A model generated the notes under the pieces. That model was not told the origin of the DNA and ran no database searches. It saw nothing but the letters and a program-made list of their open reading frames with translations. Both the position numbers and the translations under genes were made by a program. A DNA stretch of 64,000 nt from Macrostomum lignano (taxonomy: Eukaryota): NCBI GenBank assembly GCA_002269645.1, contig NIVC01001969.1, positions 33,530 to 97,529 on the forward strand, given 5' to 3'. Below, one piece after another: positions 1-64,000 of this stretch. The number at the start of each line of letters is the position of its first letter. The first letter of the stretch is position 1.

Positions 1-55
1 TGCTGGCTTTTGATAACAGTGATTTGGGAAGTTCGGTTATGGGGAGCTGAACTTG

Positions 56-514
56 GTGTGCAAATGGCGCCAGAGAAAGTGTGCAAATGGCGCCAAAAAT
101 TGTGCAAATGGCACCAGAGAAAGTGTGCAAGTGGCGCCGGATTGGGAAGTGTGCAAGTGGCGCCAGAGAAAGTGTGCAAATGGCGCCAGAGAAAGTGTGC
201 AAGTGGCGCCGGATTGGGAAGTGTGCAAGTGGCGCCAGAGAAAGTGTGCAAATGGCGCCAGATTAAGAAGTGTGCAAATGGCGCCGGATTGGAAAGTGTG
301 CAAGTGGCGCCAGAGAAAGTGTGCAAATGGCGCCAGATTAAGAAGTGTGCAAATGGCGCCGGATTGGAAAGTGTGCAAGTGGCGCCAGAGAAAGTGTGCA
401 AATGGCGCCAGATTAAGAAGTGTGCAAATGGCGCCGGATTGGAAAGTGTGCAAGTGGCGCCAGAGAAAGTGTGCAAATGGCGCCAGATTGGGAAGTGTGC
501 AAATGGCGCCAGAG
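56..514. repeat. Minisatellite of 23/26-bp units (GTGTGCAARTGGCGCC core) with a 75-bp higher-order unit
   Basis: Units gtgtgcaaatggcgccagagaaa (23), gtgtgcaagtggcgccggattgggaa (26) and gtgtgcaaatggcgccagattaagaa (26). From ~240 a 23+26+26 = 75-bp block recurs, matching the 25-aa repeat in ORF 10..621. Confidence 0.95.
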
Positions 515-1149
515 ATAAAGCAAGTACTGCTGCAACACTGAAGTCACCTGAAGTCGCCATTTTCAAGCTTAGGCCGGACCTTCTGCAAGGTCCATGCCTC
601 AGTCCCAGTTGCGACTCCTGACTCACTCACAAGCCAGTCTGGTGTGGGGCAGACATTTCTGGGAAACATCGGGCTGCTCTGCTGCTCACCCATAGTCGGC
701 GACAGAAATTCTAGAAGAGCCAGAGAAGCCAGAGAGACATGCAGGCAGGGACTGGGATGGGAGACTTATAATAGAATTATAAGACCCAGAAATTCGATTT
801 AATCTGGCCAGCAAAAAAAAGTGAAGTCGACCGGCAGTCGGTTGGAGGCAGGCCGCCCCGACAGCAAAAAAAGTGAATTTTTTTAAGCTGGACCAACTCA
901 GGGAGGCCAAAATGCCGACTTTGTGGGATGTCCGGCCGCTTCATCTGCAACCTTGGCTGGGGGCTCTGCAGGGGACAAAAATAAGCATTTAATTTGTTTA
1001 GCTTTTTGCTTTTTGGTTTTTTTGCTTTTTAATAATTTTTTTCATTGATGAAATGGAGTTTTGATTGCGCAACATATTAGTAGGTCGAGATCAATACTGT
1101 GCTCTCCTCTCTCACTGTCTCCCCCTCTCCCTCTTTAGACGCAAATTTT

Positions 1150-1189
1150 TGGCCTGACGAAGAGCCCAGAGGCTTGAAACTGGGTGCCA
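1150..1189 (+). ncRNA. Degenerate minimal hammerhead-ribozyme-like motif (Penelope-type)
   Basis: tggc-CTGACGA-a-gagcc(caga)ggctt-GAAAC-tgggt-gcca: core CUGANGA and GAAA, stem II gagcc/ggctt, stem I tggc/gcca. The cleavage triplet is not a valid NUH, so it is probably decayed. Confidence 0.35.
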
Positions 1190-1222
1190 TTTCCTAAATA
1201 CTAAAGAATTAATACGTGTGAC

Positions 1223-1716
<494 letters not shown>

Positions 1717-2249
1717 CCTCATCCACACGAATCTACATCAGCCGTAGTCCATGTGTCTCAGTCAGCTCCAAACCCATTGAGAAAGCAGTCAGACCCCAGA
1801 GACAAGCTGGACTCAGACTCAGCTCAGTTTCCAATGCACTCAGTTCTGACATGACAATGCTTTTAATTCTGGATTTCATATTATCATCACAGTTTATCAA
1901 TTATTCACCAGGAGAATGTCGAGGCATTAAGTCTGCTCAAACTCGAGTCCCACTGCTCAAGCTTGGAGACCGAATTTCAAAGGCCAGTCAATCAATCAAA
2001 GTCAAAAGCGCTTTCAGAGCAGCATATGGGCGACTTGTCAAATGCATTGTGCTGAAATTGACTACTAGAGTAAAACTTTCTTAACTCGCTACTTAAATGA
2101 GTAGAGCATATTGGTTTTTGATAATTGACCACGATTTCTACGGCACTCAACAAATAAATTATGAACAGAAATTTCTAGAATATTTTTCTCGATAGTTTTT
2201 TTCAGTTAGTTAGGAAACGTATTGTGGCTTTTAAAAGTGCAGAGAAAGT

Positions 2250-2610
2250 AGCTGAAGGATAGCTGAAGGTCTAAATGAATGGCTGAAGGGTGACTGAAGG
2301 TCTAAATGAATGGCTGAAGAGTGACTGAAGGTCTAAATGAATGGCTGAAGGGTGACTGAAGGTCTAAATGAATGGCTGAAGGATAGCTGAAGGTCTAAAT
2401 GAATGGCTGAAGGGTGACTGAAGGTCTAAATGAATGGCTGAAGGGTGACTGAAGGTCTAAATGAATGGCTGAAGGATAGCTGAAGGTCTAAATGAATGGC
2501 TGAAGGGTGACTGAAGGTCTAAATGAATGGCTGAAGGGCGACTGAAGGTCTAAATGAATGGCTGAAGGGCGACTGAAGGTCTAAATGAATGGCTGAAGGA
2601 TGACTGAAGG
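2250..2610. repeat. 31-bp minisatellite, ~11 copies
   Basis: Unit ggctgaagggtgactgaaggtctaaatgaat. Confidence 0.95.
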
Positions 2611-3114
2611 CTTTGCGGCTGACAAATATCTGAAAAATACTTGGCCAGCGACCGGCACGCGATACAGTGCAATTGTACTTAAAAGCCGAAGTTCATATTT
2701 GGTCGGTCAGAGGCGAGGCCTGCGCCATAGTTGGCTGGCGGCGTGGCGGGGTGTTGTGGCAACAGAGCGGAGTTGTTTTGTAAAGAGATAGTTGGTGGAC
2801 GGTAAAGAGAGAGAGAAAGAGAGAGAAAGAGAGAGGGGGCAGAGAGGGCAGCTGAGTACTTACTGCACAATCATATTATAGCTGAAAAATTTTACCCAAC
2901 AATTAAGGGGAAAGCAGTTACTATTAGTAGGATGAGGGCTTAGGTATTGTTAGCGAAGTGAACTGGTGGGCGGATTTCTGCTACTTATAGTAATATTGGA
3001 TCAGTAGCTAATGGATATTGTCCTTAGTTAGCATGGACTTTCAAAATATGATTATTGAAACTTGCTCCCGTCAGTGTGGCGTAAACTATCAAGATACGAA
3101 ACTTACTTTTTAGG

Positions 3115-3771
3115 AGTAAGACAGGGAGTGATGCAGGGAGTGATGCAGGGAGTGAGACAGGGAGTGATGCAGAGAGTGATGCAGGGAGTGAGACAGGGAG
3201 TGATGCAGAGAGTGATGCAGGGAGTGATGCAGGGAGTGATGCAGGGAGTGATGCAGGGAGTGATGCAGGGAGTGAGACAGGGAGTGAGACAGGGAGTGAG
3301 ACAGGGAGTGATGCAGGGGGTGAGACAGGGAGTGATGCAGGGAGTGATGCAGATAGTGATGCAGGGAGTGATGCAGGGAGTGATGCCGGGAGTGATGCAG
3401 GGAGTGATGCAGGGAGTGATGCAGGGAGTGATGCAGGGAGTGATGCAGGAGTGATGCAGGGAGTGATTCAGGGAGTGATGCAGGGAGTAATGCAGGGAGT
3501 GATGCAGGGAGTGAGACAGGGAGTGAGACAGGGAGTGAGACAGGGAGTGATGCAGGGGGTGAGACAGGGAGTGATGAAGAGAGTGATGCAGGGAGTGATG
3601 CAGAGAGTGAGACAGGGAGTGATGCAGGGAGTGAGACAGGGAGTGATGCAGGGAGTGATGCAGAGAGTGATGCAGGGAGTGATGCAGTGAGTGAGACAGG
3701 GAGTGAGACAGGGAGTGATGCAGGGAGTGATGCAGGGAGTAAGGCAGAGAGTGAGACAGGGAGTGATGCAG
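3115..3771. repeat. 12-bp minisatellite, ~55 copies
   Basis: Unit gtgatgcaggga with gtgagacaggga variants; source of ORFs 3062-3870. Confidence 0.96.
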
Positions 3772-4636
3772 GTCCCTGAGGCAGCCGCATTGATTAGAGC
3801 ACAGTGAGCACTCCGCCCCCAGAGCAGCAGCCAGCAAGAACAGGCCAATCTTCCCAAATCCAGTTCCCAAACTCCCAGAAAATGAGGCTCTCTTTCTCCT
3901 TCCTTCTTTCCCGCATCAATCGCTGGGGGGGGGGCATGTTTCTGTAATCCCCTGTCCCCCAGCCCCCAGATCCCTTTTTCGGCTCCACATCCGAAGTGCC
4001 TATAATATCTCTGATCATCTCGGAGCAGAGTTTGAGTGCTTAAACCAGCTCAGGGTTCGGTTTGGGATCTAAACAGGCTCCCAATTCCCTTGCACTCCCT
4101 TCCCCCCCTTTCCCCAGCGCTGTGCATGAATGAGTTGACGCGGACAGAAACACTTCACGCACTCGTGACCAAATGATTAGCTACAGGGGGAAGCCGGCGG
4201 CCTTCGCCGCAGTCTCCATCCTCCCAGCCATCAAACTCCCCCCCCCTTAGCCAGGAAAGGGGAGTTGGAGGGTCAGGGAAAACGAGGAGCATTCTAGTAA
4301 ATATCGCGTATCCCTTGTCTGGCTCTCCCTGTGCGCAAGTTTATCCTCTCCCCCCATTTACCCGTCTGCTCCCAACCTCCCCTTCTTCTTCGCGTCTCTA
4401 AGAGAGGGCAAGAGAATTGCTAGGGAAGGGACGAAAATCTGGAGAAATCCTTGTAGAATGTACACGGCCGCAAATATTCAAGCATAGTGCAGGAGATTTC
4501 TATTATGAAGGCGGCAATTAGCCATGGCCCATGGCGGTGGGGCCCCCCCAACCAGTCGTATCGATTCGCTAACTGGAAGAGAAGATGCTCTCGCCAATTT
4601 TGTAGGAGTTGCACCGTTATGACTCTGCCAGAAAAG

Positions 4637-7600
4637 GCCGCCAAAATTGTATTGAATAAGGCGCCAAAATTGCATTGAATAAGGCGCCAAAATTGCATTG
4701 AATAAGGCGCCAAAATTGCATTGAGTAAATCGCCAAAATTGCATTGAATAAGGCGCCAAAATTGCATTGAGCAAATCGCCAAAATTGCATTGAACAAGGC
4801 GCCAAAATTGCATTGAGTAAATCGCCAAAATTGCATTGAGCAAATCGCCAAAATTGCATTGAACAAGGCGCCAAAATTGCATTGAATAAGGCGCCAAAAT
4901 TGCATTGAGCAAATCGCCAAAATTGCATTGAACAAGGCGCCAAAATTGCATTGAATAAGGCGCCAAAATTGCATTGAGCAAAGCGCCAAAATTGCATTGA
5001 ATAAGGTGCCAAAATTGCATTGAGCAAATCGCCAAAATTGCATTGAACAAGGCGCCAAAATTTCATTGAGTAAATCGCCAAAGTTGCATTGAATAAGGCG
5101 CCAAAATTGCATTGAATAAGGTGCCAAATTTGCATTGAATAAGGCGCCAAAATTGCATTGAGCAAAGCGCCAAAATTGCATTGAATAAGGCGCCAAAATT
5201 GCATTGAATAAGGCGCCAAAATTGCATTGAATAAGGCGCCAAAATTGCATTGAGTAAATCGCCAAAGTTGCATTGAATAAGGCGCCAAAATTGCATTGAG
5301 CAAATCGCCAAAATTGCATTGAACAAGGCGCCAAAATTGCATTGAATAAGGTGCCAAATTTGCATTGAATAAGGCGCCAAAATTGCATTGAGCAAAGCGC
5401 CAAAATTGCATTGAATAAGGCGCCAAAATTGCATTGAGTAAATCGCCAAAATTGCATTGAATAAGGCGCCAAAATTGCATTGAGCAAATCGCCAAAATTG
5501 CATTGAACAAGGCGCCAAAATTGCATTGAATAAGGTGCCAAATTTGCATTGAATAAGGCGCCAAAATTGCATTGAGCAAAGCGCCAAAATTGCATTGAAT
5601 AAGGCGCCAAAATTGCATTGAGCAAAGCGCCAAAATTGCATTGAATAAGGCGCCAAAATTGCATTGAATAAGGCGCCAAAATTGCATTGAATAAGGCGCC
5701 AAAATTGCATTGAGTAAATCGCCAAAATTGCATTGAATAAGGCGCCAAAATTGCATTGAGCAAATCGCCAAAATTGCATTGAACAAGGCGCCAAAATTGC
5801 ATTGAATAAGGCGCCAAAATTGCATTGAGCAAAGCGCCAAAATTGCATTGAACAAGGCGCCAAAATTTCATTGAATAAGGCGCTAAAATTGCATTGAATA
5901 AGGTGCCAAATTTGCATTGAATAAGGCGCCAAAATTGCATTGAGCAAAGCGCCAAAATTGCATTGAATAAGGCGCCAAAATTGCATTGAGCAAAGCGCCA
6001 AAATTGCATTGAATAAGGCGCCAAAATTGCATTGAATAAGGCGCCAAAATTGCATTGAATAAGGCGCCAAAATTGCATTGAGTAAATCGCCAAAATTGCA
6101 TTGAATAAGGCGCCAAAATTGCATTGAGCAAATCGCCAAAATTGCATTGAACAAGGCGCCAAAATTGCATTGAATAAGGCGCCAAAATTGCATTGAGCAA
6201 AGCGCCAAAATTGCATTGAATAAGGCGCCAAAATTGCATTGAGCAAATCGCCAAAATTGCATTGAATAAGGCGCCAAAATTGCATTGAGCAAATCGCCAA
6301 AATTGCATTGAACAAGGCGCCAAAATTGCATTGAGTAAATCGCCAAAATTGCATTGAATAAGGCGCCAAAATTGCATTGAGCAAATCGCCAAAATTGCAT
6401 TGAACAAGGCGCCAAAATTGCATTGAGTAAATCGCCAAAATTGCATTGAGCAAATCGCCAAAATTGCATTGAACAAGGCGCCAAAATTGCATTGAATAAG
6501 GCGCCAAAATTGCATTGAGCAAATCGCCAAAATTGCATTGAACAAGGCGCCAAAATTGCATTGAATAAGGCGCCAAAATTGCATTGAGCAAAGCGCCAAA
6601 ATTGCATTGAATAAGGTGCCAAAATTGCATTGAGCAAATCGCCAAAATTGCATTGAACAAGGCGCCAAAATTTCATTGAGTAAATCGCCAAAGTTGCATT
6701 GAATAAGGCGCCAAAATTGCATTGAATAAGGTGCCAAATTTGCATTGAATAAGGCGCCAAAATTGCATTGAGCAAAGCGCCAAAATTGCATTGAATAAGG
6801 CGCCAAAATTGCATTGAATAAGGCGCCAAAATTGCATTGAATAAGGCGCCAAAATTGCATTGAGTAAATCGCCAAAGTTGCATTGAATAAGGCGCCAAAA
6901 TTGCATTGAGCAAATCGCCAAAATTGCATTGAACAAGGCGCCAAAATTGCATTGAATAAGGTGCCAAATTTGCATTGAATAAGGCGCCAAAATTGCATTG
7001 AGCAAAGCGCCAAAATTGCATTGAATAAGGCGCCAAAATTGCATTGAGTAAATCGCCAAAATTGCATTGAATAAGGCGCCAAAATTGCATTGAGCAAATC
7101 GCCAAAATTGCATTGAACAAGGCGCCAAAATTGCATTGAATAAGGTGCCAAATTTGCATTGAATAAGGCGCCAAAATTGCATTGAGCAAAGCGCCAAAAT
7201 TGCATTGAATAAGGCGCCAAAATTGCATTGAGCAAAGCGCCAAAATTGCATTGAATAAGGCGCCAAAATTGCATTGAATAAGGCGCCAAAATTGCATTGA
7301 ATAAGGCGCCAAAATTGCATTGAGTAAATCGCCAAAATTGCATTGAATAAGGCGCCAAAATTGCATTGAGCAAATCGCCAAAATTGCATTGAACAAGGCG
7401 CCAAAATTGCATTGAATAAGGCGCCAAAATTGCATTGAGCAAAGCGCCAAAATTGCATTGAACAAGGCGCCAAAATTTCATTGAATAAGGCGCTAAAATT
7501 GCATTGAATAAGGTGCCAAATTTGCATTGAATAAGGCGCCAAAATTGCATTGAGCAAAGCGCCAAAATTGCATTGAATAAGGCGCCAAAATTGCATTGAA

Positions 7601-7886
7601 TAAGGCGCCAAAATTGCATTGAGTAAATCGCCAAAATTGCATTGAATAAGGCGCCAAAATTGCATTGAGCAAATCGCCAAAATTGCATTGAACAAGGCGC
7701 CAAAATTGCATTGAATAAGGCGCCAAAATTGCATTGAGCAAAGCGCCAAAATTGCATTGAATAAGGCGCCAAAATTGCATTGAGCAAATCGCCAAAATTG
7801 CATTGAACAAGGCGCCAAAATTTCATTGAATAAGGCGCTAAAATTGCATTGAATAAGGTGCCAAATTTGCATTGAATAAGGCGCCC
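4637..7886. repeat. 23-bp satellite array (~140 monomers) with a 1610-bp (70-mer) higher-order repeat
   Basis: Unit aaaattgcattgaataaggcgcc with variants. Rare variant strings recur exactly 1610 bp apart (5051/6661 and 5881/7491). Confidence 0.97.
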
Positions 7887-9238
7887 CATTGCACCCAGTG
7901 GGACGGCAGTCTTGAATTGACGTCAAGCTATTGGCACATTTTTCAGCGACAGACCGGTCACAGGACAGGACTGGGACATGCCGGAAATCTATAATACGCA
8001 GCAATTCCATCCCTATGGCGGCCGTGCCATACAAAGTTTCTTTTAAAAAATAACTTTCCATCCCATCCCTAAGTTCTCTTCCCCTTGTACACGCACAACA
8101 CAGCGGACGGAGGACTTGAGAGGAGAACTAGGGACCGCTTTCCCATGCAAGTGTATATAAAATTCCCCTAACCAACAACCTCGATCCCAGATCCCCTGAA
8201 ACTGGCCCCACCAACCCCTCCCCCCCCTTAGCAGGCCCGCTGTCATCCCTTCTCGCGATTTCTGGCCGCTCAGCTTGCGGCAAAGAAATCAAGCCAATAA
8301 GTTTTTTCGTGCGCTCGCTGTGGTCTGAAAACAGGGCTTGGCCCCCCCCCACTCTCTTCAGCGGCAGCAAATAGCGGCACCTACGGCCCGAAGCAGCAGA
8401 CAGTTCCCGCAGACGCTCGTGCCCATGCATTTAATCCGATATAGCCAGCCGGTAATAGGGCCACCCCCAAGCATCTCTGCCTGTGTCCTCCGAGCCTCAA
8501 TCAGGGTGGCCTTTCCAGGGCTTTTTTTTCAGTAGCAGAGACAGGCAGAAGAAAAAGAAAGAAAAGAGGGAGGGAGCCTGTGCGCAACCTGCACAGTCGG
8601 GAATGGTGCAAGAAGAAAAAAGCAAAGAATTTCTCTCTCCCTCTCTCTCATTCACTCTATATTCTGCATATTCCGCAATCGTTTTCAAGCGCATCAAGAA
8701 ATACTTTTAGTTTTGGAGAGACACAAGAAGGCAAGTGCCGAGGGTTTGAAGAGGAAAGACTTGCTTTGCCTGCAGTCGGACTGCGCCTTTAACTCCGAGG
8801 TTCACATGCGCAGAAGCAGACAGAGTTGGCCCTCTTTTCTCTCACTCTGCTAATGCAAAGCATGAGAAAGCATTGGCAGGGCAGATCTCACAGGGTCAAG
8901 AGGAGCCAGCTTAGTGTAAAGTTTATACACAGTTGGAATTGAAAACTGCAGTGGCTGCAGGATAAACTGAACTTCGGCTGTCAAATTAAAATTGTCGCTT
9001 TGCACTTGAAGCCGTACAGATTTTGCTGGATTGAAGATTAAAACAAATACGCTCGTAGGTCATTTATTTGACAATAAACCTTTGGACAATCTTTTTGCTC
9101 GTGTCGGTTTTAGTAGATTTTGAAGGCTTATTAGGAAACATTCTTAACACAATGATAAACTCACTTTAAATAGCAATTTGTACTGTTTATAAGGCATTCC
9201 AGGAGCCAGTTTAGGTGTCAAGGCGTGCAGTTCATCGA

Positions 9239-9597
9239 CAGTTCAGGAGTGACTCTCAAGCCAGTTCAGGAGTGATTCTCTCAAGCCAGTTCAGGAGTGA
9301 CTCTCTCAAGCCAGTTCAGGAGTGACTCTCAAGCCAGTTCAGGAGTGACTCTCAAGCCAGTTCAGGAGTGAGTCTCAAGCCAGTTCAGGAGTGACTCTCA
9401 AGCCAGTTCAGGAGTGACTCTCAAGCCAGTTCAGGAGTGACTCTCAAGCCAGTTCAGGAGTGACTCTCAATGCAGTTCAGGAGTGACCCTCAAGCCAGTT
9501 CAGGAGTGACTCTCAAGCCAGTTTAGGAGTGACTCTCAAGCCAGTTCAGGAGTGACTCTCAAGCCAGTTCAGGAGTGAATCTCTCAAGCCAGTTCAG
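9239..9597. repeat. 23-bp minisatellite, ~15 copies
   Basis: Unit aagccagttcaggagtgactctc. Confidence 0.95.
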
Positions 9598-10819
9598 TAG
9601 CGAGTCTTCTAGGCAATATTGAAAATAAAAAAGTCACAACCAGAAGCCAAATTGAGATTTAAAATTTGTTATAAAAAGTTATTGCCACACCAGAAGACAT
9701 GGCAGACATGCTTGCTAAAGTTTGTGTCTGTGTGTGAGTCCCAAACGGTCTCAAGTGTGCCATAATAGACAATTATACATATATTTATATAATTTTTATT
9801 GAATAGAAAAAATACTGCAAAAGTGCAGCCGCTAATTAATTGAGACAGAAATTGCAGCTCACAAAAAGTGTTTTTTTGAGTGGGAAAAGTCTCGAGCTCA
9901 AGTTGAATTACCCGGCAACAGACCGAGAGAATGAGAGAGAAAAAAAGCGCAGATTACAATTACGTAATAAAAATATATTTATATAATCAAAGTTTTAGTG
10001 ATAATCGCTCAATGTTTCTTGTACCTTTGTGCATCGAAGCAAACACAAATCAATCAGGTAAAATTATCGATTAAACAAATTATGTACATTGCTATACTTA
10101 TACACACGCGAGAGTAATATTAAATAATAATTTAATATTCGATTTGTTGATCAAAAAAGCAGCGGCAGGGGCAATAGACAGTCAGGCAACGCTAAATATA
10201 CAGAAAATTTGAAAAGAGTTAAGCAACACTATAAAAGCAGGGATAGATAGAAGCGATGATGGGGGAGGGGGCAAAGTTAGCGTCAGTTGGGCAGACTTTA
10301 TAGCTTAGCTGGCATAATACTAATAACATTTAATCATGTTACAATACTGTATAAAATCTGCACTCGAAATATTTTTTGACGGTGAATTGAAAAGCCGCAC
10401 AGGGCCCAGAGCAGCTGTGCAGGAAAAAAAGGACAAAAATTGAGAGCAAATTAACAAATAGAAGATCAGCATGATACAAAGCAGAAAATATATGCTATAA
10501 AGAGTAATAATTATAAATATAATAATTATAGAATTCTGCAAACATAGGTAATCTTTTTTATCAGTTGCAAAAAGACAACAAAAAAGACAACAGATTATTA
10601 TAAACGAGAACAAACAAGAGATAAAAAACAACAGCAAAAGTTGCAGCTATTTAAGATAAACCTACTTAGCATTCTTGCGGAAGCGGCACTATAAATGAAC
10701 GTGATTTCGGGTTCTGACTTGTGTTTAATTCAACAATTGAGTTATAATAGCAACAGACTATATTAGGAATACTCAGGGATCCGCCCCCCAGCTGAGAGAA
10801 ATCAACTCCAAGTCCCATG

Positions 10820-12385
10820 TCAGATGATGCCACCCAATAGGCTGTCACCTCCAGTTGATGCTTCGTCCAGCAGTGACAGCAGATCGCCGAAATTCCCATC
10901 GCCACCGCCTAATGGCTCCAACGCCAAGTCGTCCAAGTCTGTTTTAATACTAGCAGGATCTGTGGTTGAGCAACTGCTAGCGTTGGTTGAATTCGTAGGC
11001 GGGTAACTGCTGCTGTATTGCTGCTGCTGCTGCTGTTGCGACTGCTGCTGAGATTGAGAAGCCACTGCAGCAGGCACCTGTTGCTGCTGTTGATAAGTCC
11101 AAGGCGGCTGAGACAGCGGCGCCTGTCCATAAGGCGGATAAACGGCGGCAGGCCTCACGGAGGCGCCAGCATAAGAAGTCGGATAAGACGGCATCACAGA
11201 AGCCGAGCTCATGACTGGCTTCTGCTGTTGCTGACGCTGAGTTCCGCTGGCGGCACAAGCAGGCGATGCAGCTCGACCGTCTGCTTGCTGCAGTTGCTGC
11301 TGCTGGTGGTGCTGATGCGGCAGCACCGGGACTCTCCATCTGCAGTCACGATCGAGCAGTACTCGGTCAACCATGCTGGAGCGAGTCTCCTCAAGCAAGC
11401 CAAAGATAAATTCGTCAATCTCTAAGCCGGATAATTGAGCAGATTTCTGACACACGGGGCATCGCCAGGTGTTAAAGTTGGCGTTTCTCTCTAGGTAGGT
11501 GCGCAAGTCGAAGCACTGGGCGTGATGACAATCGGAGCCTCTGGCTGGCAAATCGATGCGGTGATTGCTGATTGGACAGCGCAAAGACAGCGCGCACTGA
11601 TGCAGCTGCTGCTGCTGATGCAGGTGTTTCAGCTTCTCTACGCAACTCTCTAGCGCGAGCCGACGCCTACGCCAGAGGCCCTGAACTACGGAGGCCACGG
11701 TGGGCCGGTGCACCAACTGCAAGAGAAACAGGTGGCTGCAACAGCAAGCTGACAGGCCTAATTGCAGACAATTGGCCTGACCAGTGCCAGGCTGTAGCAG
11801 CAGCTGCTTCAAGTGAACAGGACGGCACTGGTGAGTGATTGGCACAGGGCTGCCATTGACAGACACAGTCAGGCCAGCTGGCCAGTTGCACAATGCCGCA
11901 GGATCGTTGGCTAAGCAGGCAAGAAATTGCAGTTCAAGATCGGCCCGACTCATCAGGGTCTTGTACACTTCCGGCTTCAATTCGAATTGATGACGAGACA
12001 TGGCTAAGCCGTGGTCCACGTGGAATGGACCCAGCAGGGTGCCAGATGGGACGCAGAAGTTCAGCCTGGATGAGTGGCTATCCTCAGAGTCTTGGAGGCC
12101 TTGGAGCTGCTGCTGCTGATGATGAGGCTGCTGCTGATAAGGATGAGGCGGCGGCAGTGGAGGCTGAGGATAAGGTTGATAGTGCGGGGGATAGGCCGGG
12201 TTGGGCCCACCATATCTAGATGCTGGCAGACTGTAGGGAGCAGGCCTGTGCTGCATCTGATGCTGTTGCTGCTGCAAATGATGCTGAGTGATTTTGCCGC
12301 CGCCGCTGCCACCACCGCCGCCCGAGTAAGAAGGGTTTGGATGCGACCAACCCTCCTTACCAAGAGCGCACATTGAGGGTTGCAT
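10820..12385 (-). CDS. ZMIZ1: Zinc finger MIZ (SP-RING) domain protein, ZMIZ1/tonalli-like (single ORF, possibly a terminal exon)
   Basis: SP-RING LRCPISNHRIDLPARGSDCHHAQCFDLRTYL...WRCPVCQK. It is preceded by ZMIZ-specific motifs (LMSRADLELQF, CNWPAGLTVSVNG, SACCCSHLFLLQLVHRPTVASVVQGL) and flanked by P/Q-rich regions. Confidence 0.93.
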   Translation of the reverse strand: MQPSMCALGKEGWSHPNPSYSGGGGGSGGGKITQHHLQQQQHQMQHRPAPYSLPASRYGGPNPAYPPHYQPYPQPPLPPPHPYQQQPHHQQQQLQGLQDSEDSHSSRLNFCVPSGTLLGPFHVDHGLAMSRHQFELKPEVYKTLMSRADLELQFLACLANDPAALCNWPAGLTVSVNGSPVPITHQCRPVHLKQLLLQPGTGQANCLQLGLSACCCSHLFLLQLVHRPTVASVVQGLWRRRRLALESCVEKLKHLHQQQQLHQCALSLRCPISNHRIDLPARGSDCHHAQCFDLRTYLERNANFNTWRCPVCQKSAQLSGLEIDEFIFGLLEETRSSMVDRVLLDRDCRWRVPVLPHQHHQQQQLQQADGRAASPACAASGTQRQQQQKPVMSSASVMPSYPTSYAGASVRPAAVYPPYGQAPLSQPPWTYQQQQQVPAAVASQSQQQSQQQQQQQYSSSYPPTNSTNASSCSTTDPASIKTDLDDLALEPLGGGDGNFGDLLSLLDEASTGGDSLLGGII

Positions 12386-12419
12386 GCATTGTAATAATAA
12401 GACCCATTGTATATACTTG

Positions 12420-15400
12420 GATTAATTATGTTTTAGACTATCTATTTTCACAATATAATGGGGCTTAATGCCTTTGAATACTGTCTTTTTTGCATGAATT
12501 CTTTTGACCTATATCCTGAATCTGCTATATTATATATTGATTTCAACTATCAATATAAATAAAAAATGAATCAATGGTAGCCTAAAAAAGTGAAAAAAGG
12601 ATTGTATATCAAAATGATCTCTAGCAGCACTTTTACACTCATATGCATATGATATAATATATTTTACATATGTAAAAAACAATGCTTTATAATTTTTTTG
12701 AACTATTTTTTTGAACTATCTTGTTTGTTTATTTTTTAATCAGTAATACGTTTTGCTTCAGTTTCTACCATTACTATATTTCCTTATAATCTTTGGTGAT
12801 TGGTTGATCAATTTTGCAATATATTTGCCTTGGCTGCCTTGTTGCCTAGGAAGACTAGCTAGGTAGGCTATGTATTAGTAAACACAGAAACAATAAACTA
12901 TTAATATTTAAAAGCATAATAAGAACATAATCCTATTCCTTGAAATCATAGGAAAAACTAGGATTTCAATATTGTCTAACTATAAATTTTTTTTATCATA
13001 TTTAACTTTTATATATGCTTATATTATAAACATAATTTAATCTTATTCAATCTTATCTATTTAGACTTAAGCTGCAATAGAGATAATATTGGATATCATG
13101 AAAGTCATAAAAGGATAGTACCATATAATTTAGTATATTGTGATTTATCCCAAGAATAAAAGTAGAACCAATTAAAATACCTGCTTTTTATATATTATTG
13201 AGATATATGAAATTATTTGAAATTAAAAAGCTATATCTGTTTATTAGTTCAAAAGATACTGAAATACATGTAACAAATATTAGAATATATAGATTTGCAC
13301 TATTAAAATAAAAAATACTAATGACAATAGTTGTAGATTGACAACATAAAAACAAAGAGCTTTTACAATTGGTATCACAAAAGTTCCTAGAATGTTTGAT
13401 CTGGCTTCTTGGTCCCTTTGACTACTTTTGATGTATTAGTATCAAATTAAAGATATTTTTTAACTAAGAAGCTTGTAATTTGATTTTTTTCTATTTGGTT
13501 CTGGCTATGAGTTATATACTAAATTTGAAAGAATGAAGTTGTAATAATGGAGATACACTAGCAAATTCAAAGGAAAGAAGGAAATGTCTATCACAATATA
13601 CTAAGTCTCTAAGGTTTGTCTGCCAATTAACTACGGCAAAACTATTAGACTTTAAAGCCTATTATATTAAACTTTGGCAAAAGTGAGCAAATTTTGGTAA
13701 CATGGTTATCCAAAAGGCAAACTACAATAAAAAACAAGAAAAGCAAGAAAAAACATAAAACCATCATTGTTACTGCTTTAGAGATTGTGATCAATATTGT
13801 TATACACATTTTTTTGTGCATAGTATGCATATCTTCTTAAATCTTGAAATTGTACCCTAAAATTCAAAAAGTAGATGCAGTTTAGGTGCAGTCTCATAAG
13901 CTTTTTTTTCTTTGAAGCTTCATTTGCACTATAGTCATGCTTGGTGCATATACCTGAACAAAAATTGAATAATTATAAATGCATACTTAAAAATTTAGTA
14001 TATGCTCACATTATAAAATCTATGTTAATATTGCAACAATAAATGATTTTTTGCCTTGCAACAATACCTTTTTAATATTATATAAAAATATTTTTTGGTA
14101 GATAATTTGGTTGCTTTTTTATCTTTCTTGCCTATACTATTTTTTGTAGATAATAGATATGCATTAAAATGTTTAAATGCTATATTATGAGCTTAAAAAC
14201 AAAAAAAACTTGAAATTTACACCTAAAAATGAACTTTTGGAAATGATTTTTTTCATTTACAAGTAACATTAACTCTTTTACATGATTCTATCAAGAGCAT
14301 ATTAGGTGTGCATGCATACTATTTTTTTAGGAATCTTGCATGCCAACTGTGTATACCAACTTTTGGCATGTAAGGCCAATGCATGCCCAACTTTTTGGGC
14401 ATTTATTATATGATCCAGAGTGTGGCATTTGCACTACCAAATAAGAAAAAAGAGAAATTGCAATTTAAGCCTTAAAATTGCACCTTGAAATTAGGCATAG
14501 AGTGCAAGTTTCTATATTGTATTGGGCAGAAAATAACTTAAGTTATATAAACATTTAAAGGCATATCTATAATTGCAATAATAGGCTTAGGTTGGGTTGA
14601 TCTTGATCCTATGGCTAGGCCTAGGCCTATAACCTACTAATATGGACATGGAGCTTCTAAGATTTTCTTATTTAAGGCTAATCAAATAGAGGCACTTATA
14701 ATTAATAATTATATTAGAATTAAAAACTAGGCTTAAAAAGCAGAAAATTTTTTGTTAGGGTCTATTGTTTTTTGGGTGTATGAGTAAGACTGCCACACAC
14801 CAATACTGCCATAGCTATTACTGGCTACTGTGTATTGGTCATGAATGGGAAACTACCAATCTTCTATCAAACATTGCTATTCCTCTTATAGGTTCCTCTC
14901 TTGCAGCCTTGTCTTACTGACTCTCCTATCTACTCATCTCTTCTTTAGCACCATTTAATAACACATTGAGCCAAATCCTTCCCCTAGCTCCTCAAGTGTG
15001 GCAGCCTTTGTATGTGATGGTCTTGGTCCAACACCATTTTTTGCTATGAAAAATTAGGCCTACCTACTACGATTTGATATTCATTATTTAATTTATTTAA
15101 ATTTTAAGACTAAATATGTATACTTATTACTTAGCATATTCAAATTTCAAATACTAGAATCTAAATAATTGGAGTAAATACATAGAAAATCGACTTAGAC
15201 AGGGCTTACTTATGTTATATCTATTCTATCTATTATCAATCAATACCATCATCAATGATATTGAACATAAAAGCCAGAGCTTCGGTTTGGTACTACTAGA
15301 ACATGAATAATTTCATAAAAATGTTGTTCAAAAGTCTGAATTAATTTATGAAACAAAATGGTGACACCATGCACACACACGCACTTGAGTCCTGCCAGAA

Positions 15401-18400
15401 TCGGGTAGGCTTATCTGGTGTATCCTGCCATAGCGGCTAGGCCTATACCCTATACATTACGTACCCTTTGTCGTCGTTAAAATTACCGAAACTGTTATGT
15501 TTAAAAAATCTAACAGCAATTTAAACAAATTATAATTTTTAAGTTGCCGAAACTGTAAGATTTTTTTTATATTTTACCGTTTTTGTTCTAACAAATAACA
15601 AAAAAGCAATATTAATGTTAAGTTTTGTCACCTAAAATAGGTATTGTATTTAAGCAATACATTTTCATAGAACTACTCACAAACCGGTTTAAACAAGAAA
15701 TCCTCGTTAGAAATAACTTTTTTCGTCAGCATTGGCTAACTATATTGTTAGGCACCCGGCCTGTTATAGCCTACGCGTGCCTGTGTACAGTGTGTACCCA
15801 TTTATATGATTTTTACACTAAAAGCGTTTTTTTATTTACTTAATTACTCATTTAATAGTTGCCTTTCCTCCAGCTGCAGGCTCCAGTAGACTTAGTGCAG
15901 TATATTCACATAATTCACTGTATACATCGTAAACAAGCATGATATTGATAAGAAAAAAGTATTTAAAAACAGACATAAATTGTATTTTTAATTCCTTATG
16001 ATTTCTTTGTTTAGAATATTCAGAATTTTTAATTCTAGTAAACTGCCATCATCCTAAAACATAATCTTAAAGATAAAAAATAGGCTAGAATAGATACATT
16101 AGCAAAGAAAAACCTATAGGGTTTCTAGATTTCCTTACATGATATGAGAGGAAAACTGGGTCTAGTCTACTTGCAGTGGGGAACCAATCAAAAAGGTGAT
16201 AGTTTAAAGGGCAATAGTCAAAAGGGTAACAATCATAACAATTACAAGTCCACGGCACATGTATTAGAATGTCTAAATGTATATTTGTTAAAATGAATTT
16301 TGTTAAAAATGTACAACACAAGTAGTTAAAATGTATATCTTAGATTTTTATAATTGGATGTATTGGCATACATATGGCATTCCATAACTATATACATATA
16401 TACTAATCCACCAAGGACTAGGCTGTAGGCCCTACTCAGGTATCAATATTGAAACACAGGAAACTCCATTTCTTAGAAAATTTTATAAAGCAGTTTCCAA
16501 AAAATGTATAGTGGACATAGCATGTTTTCATTTTTAGCATAGAAAGTTATTATTTAATTGCTTTTAGTCTAGACTCAATAAGTCAATGTTCATCCCATAG
16601 TCAGCCTTAGGAAGATGGCATTTTACTTGGAAAATTCCGGCGTACACAAGGAAATTTTGGGCCAATTTTGGCATACATGGCGTACCACGGTTTAGAGAAA
16701 GTACCCCATGGCATGCAATGGCGTGCCACTACACACAATTGTACACTGCACCAACATGGGCATAGCGCCCTGCCTACCTACAATATCTTAAATCCTGATG
16801 TGTAAAATTTATTTTAAAAAAACTGTTTTTTAAAACTGAAAAGGAAAGAAAAATGTTTTTTCTGATGCTAATTTTCTTTTGTTAAAGTCATTGAAATTTC
16901 AACATAAATGAAAACTTTGTTAAAGTTTGACTTTTATAGAGATGTTCCAAAATTTTAATTTCAATTTCAATTTTCCAAAATTTTGATTTTTTTTAAAGCA
17001 AATTTCAATTTCAAAAAATGAGTAGTAAATCAAAAGTTGAAAAGTGAGTATTCGTTGTACTAAACTTTGTTTTTTCTGAATTTTGATTTTGGAAAATTTT
17101 GATTTCAAATTTGATTTTGGATAATAGCAAATTTCAATTTCAATTTCTAATCCTTCACATGCATTGCTACCTCCCCCTCCCCTCCCCATTGGCAGCATAC
17201 TACTGGGCATACATGCACAACCTCCAAAATCCAGTAACAGTTGGCCATGCGACTTAGTTTTAACAAACAATGTGATGTAGTTTTTGGCAAAAAAATCAAC
17301 TTACATGTAAAAAAACCTGAAGCAAAATTAACGCAACTTTGGGTAAATGGCAGGAGTAACTATGACTGTCTTATTAGGTCAAAATGCCTCATCAGCTACT
17401 TAGTACTACTACTTTGGTATTTTTGGGTGGGCATTTTTGCAACTTCCTTGATTGGCTGCCAAATTGGTTGGCCGGATTGGCTGACTTGGCCGACTGTTGT
17501 GCATGTATGCCACTAGGTTCTGATCTTGGCATACATGGCATACCACTTTTTTATTCCAGAATAAAAAATGTGCCATGAACCTGACTATGGTGTTCATCTC
17601 TTGATAGGTTCTACATTTCTTATAGTTATAGGTCTATTTATATTCATAAAGCTTTTCAGTAGGTAGTAAGGAATCATAAAATAGATTGCAAATTCATACT
17701 ACTATTACTTGTAAATTTTAAAAGTTAACAAATATGCATCTATAATATATATAAGTCTAAACCTAGTTTTAACTAAGCTGGCTAGGCCCTATTCATTTAT
17801 TTTAATAAATATATTTTAAGAACATTGAACTCTAATGTGAACTTGTAATTGTAATAAATACATTATGATTATTGTCCTTTTGACTGCTGCTCTTTTGATT
17901 ATTACCTTTTTGATCTATTGCCCATTTGACCTATAGGCTATAGCCCTTTCAGTGCAGCTAGGAAAAAAGAGACCTGAAAGTTTAATAGGGTCTAGTTTTT
18001 CATTAAATAAAATAGGGAATACAAAATTTCAAGTTTTGTCAATCCTAGTATTCTTGGGATTGGGATATCTTGGACTTTGCAAATCCTAAAGGCTAAGATC
18101 TTGGCAAATTAGGTCAGCATCCCAGGATTAAAAAAATTTCTTACAATTGTTGGTGCAATTTTGATTTACAAGGCCAACTAATCTGATTCTAAAGGGCTTT
18201 AATAATAAAATACATGTAATAATAGATTAGAGTAAAATATTTTGCAAACAAAAAACTGACTGTGAGCTTTAGATTAGAATGTGGTACATAGGCTCGTGTA
18301 ATAGACATACTTTTTTACATGCCAGTATCATTATTAGCTCAGAAAAATCCCAATTCATTGTGATATAACCTAGGCCCTAGGGGATAATAGCTTACAAAGC

Positions 18401-20300
18401 TATGGCCCAAGAAATCAATACCAGGATAGAAGGGGATCAGATTCAGACCTTGCCCTCAAATAGAAAATTGATAGCTATGGTTGTAGTCTGATAGCAAGGT
18501 CCCACTGTTCTAATCCCAATTGTATATATATCCAATGAGTTTTAAAGATAGATACTCATGTTTAAAATAATTCTATCATTACCCCTATGCTGCATGCTAG
18601 GGCAACTGGGCATCTAAAGGGTGTTCGAACAGTGCTAAGAATGAGATCTTTTGCATATAGGGGCTTTTGATCTATGTAAGGTTGAGACCTTTTGATTTTA
18701 GCATTGCCGATAGCAGATGCACAGCCAATGGCACATGCACAGCCGATGGCAGAAGTGTGTGCAGCGCAGTGGTGACTATGTGGAGAAGCCTCAGGACAAT
18801 GTTGATAATTAACTTTTGACTGTTCTTTCATCAACTTTAATGTTGCCTGGGTTTTTTTTCGTCCATAACTTGGGCACAATTTTGCACCCTGTGCTAGATT
18901 TCAAGGTGCAATTTTCAAGACCAGGATGCGCTACACTGCTACAGACAAAAACTGGTCTAATACTAATGTGTTTCAAAGTTTCTGTCCATCCAAACCATCC
19001 AATGATGATCCAAATTCCAAATGCTTAACTTAATTGTTTGATCTCCTTATAATTCTCCCCTTAGCCTTAGCTCAGCAGCTCAGCTCACTTAGCTGTCAGC
19101 TCAATAGCAATTAGAAACGCAGCATTGCACTAATCTGGTCTGGTGTCTTGTGACCTTACCTTCATCTTGTCCAGGTCTAGTTGACTGGCTAATTCTAAGA
19201 ATACAAAGTTACAGACTTAAGACATCCATAACATTAAATTGTAAAATCTGCATCACATCCTTGCAAAAAATTCTGGTGTGCTTTTCACACCTTGAGTCAA
19301 ATTTCAGGGTGCAATTTTTAAGACTAGGATGCTATTCACACCCATTCGCACAAAAAAACCCAGCATGTTGCAGATGTTTTATTGATTCATTTAAATGTTT
19401 CATTGTTTTGTACATCAGGTACAAAGCTTTCGTCTATGGCAATTTGTAGAAGTAGCACAGGGGTTGGGGCAGAAAAGTGCTCATATTTCAAGAATGCCAG
19501 CAGATACAGAAATAAATAGAAAGTCATTTTAATGGGCAGATAATTCTTTTATTAGCTGCAACAAAAATATTTCTGATTGGTCAGAAAAGGCTGTAGTAAA
19601 GAAAGTGCACCAACTTTTGGGACACCCTTGTATTTTGTTAAACTAGCATATTTCTATAATTTTGAAAAATATGTTTTTCAGTTGTGAGGTAGGGGTGGAT
19701 TAGATTTCTTGGTTATGGGTGGGATTGTCCGGTGTTTGCTTGATTTAATGTCGAGTATAAGTGGCTCAGGCCTTTGAATCGGCGCTATTGTTAATTTGCA
19801 CAGATTAAATCCAGAAAATTTGTGTGAACAAATCTCAATTGAAATGTCTCGTAGATACTCCGACTGCTGGGGTCCTTAATCCCAGGGGGAGGGTAGTTTA
19901 GTCGTAGCAGAGCAGTCTTCGTTGGCACAAGTGTTCAGAATGTGGCCTCAGACCAAAAGCTTAACATATCTCATATGCTTGACCTGTTACTAACAGTAGA
20001 GTAGTGCTGCCACCACCATAATTTGCATATTACGGAATGTTGAAGTCTCAGAGCTTGCTTCAAGATGAGACTGGGTTATTTCAGTTGAGACTGGGCTTCA
20101 GATTATTTAACAAAATTAGTGGCAGATTAACTGTTTTATTAGAGCTTATGAGCAGTAAGATAATAATTTGCTCAGTCAGCAGAATAGATTGGTGATCATG
20201 CGAAATTAGCTAAGAGTATTAAAATAATAGATGTTGACCAAGCCTACTCTGGCAGATTGATTTGGCTGGGGCTGCAGTGCACTACAATATAGCTAAATGA
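12420..20300. other. AT-rich, strongly CpG-depleted non-coding domain with a CpG-retaining patch at ~15230-15950
   Basis: A manual scan found about 3 CG dinucleotides in 12421-15180 while GC, TG and CA are common. Many CGs occur in 15230-15950. Confidence 0.75.
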
Positions 20301-20587
20301 ACTAAGGAAATAAACACTTGTTGTAATAAATTAGGCGGAATTAAATATTAATAGTTAAATTGAATGGGGTCAAACACTCGGGGGCAAAAGGTGGTCACGG
20401 GGACCAAGCAAAGAACAGAAACCTTAACACGGAAAACATAGGGAGTCAAACAAAGTTACCAAAAAAGGGACGCAAAAGGCCAGAGAAAGGTGTGGGAAAA
20501 CCATCATAAGAATGGGGAAAAATGATGAAATATACCAACAACTGGGGACACAAGGTAGACTCACAGGGCCAAAAACTGGGGACAGCA

Positions 20588-20692
20588 GAGAATGGTCACA
20601 GGGTTGTTTAATAAGCATCAAAAAATAATTTTAAATTTCAAAATTTAGAGAAAATGTTTAATTAACTGTTAGTGGCAGCCCCAACTGCCATA
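20588..20692 (-). mobile_element. LTR-like direct repeat, copy 1 (putative start of the 3' LTR)
   Basis: About 100 bp nearly identical to 23205-23306; contains hairpin tggcag-ccccaa-ctgcca. Confidence 0.55.
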
Positions 20693-20740
20693 GTCTCGGG
20701 GGAGCCGCACCTTTTTCAAAAGCTTCGGACCTCCCGGTCC

Positions 20741-21430
20741 TCATTGGAAATGTCCTCGCATGGCAATGGCGCGGCCGTGATTGGCTGGCCAGGTGCCGTG
20801 GGGCAGGCCACCATTTGCGGCGGCCGAGTTGGCAGTCGGCGGGGCCAAGTCTGGTGGAGTGCTGGTTGAGGCCAAGGTCAGTGGGGCTGGGCGCAACAGC
20901 CAGCCTACAAGCTGAACTTGGCCATCGACATACTGCAGACGCTCAGGGCATTTGGCCATGGCCATGTCCCAAAAGACACGAAGGCAAAGAATCCACCTGT
21001 TGGCAAGATGGCCCACCTCCCAATAGGCGATGGCGAGAAAAAAGGCCAGGGCTGGACGCTGGGTTCCTCCGCGCTGTAGTAAACAGATTTTGGCTTGGCG
21101 CAGTTGCTCATCAAGCAGGTTGTGGGTGTGCTCGGGCCGCATCAGCTTCAGTAGAAGGCGCCAGGGTGCATCGCTGAATTCGCCCTCACCAGGACGCCAG
21201 TCTCCGGGCTTCATCTAGTTCTTCCTTTAGCTGCAGATGGATGGGGGCCACACTGGTCAATGTGGCAGATAGAGTCTGCAGCTCCTTGGTTTCGCCTCTG
21301 CGGAGCCAGGGTACTCGTACGGATGGGAGTTTGGGTGGCAGAGTCGGGTGGCTAGCTGCTCCCAAGTTGGCATTGTTGTACATGGCAATAATAGATATGC
21401 AGTTGACAGTTGGCAGTGATGATGAATAAA
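20741..21430 (-). pseudogene. GC-rich decayed ORF-like island of unknown function between the integrase and the LTR-like repeat
   Basis: Coding-like GC content within AT-rich flanks. ORF 20741..21214 (157 aa) is extended upstream by stop-interrupted frames; no family recognised. Confidence 0.35.
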
Positions 21431-22274
21431 CAGTCAATAATAGGCAAATAGGGATTAATATTTATAATAATATTTATTAAATTAATATTTATTTATAATA
21501 ATAGATATTTATAAACAGGGAACTTGCAATTTATAGCAAATGAAAATAGCTTAATTAGAAAATGTTGCACGGAGGCAGAGTCAAAGTTAACCAATTTAAG
21601 GCTCAAATAAAAATTAAATGCCTCCTTAAATATTTTTCAACAGGCCAGGTTTTGGCCAGCAGGGCCAGAAGCTGGGTAATAACAGATATACCACCCCCCG
21701 CCGCGCACTCCAATTGAGGTTACGCAGAGAGACTGGGGGGGGGGGGTAGGAGGAGGAGCCATAAAATTGGTAAACCACGAGATTAGGGTGTGGTGCCACC
21801 TTGTCTAAAAAATCTTAGGCTGGGCTTTGGATCGATGAAAATGAGAAGGCCCCAATTGGGCTCATAAGAATGGGGGTCGTTTGTGAAACTATAGAATTGC
21901 AAACACAAGTTTTAGAATTACACAAATGGCGGCAAAAGAACAAAATCTAGGTGCCTAACCAAAATTTATATAGAAATAGCAGAAAAACAGATAATAACTA
22001 GAAGGCATGCAGGTCTCCCTAAGGAGCTATACAAACAGAGGGGAGGAAAAGGGCACTGGGAAGATTTTTCCCAGGCTCGGCTCAATCTGAACAGAGAATG
22101 GGAGCTTTGATTCACCTCAGGTGCCCCCCCCCCACCGGGGACATGGCCTTGAACAAAGAGGGCCTGACCCGGGTGCGGAAAGACAGAGAGTTAAACCGAC
22201 TGGTTGAAAATTACCTTTGGTTTTGAATATGGAGCTGAGAAGGCTTTACAAAGAAATTGGAAATTGATACGCGA

Positions 22275-23200
22275 TTATGTTACAGAGATGAGCAAAACTT
22301 TCAGCACTTGGGTGTGTGCGGAGAAATTACAGCTAAATTTCGCATAACACCAAGGATAATTACCTTGAATTTCAACCTCCATTCCAATGTCTGGCAGGTC
22401 CGGATCGTGTTCTTCTAGCACTTCGGGATGGCGCAAGCTCGGTTCAAAGAGTTGGCTGCCTCGCGGATCAGGCTGAGCTGCAGCCTGCGGTTCCGGCGCG
22501 GGCTGATCAGCAGAATCCGATTCGCTTTCCTCGCTGGACTTGTAGGGCAACATCGGCCGCTCAGTCTGTTGCGGCGGCTCCTGCGGTCGTTCAGCCATTG
22601 TTTGCAGCACTTTGATAATATTGTTCCGGTGTACAAGCACTTCAGCTGGGTGACCTCGTCGTGTGGTGGCAGGTCTGATCCAGTAAGCAACTTCGCCGAC
22701 TTTCTTAACAACCTTATACATGCTCTTAAATGGCTGGTGGAACTTGGGCAGTTCTCCCAATTCGAGCTTCGGGTTGGCCAGGCAGACCAGATCTCCAGGC
22801 TGCAGTTCCACAGGCTTTGGCCGGTTCTCATAGTACTCTTCTCGACGTTGGATCTCTGCTCTCAGTCGCTGGCGCACAATACGCTCGGTCTCGGCCAGTC
22901 TGCGCTGATGCTTGGCAATGTACTCTGGAAGGTCAGCCGATACATCCAGGCGGTCTAGGGTGTTGTCGATGGGGTATCGATATGGCACTCCATAGACTAC
23001 ATAGTGCGGCGAGAATCCAGTAGTACAATTGATAGCGGATCTTAGTGCAGTCAAAGTGGCTGGCAGCATCTTGTCCCACTGTTGATGATCTTCTAGGAGA
23101 CAGGCGAGCACCTTCTTAATATTCTTATTGCACGATTCTGCTTGTCCGTTTGCCCAGGGCGAGTATGGCGGCGTCGTTGTCTGCCTGATGCAGTGGACAG
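22275..23200 (-). mobile_element. Ty3/Gypsy-type integrase C-terminal fragment (internally deleted LTR retrotransposon)
   Basis: TTPYSPWANGQAESCNKNIKKVLACLLEDHQQWDKMLPATLTALRSAINCTTGFSPHYVVYG matches the rve core end. It is followed by a GPF/Y-like region (KFHQPFKSMYKVVKKVGEVAYWI...VHRNNI). No RT or RNase H is present. Confidence 0.88.
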
Positions 23201-23204
23201 CGAA

Positions 23205-23306
23205 TAATGGTCACGGGGTGGTTTAATAAGCATCAAAAATAATTTTAAATTTAAAAATTTAGAGAAAAAGTTTCCTTAACTGTTAGTGGCAGCCCCAACT
23301 GCCACA
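23205..23306 (-). mobile_element. LTR-like direct repeat, copy 2 (putative truncated 5' LTR starting TGTGGCAG)
   Basis: Match to 20588-20692; fused directly to the integrase fragment. Confidence 0.55.
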
Positions 23307-23927
23307 GTTGCATTTGCTATATGCCTATAACTATATTATATATAAGGCTACATTTAGAATATGTGCTAAGAAGACTTAGTTAAGTTAAGTAACAATGACA
23401 GCCAACAACAATGGTACATATAGTTTTGATCAAAAGAATAAAATGTGACAGTATCTGTTTGTTATAGCTCTAAACAAGTAAGTTTCACCTATATTTCAGT
23501 TTATAATCCCCCTATAATTTTCCATTTTAGTGATCATGGCTTGTTCAAAATAAACAAAAAATGGTAAATTAGACTTTTTTGTTTTACTAGAAAAACTAAA
23601 TGGAATGGCTAACCTATAGTTTCTCCCATGGCATCTGGCAATGACAAAGATCCTATGAATCAATTATTTACAAATTAAGGATTCATCAATAAATCATCAT
23701 GTGTGTCTTAATTTAAATATCAGATTTTTTAATAACTATTTTGTTACAATAAATTGGCATTCAATGTAAAATTAATAGATTAATAGATTAATATTTTTTT
23801 CAGGCTAAGGCATGCCCAAGCTATTGTCTGAGACTAAAAGTAAGCTAATTTTATTTAAATAGAAAATGAACTGCTTTTTGGCTAAGCAGTGTTAAAAATT
23901 GTGGAAAAGCTGGATCTCAAAAACAAA

Positions 23928-26900
23928 ATGTCATTGGATTTCTACAATATCAGTGTTCGCTATGCACTGTCTTGCTGTGCTGCAGCAATTGCTGAAACAG
24001 GTTGGTGCATCTTTTTAACTGCTTCTTTTACTTGATTTTCCAATTTTTTTGCTGACATTTAGAAAGTTTAGTGTTTCATTCTCATTGATATTTGATGGGG
24101 TAGTTCACTGAAATTAAATGGGGTAGTTACTGAAATTCAATGGGGTAGTTCACTGAAATTCAATGGGATAGTTCACTGAAATTCAGTAGGATAGTTCACT
24201 GAAATTCAATAGGGTAGTTCACTGAAATTCAATGGGATAGTTCACTGAAATTCAATAGGATAGTTAACTGAAATTCAATAGGATAGTTCACTGAAATTCA
24301 ATGGGATAGTTCACTGAAATTCAATGGGATAGTTCACTGAAATTCAATGGGATAGTTCACTGAAATTCAATGGAGTAGTTCACTGAAATTCAATGGGATA
24401 GTTCACTACAAACCCAAGCCTAGTAAGTATCCATCCGCACTCTACTCAATCTGCCCATCAGCCACCTACCCGCTGGACCTGACGAAGACTCGGCTGCAGA
24501 TCACCAATGAGCAACTGCTAGCAGGCAGTGGCTCCGGCAAGACTACGGGAGCGTCTCCATTGATGGCCTCGTCTGCTGGTCAGAAGCGGGTTGGCATGCT
24601 GCGTACAGCATATAATATTGCCACAGAGGAGGGTGAGTCTCAGAGATATGATGTGTCATAAATTTTACGTCTCTTAACAGTATTTTATTTATTTATTTAT
24701 GATGTGTGACTGACTGAAACTTCTATATGAATATCATATCATGATTTATGAATATCGTGATTTATGAGTATCAAAATTTATGACTATCATGATTTATGAC
24801 TATCATGATTTATGACCATCATGATTTATGAATGTCGTGATTTATGAATGTCGTGATTTATGAATGTCGTGATTTATGAATGTCTCGATTTATGAATATC
24901 ATGATTTATGACTCATGATTTATGAATATCATGATTTATGACTATTATGATTTGTGGGTGTCATGGCTTATGATTATCATGATTTATGAATGTCGCGATT
25001 TATGAATGTCGTGATTTATGAATGTCGTGATTTATGAATATCATGATTTATGACTCATGATTTATGACTATCGTGATTTATAAATATAATGATTTTTGAG
25101 TATCATGATTTATTAATATCGTGATTTATGAATATCATGATTTATTAATATCGTGATTTATGAATATCATGATTTATGACTATTATGATTTGTGGGTGTC
25201 ATGGCTTATGATTATCATGATTTATGATTATCATGATTTATGACTATCATGATTTATGAGTATCATGATTTATGAAAATCATGCTCGCCCATCGCCCCCA
25301 CAGGTCCCACCCAGCTGTTTCGCGGCTTGTGCCCGGCAGTGGCCCGTCACTTTGTGTACACCGGCTGTCGCACAGCGTTCTACGAGGCCACCAGGGAGAA
25401 CGTGCTGGGCCGGGATCGGGACGGTCGCTACGCGGCTTGGAAATCCGCGGTTGGTGGCCTCGCTGCGGGCGGCCTGGCGCAGTTCTTTGCCTCGCCTGCG
25501 GATTTGGTCAAAGTTAGTGAGGGGGTGACGCTTTGTTTTGGCAGATCACTAGTGAGAAAATAACTCAGAAACCGGTCCTGGAGTCATGTTACAAATTCGT
25601 ATCGCACTTTTAGACACATCATGTAGAAGTTCAAATCAGTTTCCTAATCAGGAGCTGAATCTGGGCCGCCTGGATAAGAGCCTGGAATCAATTAAACAAA
25701 GAATCAAACAAAAAAAAACATCAAAGAATCAATCCAACAAGCAAACAAGCAATCAATCAAACAATCAATCAATCAAACAAATAAACAACCGATGAAATAA
25801 ACAAACAAAAAAATAAACAAACCATCAAACAAACAATCAATCAAACAAATAAATAAATAAACAATCAGTCGATCATCAATTAATTAATCAAACAAACAAT
25901 CAATCAATCAAGAAATCATTTAATCAAACAATCAATCAACCAAACAAACAATAAACAAACCATAAAACAAACAAACAATCAAACAAACAAATGAACAAAC
26001 AAACCATAAAACAAACAAACAATCAAACAAACAAATGAACAAACAAACCATAAAACAAACAAACAATCAAACAAACAAATAAACAAACAAACCATCAAAC
26101 AATCAAACAAACTAACAATCAAACAATCAATCAAACAAACAAACCACCAAACAGTCAATCAAACGATCAATCAAACAATCGATCAAAAGAAACAAACAAA
26201 CAAACAAACCATCAAACAATTGAACAATCAGGCAATCAGGTAATGAAGCAATTAATCAATTAATCCATTAAGTAAATATTCAATCAACGTATATTAGTAC
26301 TTTCCTATCAACCAAGCAATAAATCAATCCACCTATCGCACACAGATGAATGTTCACGAATCCCCCAATCCCTTTATAAACGCAGGTTGCCATGCAGACT
26401 GAGGGCCGCAGGCGGTTGCTAGGCCAGCCGGCTCGCTACCACAGCGGCCGGGACGCTCTCAGGCAGCTGGTACGCAGCGGCGGCCTGCTTGGCCTGTGGA
26501 AGGGCTGGCTGCCAAACGTGCAGCGCGCCTGCCTGGTGAACATGGCCGACATGATGGCCTACGACCAGAGCAAGAGGGCCCTCCTGCGACACACTGGAAT
26601 GCCCGACTCCATGCTGCTGCACGCCTGCGCTTCTGTCTGCTCAGGTGAGCACAATTCTTAATCTCTGGTGATGAGGAGAGCAGAGCAGCTCAGCGGTAGT
26701 CCGTCACGACCCCTGGTTTGATTCTGTGCAAAAACACTCATTCGACAGTTAGCTTGAAGTACTACTTAGATGACGAAGCATTTAGCCTAGGCATTTAGTA
26801 ATAGTTACTCCTGCCGTTTACCCATAAACATAGGTAAAAACACGCTTTTACTACCGAGGGGCTCTGCAACCAACTATAAATACCAAGCAATATTCTCATT

Positions 26901-29900
26901 TTCCCTGCTATATTTTTACTATCCTACAATTTCATCCCCGCAAATAGGTCTCCTGGCCGCTATCTTGGGCACCCCGGCCGATCTGGTGAAGACTCGCGTC
27001 ATGAATGACTCATCCGGTCACCTGTACCGGGGCAGTCTGGACTGCTTGGTGCAGACTGTCAAACACGAGGGATTCTTCGCTCTGTACAAGGGCTTCGTGC
27101 CAATCTGGATGCGAATGGTGAGAGTTTACGCTTATTTAATTTGCTTCAATCTTTGATCATGTGGTTCCTTAATCCTAGTATTTGAAATTACAAAATAAAA
27201 GCGCACGTTCAGAGCTATTCTCAACTGGTCCCACGCCTATTATTTATCTAGCCCTTACGAAAAACCGCAATCTAACATTTCCCTGGGCCTGAACTAAAAC
27301 TACTTACAGTAGCATAATTCAGGGCTGTTCTAACTTTCTAACCTTATAACAGAAAGTCCCTAGCTAACATTTCCCTGAACTAAAACTATTTGTTGTTGTT
27401 AAACGGGGGTGGGAAGCTTAGCTACCCGCGGATCAGCCCAAGGGAGGGCTCTGCCGCGAGGGGCACTACCAGGTGCCAAGACATTAGCTGTTCAGGGCCC
27501 GAGATACTCCGAGAGACAAGGGAATTGGACCCGGCTCAAAGCGCGGGTGGGCGAAATTGACCCAAGCCTACGGTACAAGACACCGCCAAACCAACAGTGG
27601 AATCAGGGACGGTGCTAGGACCGAGTCCACCCAGGCCACCCCCCCCCCCCAGCTAGCGAGTCTTTGGGAGTGCGCAGAAAAATTGGAAAGCGAAATGCTT
27701 AGAATACTACTAAGAAAGCGGTCCGCGTGAGGAGTTACTCCTAAACCTGCAGAAATGGCTTAAACTATTGGAGCGAGTCTGGGCAGCTAGTTACCAAGAG
27801 CGATCCTATACAAGGTTCAGGGTCCCTGAAGGTCTCGAGCCTCAAGGCTTTTCACTACCCAGCTCTATTTTGGAGTGAGTCTGGAAGGCTTGTATCCGAG
27901 GGGGAGACTCTAGGCGGACATAGCAACACCTCTATTGCTACCAACCCAAGGGCATCGCCTATCCAGCTCATTATTGGGGGCCAGGCCAAGGGGTCAGGAG
28001 AGAGGCACCCAGGGCAAGAGGACTCCGGACTCAGCCGGTAGTCCCCGGTACGAGACGAACATCCTTCCCAGGTTGATTCCCAGGACAGTTAACAGTAGCA
28101 TAATTCAGGACTGTCCTAACTATCTCTCTACCTATAAAAGTCAAAACTCTGTCTGTGTGTGGACAATTTTGATCGCTATGGACTCCCAAACCGCTCAACC
28201 AAATTACACCTAACTTTACACCCACCCTAAACTTACTACGGAGAATGTCTTAGGCTACCTTAAAATTTCCTAAATTTGAGTCTTCCCACCTAAAAGTGCA
28301 AAAAACTGCTCAAAATGCGCGATTTTTTCACTAAATCCTCCATAGCGCCGCTCCACTTCTACCGATTCTCTTCAAATTTGACACAGGCAATTTTAAACTA
28401 TTTTGACACAATCGTGTAAAATTTCAAATCTCAAAGTTAATCCTGAAAGCCGCTGTGCACTTTTAAAGTTAGGCTGTTTTTTTCAGCGTAGCAACCACCC
28501 CAACCTCCGCCCGCCTGCCTCTCTTTCCCGATCTGGGCCCAGATGTGTAAAAGGGGTTTCAAAATTGACTAACTTTCAGCTGCCATAAGTTTGCTCCACG
28601 TAAAGCGATTGACTTCAAACTTGACACAATTCTTTATTGACCCATTCTCTGTCTAAATGTAAAGTTTCAACTCTGTAGCTCAACCGAAAAAGAAACTGTA
28701 AGCATGTGAAGTTTGTCTGCTTTTTCTGTTGTTTGTGCCACTCACTCACTCATTCCCCCAGAGCCAGACGAAGGGTCAGGCGATAGGACTGAATGTACAT
28801 AGCGAATGTACAGTGTTTTGGAATAACTTTTTAATAGCCTTCTCTGTACCCCCGCGAGTGGAGAGGCGTGGAGAGGAGAGAGTTTAGATTCAATTTTAAA
28901 CCACTTTCCTTTCCTCTGAATAGACAAGTCTGCAGCAGTTAAACAAGGATGGCAAATCAAGGCGATGTGGGATGGTTTATAAAAATATCGAAAAATTAAT
29001 GAATAACTTATTACAATGCAATCCTACTAAATTAGTTACACCATAAAAATTTTAACATTAAGATTCGCATAAGGTACTTTAAAATTTAAATGGCCTCCTA
29101 AGAAATGCGTATTTCCATGGTTGTTAGACTGCTGCAGACTGTGGTGGTGGAGCTGGAGATATACAAAATTCTCTCAGCGCTGCTAATTGACCAGAAAGAT
29201 GACGTGATTAAAGCATGGGAAATGATAACAACCATGATAGTACTACGTCCCACAAACTGGCTTTCGAAGCAGGGATCGGCAGATTTTTATCTCAAAGGCC
29301 AGATAAAGAATCCAGCTCATGGCTACGGGCCAGATGAGAGTGAAAAGGAAAAGGAATAGACTATTAGAAAGGGAGAAGGGCGAGAGGGGATAAAAGAAAA
29401 GATAGAAGATAACAGGAGAGACGTACGAGGAGGTTGAGGAGAGAGCAGAGAATATGGGACGAAGAAGCGAGAGGAGGGGAGAGAGAAGGGAGAGGAAATA
29501 GTAGAGGTGAGAAGATGGAGAGAGAAGAGGGGAGAGATGAGACAGAGGATCGATGAGAGAGGAGAGTAGAGAAGAGTGAGATGAGAGAACAAAGAGGAGA
29601 TGAGAGTATCGAGAGGGGGGATTAGAAAGGATAGAGGAGAGGAGATAAGAGGGGGAGAGACGAGTGAGAAGAGAGAAGATAGAGATGAGAGAGAGAGAGT
29701 TGAGAAAGAAGAGAGGACAAAGGAGAGATGATAGAGTAAAGGGAAGAGGAGAAGAGAGGAAAGAGATGAGATTGTAGAGATGAGTGAGATGAAAGGAAAT
29801 ATGAGAGAGTAGAGTAGAGATGAGAGATGAAGGAAGAGAGAGCAGAGTGCGGAGAGACGAGAAAAGAGAATAGAGGGGAGAGAGTATAAAAGAGGGAAGA

Positions 29901-31278
29901 GAAGAGAGGAGTAAGGAAAGAGAGGAGTCAGAAGAGGGGAAAGAGAATAGTACACAGTAGAGAGGAGAGTAGAGATGACAGAAGAGAGAGGGGAATGAGA
30001 GAGCAAAGATGAGAGTGAACAGACGATATAAGAGAGGAGAGAGGAGAGTGAGAGAGAAGAGAGAAGACAAGAGAGGGAGAGAGTATAGAAGAGAGAAGAG
30101 AAGAGACGAGAAGAAAGAAGAAAGGATCGAGTCCTCCTGAGTCAAAAAGGGGAAAGAGAGGAGTACAAGGGGAGAGAGGTGAGAGAACATATGAGAGTAA
30201 AGATGACAGATAAGAGAGGGGAGATGAGAGAGCAGAAACGAGAGTGAACAGACGAGAGATGGGAGAGTAGAGAGAAAAGAGGAGAGATAAGAAATAAGGG
30301 ATGAGAGGTGTAGACAAGGGAGAGATGAGAAGTGAGTGAGGAGAGAGGAGGGGAAGGGAGAGAATCGAGAGGACAGGGGAAATTGGTGAAAAGGACCAGA
30401 GAGGAGAGGAAAGAGGGGAGAGAAGAGAGAGAAGAGAGATAGGATAGGAGAGAGCAGAGAGATGAGAGGAGAGAGTGGACAGAGGAGAGGAAAGAGTTGA
30501 GAGAAGAGAGGAAAAAGGAGAGAGTAGAGATAAGGAAAGTGTTGAGAGAGGGTAGAGTAAGGAGTGAGAAGAGAGGTGAGGGAAGAGAGAGCAGAGAGCA
30601 GAGGGAGAGAGAGTAGAGAGCAGAGAGAAATGAGAAAAGATAAAACAGGAGAAAGGAGATATGAGAGACCAGAGACCAGAGCAAAGAGAGGAGAAGAGAG
30701 AGAAAAGAATAGAGGGGAGAGGGAAGAGACGAGAGAGGAGACGAGAGAGGAGAGAAGAAAGAAGAGATAAGAGGGGAGAGAGAGAAGAGACGAGAGAGAA
30801 GATAGGAAACAGAAAAGAAGATGGAAGTTTCAAAGGATGCAAAGGACATAGGGAGAGGCAGAGGTACGTAGAGGCCAGAGTTTGCCTGACATTCTGTGCA
30901 GCACCCCAGCCAACAATATCAATTTTTGCCTCAAATCCTAATTATATGAATGTACACTATTTTATGTTTAACTCTATCCTAACTATAACAAGGGAACAAG
31001 TTTTTGTTTGAGTTTTACCTCAGATTTTAGAATACATGCAAAAATAATTCCGGGGAATGGAGTTCCCCGGGTTCAAAATTCACGGGTTTCAACAGCTTGT
31101 CTAACCATATTACAGAAAGCCCTTGCTAACATTTCCCTGAACTAAAACTACTTACAGTAGCATAATTTAAGACTATCCTAACTATCAAACTATCTAACTT
31201 CTTCAGGCGCCCTGGTCTCTGACTTTCTGGGTGTCCTATGAGGAGATACGCAGAATCACCGGTCTTTCATCGTTTTAA
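23928..31278 (+). CDS. SLC25A27: Mitochondrial uncoupling protein 4 (SLC25 carrier), 6 exons, 317 aa
   Basis: Exons 23928-24000, 24462-24632, 25304-25512, 26386-26644, 26948-27117 and 31207-31278. All junctions are GT-AG, phases are consistent and the total is 954 nt. Three carrier signatures (YPLDLTKTR, SPADLVKV, TPADLVKTR) plus UCP4 motifs (WLPNVQRACLVNMADMMAYD, APWSLTFWVSYEEIR). Confidence 0.95.
24095..24408. repeat. 23-bp minisatellite in UCP4 intron 1
   Basis: Unit tagttcactgaaattcaatggga, ~13 copies. Confidence 0.93.
24735..25275. repeat. 16-bp minisatellite in UCP4 intron 2
   Basis: Units tcatgatttatgacta and tcgtgatttatgaatg. Confidence 0.92.
25695..26300. repeat. Degenerate (AAAC/AATC)n low-complexity tract in UCP4 intron 3
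   Basis: Runs of aaac, aatc and aaat. Confidence 0.9.
27389..28091. mobile_element. Unclassified ~700-bp GC-rich insertion in UCP4 intron 5
   Basis: Splits the local unit aactaaaacta|cttacagtagcataatt (intact near 27293 and 31140); begins with a ttgttgttgtt tract. Confidence 0.5.
29270..30896. repeat. ~1.5-kb purine-rich (GA) cryptic simple sequence bracketed by hAT/Charlie-like terminal motifs
   Basis: Near-pure G/A strand 29340-30830. Left end cagggatcggcagattttt...ggccagat and right end ggccagagtttgcctgacattctg resemble MER58/Charlie TIRs. No TSD. Confidence 0.7.
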
Positions 31279-31493
31279 TCGCACGACGCGTTGCGGGTTG
31301 CTATGGCGCTTGCACTGACCATTAAATTTGAATTGTTTCACTCTGTTGATATAAAAATTGTGTTGCTTGTTAGGGTTGTCTTTATTCAGGTTCTGCTTTG
31401 CTATTTTTCTATATGTGTTTGTATGTGCGTTATTGTGCTATTTTTTGTTTTCTATTTTTGTATGGATCAATGTCAACTGCAAAGCTCCTTCCA

Positions 31494-32697
31494 GAGTGTC
31501 AGTTGCTGGGCCAGCCTCCCAGAGTGTCAGTTGCTGGGCCAGCCTCCAAGAGTGTCAGTTGCTGGGCCAGCCTCCCAGAGTGTCAGTTGCTGGGCCAGCC
31601 TCCCAGAGTGTCAGTTGCTGGGCCAGCCTCTCAGAGTATCAGTTGCTGGGCCAGCCTCTCAGAGTGTCAGTTGCTGGGCCAGCCTCCCAGAGTGTCAGTT
31701 GCTGGGCCAGCCTCCCAGAGTGTCAGTTGCTGGGCCAGCCTCCCAGAGTATCAGTTGCTGGGCCAGCCTCTCAGAGTGTCAGTTGCTGGGCCAGCCTCCC
31801 AGAGTGTCAGTTGCTGGGCCAGCCTCCCAGAGTGTTAGTTGCTGGGCCAGCCTCCCAGAGTGTTAGTTGCTGGGCCAGCCTCCCAGAGTGTCAGTTGCTG
31901 GGCCAGCCTCCCAGAGTGTCAGTTGCTGGGCCAGCCTCCCAGATCCTCAGTTGCTGGGCCAGCCTCCCAGATCCTCAGTTGCTGGGCCAGCCTCCCAGAG
32001 TGTCAGTTGCTGGGCCAGCCTCCCAGATCCTCAGTTGCTGGCTGGGCCAGCCTCCCAGAGTGTCAATTGCTGGCTGGGCCAGCCTCTCAGAGTGTCAGAT
32101 GCTGGGCCAGCCTTCCAGAGTGTCAGTTGCTGGGCCCGCCTCTCAGTGTCAGTTGCTGGGCCAGCCTCCTAGAGTGTCAGTTACTGGGGCAGCCTCCCAG
32201 ATCCGCGGTTGCTGGGGCAGCCTCCCAGATCTTCGGTTGCTGGGGCAGCCTCCCAGATCCTCAGTTGCTGGGGCAGCCTCCCAGATCTTCGGTTGCTGGG
32301 GCAGCCTCCCAGATCCTCGGTTGCTGGGGCAGCCTCCTAGAGTGTCAGTTGCTGAGCCAGCCTCTCAGTGGCAGTTGCTGGGCCAGCCTCCCAGATCCTC
32401 AGTTGCTGGCTGGGCCAGCCTCCTAGAGTGTCAGTTACTGGGGCAGCCTCCCAGATCCTCGGTTGCTGGGGCAGCCTCCCAGATCTTCGGTTGCTGGGGC
32501 AGCCTCCCAGATCCTCAGTTGCTGGGGCAGCCTCCCAGATCTTCGGTTGCTGGGGCAGCCTCCCAGATCCTCGGTTGCTGGGGCAGCCTCCTAGAGTGTC
32601 AGTTGCTGAGCCAGCCTCTCAGTGGCAGTTGCTGGGCCAGCCTCCCAGATCCTCAGTTGCTGGGGCAGCCTCCCAGATCCTCAGTTGCTGGGCCGGC
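31494..32697. repeat. 28-bp GC-rich minisatellite downstream of the UCP4 stop
   Basis: Unit gtcagttgctgggccagcctcccagagt, grading into ...ggggcagcctcccagatcctc variants. Confidence 0.95.
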
Positions 32698-33472
32698 AGG
32701 CACAATCTTCCCATTCTTCCCATTAGCTTCTGTAAGTGTTTTTCATTCATTTATGGAATCGAATCGAATCACAAATTTAAATTCTGTTTCTATTAAGTGA
32801 TTTTTAAAACGCAAATTCGTTGCATACTTCAGGTGAGACTTATGATGAGGTTAAAAAAGTATTTATGTTTTTCTAAAGAAAGGTACTGACGTATTTTTCT
32901 GTCACTTTAACCACTAGGTATAAAATTTTAAAAAAGAATCGCCTTATAGTATTTGTAGCTTAACACAAAAAGTCGCTGAAAGTTTATGGGTCGAGAATCG
33001 CAAGTCACAACCTCATAGACAATTGCCCATCGACCCAGACCCAGGCACTATCCCGTAGTCTCCCTTGTCTGTCTTTCTAGACGTGATTTGCACTTTAGTT
33101 TGCTTTCGTTTTGATTTTGCTCGATATTTCATTCAACCAAATCGCTGCTATTGCCACGAATCGCATTTTTTATCGATAAAATTACAACTTTGTAAAGTTA
33201 AAAAATTCAATAACTATGCTTATAGTAGTATTTCTAGTTCACTATTAAACAGAATAAATCTGGTGAAATCAGTGCATGATATCATTGGTTCAATTTCATT
33301 AGCAACTTCTAACTTGATGACTGATTGACTTACTAAAGTACTAGTCAAATCTATGCCACTTTTGAAAGAGAAGCGTTTTTCATTTGATTATTTTAGAAAG
33401 TTGTTATAACGATGGTCGGTCTATGATTTTCTGATAAAAAGAGATATAGATGGATACATCTACGCTCGTGTT

Positions 33473-33581
33473 GACAGACAGGTAAAGACTGAGACAGATA
33501 AACAACGACAGACAGGCAGGCCGGCAGACAGACAGACACTAAGACAGACAGATGGATAGACAGACAGATAGACAGACAGAC

Positions 33582-33616
<35 letters not shown>

Positions 33617-33642
33617 TAGACAGACAGACAGACAGACAGATG

Positions 33643-33690
<48 letters not shown>

Positions 33691-34063
33691 CTAAGACAGA
33701 CCAGACAGACAGACAGACAGACAGACACTAAGACTGACAGATGGATAGACAGATAGACAGACAGATAGACAGACAGACAGATAGACAGACAGACAGACAG
33801 ACAGATAGACAGACAGACAGACATACAGATGGACAGACAGACAGACAGACAGACAGACCGACAGACAGATAGACAGACAGACAGACAGACAGATAGACAG
33901 ACAGACAGACAGACAGACCGACATAGACAGACAGTAGACAGACAGACAGAAAGATAGACAGGTAGATAGACGGACAGACGAATACATAGAAGGACAGGCA
34001 GACAGACGGGTAAGGCAGACAGATACACACAAGGACAGGCAGACAGACAGAGGTAGGCAGACA
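33473..34063. repeat. (GACA)n microsatellite
   Basis: gaca/gata repeats; source of ORFs 33393-34093. Confidence 0.96.
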
Positions 34064-34235
34064 ATCAGCAAACCTCGAGTGCGCTTCGAACATCTACAAA
34101 TGCAAAAGAAAACAATTTTTGAGATGAATATCTTGTGAATCGGCAGCGCAGCTGGTATATTATAAGCAGTGGAATTTATCGTTGATATTTTTCTCTTGCT
34201 TTTTCCGTGTCAAAAGTCATCGGCTTGCTTTCTCG

Positions 34236-34542
34236 TCACTTCCGTCCGTCATTGTGGCTGCGATGTCGCCCGCGTTTGAACCTGTATTATTAGAGTGCTA
34301 AGTTGAGTACTTGTGCTAGGTTAAAGTTCAGCTACAGTCGGGGTTGGCCAGCGGTCTCACCTGGGCCGGCTGATGGTCGATAGCAGGTGGCTCATCTGGC
34401 GCAGGTAGCTCTCCAAAGATTCGACATCGTTGAAAACTTCGGGTATGGCCAGCAGGCGAAGGTCGCTTCCATGGCTGTTGACAACCAGGTGGGACCCAAC
34501 GAGCATCATGAGCAGAATTAGTGTATGCCTGATGCTGGGCAT
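34236..34542 (-). CDS. NPF: Neuropeptide F (NPY-family) precursor, 2 coding exons, 75 aa
   Basis: Exons 34542-34361 and 34281-34236 with a 79-nt GT-AG intron inside the Arg codon of RPR|F, the conserved NPY/NPF position. Protein MPSIRHTLILLMMLVGSHLVVNSHG-SDLRLLAIPEVFNDVESLESYLRQMSHLLSTISRPRF-KR-GRHRSHNDGRK. Signal peptide present; 37-aa mature peptide with Tyr 17th from the C-terminus. Confidence 0.88.
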
Positions 34543-35034
34543 TGCTTTGCGAGTTGGAATTATTCGTGAGTTCTTCCAGATCCCAGCGCTCTGTTCAATA
34601 GCCACTACTTTCTGGAGAGAGTTGCATTTATAATGTCGGAGCTAAAATTTTATGACGCCTCAAATTGAATGAGTCGGGTCGCAGCAGTTCCAGACTGGAC
34701 CATGATTGAAACAGTCACTAACAGCTGGATTTGGCAGCTCTGTTGGATGAGCGATTGCTCCGTTGTCTGGACGAGTCGCTCAGAACTGCTGCAGACGTGC
34801 TGCTGACGACAGACACAGATACTACTGGGTTTAGAATGTATCGCCTCTTCAGCTCAATCAGGCACGCGGCACTGCACTCGAAAGTGCTGGCTTGTGGTTT
34901 TTTATTTGCTAGTCTTGATTTTCTTTGCTGTCCTGCGCAAAAGGATTGATGCACTGATTACCATTGTTTGCGAAGCTAAGTTAGTTGAAGCTTCTCTTGT
35001 AAATATGAAAGTTATGGCTCTCAAAAGCATTAAC

Positions 35035-36233
35035 TTCTGATGTTGGTTTCAACCTTCTGATGTTGGTTCCAACCTTCTGATGTTGGTTCCAACCTTCTGA
35101 TGTTGGTTCCAACCTGATGTTGGTTCCAACCTTCTGATGTTGGTTCCAACCTGATGTTGGTTCCCACCTTCTGATGTTGGTTCCAACCTGATGTTGGTTC
35201 CCACCTTCTGATGTTGGTTCCAACCTTCTGATTTTGGTTCCAACCTTCTTATGTTGGTTTAAACCTGATGTTGGTTCCCACCTTCTGATGTTGGTTCCCA
35301 CCTTCTGATGTTGGTTCCAACCTTCTTATGTTGGTTTAAACCTTTTGATGTTGGTTCCAACCTTCTTATGTTGGTTTAAACCTTTTGATGTTGGTTCCAA
35401 CCTTCTGATGTTAGTTTCAACCTGATGTTGGTTCCAACCTTCTGATGTTGGTTCCCACCTTCTGATGTTGGTTCCAACCTTCTGATTTTGGTTCCAACCT
35501 TCTTATGTTGGTTTAAACCTGATGTTGGTTCCAACCTTCTGATGTTGGTTCCAACCTTCTGATGTTGGTTCCCACCTTCTGATGTTGGTTCCAACCTTCT
35601 GATTTTGGTTCCAACCTTCTTATGTTGGTTTAAACCTGATGTTGGTTCCAACCTTCTGATGTTGGTTCCAACCTTCTGATGTTGGTTCCAACCTTCTGAT
35701 GTTGGTTCCAACCTTCTGATGTTGGTTCCAACCTTCTGGTGTTGGTTCCAACCTTCTTCTGATGTTGGTTCCCACCTACTGATGTTGGTCTCAACCTTTT
35801 GATGTTGGTTCAACCTTCTGATGTTGGTTCAAACCTTCTGATGTTGGTTCCAACCTTCTGATGTTGGTTCCCACCTACTGATGTTGGTTCCCACCTTCTG
35901 ATGTTGGTTCCAACCTTCTGGTGTTGGTTCCAACCTTCTTCTGATGTTGGTTCCCACCTACTGATGTTGGTCTCAACCTTCTGATGTTGGTTCCAACCTT
36001 CTGATGTTGGTTCAAACCTTCTGATGTTGGTTCCAACCTTCTGATGTTAGTTCCAACCTTCTTATGTTGGTTTAAACCTTTTGATGTTGGTTCCAACCTT
36101 CTTATGTTGGTTTAAACCTTTTGATGTTGGTTCCAAACTTCTGATGTTGGTTCCAACCTTCTGTTATTGGTTCCAACCTTCTGATGTTGGTTCCAACCTT
36201 CTGATGTTGGTTTAAACCTTCTGATGTTGGTTC
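35035..36233. repeat. 20-bp minisatellite (17/23-bp variants)
   Basis: Unit ttccaaccttctgatgttgg. Confidence 0.96.
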
Positions 36234-36357
36234 TAAGGTAAGGCAAGGCGTGAAAATCAAATAACTAAAACCATTTTAAAATCTATTTATTAAGCGCAAG
36301 GCAACCAAATAAACTGAAACTGAAATTATTGAAAAGAAAGTATTTACAGATTTGAGT

Positions 36358-39300
36358 TCAACGGCGCAGCTCTTGGCAGAAGTACTCCATGTAGACGCTT
36401 GCTGTGCTCGGGTACTCATCAGTGACATCGTCCAGGCTGGTCCCGTCGTCACTTGTAGCGAATCTGTCATACTCGGCGATGTTCCGTCGCATTCGCTCCA
36501 CCACTTCGTCCGGTATGATCATGCCGAAGCTCTCCTTGGACAGCTTCGCTAGTCGACACTTGTCGAGAGCTCGGCAAGTCGCAGCTCGGTTCTCGCTGAG
36601 GACCAGGGCTCGCTCGCCGAAGAATTGGCCTCGACCGATGCGCTTCACCTGCCGATTGCCGATGAGCGCCTCAACTTCGCCTGTCATCACGAAGAACATG
36701 GCGTCTCCCGGTTCGCCCTGACGGCAGAGCACTTCGCCAGCCTCTGTGTTGACAATCTCGATGCTGTCAATTAGCCGATTGACCAGGCTGGGACTGAGAT
36801 GGCTGCAGAACAGTGGAATCGATTTGATCATCTGCTCGAATCGTTCGGCGTTGAATATGGCGCGTCGCTGCTTGAGCCAGGCGTAGCGAAGCGCGTTCAG
36901 CACCCATAATGCGCCGTCGGTGAGGGCTGTGACGGTGGCCGCTCTGGGTCGCTGGTTGATCAGGGAGAGCTCACCTATATAGTCAAATTGTTGTTTGGCT
37001 TAGTTTGACATACATGTAACTGCATGCAACTGTACAAAAAGTACCATTACAATGATTCATGCAAGATGACAATCTATATGTAATCATAGCATTGAGCAAG
37101 ATGACATTCTATGTAATCATAGCATTGAGCAAGATGACATTCTATGTAATCATAGCATTGAGCAAGATGACAATCTATATGTAATCATAGCATTGAGCAA
37201 GATGACATTCTATGTAATCATAGCATTGAGCAAGATGACAATCTATATGTAATCATAGCATTGAGCAAGATGACAATCTATATGTAATCATAGCATTGAG
37301 CAAGATGACATTCTATGTAATCATAGCATTGAGCAAGATGACATTCTATGTAATCATAGCATTGAGCAAGATGACATTCTATGTAATCATAGCATTGAGC
37401 AAGATGACAATCTATATGTAATCATAGCATTGAGCAAGATGACATTCTATGTAATCATAGCATTGAGCAAGATAACAATCTATGTTCTCATAGCATTGAG
37501 CAAGATGACTATCCATGTTCTGATCAAATTGAGCAAGATGACAATCTATGTACTCATAGAATTGAGCAAGATGGCAATCTATATGTAAACATCGAATTGA
37601 GCAAGATGACAATCTATGTTCTCATAGGAATTGAGCAAGATAGCAATCTATATGTAAACATCGAATTGAGCAAGATGACAATCTATGTTCTAATAGCATT
37701 GAGCAAGATGGCAATCTATGTTCTCATAGCATTGAGCAAGATGGCAATCTATGTTCTCATAGCATTGAGCAAGATGACTATCCATGTTCTCATCGAATTG
37801 AGCAAGATGACAATCTATGTTCTCATAGAATTGAGCAAGATGGCAATCTATATGTAAACATCGAATTGAGCAAGATGACAATCTATGTTCTCATAGGAAT
37901 TGAGCAAGATGGCAATCTATGTTCTCATAGCATTGAGCAAGTTGACAATCTATGTTCTCATAGCATTGAGCAAGATGACTATCTATTTTTATGATCAAAT
38001 CGAGCTCATGACGACAATCTTAGCGCACTTCAAATCGCGGATGATGGCAGCCAGTGCTTTTATGCTCACCAAAGTATCCCTCATTCTCGTACTCTCGCAG
38101 AATCTGCTCAGGATTTTCCGATTCGTCGATTGAAAATTTCGACACCGTTTGGCAACGGAATCGGCCTCGCTTAACAACGTAGAAGGCGTCGCCCACGTCG
38201 CCGCAGTGTATGATGACCTCGCCGCTGCGCACCGGCTTGTTGTACATGTACTCGACTACCTTCTGGAGTTTTTTTGTTGGAGAGCGGTACTACGCTAAAT
38301 TAGGACGCTGTTACATCATATCAGCTGGGCATAGCCGCATAAGAGTAGTTTGTAGGGCCTCTGCACGTGTTATACGAGTTATATTGAGGTGTAGTTTAGG
38401 CGAAATTTAAGTCGCCTTAAACTTCTTGTACTTAAGCCAGTGAAGGTGTACTAAATGCATCAATTTTTCGACCCCAAGCCTTAGGACCCCTCATTACCAT
38501 CTTGCACTTCTTGGTTTTTATGGATACATGGATTCGGATTAAGGACAGGAGTTTAAATCTCATAAAATTAACGCCCTCAAAGACTCCTTCCTGTAGAGAT
38601 GAGATCATAATCCTATCCTATGATAATATCTTATATCTAAAGCTGAGTGGATCGATCGACCGGCCGGGTTTAACGCGTATCTCCTCCTAGACGGCTGGCA
38701 ACTCAAATGCGGGACTTATATATATCAATGCAGAATTTTCCTACGCAACAAATAGGCTATTTTAATGTTAAAAAATTAAAAGTTAAGTCCGTTAAAAAAG
38801 CAGAAAACTGTTTTCTTAACCTTCTTTGGCCACTTTGCCTCTTCAGTGGAGGGGTAGTGGCATAATTGTAAAAACAACCACCCCAACCTCCCCCCGCAGG
38901 TCGCTGTGTATTGGAGGGGTGGGTGACGCGTGTTCTGGGTTCAATGCTAATAAAACCCCGCGTGTTGGGGGTGCAGTAAAATTTTATGATTCCCCCGGAA
39001 TAGGGGGGGGGTTGGTTTGGGCTGAGTGTACATAGCAAAGTACATTGTAAGCAGATAGATATGACTGTGTCGAGATCGGCGTCTTTCAAAAGGCAGCCCT
39101 GTGTATTAGCTGGGCAGTGAAATTCAATGAATAAACTTGCGAGCCTCTTACTGTAGGAGGCAGTGACTGTACACTCGATACTTCAATGCTTTAAATCAGG
39201 AAGTTCAAAGGCTAACTGTTCCTTGAGTTTTAAGCTTTAAGAGGAGAGAATTATATTGCTGGAAAGATCTTGCAACGCTGAGTTTGGGGATATAAGTTAT

Positions 39301-42271
39301 TTGCTTTAAATATGAAAACAAAAAGCACAGCATTGAAAAAACGATTTCCATACTTTTAAACTTTCTGCCAAGATTGTAGTTGGGGGGGGGGGTTGCGTAC
39401 AGAAATTCAAGCCAGCTATCATTTGTGTAATTTCCGTAATGGAGGAGGCGGGTGACAAATTTCAATTGGTTTGATTATCGGCGCTTTCAGTCCGTCAGAT
39501 AAGAGAGTAGAGAGAAGAGAGATTTCAAGGAGAAGAGAGGATAGAAACATGATAGAAAAGACAGTAGATATGAGAGATGAAAGATTAAAGACGACAGAGG
39601 GGAGTGAGGCGGGAATGATGAAGAGGGAGAGAGAAGAGAAGAGAATTTAGAGGGGGGAGAGAGGAAAAATGAGAGAGCAGAGGAGGGAGGAAAGATGGGA
39701 GGAGAGAGGAGGGATAAGAGAGTACAGAGGAGAGAGAAGAGAGAGGAGAGATGAGACAGGAAACGGTAGAGAGGAGAGGGGAAAGATGACAGATGAAAAA
39801 GGAGAGGGTAAGAGAGAAAATAGGAGTATGAGAAATGAGAGCAGAGAGGAGAGACGATAGAGAAAAGAGAAGAGAGAGAGAGGACAGGGTAGAGGAGAGG
39901 CGATAGATAAGCGACTAGAGATAAGAGACGAGAGAGAAGAGGAGAGATAAGAGAGAATTGAGAGAAGACAGGAGAGAAGAGATAAGAGAGAAGAATGGAG
40001 AGAGAGAGAGAAGCGAGAAGAGAAAACTTGCTATGATATTTCAGAGGTTTTATGGAGGATTTGGAAGATTTGGAAGACTTTTTGACGTATACCCAGACAA
40101 GTAAAAAGCATATTTTTATAAACTTCAGTTTCATAGTCTTGATTGACTGAAATTTGATAGAGATAATATTTTTTAAATTGATGGATTGCAGTTTAACGGA
40201 GAGGATTTTGATGATATCTGTTTCATGGAGAGGATGAAATGGCTAAATGAAATGGAATAGAGAAAAGAGAAAAGGAAAGAGAAGATAAAAGATTAGATGA
40301 AAGAGAACATAAACAGAGAGAATTAAAAGGGACAGATTAGAGAAAAGAAAAAAAGAGAATAAAGGCGAGAGAAGAGATGAGGGAATTAGGAGGAGAGAGG
40401 AGAGGGGGGTAAGAGAGGAGAAAGAGGAGACAGGAGGGACAGGGAGTAGAGCCGAAAGACGAGAGAGAAGAGATAAATGAGTAGAGATGAGGGGAGAGAG
40501 AGGAGAGAGAAGCGAGATTATAAGGGAGAGAGGAGAGGGGAGAAAGTAGAGAGATGAGTGAGCAGAGAGGAGATAAAGGAGAGAAGAGAGAAGAGAGAAG
40601 AGAGAAGAGATAAAAGAGGAGAGAGGAAAAAGTAGAGAGGAGAAAGTAGTGAGGAGAAAGAAGAGAGTAAATATGAGAACGCAGAGAGGAGAGATAAGAG
40701 AGTAGAGATGAGAGATGAGAGATGAGATGAGAAATGATAGATAAGCGAGGAGATGAGAGCAGAGAGGAGATAGGAGAGATTAGAGATGATAGAGCAAAGA
40801 GGAGAGAGGAGACAGGCGAGAGTCAGTCTGGATGATGGCAGGCAGTCAGTTTTTGCAAACAGGTAAAACAACATGGTTTTTGGGAGCTTAATAGAGGATT
40901 TGGAGAGGATTTGGACGATGGGATTCGTGTCATTGGATTCAGCTGATGGATTTCAGAAAATGAAATTCTGGCGATGGGAGTTCTTCCCCTTACTCCGCCA
41001 ACGGAGGAGTTGGCCTCGTTTTTATATAGCAAGCAAGGCTAAAGTGCAAACCCAAGAGCCTTCTTGAACTGGCTGTAAAATGATTTAAATTTTGAGATTT
41101 TTCCGAAACTTTCGTCAAACACTCAGACCTTCAGTGGTGATAAGACCTCAATTTGTTAATCCCCTATGCTGTCATGCTGTCAATGAGAATTCAAAACAAA
41201 TAGTTTCCAATATAAATAATGAGTAATGATAATAATAATAACTGATTACACCCGCCCCAGTTGGGCCAAATGTGCAACTGACATAGCTCAGCCGCAGCTA
41301 TTGCGCGGCGCATCTGAAGGCTGCTGAAGGTTTCTGAAGGTTTAGTCGAAGGACTTCGGGGGGGGGGTCGCCACACACACCCTGAATTACCCCAGCTAAT
41401 GCTGGCACTCATTTTACAGCTGGGTGAACTGAAGCAATGCAGAGTTAAGTGTCTTGCTCAAGGACACAAATTGTTACAGTGGGATCGGGAATCAAACCCC
41501 CGGCCATCAAGTCGTGTGTCCGATGCTCTAACTACTAGGCTACAACCTAATTTCAAATTTCAAGGCAATCTATACTTCATGAATTAATCTACTACCTAAT
41601 CTTAGCTAAGTCACCAAACCTATATTCAAGTTTAGGTAAATATGGTAATCCATCGTCGTGAATAATCGCCCTACCTAAAACTCCTCATTTCACATGCCCC
41701 GGTGTTTGGCTTTAGCTCGTAAGCTACACATAGACTCAGAGTTAGGTTGAAGCTACAAAAAATAAAGCTTAAATTTGAAATCTGCGCCATCAACAATCAC
41801 CATATAAAGACGAAATTATGATGCTATCAAAACTGCAACTATTTCATCCCTCAAACAGGTTCAAGAAGGCCACGAGAGCTCACTTACGAGCAGTTCGTCA
41901 TCGTCGTATCCATCAAACAGCGCCACTCCGCGGATTTCGCCCAAAAGCTTCTCAATCTCTTCAGCACTTTTGCTCGTGTCCTGGCCTACGTCAGCAAAGT
42001 CTTTCTCCTGCAAATCGTCCACATCGAATGCCGAAAACATGATGCTCTCATTTTTTGGTTTGAGGTTAAAGGACTCCTCAGTGGCCGGCGGCGGCAGGAA
42101 CGAGTCGTCCTGCTCGGAGTCCACAACAAACTGCGTCTGGTGCATCTCCAGCGGAGGCTTGGCAACCGCCTCGGTGCTGTGGTGGCTGATCAGCTGACGC
42201 GCGTCACGGTCTGGAAGAGCTCTGTCATTGCGTCGGTTCGCAGCCGGCCTCTTCTGTCCCTGCTTTGACAT
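36358..42271 (-). CDS. Divergent cAMP-dependent protein kinase type II regulatory subunit-like protein (2 cNMP-binding domains), 3 exons, 397 aa
   Basis: Exons 42271-41888, 38262-38070 and 36974-36358 (GT-AG, 1194 nt). Phosphate-binding cassettes FGELSLINQRPRAAT and FGERALVLSENRAAT; RII-like KSAEEIEKLLGEIRGVALF and RRNIAEY. Confidence 0.88.
37063..37982. repeat. 33/35-bp minisatellite in the R-subunit-like intron
   Basis: Unit agcattgagcaagatgacattctatgtaatcat and variants. Confidence 0.95.
39497..40825. repeat. Two purine-rich (GA) low-complexity tracts (39497-40025 and 40250-40825)
   Basis: Near-pure G/A strand; source of L/S-rich minus-strand ORFs. Confidence 0.92.
41375..41545 (-). mobile_element. 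tRNA-derived CORE-type SINE
   Basis: Minus strand: tRNA-like head with A/B boxes, then gtgtccttgagcaagacacttaactctgcattgcttcagttcacccagctgtaaaatg (MIR/CORE-like). Related copies at 47326 and 54011. Confidence 0.8.
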
Positions 42272-42940
42272 GGCCGCGCAGTGCTTGAGAGAGAGAAAAA
42301 GTACTTTTTACTTCAATTCTTGTGCAGCAGGTATTTATTCGTTAAATATGTTATTATTGATTAAAAAGTGTCGCTTTTATAAAGTGTGTCGAAATAATAG
42401 TGTTGCATTTAAGCTCGTCTATGGTAAAGAGTCCTGACTGCAGCAGCTGCAACAACCCGGCGCTTGCTTACGAGACAAACCAAGGAATTCTAATTCGTAA
42501 AAGGCGTCCTTTCTGTAAAAAAGTGAACAAGATTCTCAAATCCAGGACAACACATCAACTGAAAGTCTACTCATTAAAGTAGCTGAGAATTGGTTGCAGA
42601 GCGAGACGCAAGACTTTGGACTAGAAGAAATATGCATCATGAAATTTTTAAACCGTCTCAGCCATTGTATTTCACAATCAATAGACTGATATAGAAATGA
42701 GGAAGAACTGACAGAAATGCAGCGGCGCTCAACGCAGACAAGGTTTACCCAGAGCTAGAACTTGGAGGAAATAACTCTTCCCATTTTCACTGTAAACTTA
42801 ATCTCACCTTGAAGCTAAACACAATCTCCTTATTTGAGTAGAACTCATTGGTTTTTAAGCAGTTAGCCTATGACTTATGAGCTAGCCTTGAATTTTGAGC
42901 ACTTCAGACTATGGTTCAAGGTCTTCTTGGCTCAGCTGTC

Positions 42941-42947
42941 TATAAAA
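42941..42947 (+). promoter_or_regulatory. Candidate TATA box of WSC gene 1
   Basis: TATAAAA ~55 nt upstream of the ATG at 43000; paralogs have similar boxes. Confidence 0.5.
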
Positions 42948-42999
42948 TTCAAATGCAGAAGAGACGGGAGAGTCACTCCTTTCTGCACAGCTTGGCAAC

Positions 43000-43720
43000 A
43001 TGCAGTGTAAGATGCTCGCTCTCATCACCTGTGCGATTCTGTGCGCCTTTCTACACTCTGCAGCTGGTAGAGCGGTCGAGTTTGCGTACCTGGGTTGCTT
43101 TGTTGATGGCTCGCCTAGAGATTTAAACGGCCTCTATGGAGTCAGCAGAATTGGGCCGTTTGGCGTTGGCAGCTCGACCGCCTCAAACAGCACCGCCATG
43201 TCGCGTGAGTACTGCGCCGATGTCTGCTCGCTCGGCGGATTCGCGTACTTTGGCGTCCAGGCCGGTGTGCAGTGCTTCTGCGGCAACTCCTACGGATCCC
43301 ACGGAGCCGTTGCTGAAAGCAACTGCGGATCCACCTGCTCAGGAAATGCGGCTCAGAAATGTGGAGGATCGTGGCGCAATTCTGTGTTCGCTCTGACTTA
43401 CCTCAGTTAGTAAACTGCGATTGAAACGGTAAATGGAACTTCGCTGCTAAAATAAAAAACCACTGCCAATCAAACCGCCTATTTCAGACAATTTTTTTCT
43501 TGAAGAAGTGACAACTTCTCTGACTGTTGTATCGAATGGACTGACATCCTGGAGCAGCGCCGCCCGAACCGATATTGAGTGCATGAGCTTCTGCCTGTCC
43601 AACAGCCTGTGCCAGGCCGTGATCTTCTCTAAGCAGCAGCGCCTGTGCCACCTGCTGAGGTTCGCCTACCCGCCATCGAGTCTGAGCAGCATCGATGGAG
43701 ACTTCTTCGTGCGCGGCTGA
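43000..43720 (+). CDS. Secreted WSC + PAN/Apple-like domain protein (cluster gene 1, intact, 212 aa)
   Basis: Exons 43000-43405 and 43488-43720 (phase-1, 82-nt intron). Signal peptide; WSC YLGCFVD...RDL...MSREYCADVCSLGGFAYFGVQAGVQCFCG...C...CGG; C-terminal 4-Cys IECMSFCLSNSLCQAVIFSKQQRLCHLL. Confidence 0.9.
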
Positions 43721-45790
43721 GCCGAATTCAACATCAACAAGCTAAGCTGACGATTACTACCGGTTGACGGAAGCAACTTGGAGCAACTTGGTCAAGCAAT
43801 CAAATACAATAGCCTTGGAAAGCAAAATGCTTTATTTTTAAACTTCACAATCTGTACCCCCGACTGGAAAACCAGACTATTACAAACAATAATAAAGAAT
43901 CTCTTTTAAAAGTTTTTTTCACAATTTTAACCGTTGATTACTCAGCTAGACCGGCCGAAAAATTTCTATTCCACTCTTTTCTATCGATTCGATGAGAAAT
44001 CATCTTAGCTATTTTTAGGCCACGTTTCTTCAACAATCAGTAAAACAAAGTCTTAACCGTGGAGTAATTTTTCTTTTTTCATTTTTTACCTCTAAAAGGA
44101 TATTTTATTAAGATTTTAAGATTATAATTAGACGAAATACTATTAAAAGTGATAGAATGATCCTTTTCTTGTTTAACCTCTCTAGAAGATGCTTTATTGA
44201 CTTTTCAAGTTAATAATTAAAACAAAGGCTTAACCGTATGATAAATTTACTTGTTCGTTTTAAACCTCTAAAAAGATACTTTTTTTCTTTTTAGTGAATA
44301 ATTAAGACAAATGCATAGCGGTAATATTTACTGTTTCTTCTTCATTTTTAACCTCTTAAATGATATTTTATTTGCTTTCAATCGAAAATCTTTAGATATA
44401 TACTTGTTCCTTCTTAGTTTTTAATTTCTTACGATGCTTTATTTTTAAAGAGAAAAATTAAAACAAATATTTAATACTTACGAGCTACAAATACAGCTAC
44501 GTTACTTTGCATATTTAACCTCGAAAAAGATACTTTATTTGCTTCCAAGTGAACAATTACCTGGTAAAACAAATGCTGAACCGTGATATTTACTCTGCTC
44601 TCTCTCTTCACTTTTAATCTCTAAAAATATGTCTTATTAACATTCAATCCAGTTTTATTTACCCTCAATTAAAACAAAAAACTAACTGTCGGATATCTCC
44701 CATCCATTTTATTTCAAAACCATAATTTATAAGATATTTTCGTTTTATTACTTTTACTATTTGGTGAAATTACCCCAGCTAATGCCTAGATGAAGAACTG
44801 ATCGTCTGATGGTGTCCATGTATATTCATTCATTGTTGAAAAAAAACATCTCAGTACCAGTGCTAAATCAGAACTGTTCGAACTTCGGTCGTAAGTCAAC
44901 AGCAGGGCAACCACGAGTAACTTGCATTTTTGTCAAACTTCAATAATCAACTTGAATGCTGACGGTTTTCCTGCTTAAAGCTGCATCTGCATGCGTGCAA
45001 GAAATGCTTGCTTTTAGATGTTGGAGACTTGCTTCTATTGTTTCAGAGAATCCTCAGCTCTTCATCCACCTTCTGCCTTTTTCATTACTGTAAATTCACA
45101 AATGCCTCTCTTCCTGACTTCTGACTTCCCTGCTGCCTTAATTGTTCCGGATTTTACCCTCCAGTCCTTTTAGGCGATGGCTGCATGCAAAATTGCTTTC
45201 GCAAGCAAGCTGCTAAAAAACACCCACGCTTTTTCTATTGTGGCTTCTCTTTTGCTACATTTTTTTTGCAGGTAACGGAAAAGTACACACATAGGACACC
45301 TCTTAACGCGGCTGGTTTCTGAAATTTTGACTGTCAGCAACCCTGGCCTGCCGCATCATAAATTTCCCAGCTAGCTTGTAGCTATAGTTTTTCAATTTAC
45401 GCGCAACCACAAAGATAGGGGAGTTTGGCGAGTCCAAAACCCATGTTGGAGCACTCAAAACGGTTGCTTTTTGTTGGGTGCATGACTGCAATAATCGATT
45501 GTTATGGATGGAAGTCCAGAATGGATCTTTTCTATTTCTTAAGCTCCTGTCTCAAAAGGCATTCGATTCTGCCAAGTTGCTTTGATCCGGACAGAAATTC
45601 TTTGGAGAGGTTTATCGCTCGATGCAAGACAGCATTCATGAGAATTCTTGAGAATTTCTCTGGGGTAAAATGACTTTAACCGAAACGGCTGAGCAGATCT
45701 CTGAGTGACAGGTTTTTTCTCGTCAAAGACAGCCTCTAGAGTAGTTTGAGCTTTTCTTGAGGAAAATTTCAGTGCAATAAGAGCTCAACA

Positions 45791-46075
45791 ATGGACTGCC
45801 CGTGAAGGTGATAGTGAATCAACTGCTGCTGCTGCTGGTGCTATTTTTATTGATGTTGAGGAACTTGAGGACGAGGGCAATGAAGCTCAAGTTGAAGTTG
45901 TCAATCAACAACAGCAAGTGCAAGGGCAACGTCTGCATCCTTGGCCACACTTGGAATCATATTTCAAACTAAAATTTTTCGAGTCAGGGGTCAATGCAAT
46001 CTTTATCTGCCAACTCTGTCAACCGCTAGAGCAATGCATTAAAGCACATCTCTCAAGTCTACAAGTCTACAAATA
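45791..46075 (+). mobile_element. hAT-like transposase N-terminal fragment (acidic leader + BED-type zinc finger), truncated
   Basis: HPWPHLESYFKLKFF...FICQLCQP...IKAHLSSL resembles BED fingers of hAT transposases. The ATG at 45791 is out of frame and the frame runs into a microsatellite. Confidence 0.6.
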
Positions 46076-46079
46076 CATA

Positions 46080-46942
<863 letters not shown>

Positions 46943-46974
46943 ATCTTCACCATACGTTTCCTGGGAGTAAAACT

Positions 46975-47880
46975 TAACATTTCCGTGCTACTGTAAGTAG
47001 AGCACTGCCATATCTACCGATATAAAAAAGCAAGCAATCGCTTTGCCGAGTTGTTTCAATCCGAGCGTAACAAATTTCTGTAAGAATTAACCATAGTGAC
47101 ACGAAAGAGCTGAACCTTTAAATCGTACAGATTGCCCTGGAGGGCCTGTGCAGGTTGCCGGACTTCAATACATTCAATTGTTTCCAAGATTTTACCTTGG
47201 TAAACTTGCAAATCAGAAAGTGAAACAAAAATTCATGCATACGCTCGTATTGTAAATTTTGGATGATACTGTGAATGTAGTGTACTTGTCTAGTATACTT
47301 TAGTAGTCCTTGGTCAGCTCTTAACGTGTTGTAGACTATTGGTCAGAGCGTCTGACTTACGACTACAAGGTTGGGGGTTCGATTCTTGACCCACTCGGAA
47401 CAATTTGTAGCCTTGAGCAAGAGACATAACTCTGCATTGCTTCAGTTCACCTAGCTGTAAAATGGGTGCCAGCATTAGCTGGGGTAATTGAGGGTGTGTC
47501 CTGGGACCCCTGGACAAAGACCCCCTCCAGTCCTTCAGCTGTTAAGACTTCATAGACTTTGATGCCAAAGCTCACTGGTAATGCTGACATCTACGACTCC
47601 ATAGCTGAATTTTAGAGCTGATGCTTTGCTCTAGAAATGTACATTCGTTTTCTGAGGATACTACCAATAGCAACCTAAATGGTCAAAACCAAAATGTAGC
47701 TGATTCAATAATTAGTGCTTTCTTAAATTGTTGCCTCCCAACAGGGGAAGACGCATATTGTTGGAAGTGGGAGGCTTGCGTGGCATATGTGCCAGTGGCC
47801 CAGGCTCGATTCCTAATGCAGTCACATTGGAATCTTGGCTTGGCTCTGCTCGTGCAATTAATGCTCTTGAGGGCCAGCCC
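46975..47880 (+). repeat. Segmental duplication, copy A (paralogous to ~53590-54545)
   Basis: Colinear shared blocks: gtagagcactg, attgccctggagggcctgtgcaggtt, the SINE, gactccatagctgaattt and gcagtcacattggaatcttggcttggctctgctcgtgcaattaa. Confidence 0.9.
47326..47510 (+). mobile_element. tRNA-derived CORE-type SINE
   Basis: B-box ggttcgattc followed by the CORE-like segment; same family as the 41375 copy. Confidence 0.8.
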
Positions 47881-48767
47881 CCACGGCAGTCAGCGGAATG
47901 GGCAGGGATGCCTCTCATCGGTAGTGTGACAATGTCGCTTGAAATGCGCCAAGATGCAAAAAGCCTCATGTCTCTAATAAAAAATAAATCAAATAAACTG
48001 ATCGGGTAGCTTTAATCTATCCAACCCTTCGCATACCTCTCCCCCCACTTCATTCCTCAACTCAAGTCTGCCGCGGCGTAGCTAAGTTGCGTCACTCGCA
48101 AAGATTGAGAGACTTTACCTGCACTCTCAAAAGTGGCGACCACAGACGGAATCTTTGGACACAATTGCCTGTTATCTTATAACACAATTCCTTGATAGAG
48201 AAATGTCCACTAAGTAGTTGTGTAATATGCAGTTTGCATTGAATCGTACCGTAGACAACACCAGAGTAAAAGGTGTACAAATGCAATTGTAATAAAATAC
48301 CATGGACATAAGCAAACAAGTGCGCAGCTTAAAGTCTGTAAGAGCAGTTAAGAGCAGCGTAGGCACCAGAATTCGATGAATTCATAGAATTGCAAGAATA
48401 CAAGAATAGGTTTAAAGTTATCATGATTAACTGCGCGAATCTTCCGATTGATTCTATTGTCTCCTTATTTAGGGAGAATGCCTGTTATCTTAGTGAAGGC
48501 TTTTTTATGTTGTCTTTTTGTCCATGACAAGTTTACTCGAATAAGGTGATTTTTAAAACTGAAGAAGGAATTGATTCTTAAGAAAATGTCCTCTTTAATG
48601 GATTTGCATGAATCATTTTTTCTCCTTGCTTATTGCGCGCCCCGAAGGGGGGCACTAGATTGCTAGTTTGAGTCTTAGCTTTTGTTTGGAATCGGATTGG
48701 AATCTCATCTCTGCGTGTACGCTCGTACGATAAGAGAAAAACGTTATCGCCATAACATGCAGATATC

Positions 48768-50430
48768 GAAAATCAACCTGGCCGGCGACACTCCAGATGA
48801 GCGCAGAAATGAGCTGCGCGAGTTCTTCGCCGCCATCGTCAACACGCCCCCGCCCCCGCTGCCAAACGATCTGAGGCTGCCGCCGGACACGCCGTTGCCG
48901 GCAGAGAAAAGTTTTAATGTAGCCCCAGTCAGCACAGCCGACGTTGTGAGGCTCGCCCAACAGTCACTGGGCGGGAAAGCGCTGGGTCTGGACGAGGTGC
49001 CCATCAAGGCGCTGCGACTCCACTGTGTAGCCAGCAAGGTCGCCAGTGTGATGAACCGCGTGCTTTTCGGTGAGGCGGCACCCAACGAATGGACCAATAG
49101 ACCACGACACACATCGTCGCTATTCCGAAGAAGCCGTGCACCACGCGGCTTGAGGAGCACCGAGATTGCCTGCCGCCCTGCGCTGCGAAGCTGTTCAACC
49201 GGATGCTGTTATCGCGGTTGCAGCCCGTGCTGGATCCGTACCTGCGTCCTGAGCAGAACGCGGCTTCCGGCCCCACCGCGGCACAGTGGCGCAGATCCTG
49301 GCTCTTCGCCGAGTTATCGAGGAAGCGCGGATCAACTAGTCGAGCCTGATTGCTCTCTTTGTTGACTTCAGGAAGGCTTTCGACTCGGTCGTAAGGGCCG
49401 TGCTCCCAATGGTGCTTCGTGCGTACAACGTGCCAGAGCAGCTGATTTCCGCCGCCATGGCGCTGTATCATGGCACGAACGCTGCTGTGCTAACACCGGA
49501 CGGCATGTCGGATTTCTTTGAGACATCCTCTGGGGTGCTTCAGGGAGATTCGCTTGCGCTGTTCCTGTTCGTCCTTGTGCTTGACTGGGTGCTGCGGACT
49601 GCTTCCCCTTCTAACGACGACGGCTTCCTGTTGCAGCGACGCGTGGGTCGACGCCAACCGGAAAGGCGGCTCAGCGTGCTGGGCTACGCCGTTGATCTCA
49701 CCCTGCTGTCCTCGACCGTCGAGGGCGCCCAACGCCAGCTGGACCGGCTGGTGAGCATTGCGGCGAATGTCGGCCTGGTGGTCAACATGCAGAAGACCGT
49801 CGTGCTCTGCGTGCCGGACGATATTTTTTTCTGCCGAGGCGCCGACGGACAGGCGACGAAGCTTCCGTGCTGTCAGCAGTTCGTCTACCTCGACGGTCTG
49901 GTGCCTGACGTTCGCGAGGGTTGTCCTGCAGTCCAAGGCCCTGCCCGACCGCCAGAGGGCGGCGTTGTTCCAGGCGGTGATTGAGATCGTCTTGTTGTAC
50001 AACGAAACAAGAGACCTGGACGCTGACGGATTCGCTCGAACAGCAGATCGATGAGGCGCACGCTGGCCTGCTGCGCGCCGCCTTCAAGCTCGACTACGAG
50101 CGAGTCACCAATGCGGCACTCTATCGCCGCACAGGCCTGTCCCGTCCCAGCGAACTGTTGCGCCGTCGGCGACTCCAGCTAGTAGGCCATTTTATCCGAG
50201 CCGAGTCCTACTGCCCACAGCCGGTGCAGGAGGTGCTGCTGCTGACGCTACAGGCACCCTACCGGCAGGGGCAAGCGCGTACTCGGCGTTTCGTTGGCTG
50301 CCTTCTGGCTGATGCTGGCGCCCCGTACACTGCCGGCGGGGCGGCTTACGTTCGCGCCCAGGCCTTGAAACGCGCCATGTTACGTTGCCTGCTAACTGAT
50401 TGACAACGTATTTTGTTGTGTTGTTGTTGT
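48768..50430 (+). mobile_element. 5'-truncated, frameshifted RTE-type non-LTR retrotransposon (reverse transcriptase)
   Basis: RT motifs KALGLDEVP, EQNGFRP, LFVDFRKAFDSV, GVLQGDSL and YAVD (YADD mutated), and RTE-like RRRRLQLVGHFIR. (TTG)n tail at 50411-50430; flanking TSD atgcagatAtc (48757) / atgcagatGtc (50431). Confidence 0.92.
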
Positions 50431-51818
50431 ATGCAGATGTCAAAGGGAATGAATCAGATTTTCAAATTAGGTAATTTGAACAAAATTCATTTTGCAAATT
50501 GGTTGTGAAAAGTTTTTGCTTGCAAAAGTTTTACTTTCAAAAGTTAATTTAGCCTGGGTTCATTCAACAGAGAATTATTCAGTGAATAGTGAAAGAAACT
50601 TCTGCCTTAAAAGGTATTTTAAGTTGAGTTAATGGTTGTACAAATAATATGCTGTGTTGATAGCTGCCTCTCCTAATGGTGGGTGAGTCTTCCGCAGATC
50701 CATTACTTCCTTAACAGCCAAAATGCTACGGGAAGCATCTACGAGCGTACGTGCTTCGCAATGCTTTCTGTTAAAAATTTAAAACGTTTTGTATCCAGCT
50801 TGATGGAGTTTGCCGGTCTCGCTACAAATATTTCGACTTAACAAACATTTTAAGCGCTTTTTATCTCTCGCTTCGGTAAGCAAAGTCGCTGTGTAATCAG
50901 GCTTGGCCTCCGCTCAGGCAGATTCAGTGCCGGATGAAGTCTGCTGCAACTTCTGTTGCCAGTGCTTGCTTCTTTGCAGAAGCGATAAGACGTGTTTCAC
51001 CTGGCTCAGGTACTCGGAGCAGCAGCTAGGAATGCAGCTCTAGCAAGATGGTAAAATAACTAATGGAAGTTTCAGTGGCTCTGCAAAACTTTACTGCCGC
51101 ATCCGGTACTACATACAACTATAGATCCAAAAAATTGTTATAGGCTTGTACATATACACTGAGCTGCTAAAGTTCTTTTGAATTACAATAAGCTAAATCA
51201 GTCTTCAGTTGTGATGGCGAATTCCAATTTCATTTTCACAAAGTTGCGCCCTTCGTAAAAGCTTCTGTCGCTTAGACAATGGAAGTATAGTCATTGAAGT
51301 CCGTTGCATGTGCGCTTAATTCCAATATCATCCCAGAGAAACGTTAGGTAGACGCAAGCTGTTTCAAAATAAAAAGCTCAAGTTTTTCGCGAGAATGTAA
51401 CATTTACATTTGAGAATGTAACACTTAGCAGAAAATCAATCGAATAACTGCCATGGCTCATAACCGAAGATCATAAAAACACTCATATATACTCGTACAT
51501 ACATAGATCATATACCAGATCTATGCTCATAACAAGTCTTATCGGGAAGCTAAAATGAGCTGCAGTATTTGTCCATTCTGGGCGAATAAAGTTAGCAATC
51601 GCAGCCTTACTCAGAAACCGAATATATGCCAAGAGCATCTGGACACAACAGTACTACTATTTAGTATCAGTTAGTAGCATAACTGTTACAGTATTGAGTC
51701 AACTGGTGTGTGCGCGATTTGCATCGGATTCGTCCTAGAAAAAAAACTAGTGAAAGCACGCGGCCGATGTGATTGGTTGCTGATCTGTTATCCACTACCA
51801 ACTGGTTTCATACTAAGC

Positions 51819-51826
51819 TATATAAA
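51819..51826 (+). promoter_or_regulatory. Candidate TATA box of WSC gene 2
   Basis: TATATAAA ~50 nt upstream of the ATG at 51872. Confidence 0.5.
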
Positions 51827-51871
51827 CCCGACTAATTCCATTGACATAAAAAACTTTAAGTCGAGAACAAC

Positions 51872-52664
51872 ATGGAACAGATATCGCGAATTTTGATTTT
51901 ACTCGGCGCTCTGCTCACCTGTGCGACCTGCAGGTCTGTCAATTACTCCTACGTGGGTTGCTACGTGGACTACACGGGCAAGGCCAGAGACTTAGACGGA
52001 CTGACTGGAGTCACCCAGCTGGGTCCGTTTGAGGTTCGCTCAGGCGACCCTCACATAAGAGCAAGCATGACTCTCGAGCTGTGCAGCAGCGCCTGCTCTC
52101 TGGGCGGATTCTCGTACTTCGGGGTGCAGGTTGGTGTCGAGTGCTTCTGCGGCAACTCAATCGGATCGCAGGGCAAAGGCAATGAGAGCGACTGCAACAG
52201 ACAGTGCAGTGGAAACTCGCAGCAAATATGCGGAGGTCGATTTCGAAATTAGGTGTTCGCTCTGACCTACCCCTGTGAGTGACGGGCGATTAATCCATGG
52301 TCAAAAATAATTTTTAATCGACTAGCTCGTCTTTTGAGGCAGCTATTTATTTTTTCTCAAGACCTTATGAAATAGATAGCAGAAAAAACGTGGCTCTAAA
52401 ACTTGTTTATGAATTTTTATTTCAGACCGTTACTACCTGGTTGAGAAGGACAACAGCCTCTTCGTCAAGACCAACAGCACCAAGACCTCGTCCTGGCCGG
52501 CCGCTGTCCATTCTGTCGTAGACTGCCTTCTCCGGTGCAGCACCGCAGCCGACTGCCAGGCTGCCGTTTTCTCCGAGCGGCTGCTCGCCTGCCACCTGCT
52601 GGCGTTCGCCTACCCGCCAGCCGGCCTGACCGGACCCGACTGGACTATCTACCAGCGTGGCTGA
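51872..52664 (+). pseudogene. WSC + PAN/Apple-like cluster gene 2, single premature stop
   Basis: Exons 51872-52274 and 52426-52664. TAG at 52250-52252 where paralogs have Ser (RN*VFAL vs RNSVFAL); the rest of the frame and both splice sites are intact. Confidence 0.85.
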
Positions 52665-53046
52665 GAGCAAAATTGGCTTGAGTCCTGCGACTGGAGTGTG
52701 TTGGCATGGAGAAGACGAATTATGAACTATGAACCACTTGATATGTTTTATTTTGGAAACATTAATGTAGATTTCCAGCAGTTACAATACCTAGGATTTC
52801 CTAAGACCCGTCAAAGTAATGGTTCTGTCTTGATTAAAGTAAATCACTGATTCCTTATCGGCCTATGGACTACCCGTTGTTAAACAACCGATTTCAATAT
52901 AAACTAAAGAAGCCAGGGCGAATTCAATAAATTTTGCAAAACGGAATCTTTTCCTCCGCATCTGAAACGCGGATTAGTGGCTTGAGATAGAGTCTTTCAC
53001 TATATATACTCGTATACAAACGAAACAATAATATTGCAATGTTTAT

Positions 53047-53275
53047 TCACAACAACAAAAACACCACTAAACAAGTTAAGGTCATGCAGTCAGGGTGAGC
53101 TTGATGGTGTGCCCAAAGGTCAGCAGCAGGACGTCCTGAATAGAGGCTGGGGCATAGCTCTGGGCCCAGTTATCAGCAGGGACACTTTCTAGACCAGTTG
53201 GAGTCGCCGACGACGCCAAAATCCGCTTGGATGGACCGGCGATACCGTCGCGTGTTGGTGATTTGGTCAACTTAA
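53047..53275 (-). mobile_element. Short 3' fragment of a related RTE-type LINE
   Basis: Minus strand gives RRRRLQLV and AQSYAPASIQDVLLLTF, similar to AESYCPQPVQEVLLLTL in the 48.8-kb LINE, and ends in ttgttgttg. Confidence 0.7.
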
Positions 53276-53589
53276 CTTAGTAACAAACGTAAGCCCTGAG
53301 CATCGGCAGCACATCTATTTTGCTTACACAAAGTTTCTACATTTTTTAGAAAAAGTAAAATTTCTCAAGTACTTTTGTTTGAATTGTTTGAGTTGTCCAG
53401 GCCTGACCAGCGACTGGTGCATCTAGAGGGCTAGGGATAAAAAGGCTGCTACGGTCCTCTTTTTCAATTCTGGGAAATGCGGACTTGCTTTCCACTGGAT
53501 TTCCAATCTAATCTAATCTAATCTAATCTAATCTAATCTAATCTATCTATCTATCTATCTCTCTATCTATCTATCTCTCTATCTATGTT

Positions 53590-54545
53590 CTATGTATTCC
53601 GTGTACTGCACGTAGAGCACTGTCATATTGTTATAGTTAAGTTAAGAAAAATTAACCAACCACAAAGATTGAGTCATTCAGGTTCAAATCCAGTAGAACA
53701 GAAGTCAGACCAACCCATTGACGAACTTTCATTTTCACTTTCTTCATTGATGAATGCTTTCCTTCATTATTCTTGTTTCCACAAGTTGAGCATTTTTGGG
53801 GCTGAACCCGTAAATCTTACAAATTGCCCTGGAGGGCCTGTGCAGGTTTACGGACTTCAATACATTCTTGTCTCCAAGATTTTACCTTGATAAACTTTCA
53901 AATCAGAAAGTAAAACAAACTAGACACGCATATTATAAACTTCTGACGATACTGTGAGTCCTTGTCTAGTATGCTTTATTAGTTCTTGGTCAGCTCTTGA
54001 CTTCGCCTGCATGTTGTAGCCTATTGCATAGAGCGTCGGACTCATGACTAAAAGGTCGGGGGTTCGATTTTCGACCCACTCGGAACAATTTGTGTCCTTG
54101 AGCATGACACTTAACTCTGCATTGCTTCAGTTCACCCAGCTGTAAAATGGGCGCCAGCATTAGCTGGGGTAATTGAGGGTGTGTCCTGGGACCCCCCTCC
54201 AGTCCTTCAGTTGCCAAGCCTTCGTAGACTTTGATGCCAAAGCTCACAGGTGATGCTGACATCTTGGACTCCATAGCTGAATTTTTGAGCTGATGCTTTG
54301 CTCTAGACATCAGTTTCCTGAGGATACTACTCGTACCAAATAGCAACCTAAATGGTCAAAACCAAAATGTAGTTGATTAAAAAATTATATTGCTTTCTTA
54401 AATTGTTGCCTCCCAACAGGAGACGGCGCAGATTGCTAGCGGGAGGCTACACAGGGGGTATGTTCCAGCGGCCCAGGCTCGATTCCAAATGCAGTCACAT
54501 TGGAATCTTGGCTTGGCTCTGCTCGTGCAATTAACGTCCTTGCGG
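53590..54545 (+). repeat. Segmental duplication, copy B (contains the SINE at 54011-54197), preceded by a short (CTAAT)n/(CTAT)n tract at 53505-53585
   Basis: Colinear with 46975-47880. Confidence 0.9.
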
Positions 54546-55984
54546 GCCAACCCCCGAGGCATACTGCATCCTAACGATAATAAAGTTCTGTGTGAGTGCA
54601 TATGTGCCTGTGCGTATGACTGCGTACGTATCCGCGTGTTGCCTTTTCTGCATTGGAAAAATGGAGAATTTCCTGCAAAGCTTCGCTAGGGTTTCTCAAA
54701 TTTTGACAATTCATTTCACTTTCTTGAAAAAAGTATACCCAATATTAATTTTTATACTCTCCACCAGTCTCTAAATTTACTTTGTAGAAGCCACGCAACT
54801 TTATCCAGAAATGTAGAGAGAGAATTGTGCAACTACCTTTAGATTCATTTGTTCCCATTCTACTGTAAACCAGGTCGGGCTTCATTATTTGAGCCAAATT
54901 CAGATCCGGTTGTGAAACTTAATAAGAAATCAACATGCAACAGCGACTTGTGTGAGAGTTTGCATTCGGCCATCATCGGGTTTGGTGCGACATGTAAACA
55001 TTTATCTTGGCAACTGCAAACTCTGATATTTAACGCTGATTTAGTCGGGGCTAACAAAAAGTTTTCCCAGCGAGTTCAGTTTTTATTGAACTCTAAAAAA
55101 ATGAAGGATTTGTCTTTTATCAAAATTAAAACTAGTCTGCTAAATCGTCTGAACAGCACTGCAGGGGCTCTGCGAAATGCTTTGGCTCATGGTGGGAATA
55201 GCTGAGATGTCAAGGGGGACATTGCTGAAATGCTGTGGCTCATAGGGGGAGGAGTTGCTCAGATGCCGAGGGTTAATTTGGAATTTTTGGTATTCCTTTA
55301 TTTGTTGCCTCCCCAAACAAAAATGAAGGCGCCGATTGATAGTATCTTCTATTTGCTGATTGAGAAAGGGTTTTGGGTAGATGAAGGAAACTTTTTTGGC
55401 TCATGAAATTTTTATTCATGGCAACTTGGCGTCATTTTTAAGGCCCCCCAGCGGGGGGCTAAATGGCTAGTCTAAATTTCTAAATCTTTCCGGGTGATGC
55501 ATTGTCAGTGTTACATGTAGAATTATAGGTGCTAAAAAACTTAAACCTTTGCAATGATCAGTTTCAGGCTGAACTAAAATTATTCTATCGTTCAAAGGCT
55601 CCACTACAGCTCTTATAATTTTTGTCTATGGTAAATTCGCCAATATGACGACTCTTCGTGTTGTTTTATCCGATTTTATTCAGGCTTGTCAGTTTGAACA
55701 AGCAGTGACAGTGGGAAAAACCTCGAAATTAACAAAACTTCATGGCTTTGAAGTTACGAGGGTATTTTTGGAGCTTACTTGTACTGTGTTACTTGAGGAG
55801 TAGTTTGCTGGGAGTACATGTAGTTTGAAGTGGAAAACTTCTAAAAAATTAATTTCTAAATTAAAACCTTATTGTTTCAAAGCCAATTTAAAAACAATTA
55901 TCTTCCCTTCCATCTGAAAAATTAGCCAGAAGTTTTGGTTTCTTTTTCACATCGGATCGATAGCCTGGCAGGATAAAAAGTCAG

Positions 55985-56692
55985 TCAGCAACGCACGAAG
56001 TAGTCTCCATCGGTGCTGCTCAGACTGGCAGGCGGGTAGGCGAACCTCAGCAGGTGGCACAGACGCTGCTGGCCAGAGAAAATCGCAGCCTGGCAGTCAG
56101 CTGAGGCCTCGCACAGCCCCATGCACTCGATGTCGGTTCGGGCAGCGCTGGTCCAGTAGGTGCTCTGGGTGGACTCCACCGTCTGGTTGGGCATCTGCGA
56201 CTGCTTGAAATACTTTTTATCTGTAAAAATACAAACTGGCTTTAACAAAATTGGCAAAAATTTGTTTGAAAATTCTTTAAAAATTGTAGAAGGCCCACCT
56301 GGGTCGGCCAAAGCGAACATGGAGTTGCGCCACCGACCCCCACATTTAGCAGCTCCGTTCCCAGTGCAGACGCGGTTGCAGTCGGTCTCGCTAGCAGCTC
56401 TCAAAGATCCGTAGGAGGTGCCGCAGGAGCAAAACAGACCGAACTGCACCCCGAAGTACGGGAAGCCGCCGAGAGAGCAGACGCTGCTGCAGAGCTCGTG
56501 AGTCATACTGGCGCTTCTCACCCCAAGACTGTCAGTGCTAAACTGTCCAATTCTGCTCACTCCAGTGAGTCCTCTCAGGTCTCTGCCTCGATTGTCCACA
56601 AAGCAGCCAATGTAGGACACCTGAGTTACTCTATTGGCGGCACAGAGCACCTTGACGGCGAGACCCACAATGCAGACGAAAGTCTTGAGCAT
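55985..56692 (-). CDS. Secreted WSC + PAN/Apple-like domain protein (cluster gene 3, intact, 209 aa spliced)
   Basis: Exons 56692-56299 and 56220-55985 with a 78-nt in-frame phase-1 intron. Same WSC and C-terminal 4-Cys motifs as gene 1; TATAAAA at 56778-56772. Confidence 0.9.
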   Translation of the reverse strand: MLKTFVCIVGLAVKVLCAANRVTQVSYIGCFVDNRGRDLRGLTGVSRIGQFSTDSLGVRSASMTHELCSSVCSLGGFPYFGVQFGLFCSCGTSYGSLRAASETDCNRVCTGNGAAKCGGRWRNSMFALADPGGPSTIFKEFSNKFLPILLKPVCIFTDKKYFKQSQMPNQTVESTQSTYWTSAARTDIECMGLCEASADCQAAIFSGQQRLCHLLRFAYPPASLSSTDGDYFVRC

Positions 56693-57032
56693 TGCTACTT
56701 GAGTAGCTGGGATTTTAGTTCTGCCGTTGGTCTTACTAGTGCAGTAGGCGATAAAAGCTGTGTTTGTCTGCTTTTATACCGGTTTTTAGAGACAATCTGG
56801 TTGGTTAAAAGCCAGTAAACTAATGAGCTCAATGTACTACTTAAAGTGGCATACCTAAATTGATATTGATGGTAGTTTTAACTTCAGTTGATGAGATTCT
56901 CTGACCATCAGGTTCAGGCAGTGGCTTTTGATTCTCGCAAGTAAAATACAATGCTTTTTTCGTTTGTGTTTCGTCCAAATGAACGATTCAAGAAACAACT
57001 TGATGCAATAACTAAAAATGAGCAATGGTAGA

Positions 57033-57138
57033 TTGTATAGTATGCAACTGAGTTGAATAATGGCCAAAACTCGAGTGCGCGTAGCGCGTAGCGCACTCGA
57101 GTTTTGGCCATTATTTAACTCAGTTGCATACTATACAA
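57033..57138. repeat. 106-bp near-perfect palindrome (48-bp arms, 10-nt loop), probably part of a non-autonomous DNA element
   Basis: ttgtatagtatgcaactgagttgaataatggccaaaactcgagtgcgc-gtagcgcgta-reverse complement, with one mismatch. Confidence 0.9.
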
Positions 57139-58139
57139 GTGCATTGTATTGATACTTTCACTCAGCGCTCAGTCATTGTGTCATGCTGTACGCTCATTAT
57201 TCCACGCTTAGGGATCATTATTTTAGGCTTCTAAAAATACATTCATGAGACAATGTGTTTGTGTATATGGTTTTGTCATAGACAATGATAAATTTTAGTC
57301 ACTCGTGGCTTCGCCACTCGTGAAAATTTTATCATTGTCTACCTCCAAAACCATATACACAATCTATCATTATTCCACACTTTTGCGGCATTATTCCACA
57401 CTTTTGTCGCTGTCATTATTCCACACTTTTTATCATGCTTCATTTGGCTGTTTTAAGAGTTGTTTTACCCAAAGACAACTGAGTTGTGTGGCTTAGTTTC
57501 ACCATAGACAACACTGTGATGAGTGCTGATTTTGCTTGGGTCTTGCAAGAAATCAGGAAAGCGAGTAGTGGGAGAAAAAGCTATTTGTCTTGTCAAACAA
57601 CTATGGCTCTAGTGCATCTCGTCAAACAGCCGCGCTTATTAATTGAAAAAATCTTCCTGTCGACGACTGAACGAACCATGCGGTGCTACCTAGGAAGAAA
57701 ACTCGACCATGCAGTCTTCAACGCCTCGACGGCTATAAACGATGCCTGAAAGCGGCCAATCGATTCAGTCGAGCAGCCGACAGTCCCAAAGAATCCCAGC
57801 TTGGATACTGCGGTACCAAAGAAGCTCATCAGACGAAGCTCATCAGTCGCATGCCAACTTAACCAAGACGTGCATCTTTCAAATGGTAAGTTCGGCAACT
57901 ATACTTAAGCACCTGTATTCCTCTTTCATAGAAAACATTCAACATAGACCAACTCCTTTTGCAGTGCCAAATCATCAGGCTAAAGTGTCGAGCATCTTTG
58001 AAAACTGCGGCTTTGTATGGTACACATCAAAACTGTGGAATAATGGCCAAAATATTTTTTCATTGCGTCTGGGTAAAAGTATAATTACAATGAGACAGCA
58101 ATGATTTACATTGTAGGACCTGATCTGTATGCTGCAGTG

Positions 58140-58770
58140 CACGCCTACGCAGCTTTATCCAGAAATGTAGAGAAAGTGTGCAAATCGTGTTAGAGTAATT
58201 TTTCCTATATAAACCCAAGTAAGGCTTCGCTATTTGAGCAAAATTCAGATCCGGTCGTGAAACTCGAATAAGAAATCAACATGTAGCAGCAGCTCTACTT
58301 GTGAGAGTTCGCATCCGACCTCGGGGTTGGTGCGATATGCAAACATTTATCTCGGCAACTGCAAACTCTGGTACAAATATCGCAAGGGGGGAGTTGCTGA
58401 GATTCCTCCATTTTTTAGCACACTTCTATATGAATAGAAACTGTACAAGGTCAAAATCTGCATGTAGTTTATTCAAACATTTTATTCCTTTCTTTGTTGA
58501 CTCCCTAACACAGGAAGGCAGATTGCTAGTATCTTCTATAAGCTTTCTTTAATCTTTTAGAAGACGATTGAACAGAAAATTTCAAAAATTCAGAAGGTGA
58601 TTTAGCTACTCGTACATGTAGCTAGTAGGTGCTAAACAACTTAAATCTCTGCGATTATCAATTTCAGACTTTATTTCAATCAGTCTATGGTTCAAAGGCT
58701 CCGCACTGCTGTTATAATTTCTTGTCTATGGTAAATTCACAAATATGGCGACTCTTCTGTTGTTTTATCC
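58140..58770 (+). repeat. Duplicated downstream flank of the WSC genes (paralogous to ~54795-55050 and ~55505-55680)
   Basis: Shared ctttatccagaaatgtagag, aaattcagatccggt, ggtgctaaa.aacttaaa and tctatggtaaattc blocks, offset ~3.1-3.35 kb. Confidence 0.8.
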
Positions 58771-58927
58771 ATGAATGATTTGGTCAAATCTGAACCAATC
58801 TGCACCAACCACACCAATTTAAATAAAGAAAAAAGCAAATCACGTTTAAGTTTAATCAAGTGTAAGTTTGTTTTAGGCTTAATTTTATCAGCATTATTGT
58901 CCAATATTTATCGAGTACGAGTCCCTA

Positions 58928-59687
58928 CTATGAAGCCATCAAGCGCGGGGGGAAGAACTCCCCAGTCACGTTCGCCAGAGACGGCGGCACTCCAGCAAAC
59001 GGCAGCAGGTAGCACAGGCGCTGATGTTGCGAGAGCAACACAGCTTGACATTCGTTGGTTGTGCTGCACTCATTCAGGCAGGTCATCAGACTGCATGCCG
59101 CGGTAAGCCGGTCGAGGGAAAGAATCTCAGACAGTGAAGCTGGCGCGATCCACAGCGACGTTGAAGCTTTTCATTGCTGAAAAGTGGCAGTATACTGGTA
59201 GTTCTTGTATAGTAATTATATATTCTGTAACAGTTCTTGACAATCTTGAGAGAAGACATTGGACGAAGCAAAATATTTACAATGCTATAAGCGATTCTTG
59301 GATCTGGTCCGCCGCAGATGTCGCTCGATTGACTGGCGCAGTTCACGAAGCATTGGTCTGTGCTGGCCGCTCCTTGCGAGCCGTACGAGAGCCCGCGGTA
59401 GCACTCCTTGCCGAACTGCACGCCGAAGTACGGGAAGCCGCCCAGAGAGCAGATGCGGCTGCACAGTTACAGCGTCATGGACGTGTTGGAGACGCGGCCG
59501 GTGGAGTGCACGGAAAACTCGGCCAGGCTCTGCACTCCCTGCAGTCCGGAAGGTCCCTGGCACCGTCTCTCGCGTCTACGTAGCATCCGAGATATTCAAA
59601 TCGGGCGAGTCTCCTAGCAGCGCACAGAAGCAAGAGGCACAGGGACAGCGCCATGAAAATCAATTGCCGGTTTCTCAGTGCCTTCAT
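58928..59687 (-). pseudogene. WSC + PAN/Apple-like cluster gene 4, pseudogene
   Basis: Signal peptide and EYLGCYVD...RDLP, then a 1-nt deletion near 59545. TAA replaces Glu (TL*LCSRICSLGGFPYFGVQFG). Exon 2 (TCLNECSTTNECQAVLLSQHQRLCYLL) carries a further stop/frameshift. Confidence 0.85.
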
Positions 59688-60870
59688 GGTCTCCAGCGAC
59701 AAGCAGCAGTACTGCGTTTTGTCCTGTTTCTCTGGAGAAGCTTCTGTCAAATCAGCTCGGGAGTGAAGCGAATTTATCCCCAACTGCCGAATGAGTGAAA
59801 GACCACGGTAAACAACTCAAACCTACTGGCTGACGAGTTCGTTAATCCAAATGGATGGTAAAAAAGTCACTTATGAAAAACAAAAGGAGACAATTCTGAT
59901 AGAATTAATTTGCATATCTACTAATAAAGGACTGATTAAATATTTGCTGCATGTTTGTAGTTAAGTAACCTAAAAGCCGGAGGTTTGCATTCCAATCGAT
60001 TAGCTCGCATGGCGGCCTCTCAGACGCGTCAATATCTTTCCCAAGCTCCAGATGCTTGTATTCCACTCTAGTAGCTCGAATGACTGCCTCTCAGGTGCGT
60101 TAATGTATTTCTCAAGCTCCAGAACCTTGATGCCAATTAAAATGGAGTGTGCTATTCATCGCATTCAGCTGACTTGCAGAACTTTTTGTGTAATTCTAAA
60201 GCAGCTTATAATGAAAGCTCGCTCTGGAAGAGTGACTATCGAAATGAAGCCAACGCTTCAAAGTCCAGAATTTTTTATCCTTAGTGGACTCTTGAGTATA
60301 GCAAATTATAGGCTGAGCCCACTTGAGTGTGAGAAGTCGTTGCGACAGAGTTGCATTCGAAGCACCTTTTATCGAGGGAGCACTTTAATTATCTTTCATC
60401 ATTTTGGATTTCGGTTGAAGTTCGGTTGCGAGCATATAGCACACACTGATAACAATACGAGCGTAATGTAGCAAATTGTACACATCATGCGACGGCCATG
60501 GACACAGGCACAGCACATGACAAGACTATAGAGAGCAACTTCATTCTAATTGAAACTAAGAGAAACACACTGGAAAATCACGTGATTTGATATTTCAGTT
60601 TTTTGGGTCCTGTTGTCTTATGCTTGTCTTACGCTCTCGTTATCCTATTCTCTTGATCGCTTGAAGAAATCTTGTTTTCTTTATCTATATTGTTCGCTAG
60701 CTCCCTCAAGTAGGTCCGACTTTGACTTGTGATAGCAGTATTGCTTCCATATTTTCAATCCAAAGCCTATTAAATAGAAAAAAGATGCACCTCCCGAGTT
60801 TTTAGTCTCTACTGTATACGCTTATAATTGGTAATTTGGCCCATAGAAACGCAATCTGAAATCAATCTTT

Positions 60871-62237
60871 AGGCCTTAGACAGCAAATCTGAGAGCTAAG
60901 AGTATAAACATTGATATAACCGCAATGTGACGCAGTCCAGTGTCCTTCAGGCCTTAGACAGCAAATCTGAGAGCTAAGAGTATAAACATTGATATAACCG
61001 CAATGTGACGCAGTCCAGTGTCCTTCAGGCCATAGACAGCAAATCTGAGAGCTAAGAGTATAAACATTGATATAACCGCAATGTGACGCAGTCCAGTGTC
61101 CTTCAGGCCATAGACAGCAAATCTGAGAGCTAAGAGTATAAACATTGATATAACCGCAATGTGACGCAGTCCAGTGTCCTTCAGGCCATAGACAGCAAAT
61201 CTGAGAGCTAAGAGTATAAACATTGATATAACCGCAATGTGACGCAGTCCAGTGTCCTTCAGGCCTTAGACAGCAAATCTGAGAGCTAAGAGTATAAACA
61301 TTGATATAACCGCAATGTGACGCAGTCCAGTGTCCTTCAGGCCATAGACAGCAAATCTGAGAGCTAAGAGTATAAACATTGATATAACCGCAATGTGACG
61401 CAGTCCAGTGTCCTTCAGGCCTTAGACAGCAAATCTGAGAGCTAAGAGTATAAACATTGATATAACCGCAATGTGACGCAGTCCAGTGTCCTTCAGGCCA
61501 TAGACAGCAAATCTGAGAGCTAAGAGTATAAACATTGATATAACCGCAATGTGACGCAGTCCAGTGTCCTTCAGGCCATAGACAGCAAATCTGAGAGCTA
61601 AGAGTATAAACATTGATATAACCGCAATGTGACGCAGTCCAGTGTCCTTCAGGCCATAGACAGCAAATCTGAGAGCTAAGAGTATAAACATTGATATAAC
61701 CGCAATGTGACGCAGTCCAGTGTCCTTCAGGCCATAGACAGCAAATCTGAGAGCTAAGAGTATAAACATTGATATAACCGCAATGTGACGCAGTCCAGTG
61801 TCCTTCAGGCCTTAGACAGCAAATCTGAGAGCTAAGAGTATAAACATTGATATAACCGCAATGTGACGCAGTCCAGTGTCCTTCAGGCCATAGACAGCAA
61901 ATCTGAGAGCTAAGAGTATAAACATTGATATAACCGCAATGTGACGCAGTCCAGTGTCCTTCAGGCCTTAGACAGCAAATCTGAGAGCTAAGAGTATAAA
62001 CATTGATATAACCGCAATGTGACGCAGTCCAGTGTCCTTCAGGCCATAGACAGCAAATCTGAGAGCTAAGAGTATAAACATTGATATAACCGCAATGTGA
62101 CGCAGTCCAGTGTCCTTCAGGCCATAGACAGCAAATCTGAGAGCTAAGAGTATAAACATTGATATAACCGCAATGTGACGCAGTCCAGTGTCCTTCAGGC
62201 CATAGACAGCAAATCTGAGAGCTAAGAGTATAAACAT
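60871..62237. repeat. 78-bp tandem repeat, ~17.5 near-identical copies
   Basis: Unit aggcc(a/t)tagacagcaaatctgagagctaagagtataaacattgatataaccgcaatgtgacgcagtccagtgtccttc. One variable site, no spacers. Confidence 0.97.
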
Positions 62238-62743
62238 GATATGCGACGCAGTCCAGTGTCGATGGGAATCACAGTTTTTAATTTATTGGAAAATTTCATG
62301 GCCAGTCCAGAAAATCAACCAGTTAAAAAACGTGAATAAAAAAGTTAAAACGCCGTCAATTCCGAATCAGCAACTTGCAGCCAGAAATTAATCATGGAAA
62401 CAGGGAGTCAGAGTAAAGTCAAAGTTTATTCGAGTTTCAAGAGACTCATATTCTGCCTCTTCACAGCACTTTTGACCGATTTGACAGCTTAACATATGGA
62501 GGCTGAAAATTTCCAAGTTTGGAAAGCAAACTTGCTGATTCCACGTTGAATTGAAATTGCCAGAAACTATGGTACGACGTAAGTCTAATAAATTTGCTGT
62601 TTGAGATTGGGTTAGTTTAATATGGTACGATATGACATAGGTCCCCTTCTGTCTGAGGAACAGTGAATCTGCATCAAGGACCACTGTCAGTAGAACATTC
62701 AGCTTCATCTGAATAGATAGGTCCAAAAATCATCTTAACACCT

Positions 62744-64000
62744 CTAAGATATTTTACTAAATTGATTGAAGCCTTTAAAATATTTTGGGTGCAATGGTAA
62801 CCTTGTTTTAGCATTAGTTTCAGCCTGAATTCGGCTCCAATTTCGAATCAACGTCTTTTCCAGAGACTCAGCACGCAGAAAGTACACTCCGATGGTGCTG
62901 TTAAAGCTGGCAGGCGGGTAGGCGAACCTCAGCAAGTAGCAGAGACGCTGCTGGGCAGCGAAGATCAAGGCTGGACAGGCCTCGCACAGGGACAGGCACT
63001 CGAATACTGTCTCGGCAGTTCTGATCCAGTGCGTTGGTTTCGTGGATTCGACAGTCAAAGTAGGCAGGCTCTGCTTAGTGAAGAGGTTTTTCTCTGGAAT
63101 AATAATGCGCGTCGCTTGTATGTTGAGGTCGTTTCAGACATTTCTTTTTCAACAGCTAGTGTACTCAGCTTACTATAATGCATGCTTTTTAGTTTAGCTT
63201 AGTTCCCATTCCCAGTAAGTCAGCGCCCCCCCCCCTGCAGATACCAGATTCGCAATGGAAATACAAAGGCTGAAGTTGAGTCTGCACTGTGCAAACTCTG
63301 CCACCAGCAACTGAAGGAGGGGGAATTCAGTTTGCGTTTTCACTACAAAATAACTTACATGACCTTTATTTAACCTTTTATCCAGAAGAAAAAAATTGAT
63401 CATCGAACAGAGAAAATACGAGTACATTGTTAATTTTTCAATTTTCAAAAATAATGCATTGTTAACGATAGGCGACAAAGTGACTACCTAAACTCTAACA
63501 AAACTGTACCATTAACCAAACACAAAACCTAACCTAAAACCTAACCTAAACCCTATCCCAAACCCTTATCTAAACCCTAACCTAAACCGCCAGCAGTCAA
63601 AAGCCTGAATCCCCAGTAAAGCAACTTCGCTCACCCGGGTAGGTCAGTGCGTACACCGAACTGCGCCAGGAGGCTCCGCACATTCGACCTGGGTTGCCGC
63701 GGCAGGGAGTGTTGCAGTCGGTCTCGATGGCCGTCCCAGCGATCCATAAGAGGGGCCGCACATGCACTGCGACCCAGTCTGCACTCCCAGGTAGGGAAAT
63801 CCACCGAGCGAGCAGACTTCGGCGCAGTACTCAGGCTCATCAGGGAGCCGCTGCTCACCAACAGACTAAAAACGGTGGTGAAGTTCCAATTCTGGTGACT
63901 CCAATTGGATGCCAGTGAGGTCTCTTTTCGAGCCATCCTTAAAGCAGCCAAGGTACGACAGTCGGACCGCTCTGGAGTCCGCACAGGATGTCAGCAGAGC
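62744..64000 (-). pseudogene. WSC + PAN/Apple-like cluster gene 5, frameshifted, 5' end outside the window
   Basis: Exon 1 (>64000-63635): VRLSYLGCFKDGSKRDL...EYCAEVCSLGGFPYLGVQTGSQCMCG...CGASWRSSVYALTYP, with at least 3 small indels. Exon 2 (63093-62744) has a 3-codon deletion and a lost stop. Confidence 0.82.
63505..63590. repeat. Degenerate CCTAA/CCCTAA-rich tract in the WSC gene 5 intron
   Basis: aacctaacctaaaacctaacctaaaccctatcccaaacccttatctaaaccctaacctaaacc. Confidence 0.6.

Follow-up and report, generated by a model that had tools for sequence, protein, structure and literature searches.

The C-terminal amide is regarded as obligatory for NPY/NPF peptides, and the locus described here raises the question of whether a member of this superfamily that has kept the form of a prohormone gene, and has no glycine to amidate, is a working gene or a decaying one. 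Within the window, i.e., the whole stretch of 64,000 nucleotides of Macrostomum lignano DNA that was analysed, a two-exon gene of the NPY/NPF type occupies positions 34236-34542 of the minus strand, is structurally intact and encodes a spliced precursor of 75 amino acids. An intact family member without this glycine shows either the death of a gene in a duplicated genome or the switch of a hormone to another mode of signalling by a single in-frame change.

The gene and its predicted precursor

By every structural criterion, the locus is a gene. The ATG at 34542 opens the 60 codons of exon 1 (coding part 34361..34542, minus strand), which run from Met1 to Pro60 and end at 34361 with ...AGC CGG CCC AG, the final AG being the first two bases of the Arg61 codon. 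The intron of 79 nt (34282..34360, minus strand) is of the GT..AG type, begins with GTGAG and closes with TAATACAG (...ACAG, acceptor at 34282), thereby splitting the Arg61 codon as AG/G. Exon 2 (coding part 34236..34281, minus strand; G TTC AAA CGC GGG CGA CAT CGC AGC CAC AAT GAC GGA CGG AAG TGA) supplies the last base of Arg61, Phe62, Lys-Arg, the stretch GRHRSHND, Gly-Arg-Lys and the TGA stop, and the spliced product reads MPSIRHTLILLMMLVGSHLVVNSHGSDLRLLAIPEVFNDVESLESYLRQMSHLLSTISRPRF-KR-GRHRSHND-GRK, followed by the stop. Rereading of the minus strand returned the same coordinates for an intron within the Arg codon as had been given in the original prediction. Both splice sites agree with the local consensus, i.e., the AG/GTGAG donors and AG/GT acceptors of the cNMP-binding and carrier genes of the window.

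Upstream of the gene, a TATAAAT motif (34626..34632, minus strand), 84-90 nt from the ATG, is a possible independent promoter, and such a heptamer can also arise by chance. Downstream, no canonical AATAAA or ATTAAA lies within the 170 nt past the stop, where GATAAA and AATATA are the only variants found. The gene occupies approximately 900 bp of unique sequence flanked by repeat arrays, a (GTCT)n array directly on its 3′ side and another array on its 5′ side. Micro- and minisatellite arrays are very dense in the window (33393-34093, 34981-35813, 4420-8061, 29243-32800, and 45918-46977).

The precursor opens with a putative signal peptide of residues 1-23 or 1-25 (MPSIRHTLILLMMLVGSHLVVNS/HG; 34468..34542, minus strand). 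The original prediction also had a signal peptide here. Its leader comprises a basic n-region and a hydrophobic core, and two candidate cleavage sites, VNS/H and SHG/S, both satisfy the -3/-1 rule, by which the cleavage site was judged by eye. The leader passes straight into a single NPF-like peptide, His24 or Ser26 to Phe62 (34278..34473, minus strand, interrupted by the intron), which runs for 37-39 residues without an intervening cleavage site and carries the Pfam, Moniezia and profile matches described below. The predicted length of 37 residues holds if cleavage occurs after Gly25; cleavage after Ser23 would give 39. Straight after Phe62 come Lys63-Arg64 (34272..34277, minus strand), which complete an R-F-K-R sequence, a convertase site of the R-X-K-R form, with no Gly codon. 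The remainder (34239..34271, minus strand) is the C-terminal flanking peptide GRHRSHND and then Gly-Arg-Lys, an amidation-type signal located directly before the stop, and here exon 2 reads as previously described.

If the gene is expressed, and if its NPF-like product is processed according to the general rules for prohormones, four steps would be expected. The signal peptide would be cut off after Ser23 or Gly25. A prohormone convertase would cleave after Arg64, because R-F-K-R is a full R-X-K-R site, and a carboxypeptidase would trim Lys-Arg. The 37-39-residue peptide would then end in ...SRPRF with a free carboxyl group, as the lack of a Gly leaves the amidating enzyme PAM without a substrate. 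From the 11 residues that are left, GRHRSHNDGRK, Arg-Lys would be trimmed, and the resulting octapeptide could then be amidated, as GRHRSHND-NH2. Both the free-acid NPF and the amidated octapeptide are predictions from such rules. The free acid of vertebrate NPY is not known to be active at Y receptors, and by analogy little agonist activity at canonical NPF receptors would be expected of the free-acid peptide of M. lignano.

Homology to the NPY/NPF superfamily

Homology of the gene to the NPY/NPF superfamily, to which it had originally been assigned, is well supported, because a sub-threshold Pfam match, an independent profile, a shuffle control, the identity to Moniezia NPF, the intron position and the splice sites all agree. 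Pfam Hormone_3 (PF00159) covers residues 34-62 with an E-value of 3.1e-5 and 24.3 bits, which is under the gathering score of 28.7; the recorded Pfam match is also absent from some accepted planarian members of the family (NPY-3 and NPY-7). The independent profile was built from 12 flatworm NPF/NPY sequences, with the window's own protein left out. By this profile, exon 1, at 18.7 bits (E 2e-4), ranks first among the window's 2,521 stop-to-stop ORFs. None of 100 first-order Markov shuffles of the window reaches that score (best 13.9), and the spliced product scores 24.1 bits (E 4.4e-6). The profile alignment contains a single gap, which falls exactly at the Gly column (RPRF-KR vs RPRfGKR).

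At the level of single residues, the C-terminus SRPRF conforms to the Arg-X-Arg-Phe/Tyr pattern of the family, and R59, P60, and R61 are invariant in the alignment with related peptides. The intron interrupts the codon of the Arg located just before the terminal aromatic residue (AG/GTGAG...ACAG/G TTC), a hallmark of the NPY family that ten npy genes of the planarian share with those of vertebrates (Collins et al. 2010, PMC2953531). Three positions, numbered backwards from the C-terminal residue (here Phe62), define flatworm NPFs: a Tyr at -17, a Tyr at -10 and a Gly at -5. The first is kept as Tyr46, whereas position -10 is occupied by Leu53, both as originally predicted, and position -5 by Ser. 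With no amidation signal behind Phe62, the gene should be called NPF-derived rather than a canonical NPF.

RPRF-amide and a length of 36-40 residues are the norm for flatworm and mollusc NPFs (review, PMC6389622). Like the M. lignano peptide, the NPFs of Moniezia expansa (NPF_MONEX, P0005) and Arthurdendyus triangulatus (P0008) have 36-39 residues, a YLRQ or YLRN motif, Tyr at -17, and RPRF at the end. In a BLASTP comparison of the precursor with Moniezia NPF, 11 of the last 27 residues are identical (41%; pair E 2e-7), including YLRQ and RPRF. However, the Moniezia and Arthurdendyus peptides end in RPRF-amide and carry Tyr at -10 and Gly at -5, whereas that of M. lignano has Leu and Ser at these positions and no Gly to amidate. 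We note that probe peptides served only to retrieve real database sequences; the Moniezia and Arthurdendyus entries matched their probes, and that of Cornu aspersum (Helix) differed at one residue (RTRF vs RPRF).

A close likeness in gene organization is provided by npy-1 to npy-11 of the planarian Schmidtea mediterranea (PMC2953531), which likewise encode a leader, one NPY/NPF peptide and a short or absent C-terminal peptide, and contain the intron in the Arg codon. Short tails are ordinary in this family: Smed NPY-3 also has 75 amino acids, with the tail QKFHRD, and NPY-10 ends in GKR-stop. All of the planarian genes encode a Gly and a basic site or stop behind the terminal residue, whereas in the M. 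lignano gene KR comes straight after Phe. Even npy-11, already classed as 'atypical', keeps its Gly; with VSRPRLGKR, it has the Ser-Arg-Pro-Arg context in common with the M. lignano gene.

The 75-residue product matches UniProt A0A1I8F6P0 ("Neuropeptide-Like Protein", Macrostomum lignano) with 100% identity, which marks the window as flatworm DNA and not as that of an arthropod, which the term NPF might bring to mind. This entry and the window may both come from one assembly, so that the match provides no independent confirmation. An exact look-up in transcript and genomic contigs returned nothing for this product, for the 82-residue and 61-residue genomic ORFs, or for a neighbouring ORF of 181 residues. 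Among 1.84 billion representatives, HMMER found only the protein itself and P0003; the latter, a tandem-repeat protein of 1,256 residues, was rejected as a relative, the match being a compositional artefact. A word-indexed search with the single sequence gave back only its own entry, and two profile searches retrieved NPFs of Moniezia, Arthurdendyus, planarians, molluscs and metagenomes, with no second member from M. lignano among them.

The absent glycine: a working paralogue or a decaying duplicate

In exon 2, the Phe codon TTC runs straight into AAA CGC (Lys-Arg), with no Gly codon in between, in accordance with the original reading of R-F-K-R-GRHRSHND-G-RK-stop. A Gly follows the last residue in 11 of 11 planarian NPY-family prohormones and in every other retrieved sequence that extends past its terminal residue, and against this background the loss of the Gly looks like a loss-of-function change. 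Either of two single events could have brought it about. A GGN codon may have been deleted from an ancestral RF-G-KR, or 30 nt (34248-34277) may have entered an ancestral RF-GRK-stop. Removal of these 30 nt leaves F-G-R-K-stop, which resembles the ending of planarian NPY-10, and the insertion would explain why a clean amidation signal stands at the very end of the precursor. As the window contains no donor copy or repeat of the 30 nt elsewhere, the insertion route remains an idea.

The reading that we favour, with moderate confidence, is that of an intact, divergent NPY/NPF paralogue of M. lignano that gives rise to a non-amidated peptide. No damage is seen in the ORF, the start codon, the hydrophobic leader, either splice site or the dibasic site. 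Such a paralogue would have left canonical NPF-receptor agonism, and it departs from the canonical peptide also at Tyr-10 (to Leu) and Gly-5 (to Ser). Seminalplasmin/PYY2 is reportedly a duplicate within the NPY family that lost the canonical amidated C-terminus, through a C-terminal frame change, and is expressed in a different, non-receptor role, a function that is said to have been shown experimentally. This vertebrate protein offers a precedent for neofunctionalisation after the loss of amidation. Bovine seminalplasmin is peptide YY2 (PMC2698874). A search of the literature brought up nothing relevant on NPFs that lack the amide or on 'NPY free acid'.

A second possibility, which we hold only tentatively, is that of a freshly inactivated duplicate, in which one in-frame change removed or displaced the Gly of a redundant NPF paralogue that is now drifting towards a pseudogene and has no part in signalling. 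A degenerating duplicate is a sufficient explanation of what is observed. It accords with the retention of the Gly by every comparator that extends past the terminal residue, with the loss of two further conserved positions (Tyr-10 and Gly-5), and with the lack of a canonical poly(A) signal in the 170 nt past the stop. In the planarian, which is free-living and related to M. lignano, NPY-type genes have expanded to 11 copies (Collins et al. 2010, PMC2953531), and M. lignano itself is described as a hidden polyploid (PMC10468722); a divergent or decaying paralogue is therefore at least as likely as a new class of ligand. Against inactivation stand the intact ORF, start codon, signal peptide, splice sites and dibasic site, and the tail that finishes in a clean Gly-Arg-Lys-stop. 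In addition, the gene diverged from other NPFs long ago and still carries no disabling mutation.

On the same strand, approximately 19 kb downstream of the gene, lies what may be a decayed NPF-like fragment, which would also fit a degenerating duplicate. This ORF of 19 codons, NLNKLNNEYQIVVGRPNFS followed by a stop (15103-15047, minus strand), is similar to the C-terminal part of flatworm NPFs, with a score of 15.4 bits against the independent profile (E 0.002), and shares 65% identity with planarian NPY-8 over 17 residues. It outscores 300 of 300 shuffles of the AT-rich block in which it is located and 100 of 100 shuffles of the window, and is accompanied by no leader, usable acceptor, Arg-codon intron, Gly or dibasic site. 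It may be the relic of a second NPF-type gene or a match driven by composition; if a relic, it fits a birth-and-death turnover of NPF genes at the locus. The AT-rich block (12000-19000) spans approximately 7 kb and has a GC content of 0.32-0.33, compared with approximately 0.45 in the remaining window.

That M. lignano expresses a non-amidated NPF-type peptide which is conserved throughout the genus, acts on another receptor or as a competitor at NPF receptors, and is co-released with a new, His/Arg-rich amidated octapeptide, GRHRSHND-NH2, seems doubtful to us; no other signalling peptide of the NPY family is known to work without its C-terminal amide, and this one would be the first. Transgenesis (PMC7053086) and RNAi (PMC4490696) are both feasible in M. 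lignano, so that the working paralogue and the decaying one can be told apart directly by experiment.

Alternative exons, gene models and processing

It is quite unlikely that the missing Gly is an artefact and that RFG(K/R) is present in the true mRNA or genome, whether by way of an unseen exon or in a Gly codon that the assembly dropped. What speaks for an unseen exon is a second UniProt model, A0A1I8GIK4 (420 residues; in the same 90% cluster as A0A1I8F6P0), which joins the same donor to a different, distant exon, so that the gene models at this locus are unstable. By tblastn, the whole of this model is placed in the window: it comprises a cyclic-nucleotide-binding (cNMP-binding) gene located upstream of the NPF-like gene (38262-36364), then exon 1 of the latter, and a last exon at 26634-26422. 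However, this last exon (26422-26634, minus strand) lies opposite, in antisense orientation, to coding sequence in an exon of a mitochondrial-carrier gene, and the model bypasses the natural stop of the cNMP-binding gene (CGC CGT TGA, at approximately 36358) by way of a weak GTTGAA donor (36358-36364). On both grounds, the fusion in A0A1I8GIK4 looks like an artefact of gene prediction, and the 75-residue model appears the better one.

The carrier gene, which is UCP-like and has at least three exons (25327-27156, plus strand; Pfam Mito_carr), is oriented towards the NPF-like gene in a convergent manner and closes the locus at 25.3-27.2 kb, which restricts the space available to another exon; the original prediction, which implied a UCP gene on the minus strand, is corrected on this point. 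A strict pattern scan of 20 kb of downstream minus-strand sequence found no AG-(A/G)-TTY/TAY-GGN acceptor, which would supply Arg-Phe/Tyr-Gly. The next 700 nt contain 20 AG sites, of which the one at 34281 alone gives Arg-Phe followed by a dibasic pair. A relaxed scan, allowing any residue followed by Gly and a basic residue, gave 10 matches, located in repeats or beside the carrier gene; none had Phe or Tyr, and all were set aside as chance, including one at 28532 that would read R-S-G-K-R. The earlier failure to find an alternative RFG exon downstream is thus reproduced by the strict scan over 20 kb and by the relaxed one.

Nor does the sequence of exon 2 point to an error of assembly. Typical assembly errors are 1-nt indels, and a clean 3-nt change is not typical of them. 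When the other frames of exon 2 were read, no indel of 1 or 2 nt restored RFGKR; only an insertion of 3 nt would do so.

Similarly improbable is a different route of processing, in which the precursor would be cleaved after KRGR (Arg66), the Arg removed and Gly65 amidated, giving ...SRPRFKR-NH2 with a C-terminus unlike that of an NPF. The sequence F-K-R-G-R-H does place a Gly-Arg right behind the dibasic pair, and the known rules permit monobasic cleavage with a basic residue at P3. However, R-F-K-R is a full R-X-K-R site, which convertases cut in preference, and should therefore be cut first. Least credible of all is a chance resemblance of an ORF unrelated to NPF: the peptide is short and its Pfam score lies under the gathering threshold, but the profile E-values, the shuffle control, the position and phase of the intron, the leader and the dibasic site coincide.

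The practical value of these observations is modest, in that two public gene models are corrected and one candidate is flagged for peptidomics. Elsewhere in the window, a large single exon at 10820-12385 (minus strand) belongs to a ZMIZ-type gene, with a ZMIZ GBD-like domain and a MIZ/SP-RING zinc finger between Gln-rich flanks. Remains of retroelements include fragmented reverse-transcriptase ORFs (Pfam RVT_1) at 48682-50403 (plus strand), and an ORF of 278 residues at 22275-23111 (minus strand), which has no Pfam match, looks like the C-terminal region of a retroelement pol/integrase. A cluster of paralogous genes for secreted WSC-domain proteins is located at 43000-43410 and 51872-52252 on the plus strand and at 55985-56692 and 59086-59421 on the minus strand; the WSC domain was confirmed by Pfam for two of them, and one also carries a PAN domain.

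Follow-up and report, generated by a model that had tools for sequence, protein, structure and literature searches.

A lineage-specific, birth-and-death family of putatively lectin-like WSC-PAN proteins in Macrostomum lignano

The stretch of DNA analyzed here (64 kb; hereafter, the window) lies on contig NIVC01001969.1 of Macrostomum lignano, a model for hermaphrodite sexual selection, regeneration and bioadhesion; position 64000 of the window is the contig end (record position 97529). A tblastn search of the window identified five copies of one gene family, exactly where an earlier note, made from the sequence alone, had located them. Open frames are intact only in genes 1 and 3, and genes 2, 4 and 5 are broken: one of these three copies is interrupted by just one nonsense codon, and the other two have decayed further. 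The statement in the earlier note that the five paralogs share the conserved cysteines was accordingly too strong, given that only two of them are open and that gene 4 has lost a Cys. Gene 1, on the forward strand, is preceded by a TATA box (TATAAAA, read from the sequence at 42941–42947, about 55 bp upstream of the ATG). Its exon 1 (43000–43405; open frame, WSC match with E 1.9e-15) encodes the signal peptide and the WSC domain and ends with a phase-1 GT donor, and exon 2, which is placed by the gene models at 43506–43720, encodes the linker, a 4-Cys PAN module (25.3 bits for PAN_1) and the stop codon; there are two in-frame AG acceptors, with the exon starting at 43506 or 43509, between which the sequence alone cannot choose. 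Gene 3, on the reverse strand, comprises exon 1 (56299–56692; open frame, Pfam match and gene model) with an intact signal peptide and WSC domain, and exon 2 (55985–56220; 25.6 bits for PAN_1 on the isolated module) with an intact linker and PAN module. The 78-nt intron of this gene is, by chance, in frame, so that the whole gene reads as a single ORF of 235 aa. The TATA boxes of genes 2 and 3 occupy the same relative position as that of gene 1.

The three broken copies have decayed to different extents. In gene 2 (forward strand), exon 1 (51872–52274; WSC match with E 9e-17) encodes the signal peptide and the WSC domain but contains a premature in-frame TAG at 52250–52252 (codon 127), where the paralogs carry the Ser of the RNSVF motif; exon 2, with the linker and PAN, spans 52426–52664 in the phase-1 splice model, with a tblastn match to PAN at 52473–52658. 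Gene 4, a pseudogene on the reverse strand that was delineated by three-frame reading and tblastn (about 59687–58928), has a 1-bp frameshift after RDL, a TAA instead of the Glu codon in MTLELC, a Cys-to-Arg replacement in the CxC motif, a degenerate WRNSVF and a shifted terminator. Gene 5 (62873–64000, reverse strand; frame reading and tblastn) is a pseudogene the 5′ end of which is cut off by the contig end; it shows three frame changes in exon 1, a 3-residue deletion in PAN and loss of the stop codon, and contains a phase-1 intron of 541 nt (63634–63094). A phase-1 GT-AG intron at the WSC/PAN boundary is present in genes 1, 2, 3 and 5, in agreement with the earlier reading, and two annotated paralogs from a different contig have it too.

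As judged from sequence analysis, the layout of the family is a cleavable signal peptide, an 8-Cys WSC domain, a short variable linker and a 4-Cys PAN module, in a protein of about 205–215 aa. The only hydrophobic segment is N-terminal, and the mature part, with its 12 Cys, is predicted to be secreted; no second hydrophobic segment was detected after the signal peptide, and the protein ends directly past the last PAN strand. The window copies match the Pfam WSC domain (PF01822) with E from 1e-12 to 1e-17, the scores of genes 1, 2 and 3 (57.2, 61.5 and 47.3 bits, respectively) all being above the gathering score of 27.8. Seven of the eight WSC Cys form invariant alignment columns (C68, C72, C88, C90, C105, C109 and C117, gene 3 numbering), and the remaining one, which belongs to the GC(F/Y) motif, is found in every full-length member. 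The CGG motif is conserved as well, so the family carries the eight-Cys (four disulfides)/CGG motif described in PMC9024836 as far as the positions of the Cys are concerned. Compared with other WSC domains, the family has 10–14 extra residues between RDL and MTxExC. The insert noted earlier at this site is therefore real, but the F in the motif proposed for it varies across the wider family; in the structural model, the insert is predicted to fold into an additional beta-hairpin within the loop that connects strand 1 to the helix.

For the spliced product of gene 3, AlphaFold2 gave a model with a pLDDT of 86.4 and a pTM of 0.80, with residues 1–19 disordered and the WSC region modeled with pLDDT >90 throughout. 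The first module adopts a PAN-like alpha/beta fold with a long L5 loop, and its top Foldseek matches are the WSC domains of Kremen (E 1e-6) and yeast Wsc1 (TM 0.79, taken over the Wsc1 chain). In the second module, a helix (161–170) is followed by strands, and the four invariant Cys (C164, C168, C174 and C186, gene 3 numbering) form the core pattern C-x3-C-x5-C-x11-C. The third disulfide, which joins the N- and C-termini in the strict Apple domain (six Cys, factor XI/prekallikrein type), is absent; because only four Cys are conserved, we refer to this module as a PAN core rather than an Apple domain. The gathering score of PAN_1 (PF00024), 21.4 bits, is exceeded by gene 1 and by gene 3 (21.9/25.6), whereas the remnant in gene 4 (17.9 bits) stays under it. 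Overall, PAN_1 matches at E up to 0.1 (best 2e-6), not necessarily all above the cut-off, were obtained for 12 of 13 family members. Foldseek matches of the second module are to apple/PAN domains, SML-2 and the HGF N domain, with probabilities up to 1.0. When the PAN profile was compared with the sequences of solved structures, the best matches were the galactose-binding microneme proteins SML-2 and TgMIC4 (E 0.0024), the similarity to solved lectins being weak overall (E 0.002–0.05). Pfam, the AlphaFold2 model and Foldseek thus agree on the WSC and PAN domains that had been proposed from the sequence. Some WSC domains are beta-glucan lectins, and WSC itself is a PAN/Apple-fold module (PMC9024836); the protein thus amounts to two binding domains of the PAN superfold, rigidly paired. 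Given that the second module is PAN-like in both sequence and fold, the earlier proposal of a lectin-like protein is a reasonable inference from homology.

About 30 M. lignano entries in UniProt and NCBI, unnamed “WSC domain-containing” proteins, belong to the family, which in Brand et al. 2020 forms OrthoFinder group OG0000005. This orthogroup, one of the largest in that set, includes 92 transcripts from three species: 37 from M. lignano, 42 from M. spirale and 13 from M. hystrix. The family is, therefore, undescribed in terms of function but, contrary to the impression given by the earlier note, on record; a full-text literature search with the gene IDs of the paralogs returned no paper. Other family arrays contain intact copies (loci L002, L004 and L005), accompanied at L004 and L005 by stop-bearing ones. 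Older gene models merge 5 and 7 units into single proteins, and another existing model joins exons from different copies. Matches in a full-length profile search were dominated by multi-WSC proteins, and only those spanning both modules were examined further. A PAN-only search of a large protein database yielded a lone 69-aa fragment (P0187), and, having missed known members, is uninformative on taxonomic spread. To date, Macrostomum is the only genus in which this large, functionally undescribed family is seen as a small secreted protein.

The paralogs in the window are old, with dS of about 0.9–1.2, and their pairwise dN/dS values are 0.3–0.6 (0.39 for genes 1 and 3, at dS of about 1). Mean pairwise identity decreases from 71% in the C-terminal half of PAN and 62% in the WSC core to 39% in the linker and 37% in the insert. 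In the gene 3 clade, dN/dS in the PAN C-half is only 0.05–0.2. Gene conversion was considered as the cause of this conservation and rejected: dS in the PAN C-half is not near zero (0.45 between genes 1 and 3, and 0.16–0.42 within the gene 3 clade, with dN of 0.01–0.07), and purifying selection fits better. Separately, the alternative segments AARTDIECMGL and ADKTKAECLMM hint at some mosaicism. In view of the pairwise values and those for the PAN C-half, the idea of a diversifying family is weak; dN/dS exceeds 1 only in two short windows, as point estimates.

The published labels of OG0000005 are ‘Testis’ for position and ‘germline_FACS’ for neoblast class; these apply to the orthogroup as a whole, for which one labeled member suffices. 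The orthogroup has no ‘Tail’ class, and its in situ annotation is empty: none of the M. lignano in situ probes, the primers of which Brand et al. placed on the transcriptome, maps to it. One family member, Mlig000498.g4, is represented by 9/12/2/8 reads in fragments A–D, including reads in the head-only fragment, and is classed as Non-Specific. With testis-region and germline flags for the orthogroup and about 10 reads per body fragment for this member, the mucus or feeding role suggested in the earlier note finds no support.

Taken together, these observations are best explained, with a probability of roughly 0.6, by a Macrostomum family of secreted WSC-PAN lectins or adaptors that evolves in birth-and-death arrays and may function in reproduction. 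The anatomy and evolution of the family, as described above, we regard as highly probable. Under this explanation, the product would act in solution, without a membrane anchor, as a bivalent lectin or adaptor. Most of the variation between paralogs falls within WSC (the tail of the insert and the loop before CxC), which would make it the variable side, binding glycans of differing kinds; the near-invariant C-terminal half of PAN may bind a partner common to all paralogs or else self-associate. The family turns over by gene birth and death, other arrays likewise mixing live and dead copies. Glycan binding, as predicted from the sequence, has about an even chance of being correct. The most likely context would be that of sperm- or gonad-associated secreted reproductive lectins, in view of the transcriptome flags of some members, although a reproductive site of expression is itself a tentative, rather doubtful proposition. 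A more specific version, which we consider distinctly unlikely, is that of a male-germline or sperm-associated lectin repertoire subject to birth and death under post-copulatory sexual selection in this hermaphrodite, where the conserved PAN face would dock to sperm or a common receptor, and glycans from rival ejaculates or from the partner's female tract would be recognized by the variable WSC loops.

Several other explanations have to be weighed against this one. The family could consist of immune, mucus or feeding lectins: released by cells of the epidermis, the glands or the gut, they would attach to glycans on microbes or food, for instance beta-glucan, chitin or the polysaccharides of diatoms. 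Binding of beta-glucan by fungal WSC domains, in the work cited in PMC9024836, is compatible with such a role, as are the predicted secretion, multiple copies and variable loops of the family, and the low, non-regional expression of one member, head fragment included, would fit an inducible gene. The sole positive positional flags of the orthogroup are, however, those for the testis region and germline, and an overall dN/dS of 0.3–0.6 is not what an arms race would be expected to leave, so that we view this alternative as unlikely. A further candidate role is that of seminal fluid proteins made in the prostate gland and passed on at mating, which would group the family with Mlig-pro46 and the many other WSC-domain proteins in the set of 76 prostate-limited Mlig-pro transcripts. 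For many prostate-limited candidates, the top BLAST match is a WSC, a ‘fungistatic metabolite’ or an oyster ‘plasminogen’ protein (Table S1 of Weber 2018), Mlig-pro46 is said in the literature to resemble WSCD2, and RNA815_80.4 combines two WSC domains with a prostate phenotype. Nevertheless, OG0000005 lacks the ‘Tail’ class and its in situ annotation is empty despite the mapping of probe primers; the forward primer of Mlig-pro46 has no match in the window even when 3 mismatches are allowed; and no Mlig_3_7 gene ID is shared between the close paralogs and the 18 candidates tested by RNAi. Identity of the window genes with published prostate candidates is accordingly unsupported, and to a prostate role in general we assign little probability.

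With three of the five copies visibly dead and one family member at about 10 reads per library, the array might also be a graveyard, in which all five copies are unexpressed relics of a past expansion and genes 1 and 3 are open by chance. This is very hard to reconcile with the retention, in both these genes, of 12 Cys, the signal peptide, splice sites and the TATA box at dS of about 1 and dN/dS of 0.39, and with the presence of family members in two further species, in their de novo transcriptomes. Finally, horizontal transfer from bacteria was considered because of a 211-aa metagenome protein, P0029, which has a signal peptide, WSC and PAN in the same order, is 34% identical to gene 1 across 83% of its length and is encoded in a clearly prokaryotic gene neighborhood; WSC plus PAN_4 is found again in other metagenome proteins. 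The similarity to P0029 is, however, confined to the WSC part: the Macrostomum PAN profile aligns to the PAN_4 region of P0029 with an hhalign probability of 0.3%. A phase-1 intron at the module boundary, furthermore, is typical of animal exon shuffling. Lacking profile similarity between the two PAN modules, a bacterial origin is rejected as exceedingly improbable. Our verdict, then, is a lineage-specific, birth-and-death, lectin-like family of putative function.

WSC-domain proteins are already prominent among the seminal fluid candidates of M. lignano. The WSC-PAN proteins constitute a second, distinct WSC lineage in this species, with one WSC and one PAN each, about 37 transcripts, and arrays of live and dead copies. 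Genes 1 and 3, being intact, lend themselves well to work on expression and glycan binding. Should the products turn out to be germline-expressed lectins, they would broaden what is known, at the molecular level, of how sperm and partner interact in flatworms, and a sperm-associated WSC-PAN repertoire, if real, would give flatworm reproduction a layer of glycan-based recognition in parallel with the WSC seminal proteins of the prostate; otherwise, the family would be an ordinary lineage-specific lectin expansion.

Among known systems, the best Foldseek matches, human Kremen1 (PDB 5FWS) and yeast Wsc1 (PDB 7PZ2), share the 8-Cys WSC domain with CGG. Kremen, which binds Dickkopf and LRP6, has a kringle-WSC-CUB arrangement with a membrane anchor, whereas Pfam searches (WSC and PAN only) and hydrophobic segments reveal no kringle, CUB or anchor in the flatworm family. 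In Wsc1, a Ser/Thr-rich stalk follows the WSC domain, along with a membrane anchor and cytoplasmic tail; in the structural model and hydrophobic segments of the flatworm protein, neither the stalk, nor a transmembrane helix, nor the tail of fungal Wsc sensors was found, and this protein is predicted to be soluble, is about 210 aa long and has the extra hairpin as well as PAN after WSC. WSCD1 and WSCD2 combine two WSC domains with a sulfotransferase, whereas the family has a single WSC and no sulfotransferase match in Pfam. Serendipita indica WSC3, as cited in PMC9024836, is likewise a secreted WSC protein without a catalytic domain that is taken to bind carbohydrate; from the same citation, it is a fungal, beta-glucan-binding protein made of WSC repeats only, without PAN, in contrast to the putatively carbohydrate-binding flatworm proteins. 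The 4-Cys PAN core pattern is shared with SML-2 (Sarcocystis muris, PDB 2YIL), MIC4 (Toxoplasma, PDB 4A5V) and the HGF N domain, although these have tandem apple domains or apple plus kringle, and the likeness is one of profile and fold, with very low sequence similarity. The Mlig-pro prostate set (Weber et al. 2018, 2019; Arbore et al. 2015) comes from the same species and is similarly multi-copy, reproduction-related and composed of secreted WSC proteins, but is defined by a prostate-limited in situ signal, whereas the WSC-PAN orthogroup is flagged for the testis region and germline. Adjacency of WSC and PAN also occurs in bacterial metagenome proteins (P0029, P0068, P0132, P0168 and P0172), so the architecture itself is not unique. 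The order of the modules is the same in these proteins, and P0029 matches in size and signal peptide too, but most are larger, multi-WSC proteins, and their PAN_4 has no detectable profile similarity to the flatworm PAN; we judge the architecture common to the flatworm and bacterial WSC-PAN proteins to be convergent.

A tblastn search of the window with the spliced gene 1 protein as the query detected exactly 5 copies of the WSC-PAN family, all within 43–64 kb, and none in 1–43 kb. Window positions 43000 and 64000 correspond to 76529 and 97529 in the Macrostomum lignano record NIVC01001969.1 of assembly GCA_002269645.1; the latter is the contig end, so gene 5 is cut there, and the array may extend further. 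Gene models were built by reading splice sites for gene 1 (plus strand; exon 1, 43000–43405; exon 2, 43506 or 43509 to 43720; 206 or 205 aa), gene 2 (plus strand; 51872–52274 and 52426–52664; 213 codons) and gene 3 (minus strand; 56692–56299 and 56220–55985; 209 aa). Exon 1 of each gene is one nucleotide longer than a multiple of three, and hence the intron is in phase 1, between the WSC and PAN modules. An intron identical in phase and place is present in P0003 and P0007, two annotated paralogs on another contig, L002. The phase-1 donor and acceptor recur in gene 5, where the intron spans 541 nt. Genes 1, 2, and 3 each have a TATA box ~55 bp before the ATG.

Of the five copies, genes 1 and 3 are intact, and gene 2 is so except for a TAG codon (52250–52252) at the position where all paralogs have the Ser of the RNSVF motif; this stop could stem from a single base change in TCG. 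The WSC portion of gene 4 contains a 1-bp frameshift directly after RDL and a TAA replacing the Glu of MTLELC; in addition, there is a Cys-to-Arg change in the CxC motif, the WRNSVF motif is degenerate, and the terminator is displaced. In gene 5, the frame passes from 0 to 2 and back to 0 within the family-specific insert and shifts again after SYGSLG, the PAN domain lacks three residues, and the stop codon is lost. Assembly error is an unlikely source of these lesions because four indels fall within 600 bp beside two clean genes in the same contig; the array therefore comprises two live genes, one copy that is polymorphic or was disabled very recently (gene 2), and two pseudogenes. Thus, the five-paralog anatomy described in the earlier note was largely right with respect to positions, domains, and the intron, but the disabled state of three of the five copies had been overlooked.

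The window outside the array is repeat-rich and contains unrelated genes. One large ORF (10820–12385, minus strand) encodes a ZMIZ-like protein with long Gln-rich tracts, a ZMIZ1/2 GBD-like domain (E 4e-34), and a MIZ/SP-RING zinc finger (E 6e-21). An exon for a cyclic-nucleotide-binding domain (36358–36903, minus strand; E 3e-19) may be part of a 397-residue cNMP_binding gene upstream of gene 1 (~40000–42271). A 278-aa ORF (22275–23111, minus strand) with motifs such as GFSPHYVVYG, which produced no Pfam match at E 0.001, resembles the C-terminal region of a retroelement integrase or Pol. A 46-bp tandem repeat (23-bp sub-unit; ~71 copies over 3.2 kb, 4634–7885) yields spurious minus-strand ORFs of up to 800 aa, and many further minisatellites with periods of 12, 20, 28, 31, 33, and 75 are scattered over 1–43 kb. 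Within the array, the AT-rich spacer after gene 1 harbors a (TATC)n microsatellite of ~198 copies (46151–46939), the left side of which is overlapped by a ATGTATGT repeat (46080–46645). Between genes 1 and 2, a reverse-transcriptase fragment (RVT_1, E 6e-8) extends over broken ORFs at 48682–50403, with GC content up to 0.53; this segment resembles the decayed remains of an inserted retrotransposon, probably a non-LTR one. Between pseudogenes 4 and 5 lies a 78-bp satellite (60867–62242; 17.7 copies), the 99% identity of which suggests very recent amplification.

The combination of a WSC domain with a PAN-like module, as proposed previously, is borne out by Pfam, AlphaFold2, and Foldseek alike. 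Genes 1–3 score 47–61 bits against Pfam WSC (cut-off 27.8), and genes 1 and 3 score 25.3 and 21.9 bits, respectively, against PAN_1 (cut-off 21.4), which is also matched by the isolated C-terminal modules of 12 of 13 family members (best E 2e-6). The AlphaFold2 model of gene 3, obtained with a family alignment of 18 sequences (mean pLDDT 86.4, pTM 0.80, disorder confined to residues 1–19), fits a predicted signal peptide followed by two domains in a fixed arrangement. In Foldseek comparisons to the PDB, the WSC module matches the WSC domains of Kremen (E ~1e-6), yeast Wsc1 (TM 0.79 over the target), and fungal glyoxal oxidase, and the second module matches the apple domains of factor XI and prekallikrein and the Sarcocystis lectin SML-2 (probability 1.0), along with the HGF N domain, plasminogen PAN, and TgMIC4. 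When the PAN module was searched as a profile against the sequences of solved structures, SML-2 and TgMIC4 ranked first (E 0.0024), ahead of the HGF N domain. The mature part contains 12 Cys, 8 in WSC and 4 in PAN, and the only strongly hydrophobic stretch is at the N-terminus; from these sequence features, we infer that the proteins are secreted.

In genes 1 and 3, 38–39 residues separate the GC(F/Y) Cys from the first Cys of the helix, vs 24–30 in unrelated WSC domains, which implies 10–14 extra residues after RDL. This insert starts with a conserved motif, G-L-x-G-(V/I)-x-x-(I/L)-G, and ends in a tail that is the most variable region of the WSC domain. In the gene 3 model, the insert forms a beta-hairpin (strands 45–48 and 51–53, pLDDT ~90 or above). 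The report on the yeast Wsc1 structure assigns the PAN/Apple fold to WSC and describes hairpin insertions in both L1 and L5 loops of canonical PAN/Apple domains (PMC9024836); the flatworm insert would occupy the L1 position of this fold.

Genes 1–3 are old duplicates under moderate constraint, with pairwise dS of 0.9–1.2 and dN/dS of 0.39–0.58 (WSC, 0.34–0.38; PAN, 0.42–0.82; Nei-Gojobori). In the gene 3 clade (n=6: gene 3, P0003, P0007, and three copies from the loci L004 and L005), dN/dS is 0.05–0.2 in the C-terminal half of PAN and exceeds 1 in two short windows, namely, the WSC loop that precedes the CxC motif (1.2–1.6) and the start of the PAN helix (1.3–6, at very low dS). These values come from pairwise sums that are non-independent and carry no significance test, and we consider the two windows a lead, not a result. 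The second one reflects two distinct sequence alternatives, AARTDIECMGL and ADKTKAECLMM, at PAN residues ~155–167 (window 56130–56170 in gene 3, and in the L002, L004, and L005 copies), whose distribution among the paralogs does not match that of the remaining gene sequence (local dS 0.03, dN 0.18), suggestive of segmental exchange between paralogs. The characterization of the family as diversifying is not borne out by the dN/dS values for genes 1–3 and the C-terminal half of PAN.

A database search identified about 30 M. lignano relatives (205–219 aa, 42–60% identity), named only "WSC domain-containing protein," "Apple domain-containing protein" or "hypothetical protein." Three of these, Mlig012529.g1, Mlig003596.g1, and Mlig011376.g1, belong to the OrthoFinder group OG0000005 (Brand et al. 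2020), which comprises 92 transcripts (M. lignano, 37; M. spirale, 42; M. hystrix, 13; M. pusillum, none) and may include the window genes. The family can be called undescribed only with respect to function; the proteins and the orthogroup had already been deposited or published. Other arrays resemble the one described here: L002 contains two copies 3.5 kb apart, and L004 and L005 contain five and eight family loci, respectively, on both strands, with truncated fragments counted and stop-bearing copies among them. One such fragment, RITQVSYIG(H/C)YVDGEA*NMKVLT, is common to L004:12849–12950 and L005:27899–28063, with matching array order, indicating that the two are duplicated arrays, the dead copy included; the contigs are either homeologous or allelic. 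The deposited gene models of this family are often wrong: tandem neighbors are fused in the UniProt models P0002 (330 aa), P0042 (1074 aa, 5 units), and P0040 (2673 aa, 7 units), the last two being older models, and the NCBI model P0005 (L005:10001–25784, NIVC01003252.1) joins exon 1 and exon 2 of different copies, the second 15 kb downstream.

The family profile matches thousands of WSC proteins; the matches that cover both modules are either fused M. lignano models or metagenome WSC + PAN_4 proteins. One of the latter, of 211 aa, has a clearly prokaryotic gene neighborhood, and profile comparison shows no similarity between its PAN_4 region and the flatworm PAN (hhalign probability 0.3%); we read the common architecture as convergent. 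WSC-PAN proteins may also occur in other animals; a PAN-only database search missed even known family members. The best account is that these are Macrostomum-specific, soluble WSC-PAN proteins evolving by birth and death. Their most probable role would be that of bivalent binders of glycans or proteins, perhaps in reproduction; a lectin-like function is a reasonable but unproven reading.

Two other species have family members in their de novo transcriptomes, so the family is transcribed; in adults, expression of at least some of it is very weak. Among the rows listed, the one family member, Mlig000498.g4, whose 630 nt are the exact CDS length of gene 3, has 9, 12, 2, and 8 reads in fragments A–D, a baseMean of ~4 in the social dataset, and the class Non-Specific. 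The proposed mucus or feeding role is not supported: OG0000005 is labeled "Testis" as a group and "germline_FACS" in the neoblast dataset, with the in situ field empty, under rules by which one member is enough to label a whole orthogroup (Brand et al. 2020). Many of the prostate-limited seminal fluid candidates in the M. lignano literature are WSC proteins; OG0000005 differs from these, its positional classes being Non-Specific, Other, and Testes.
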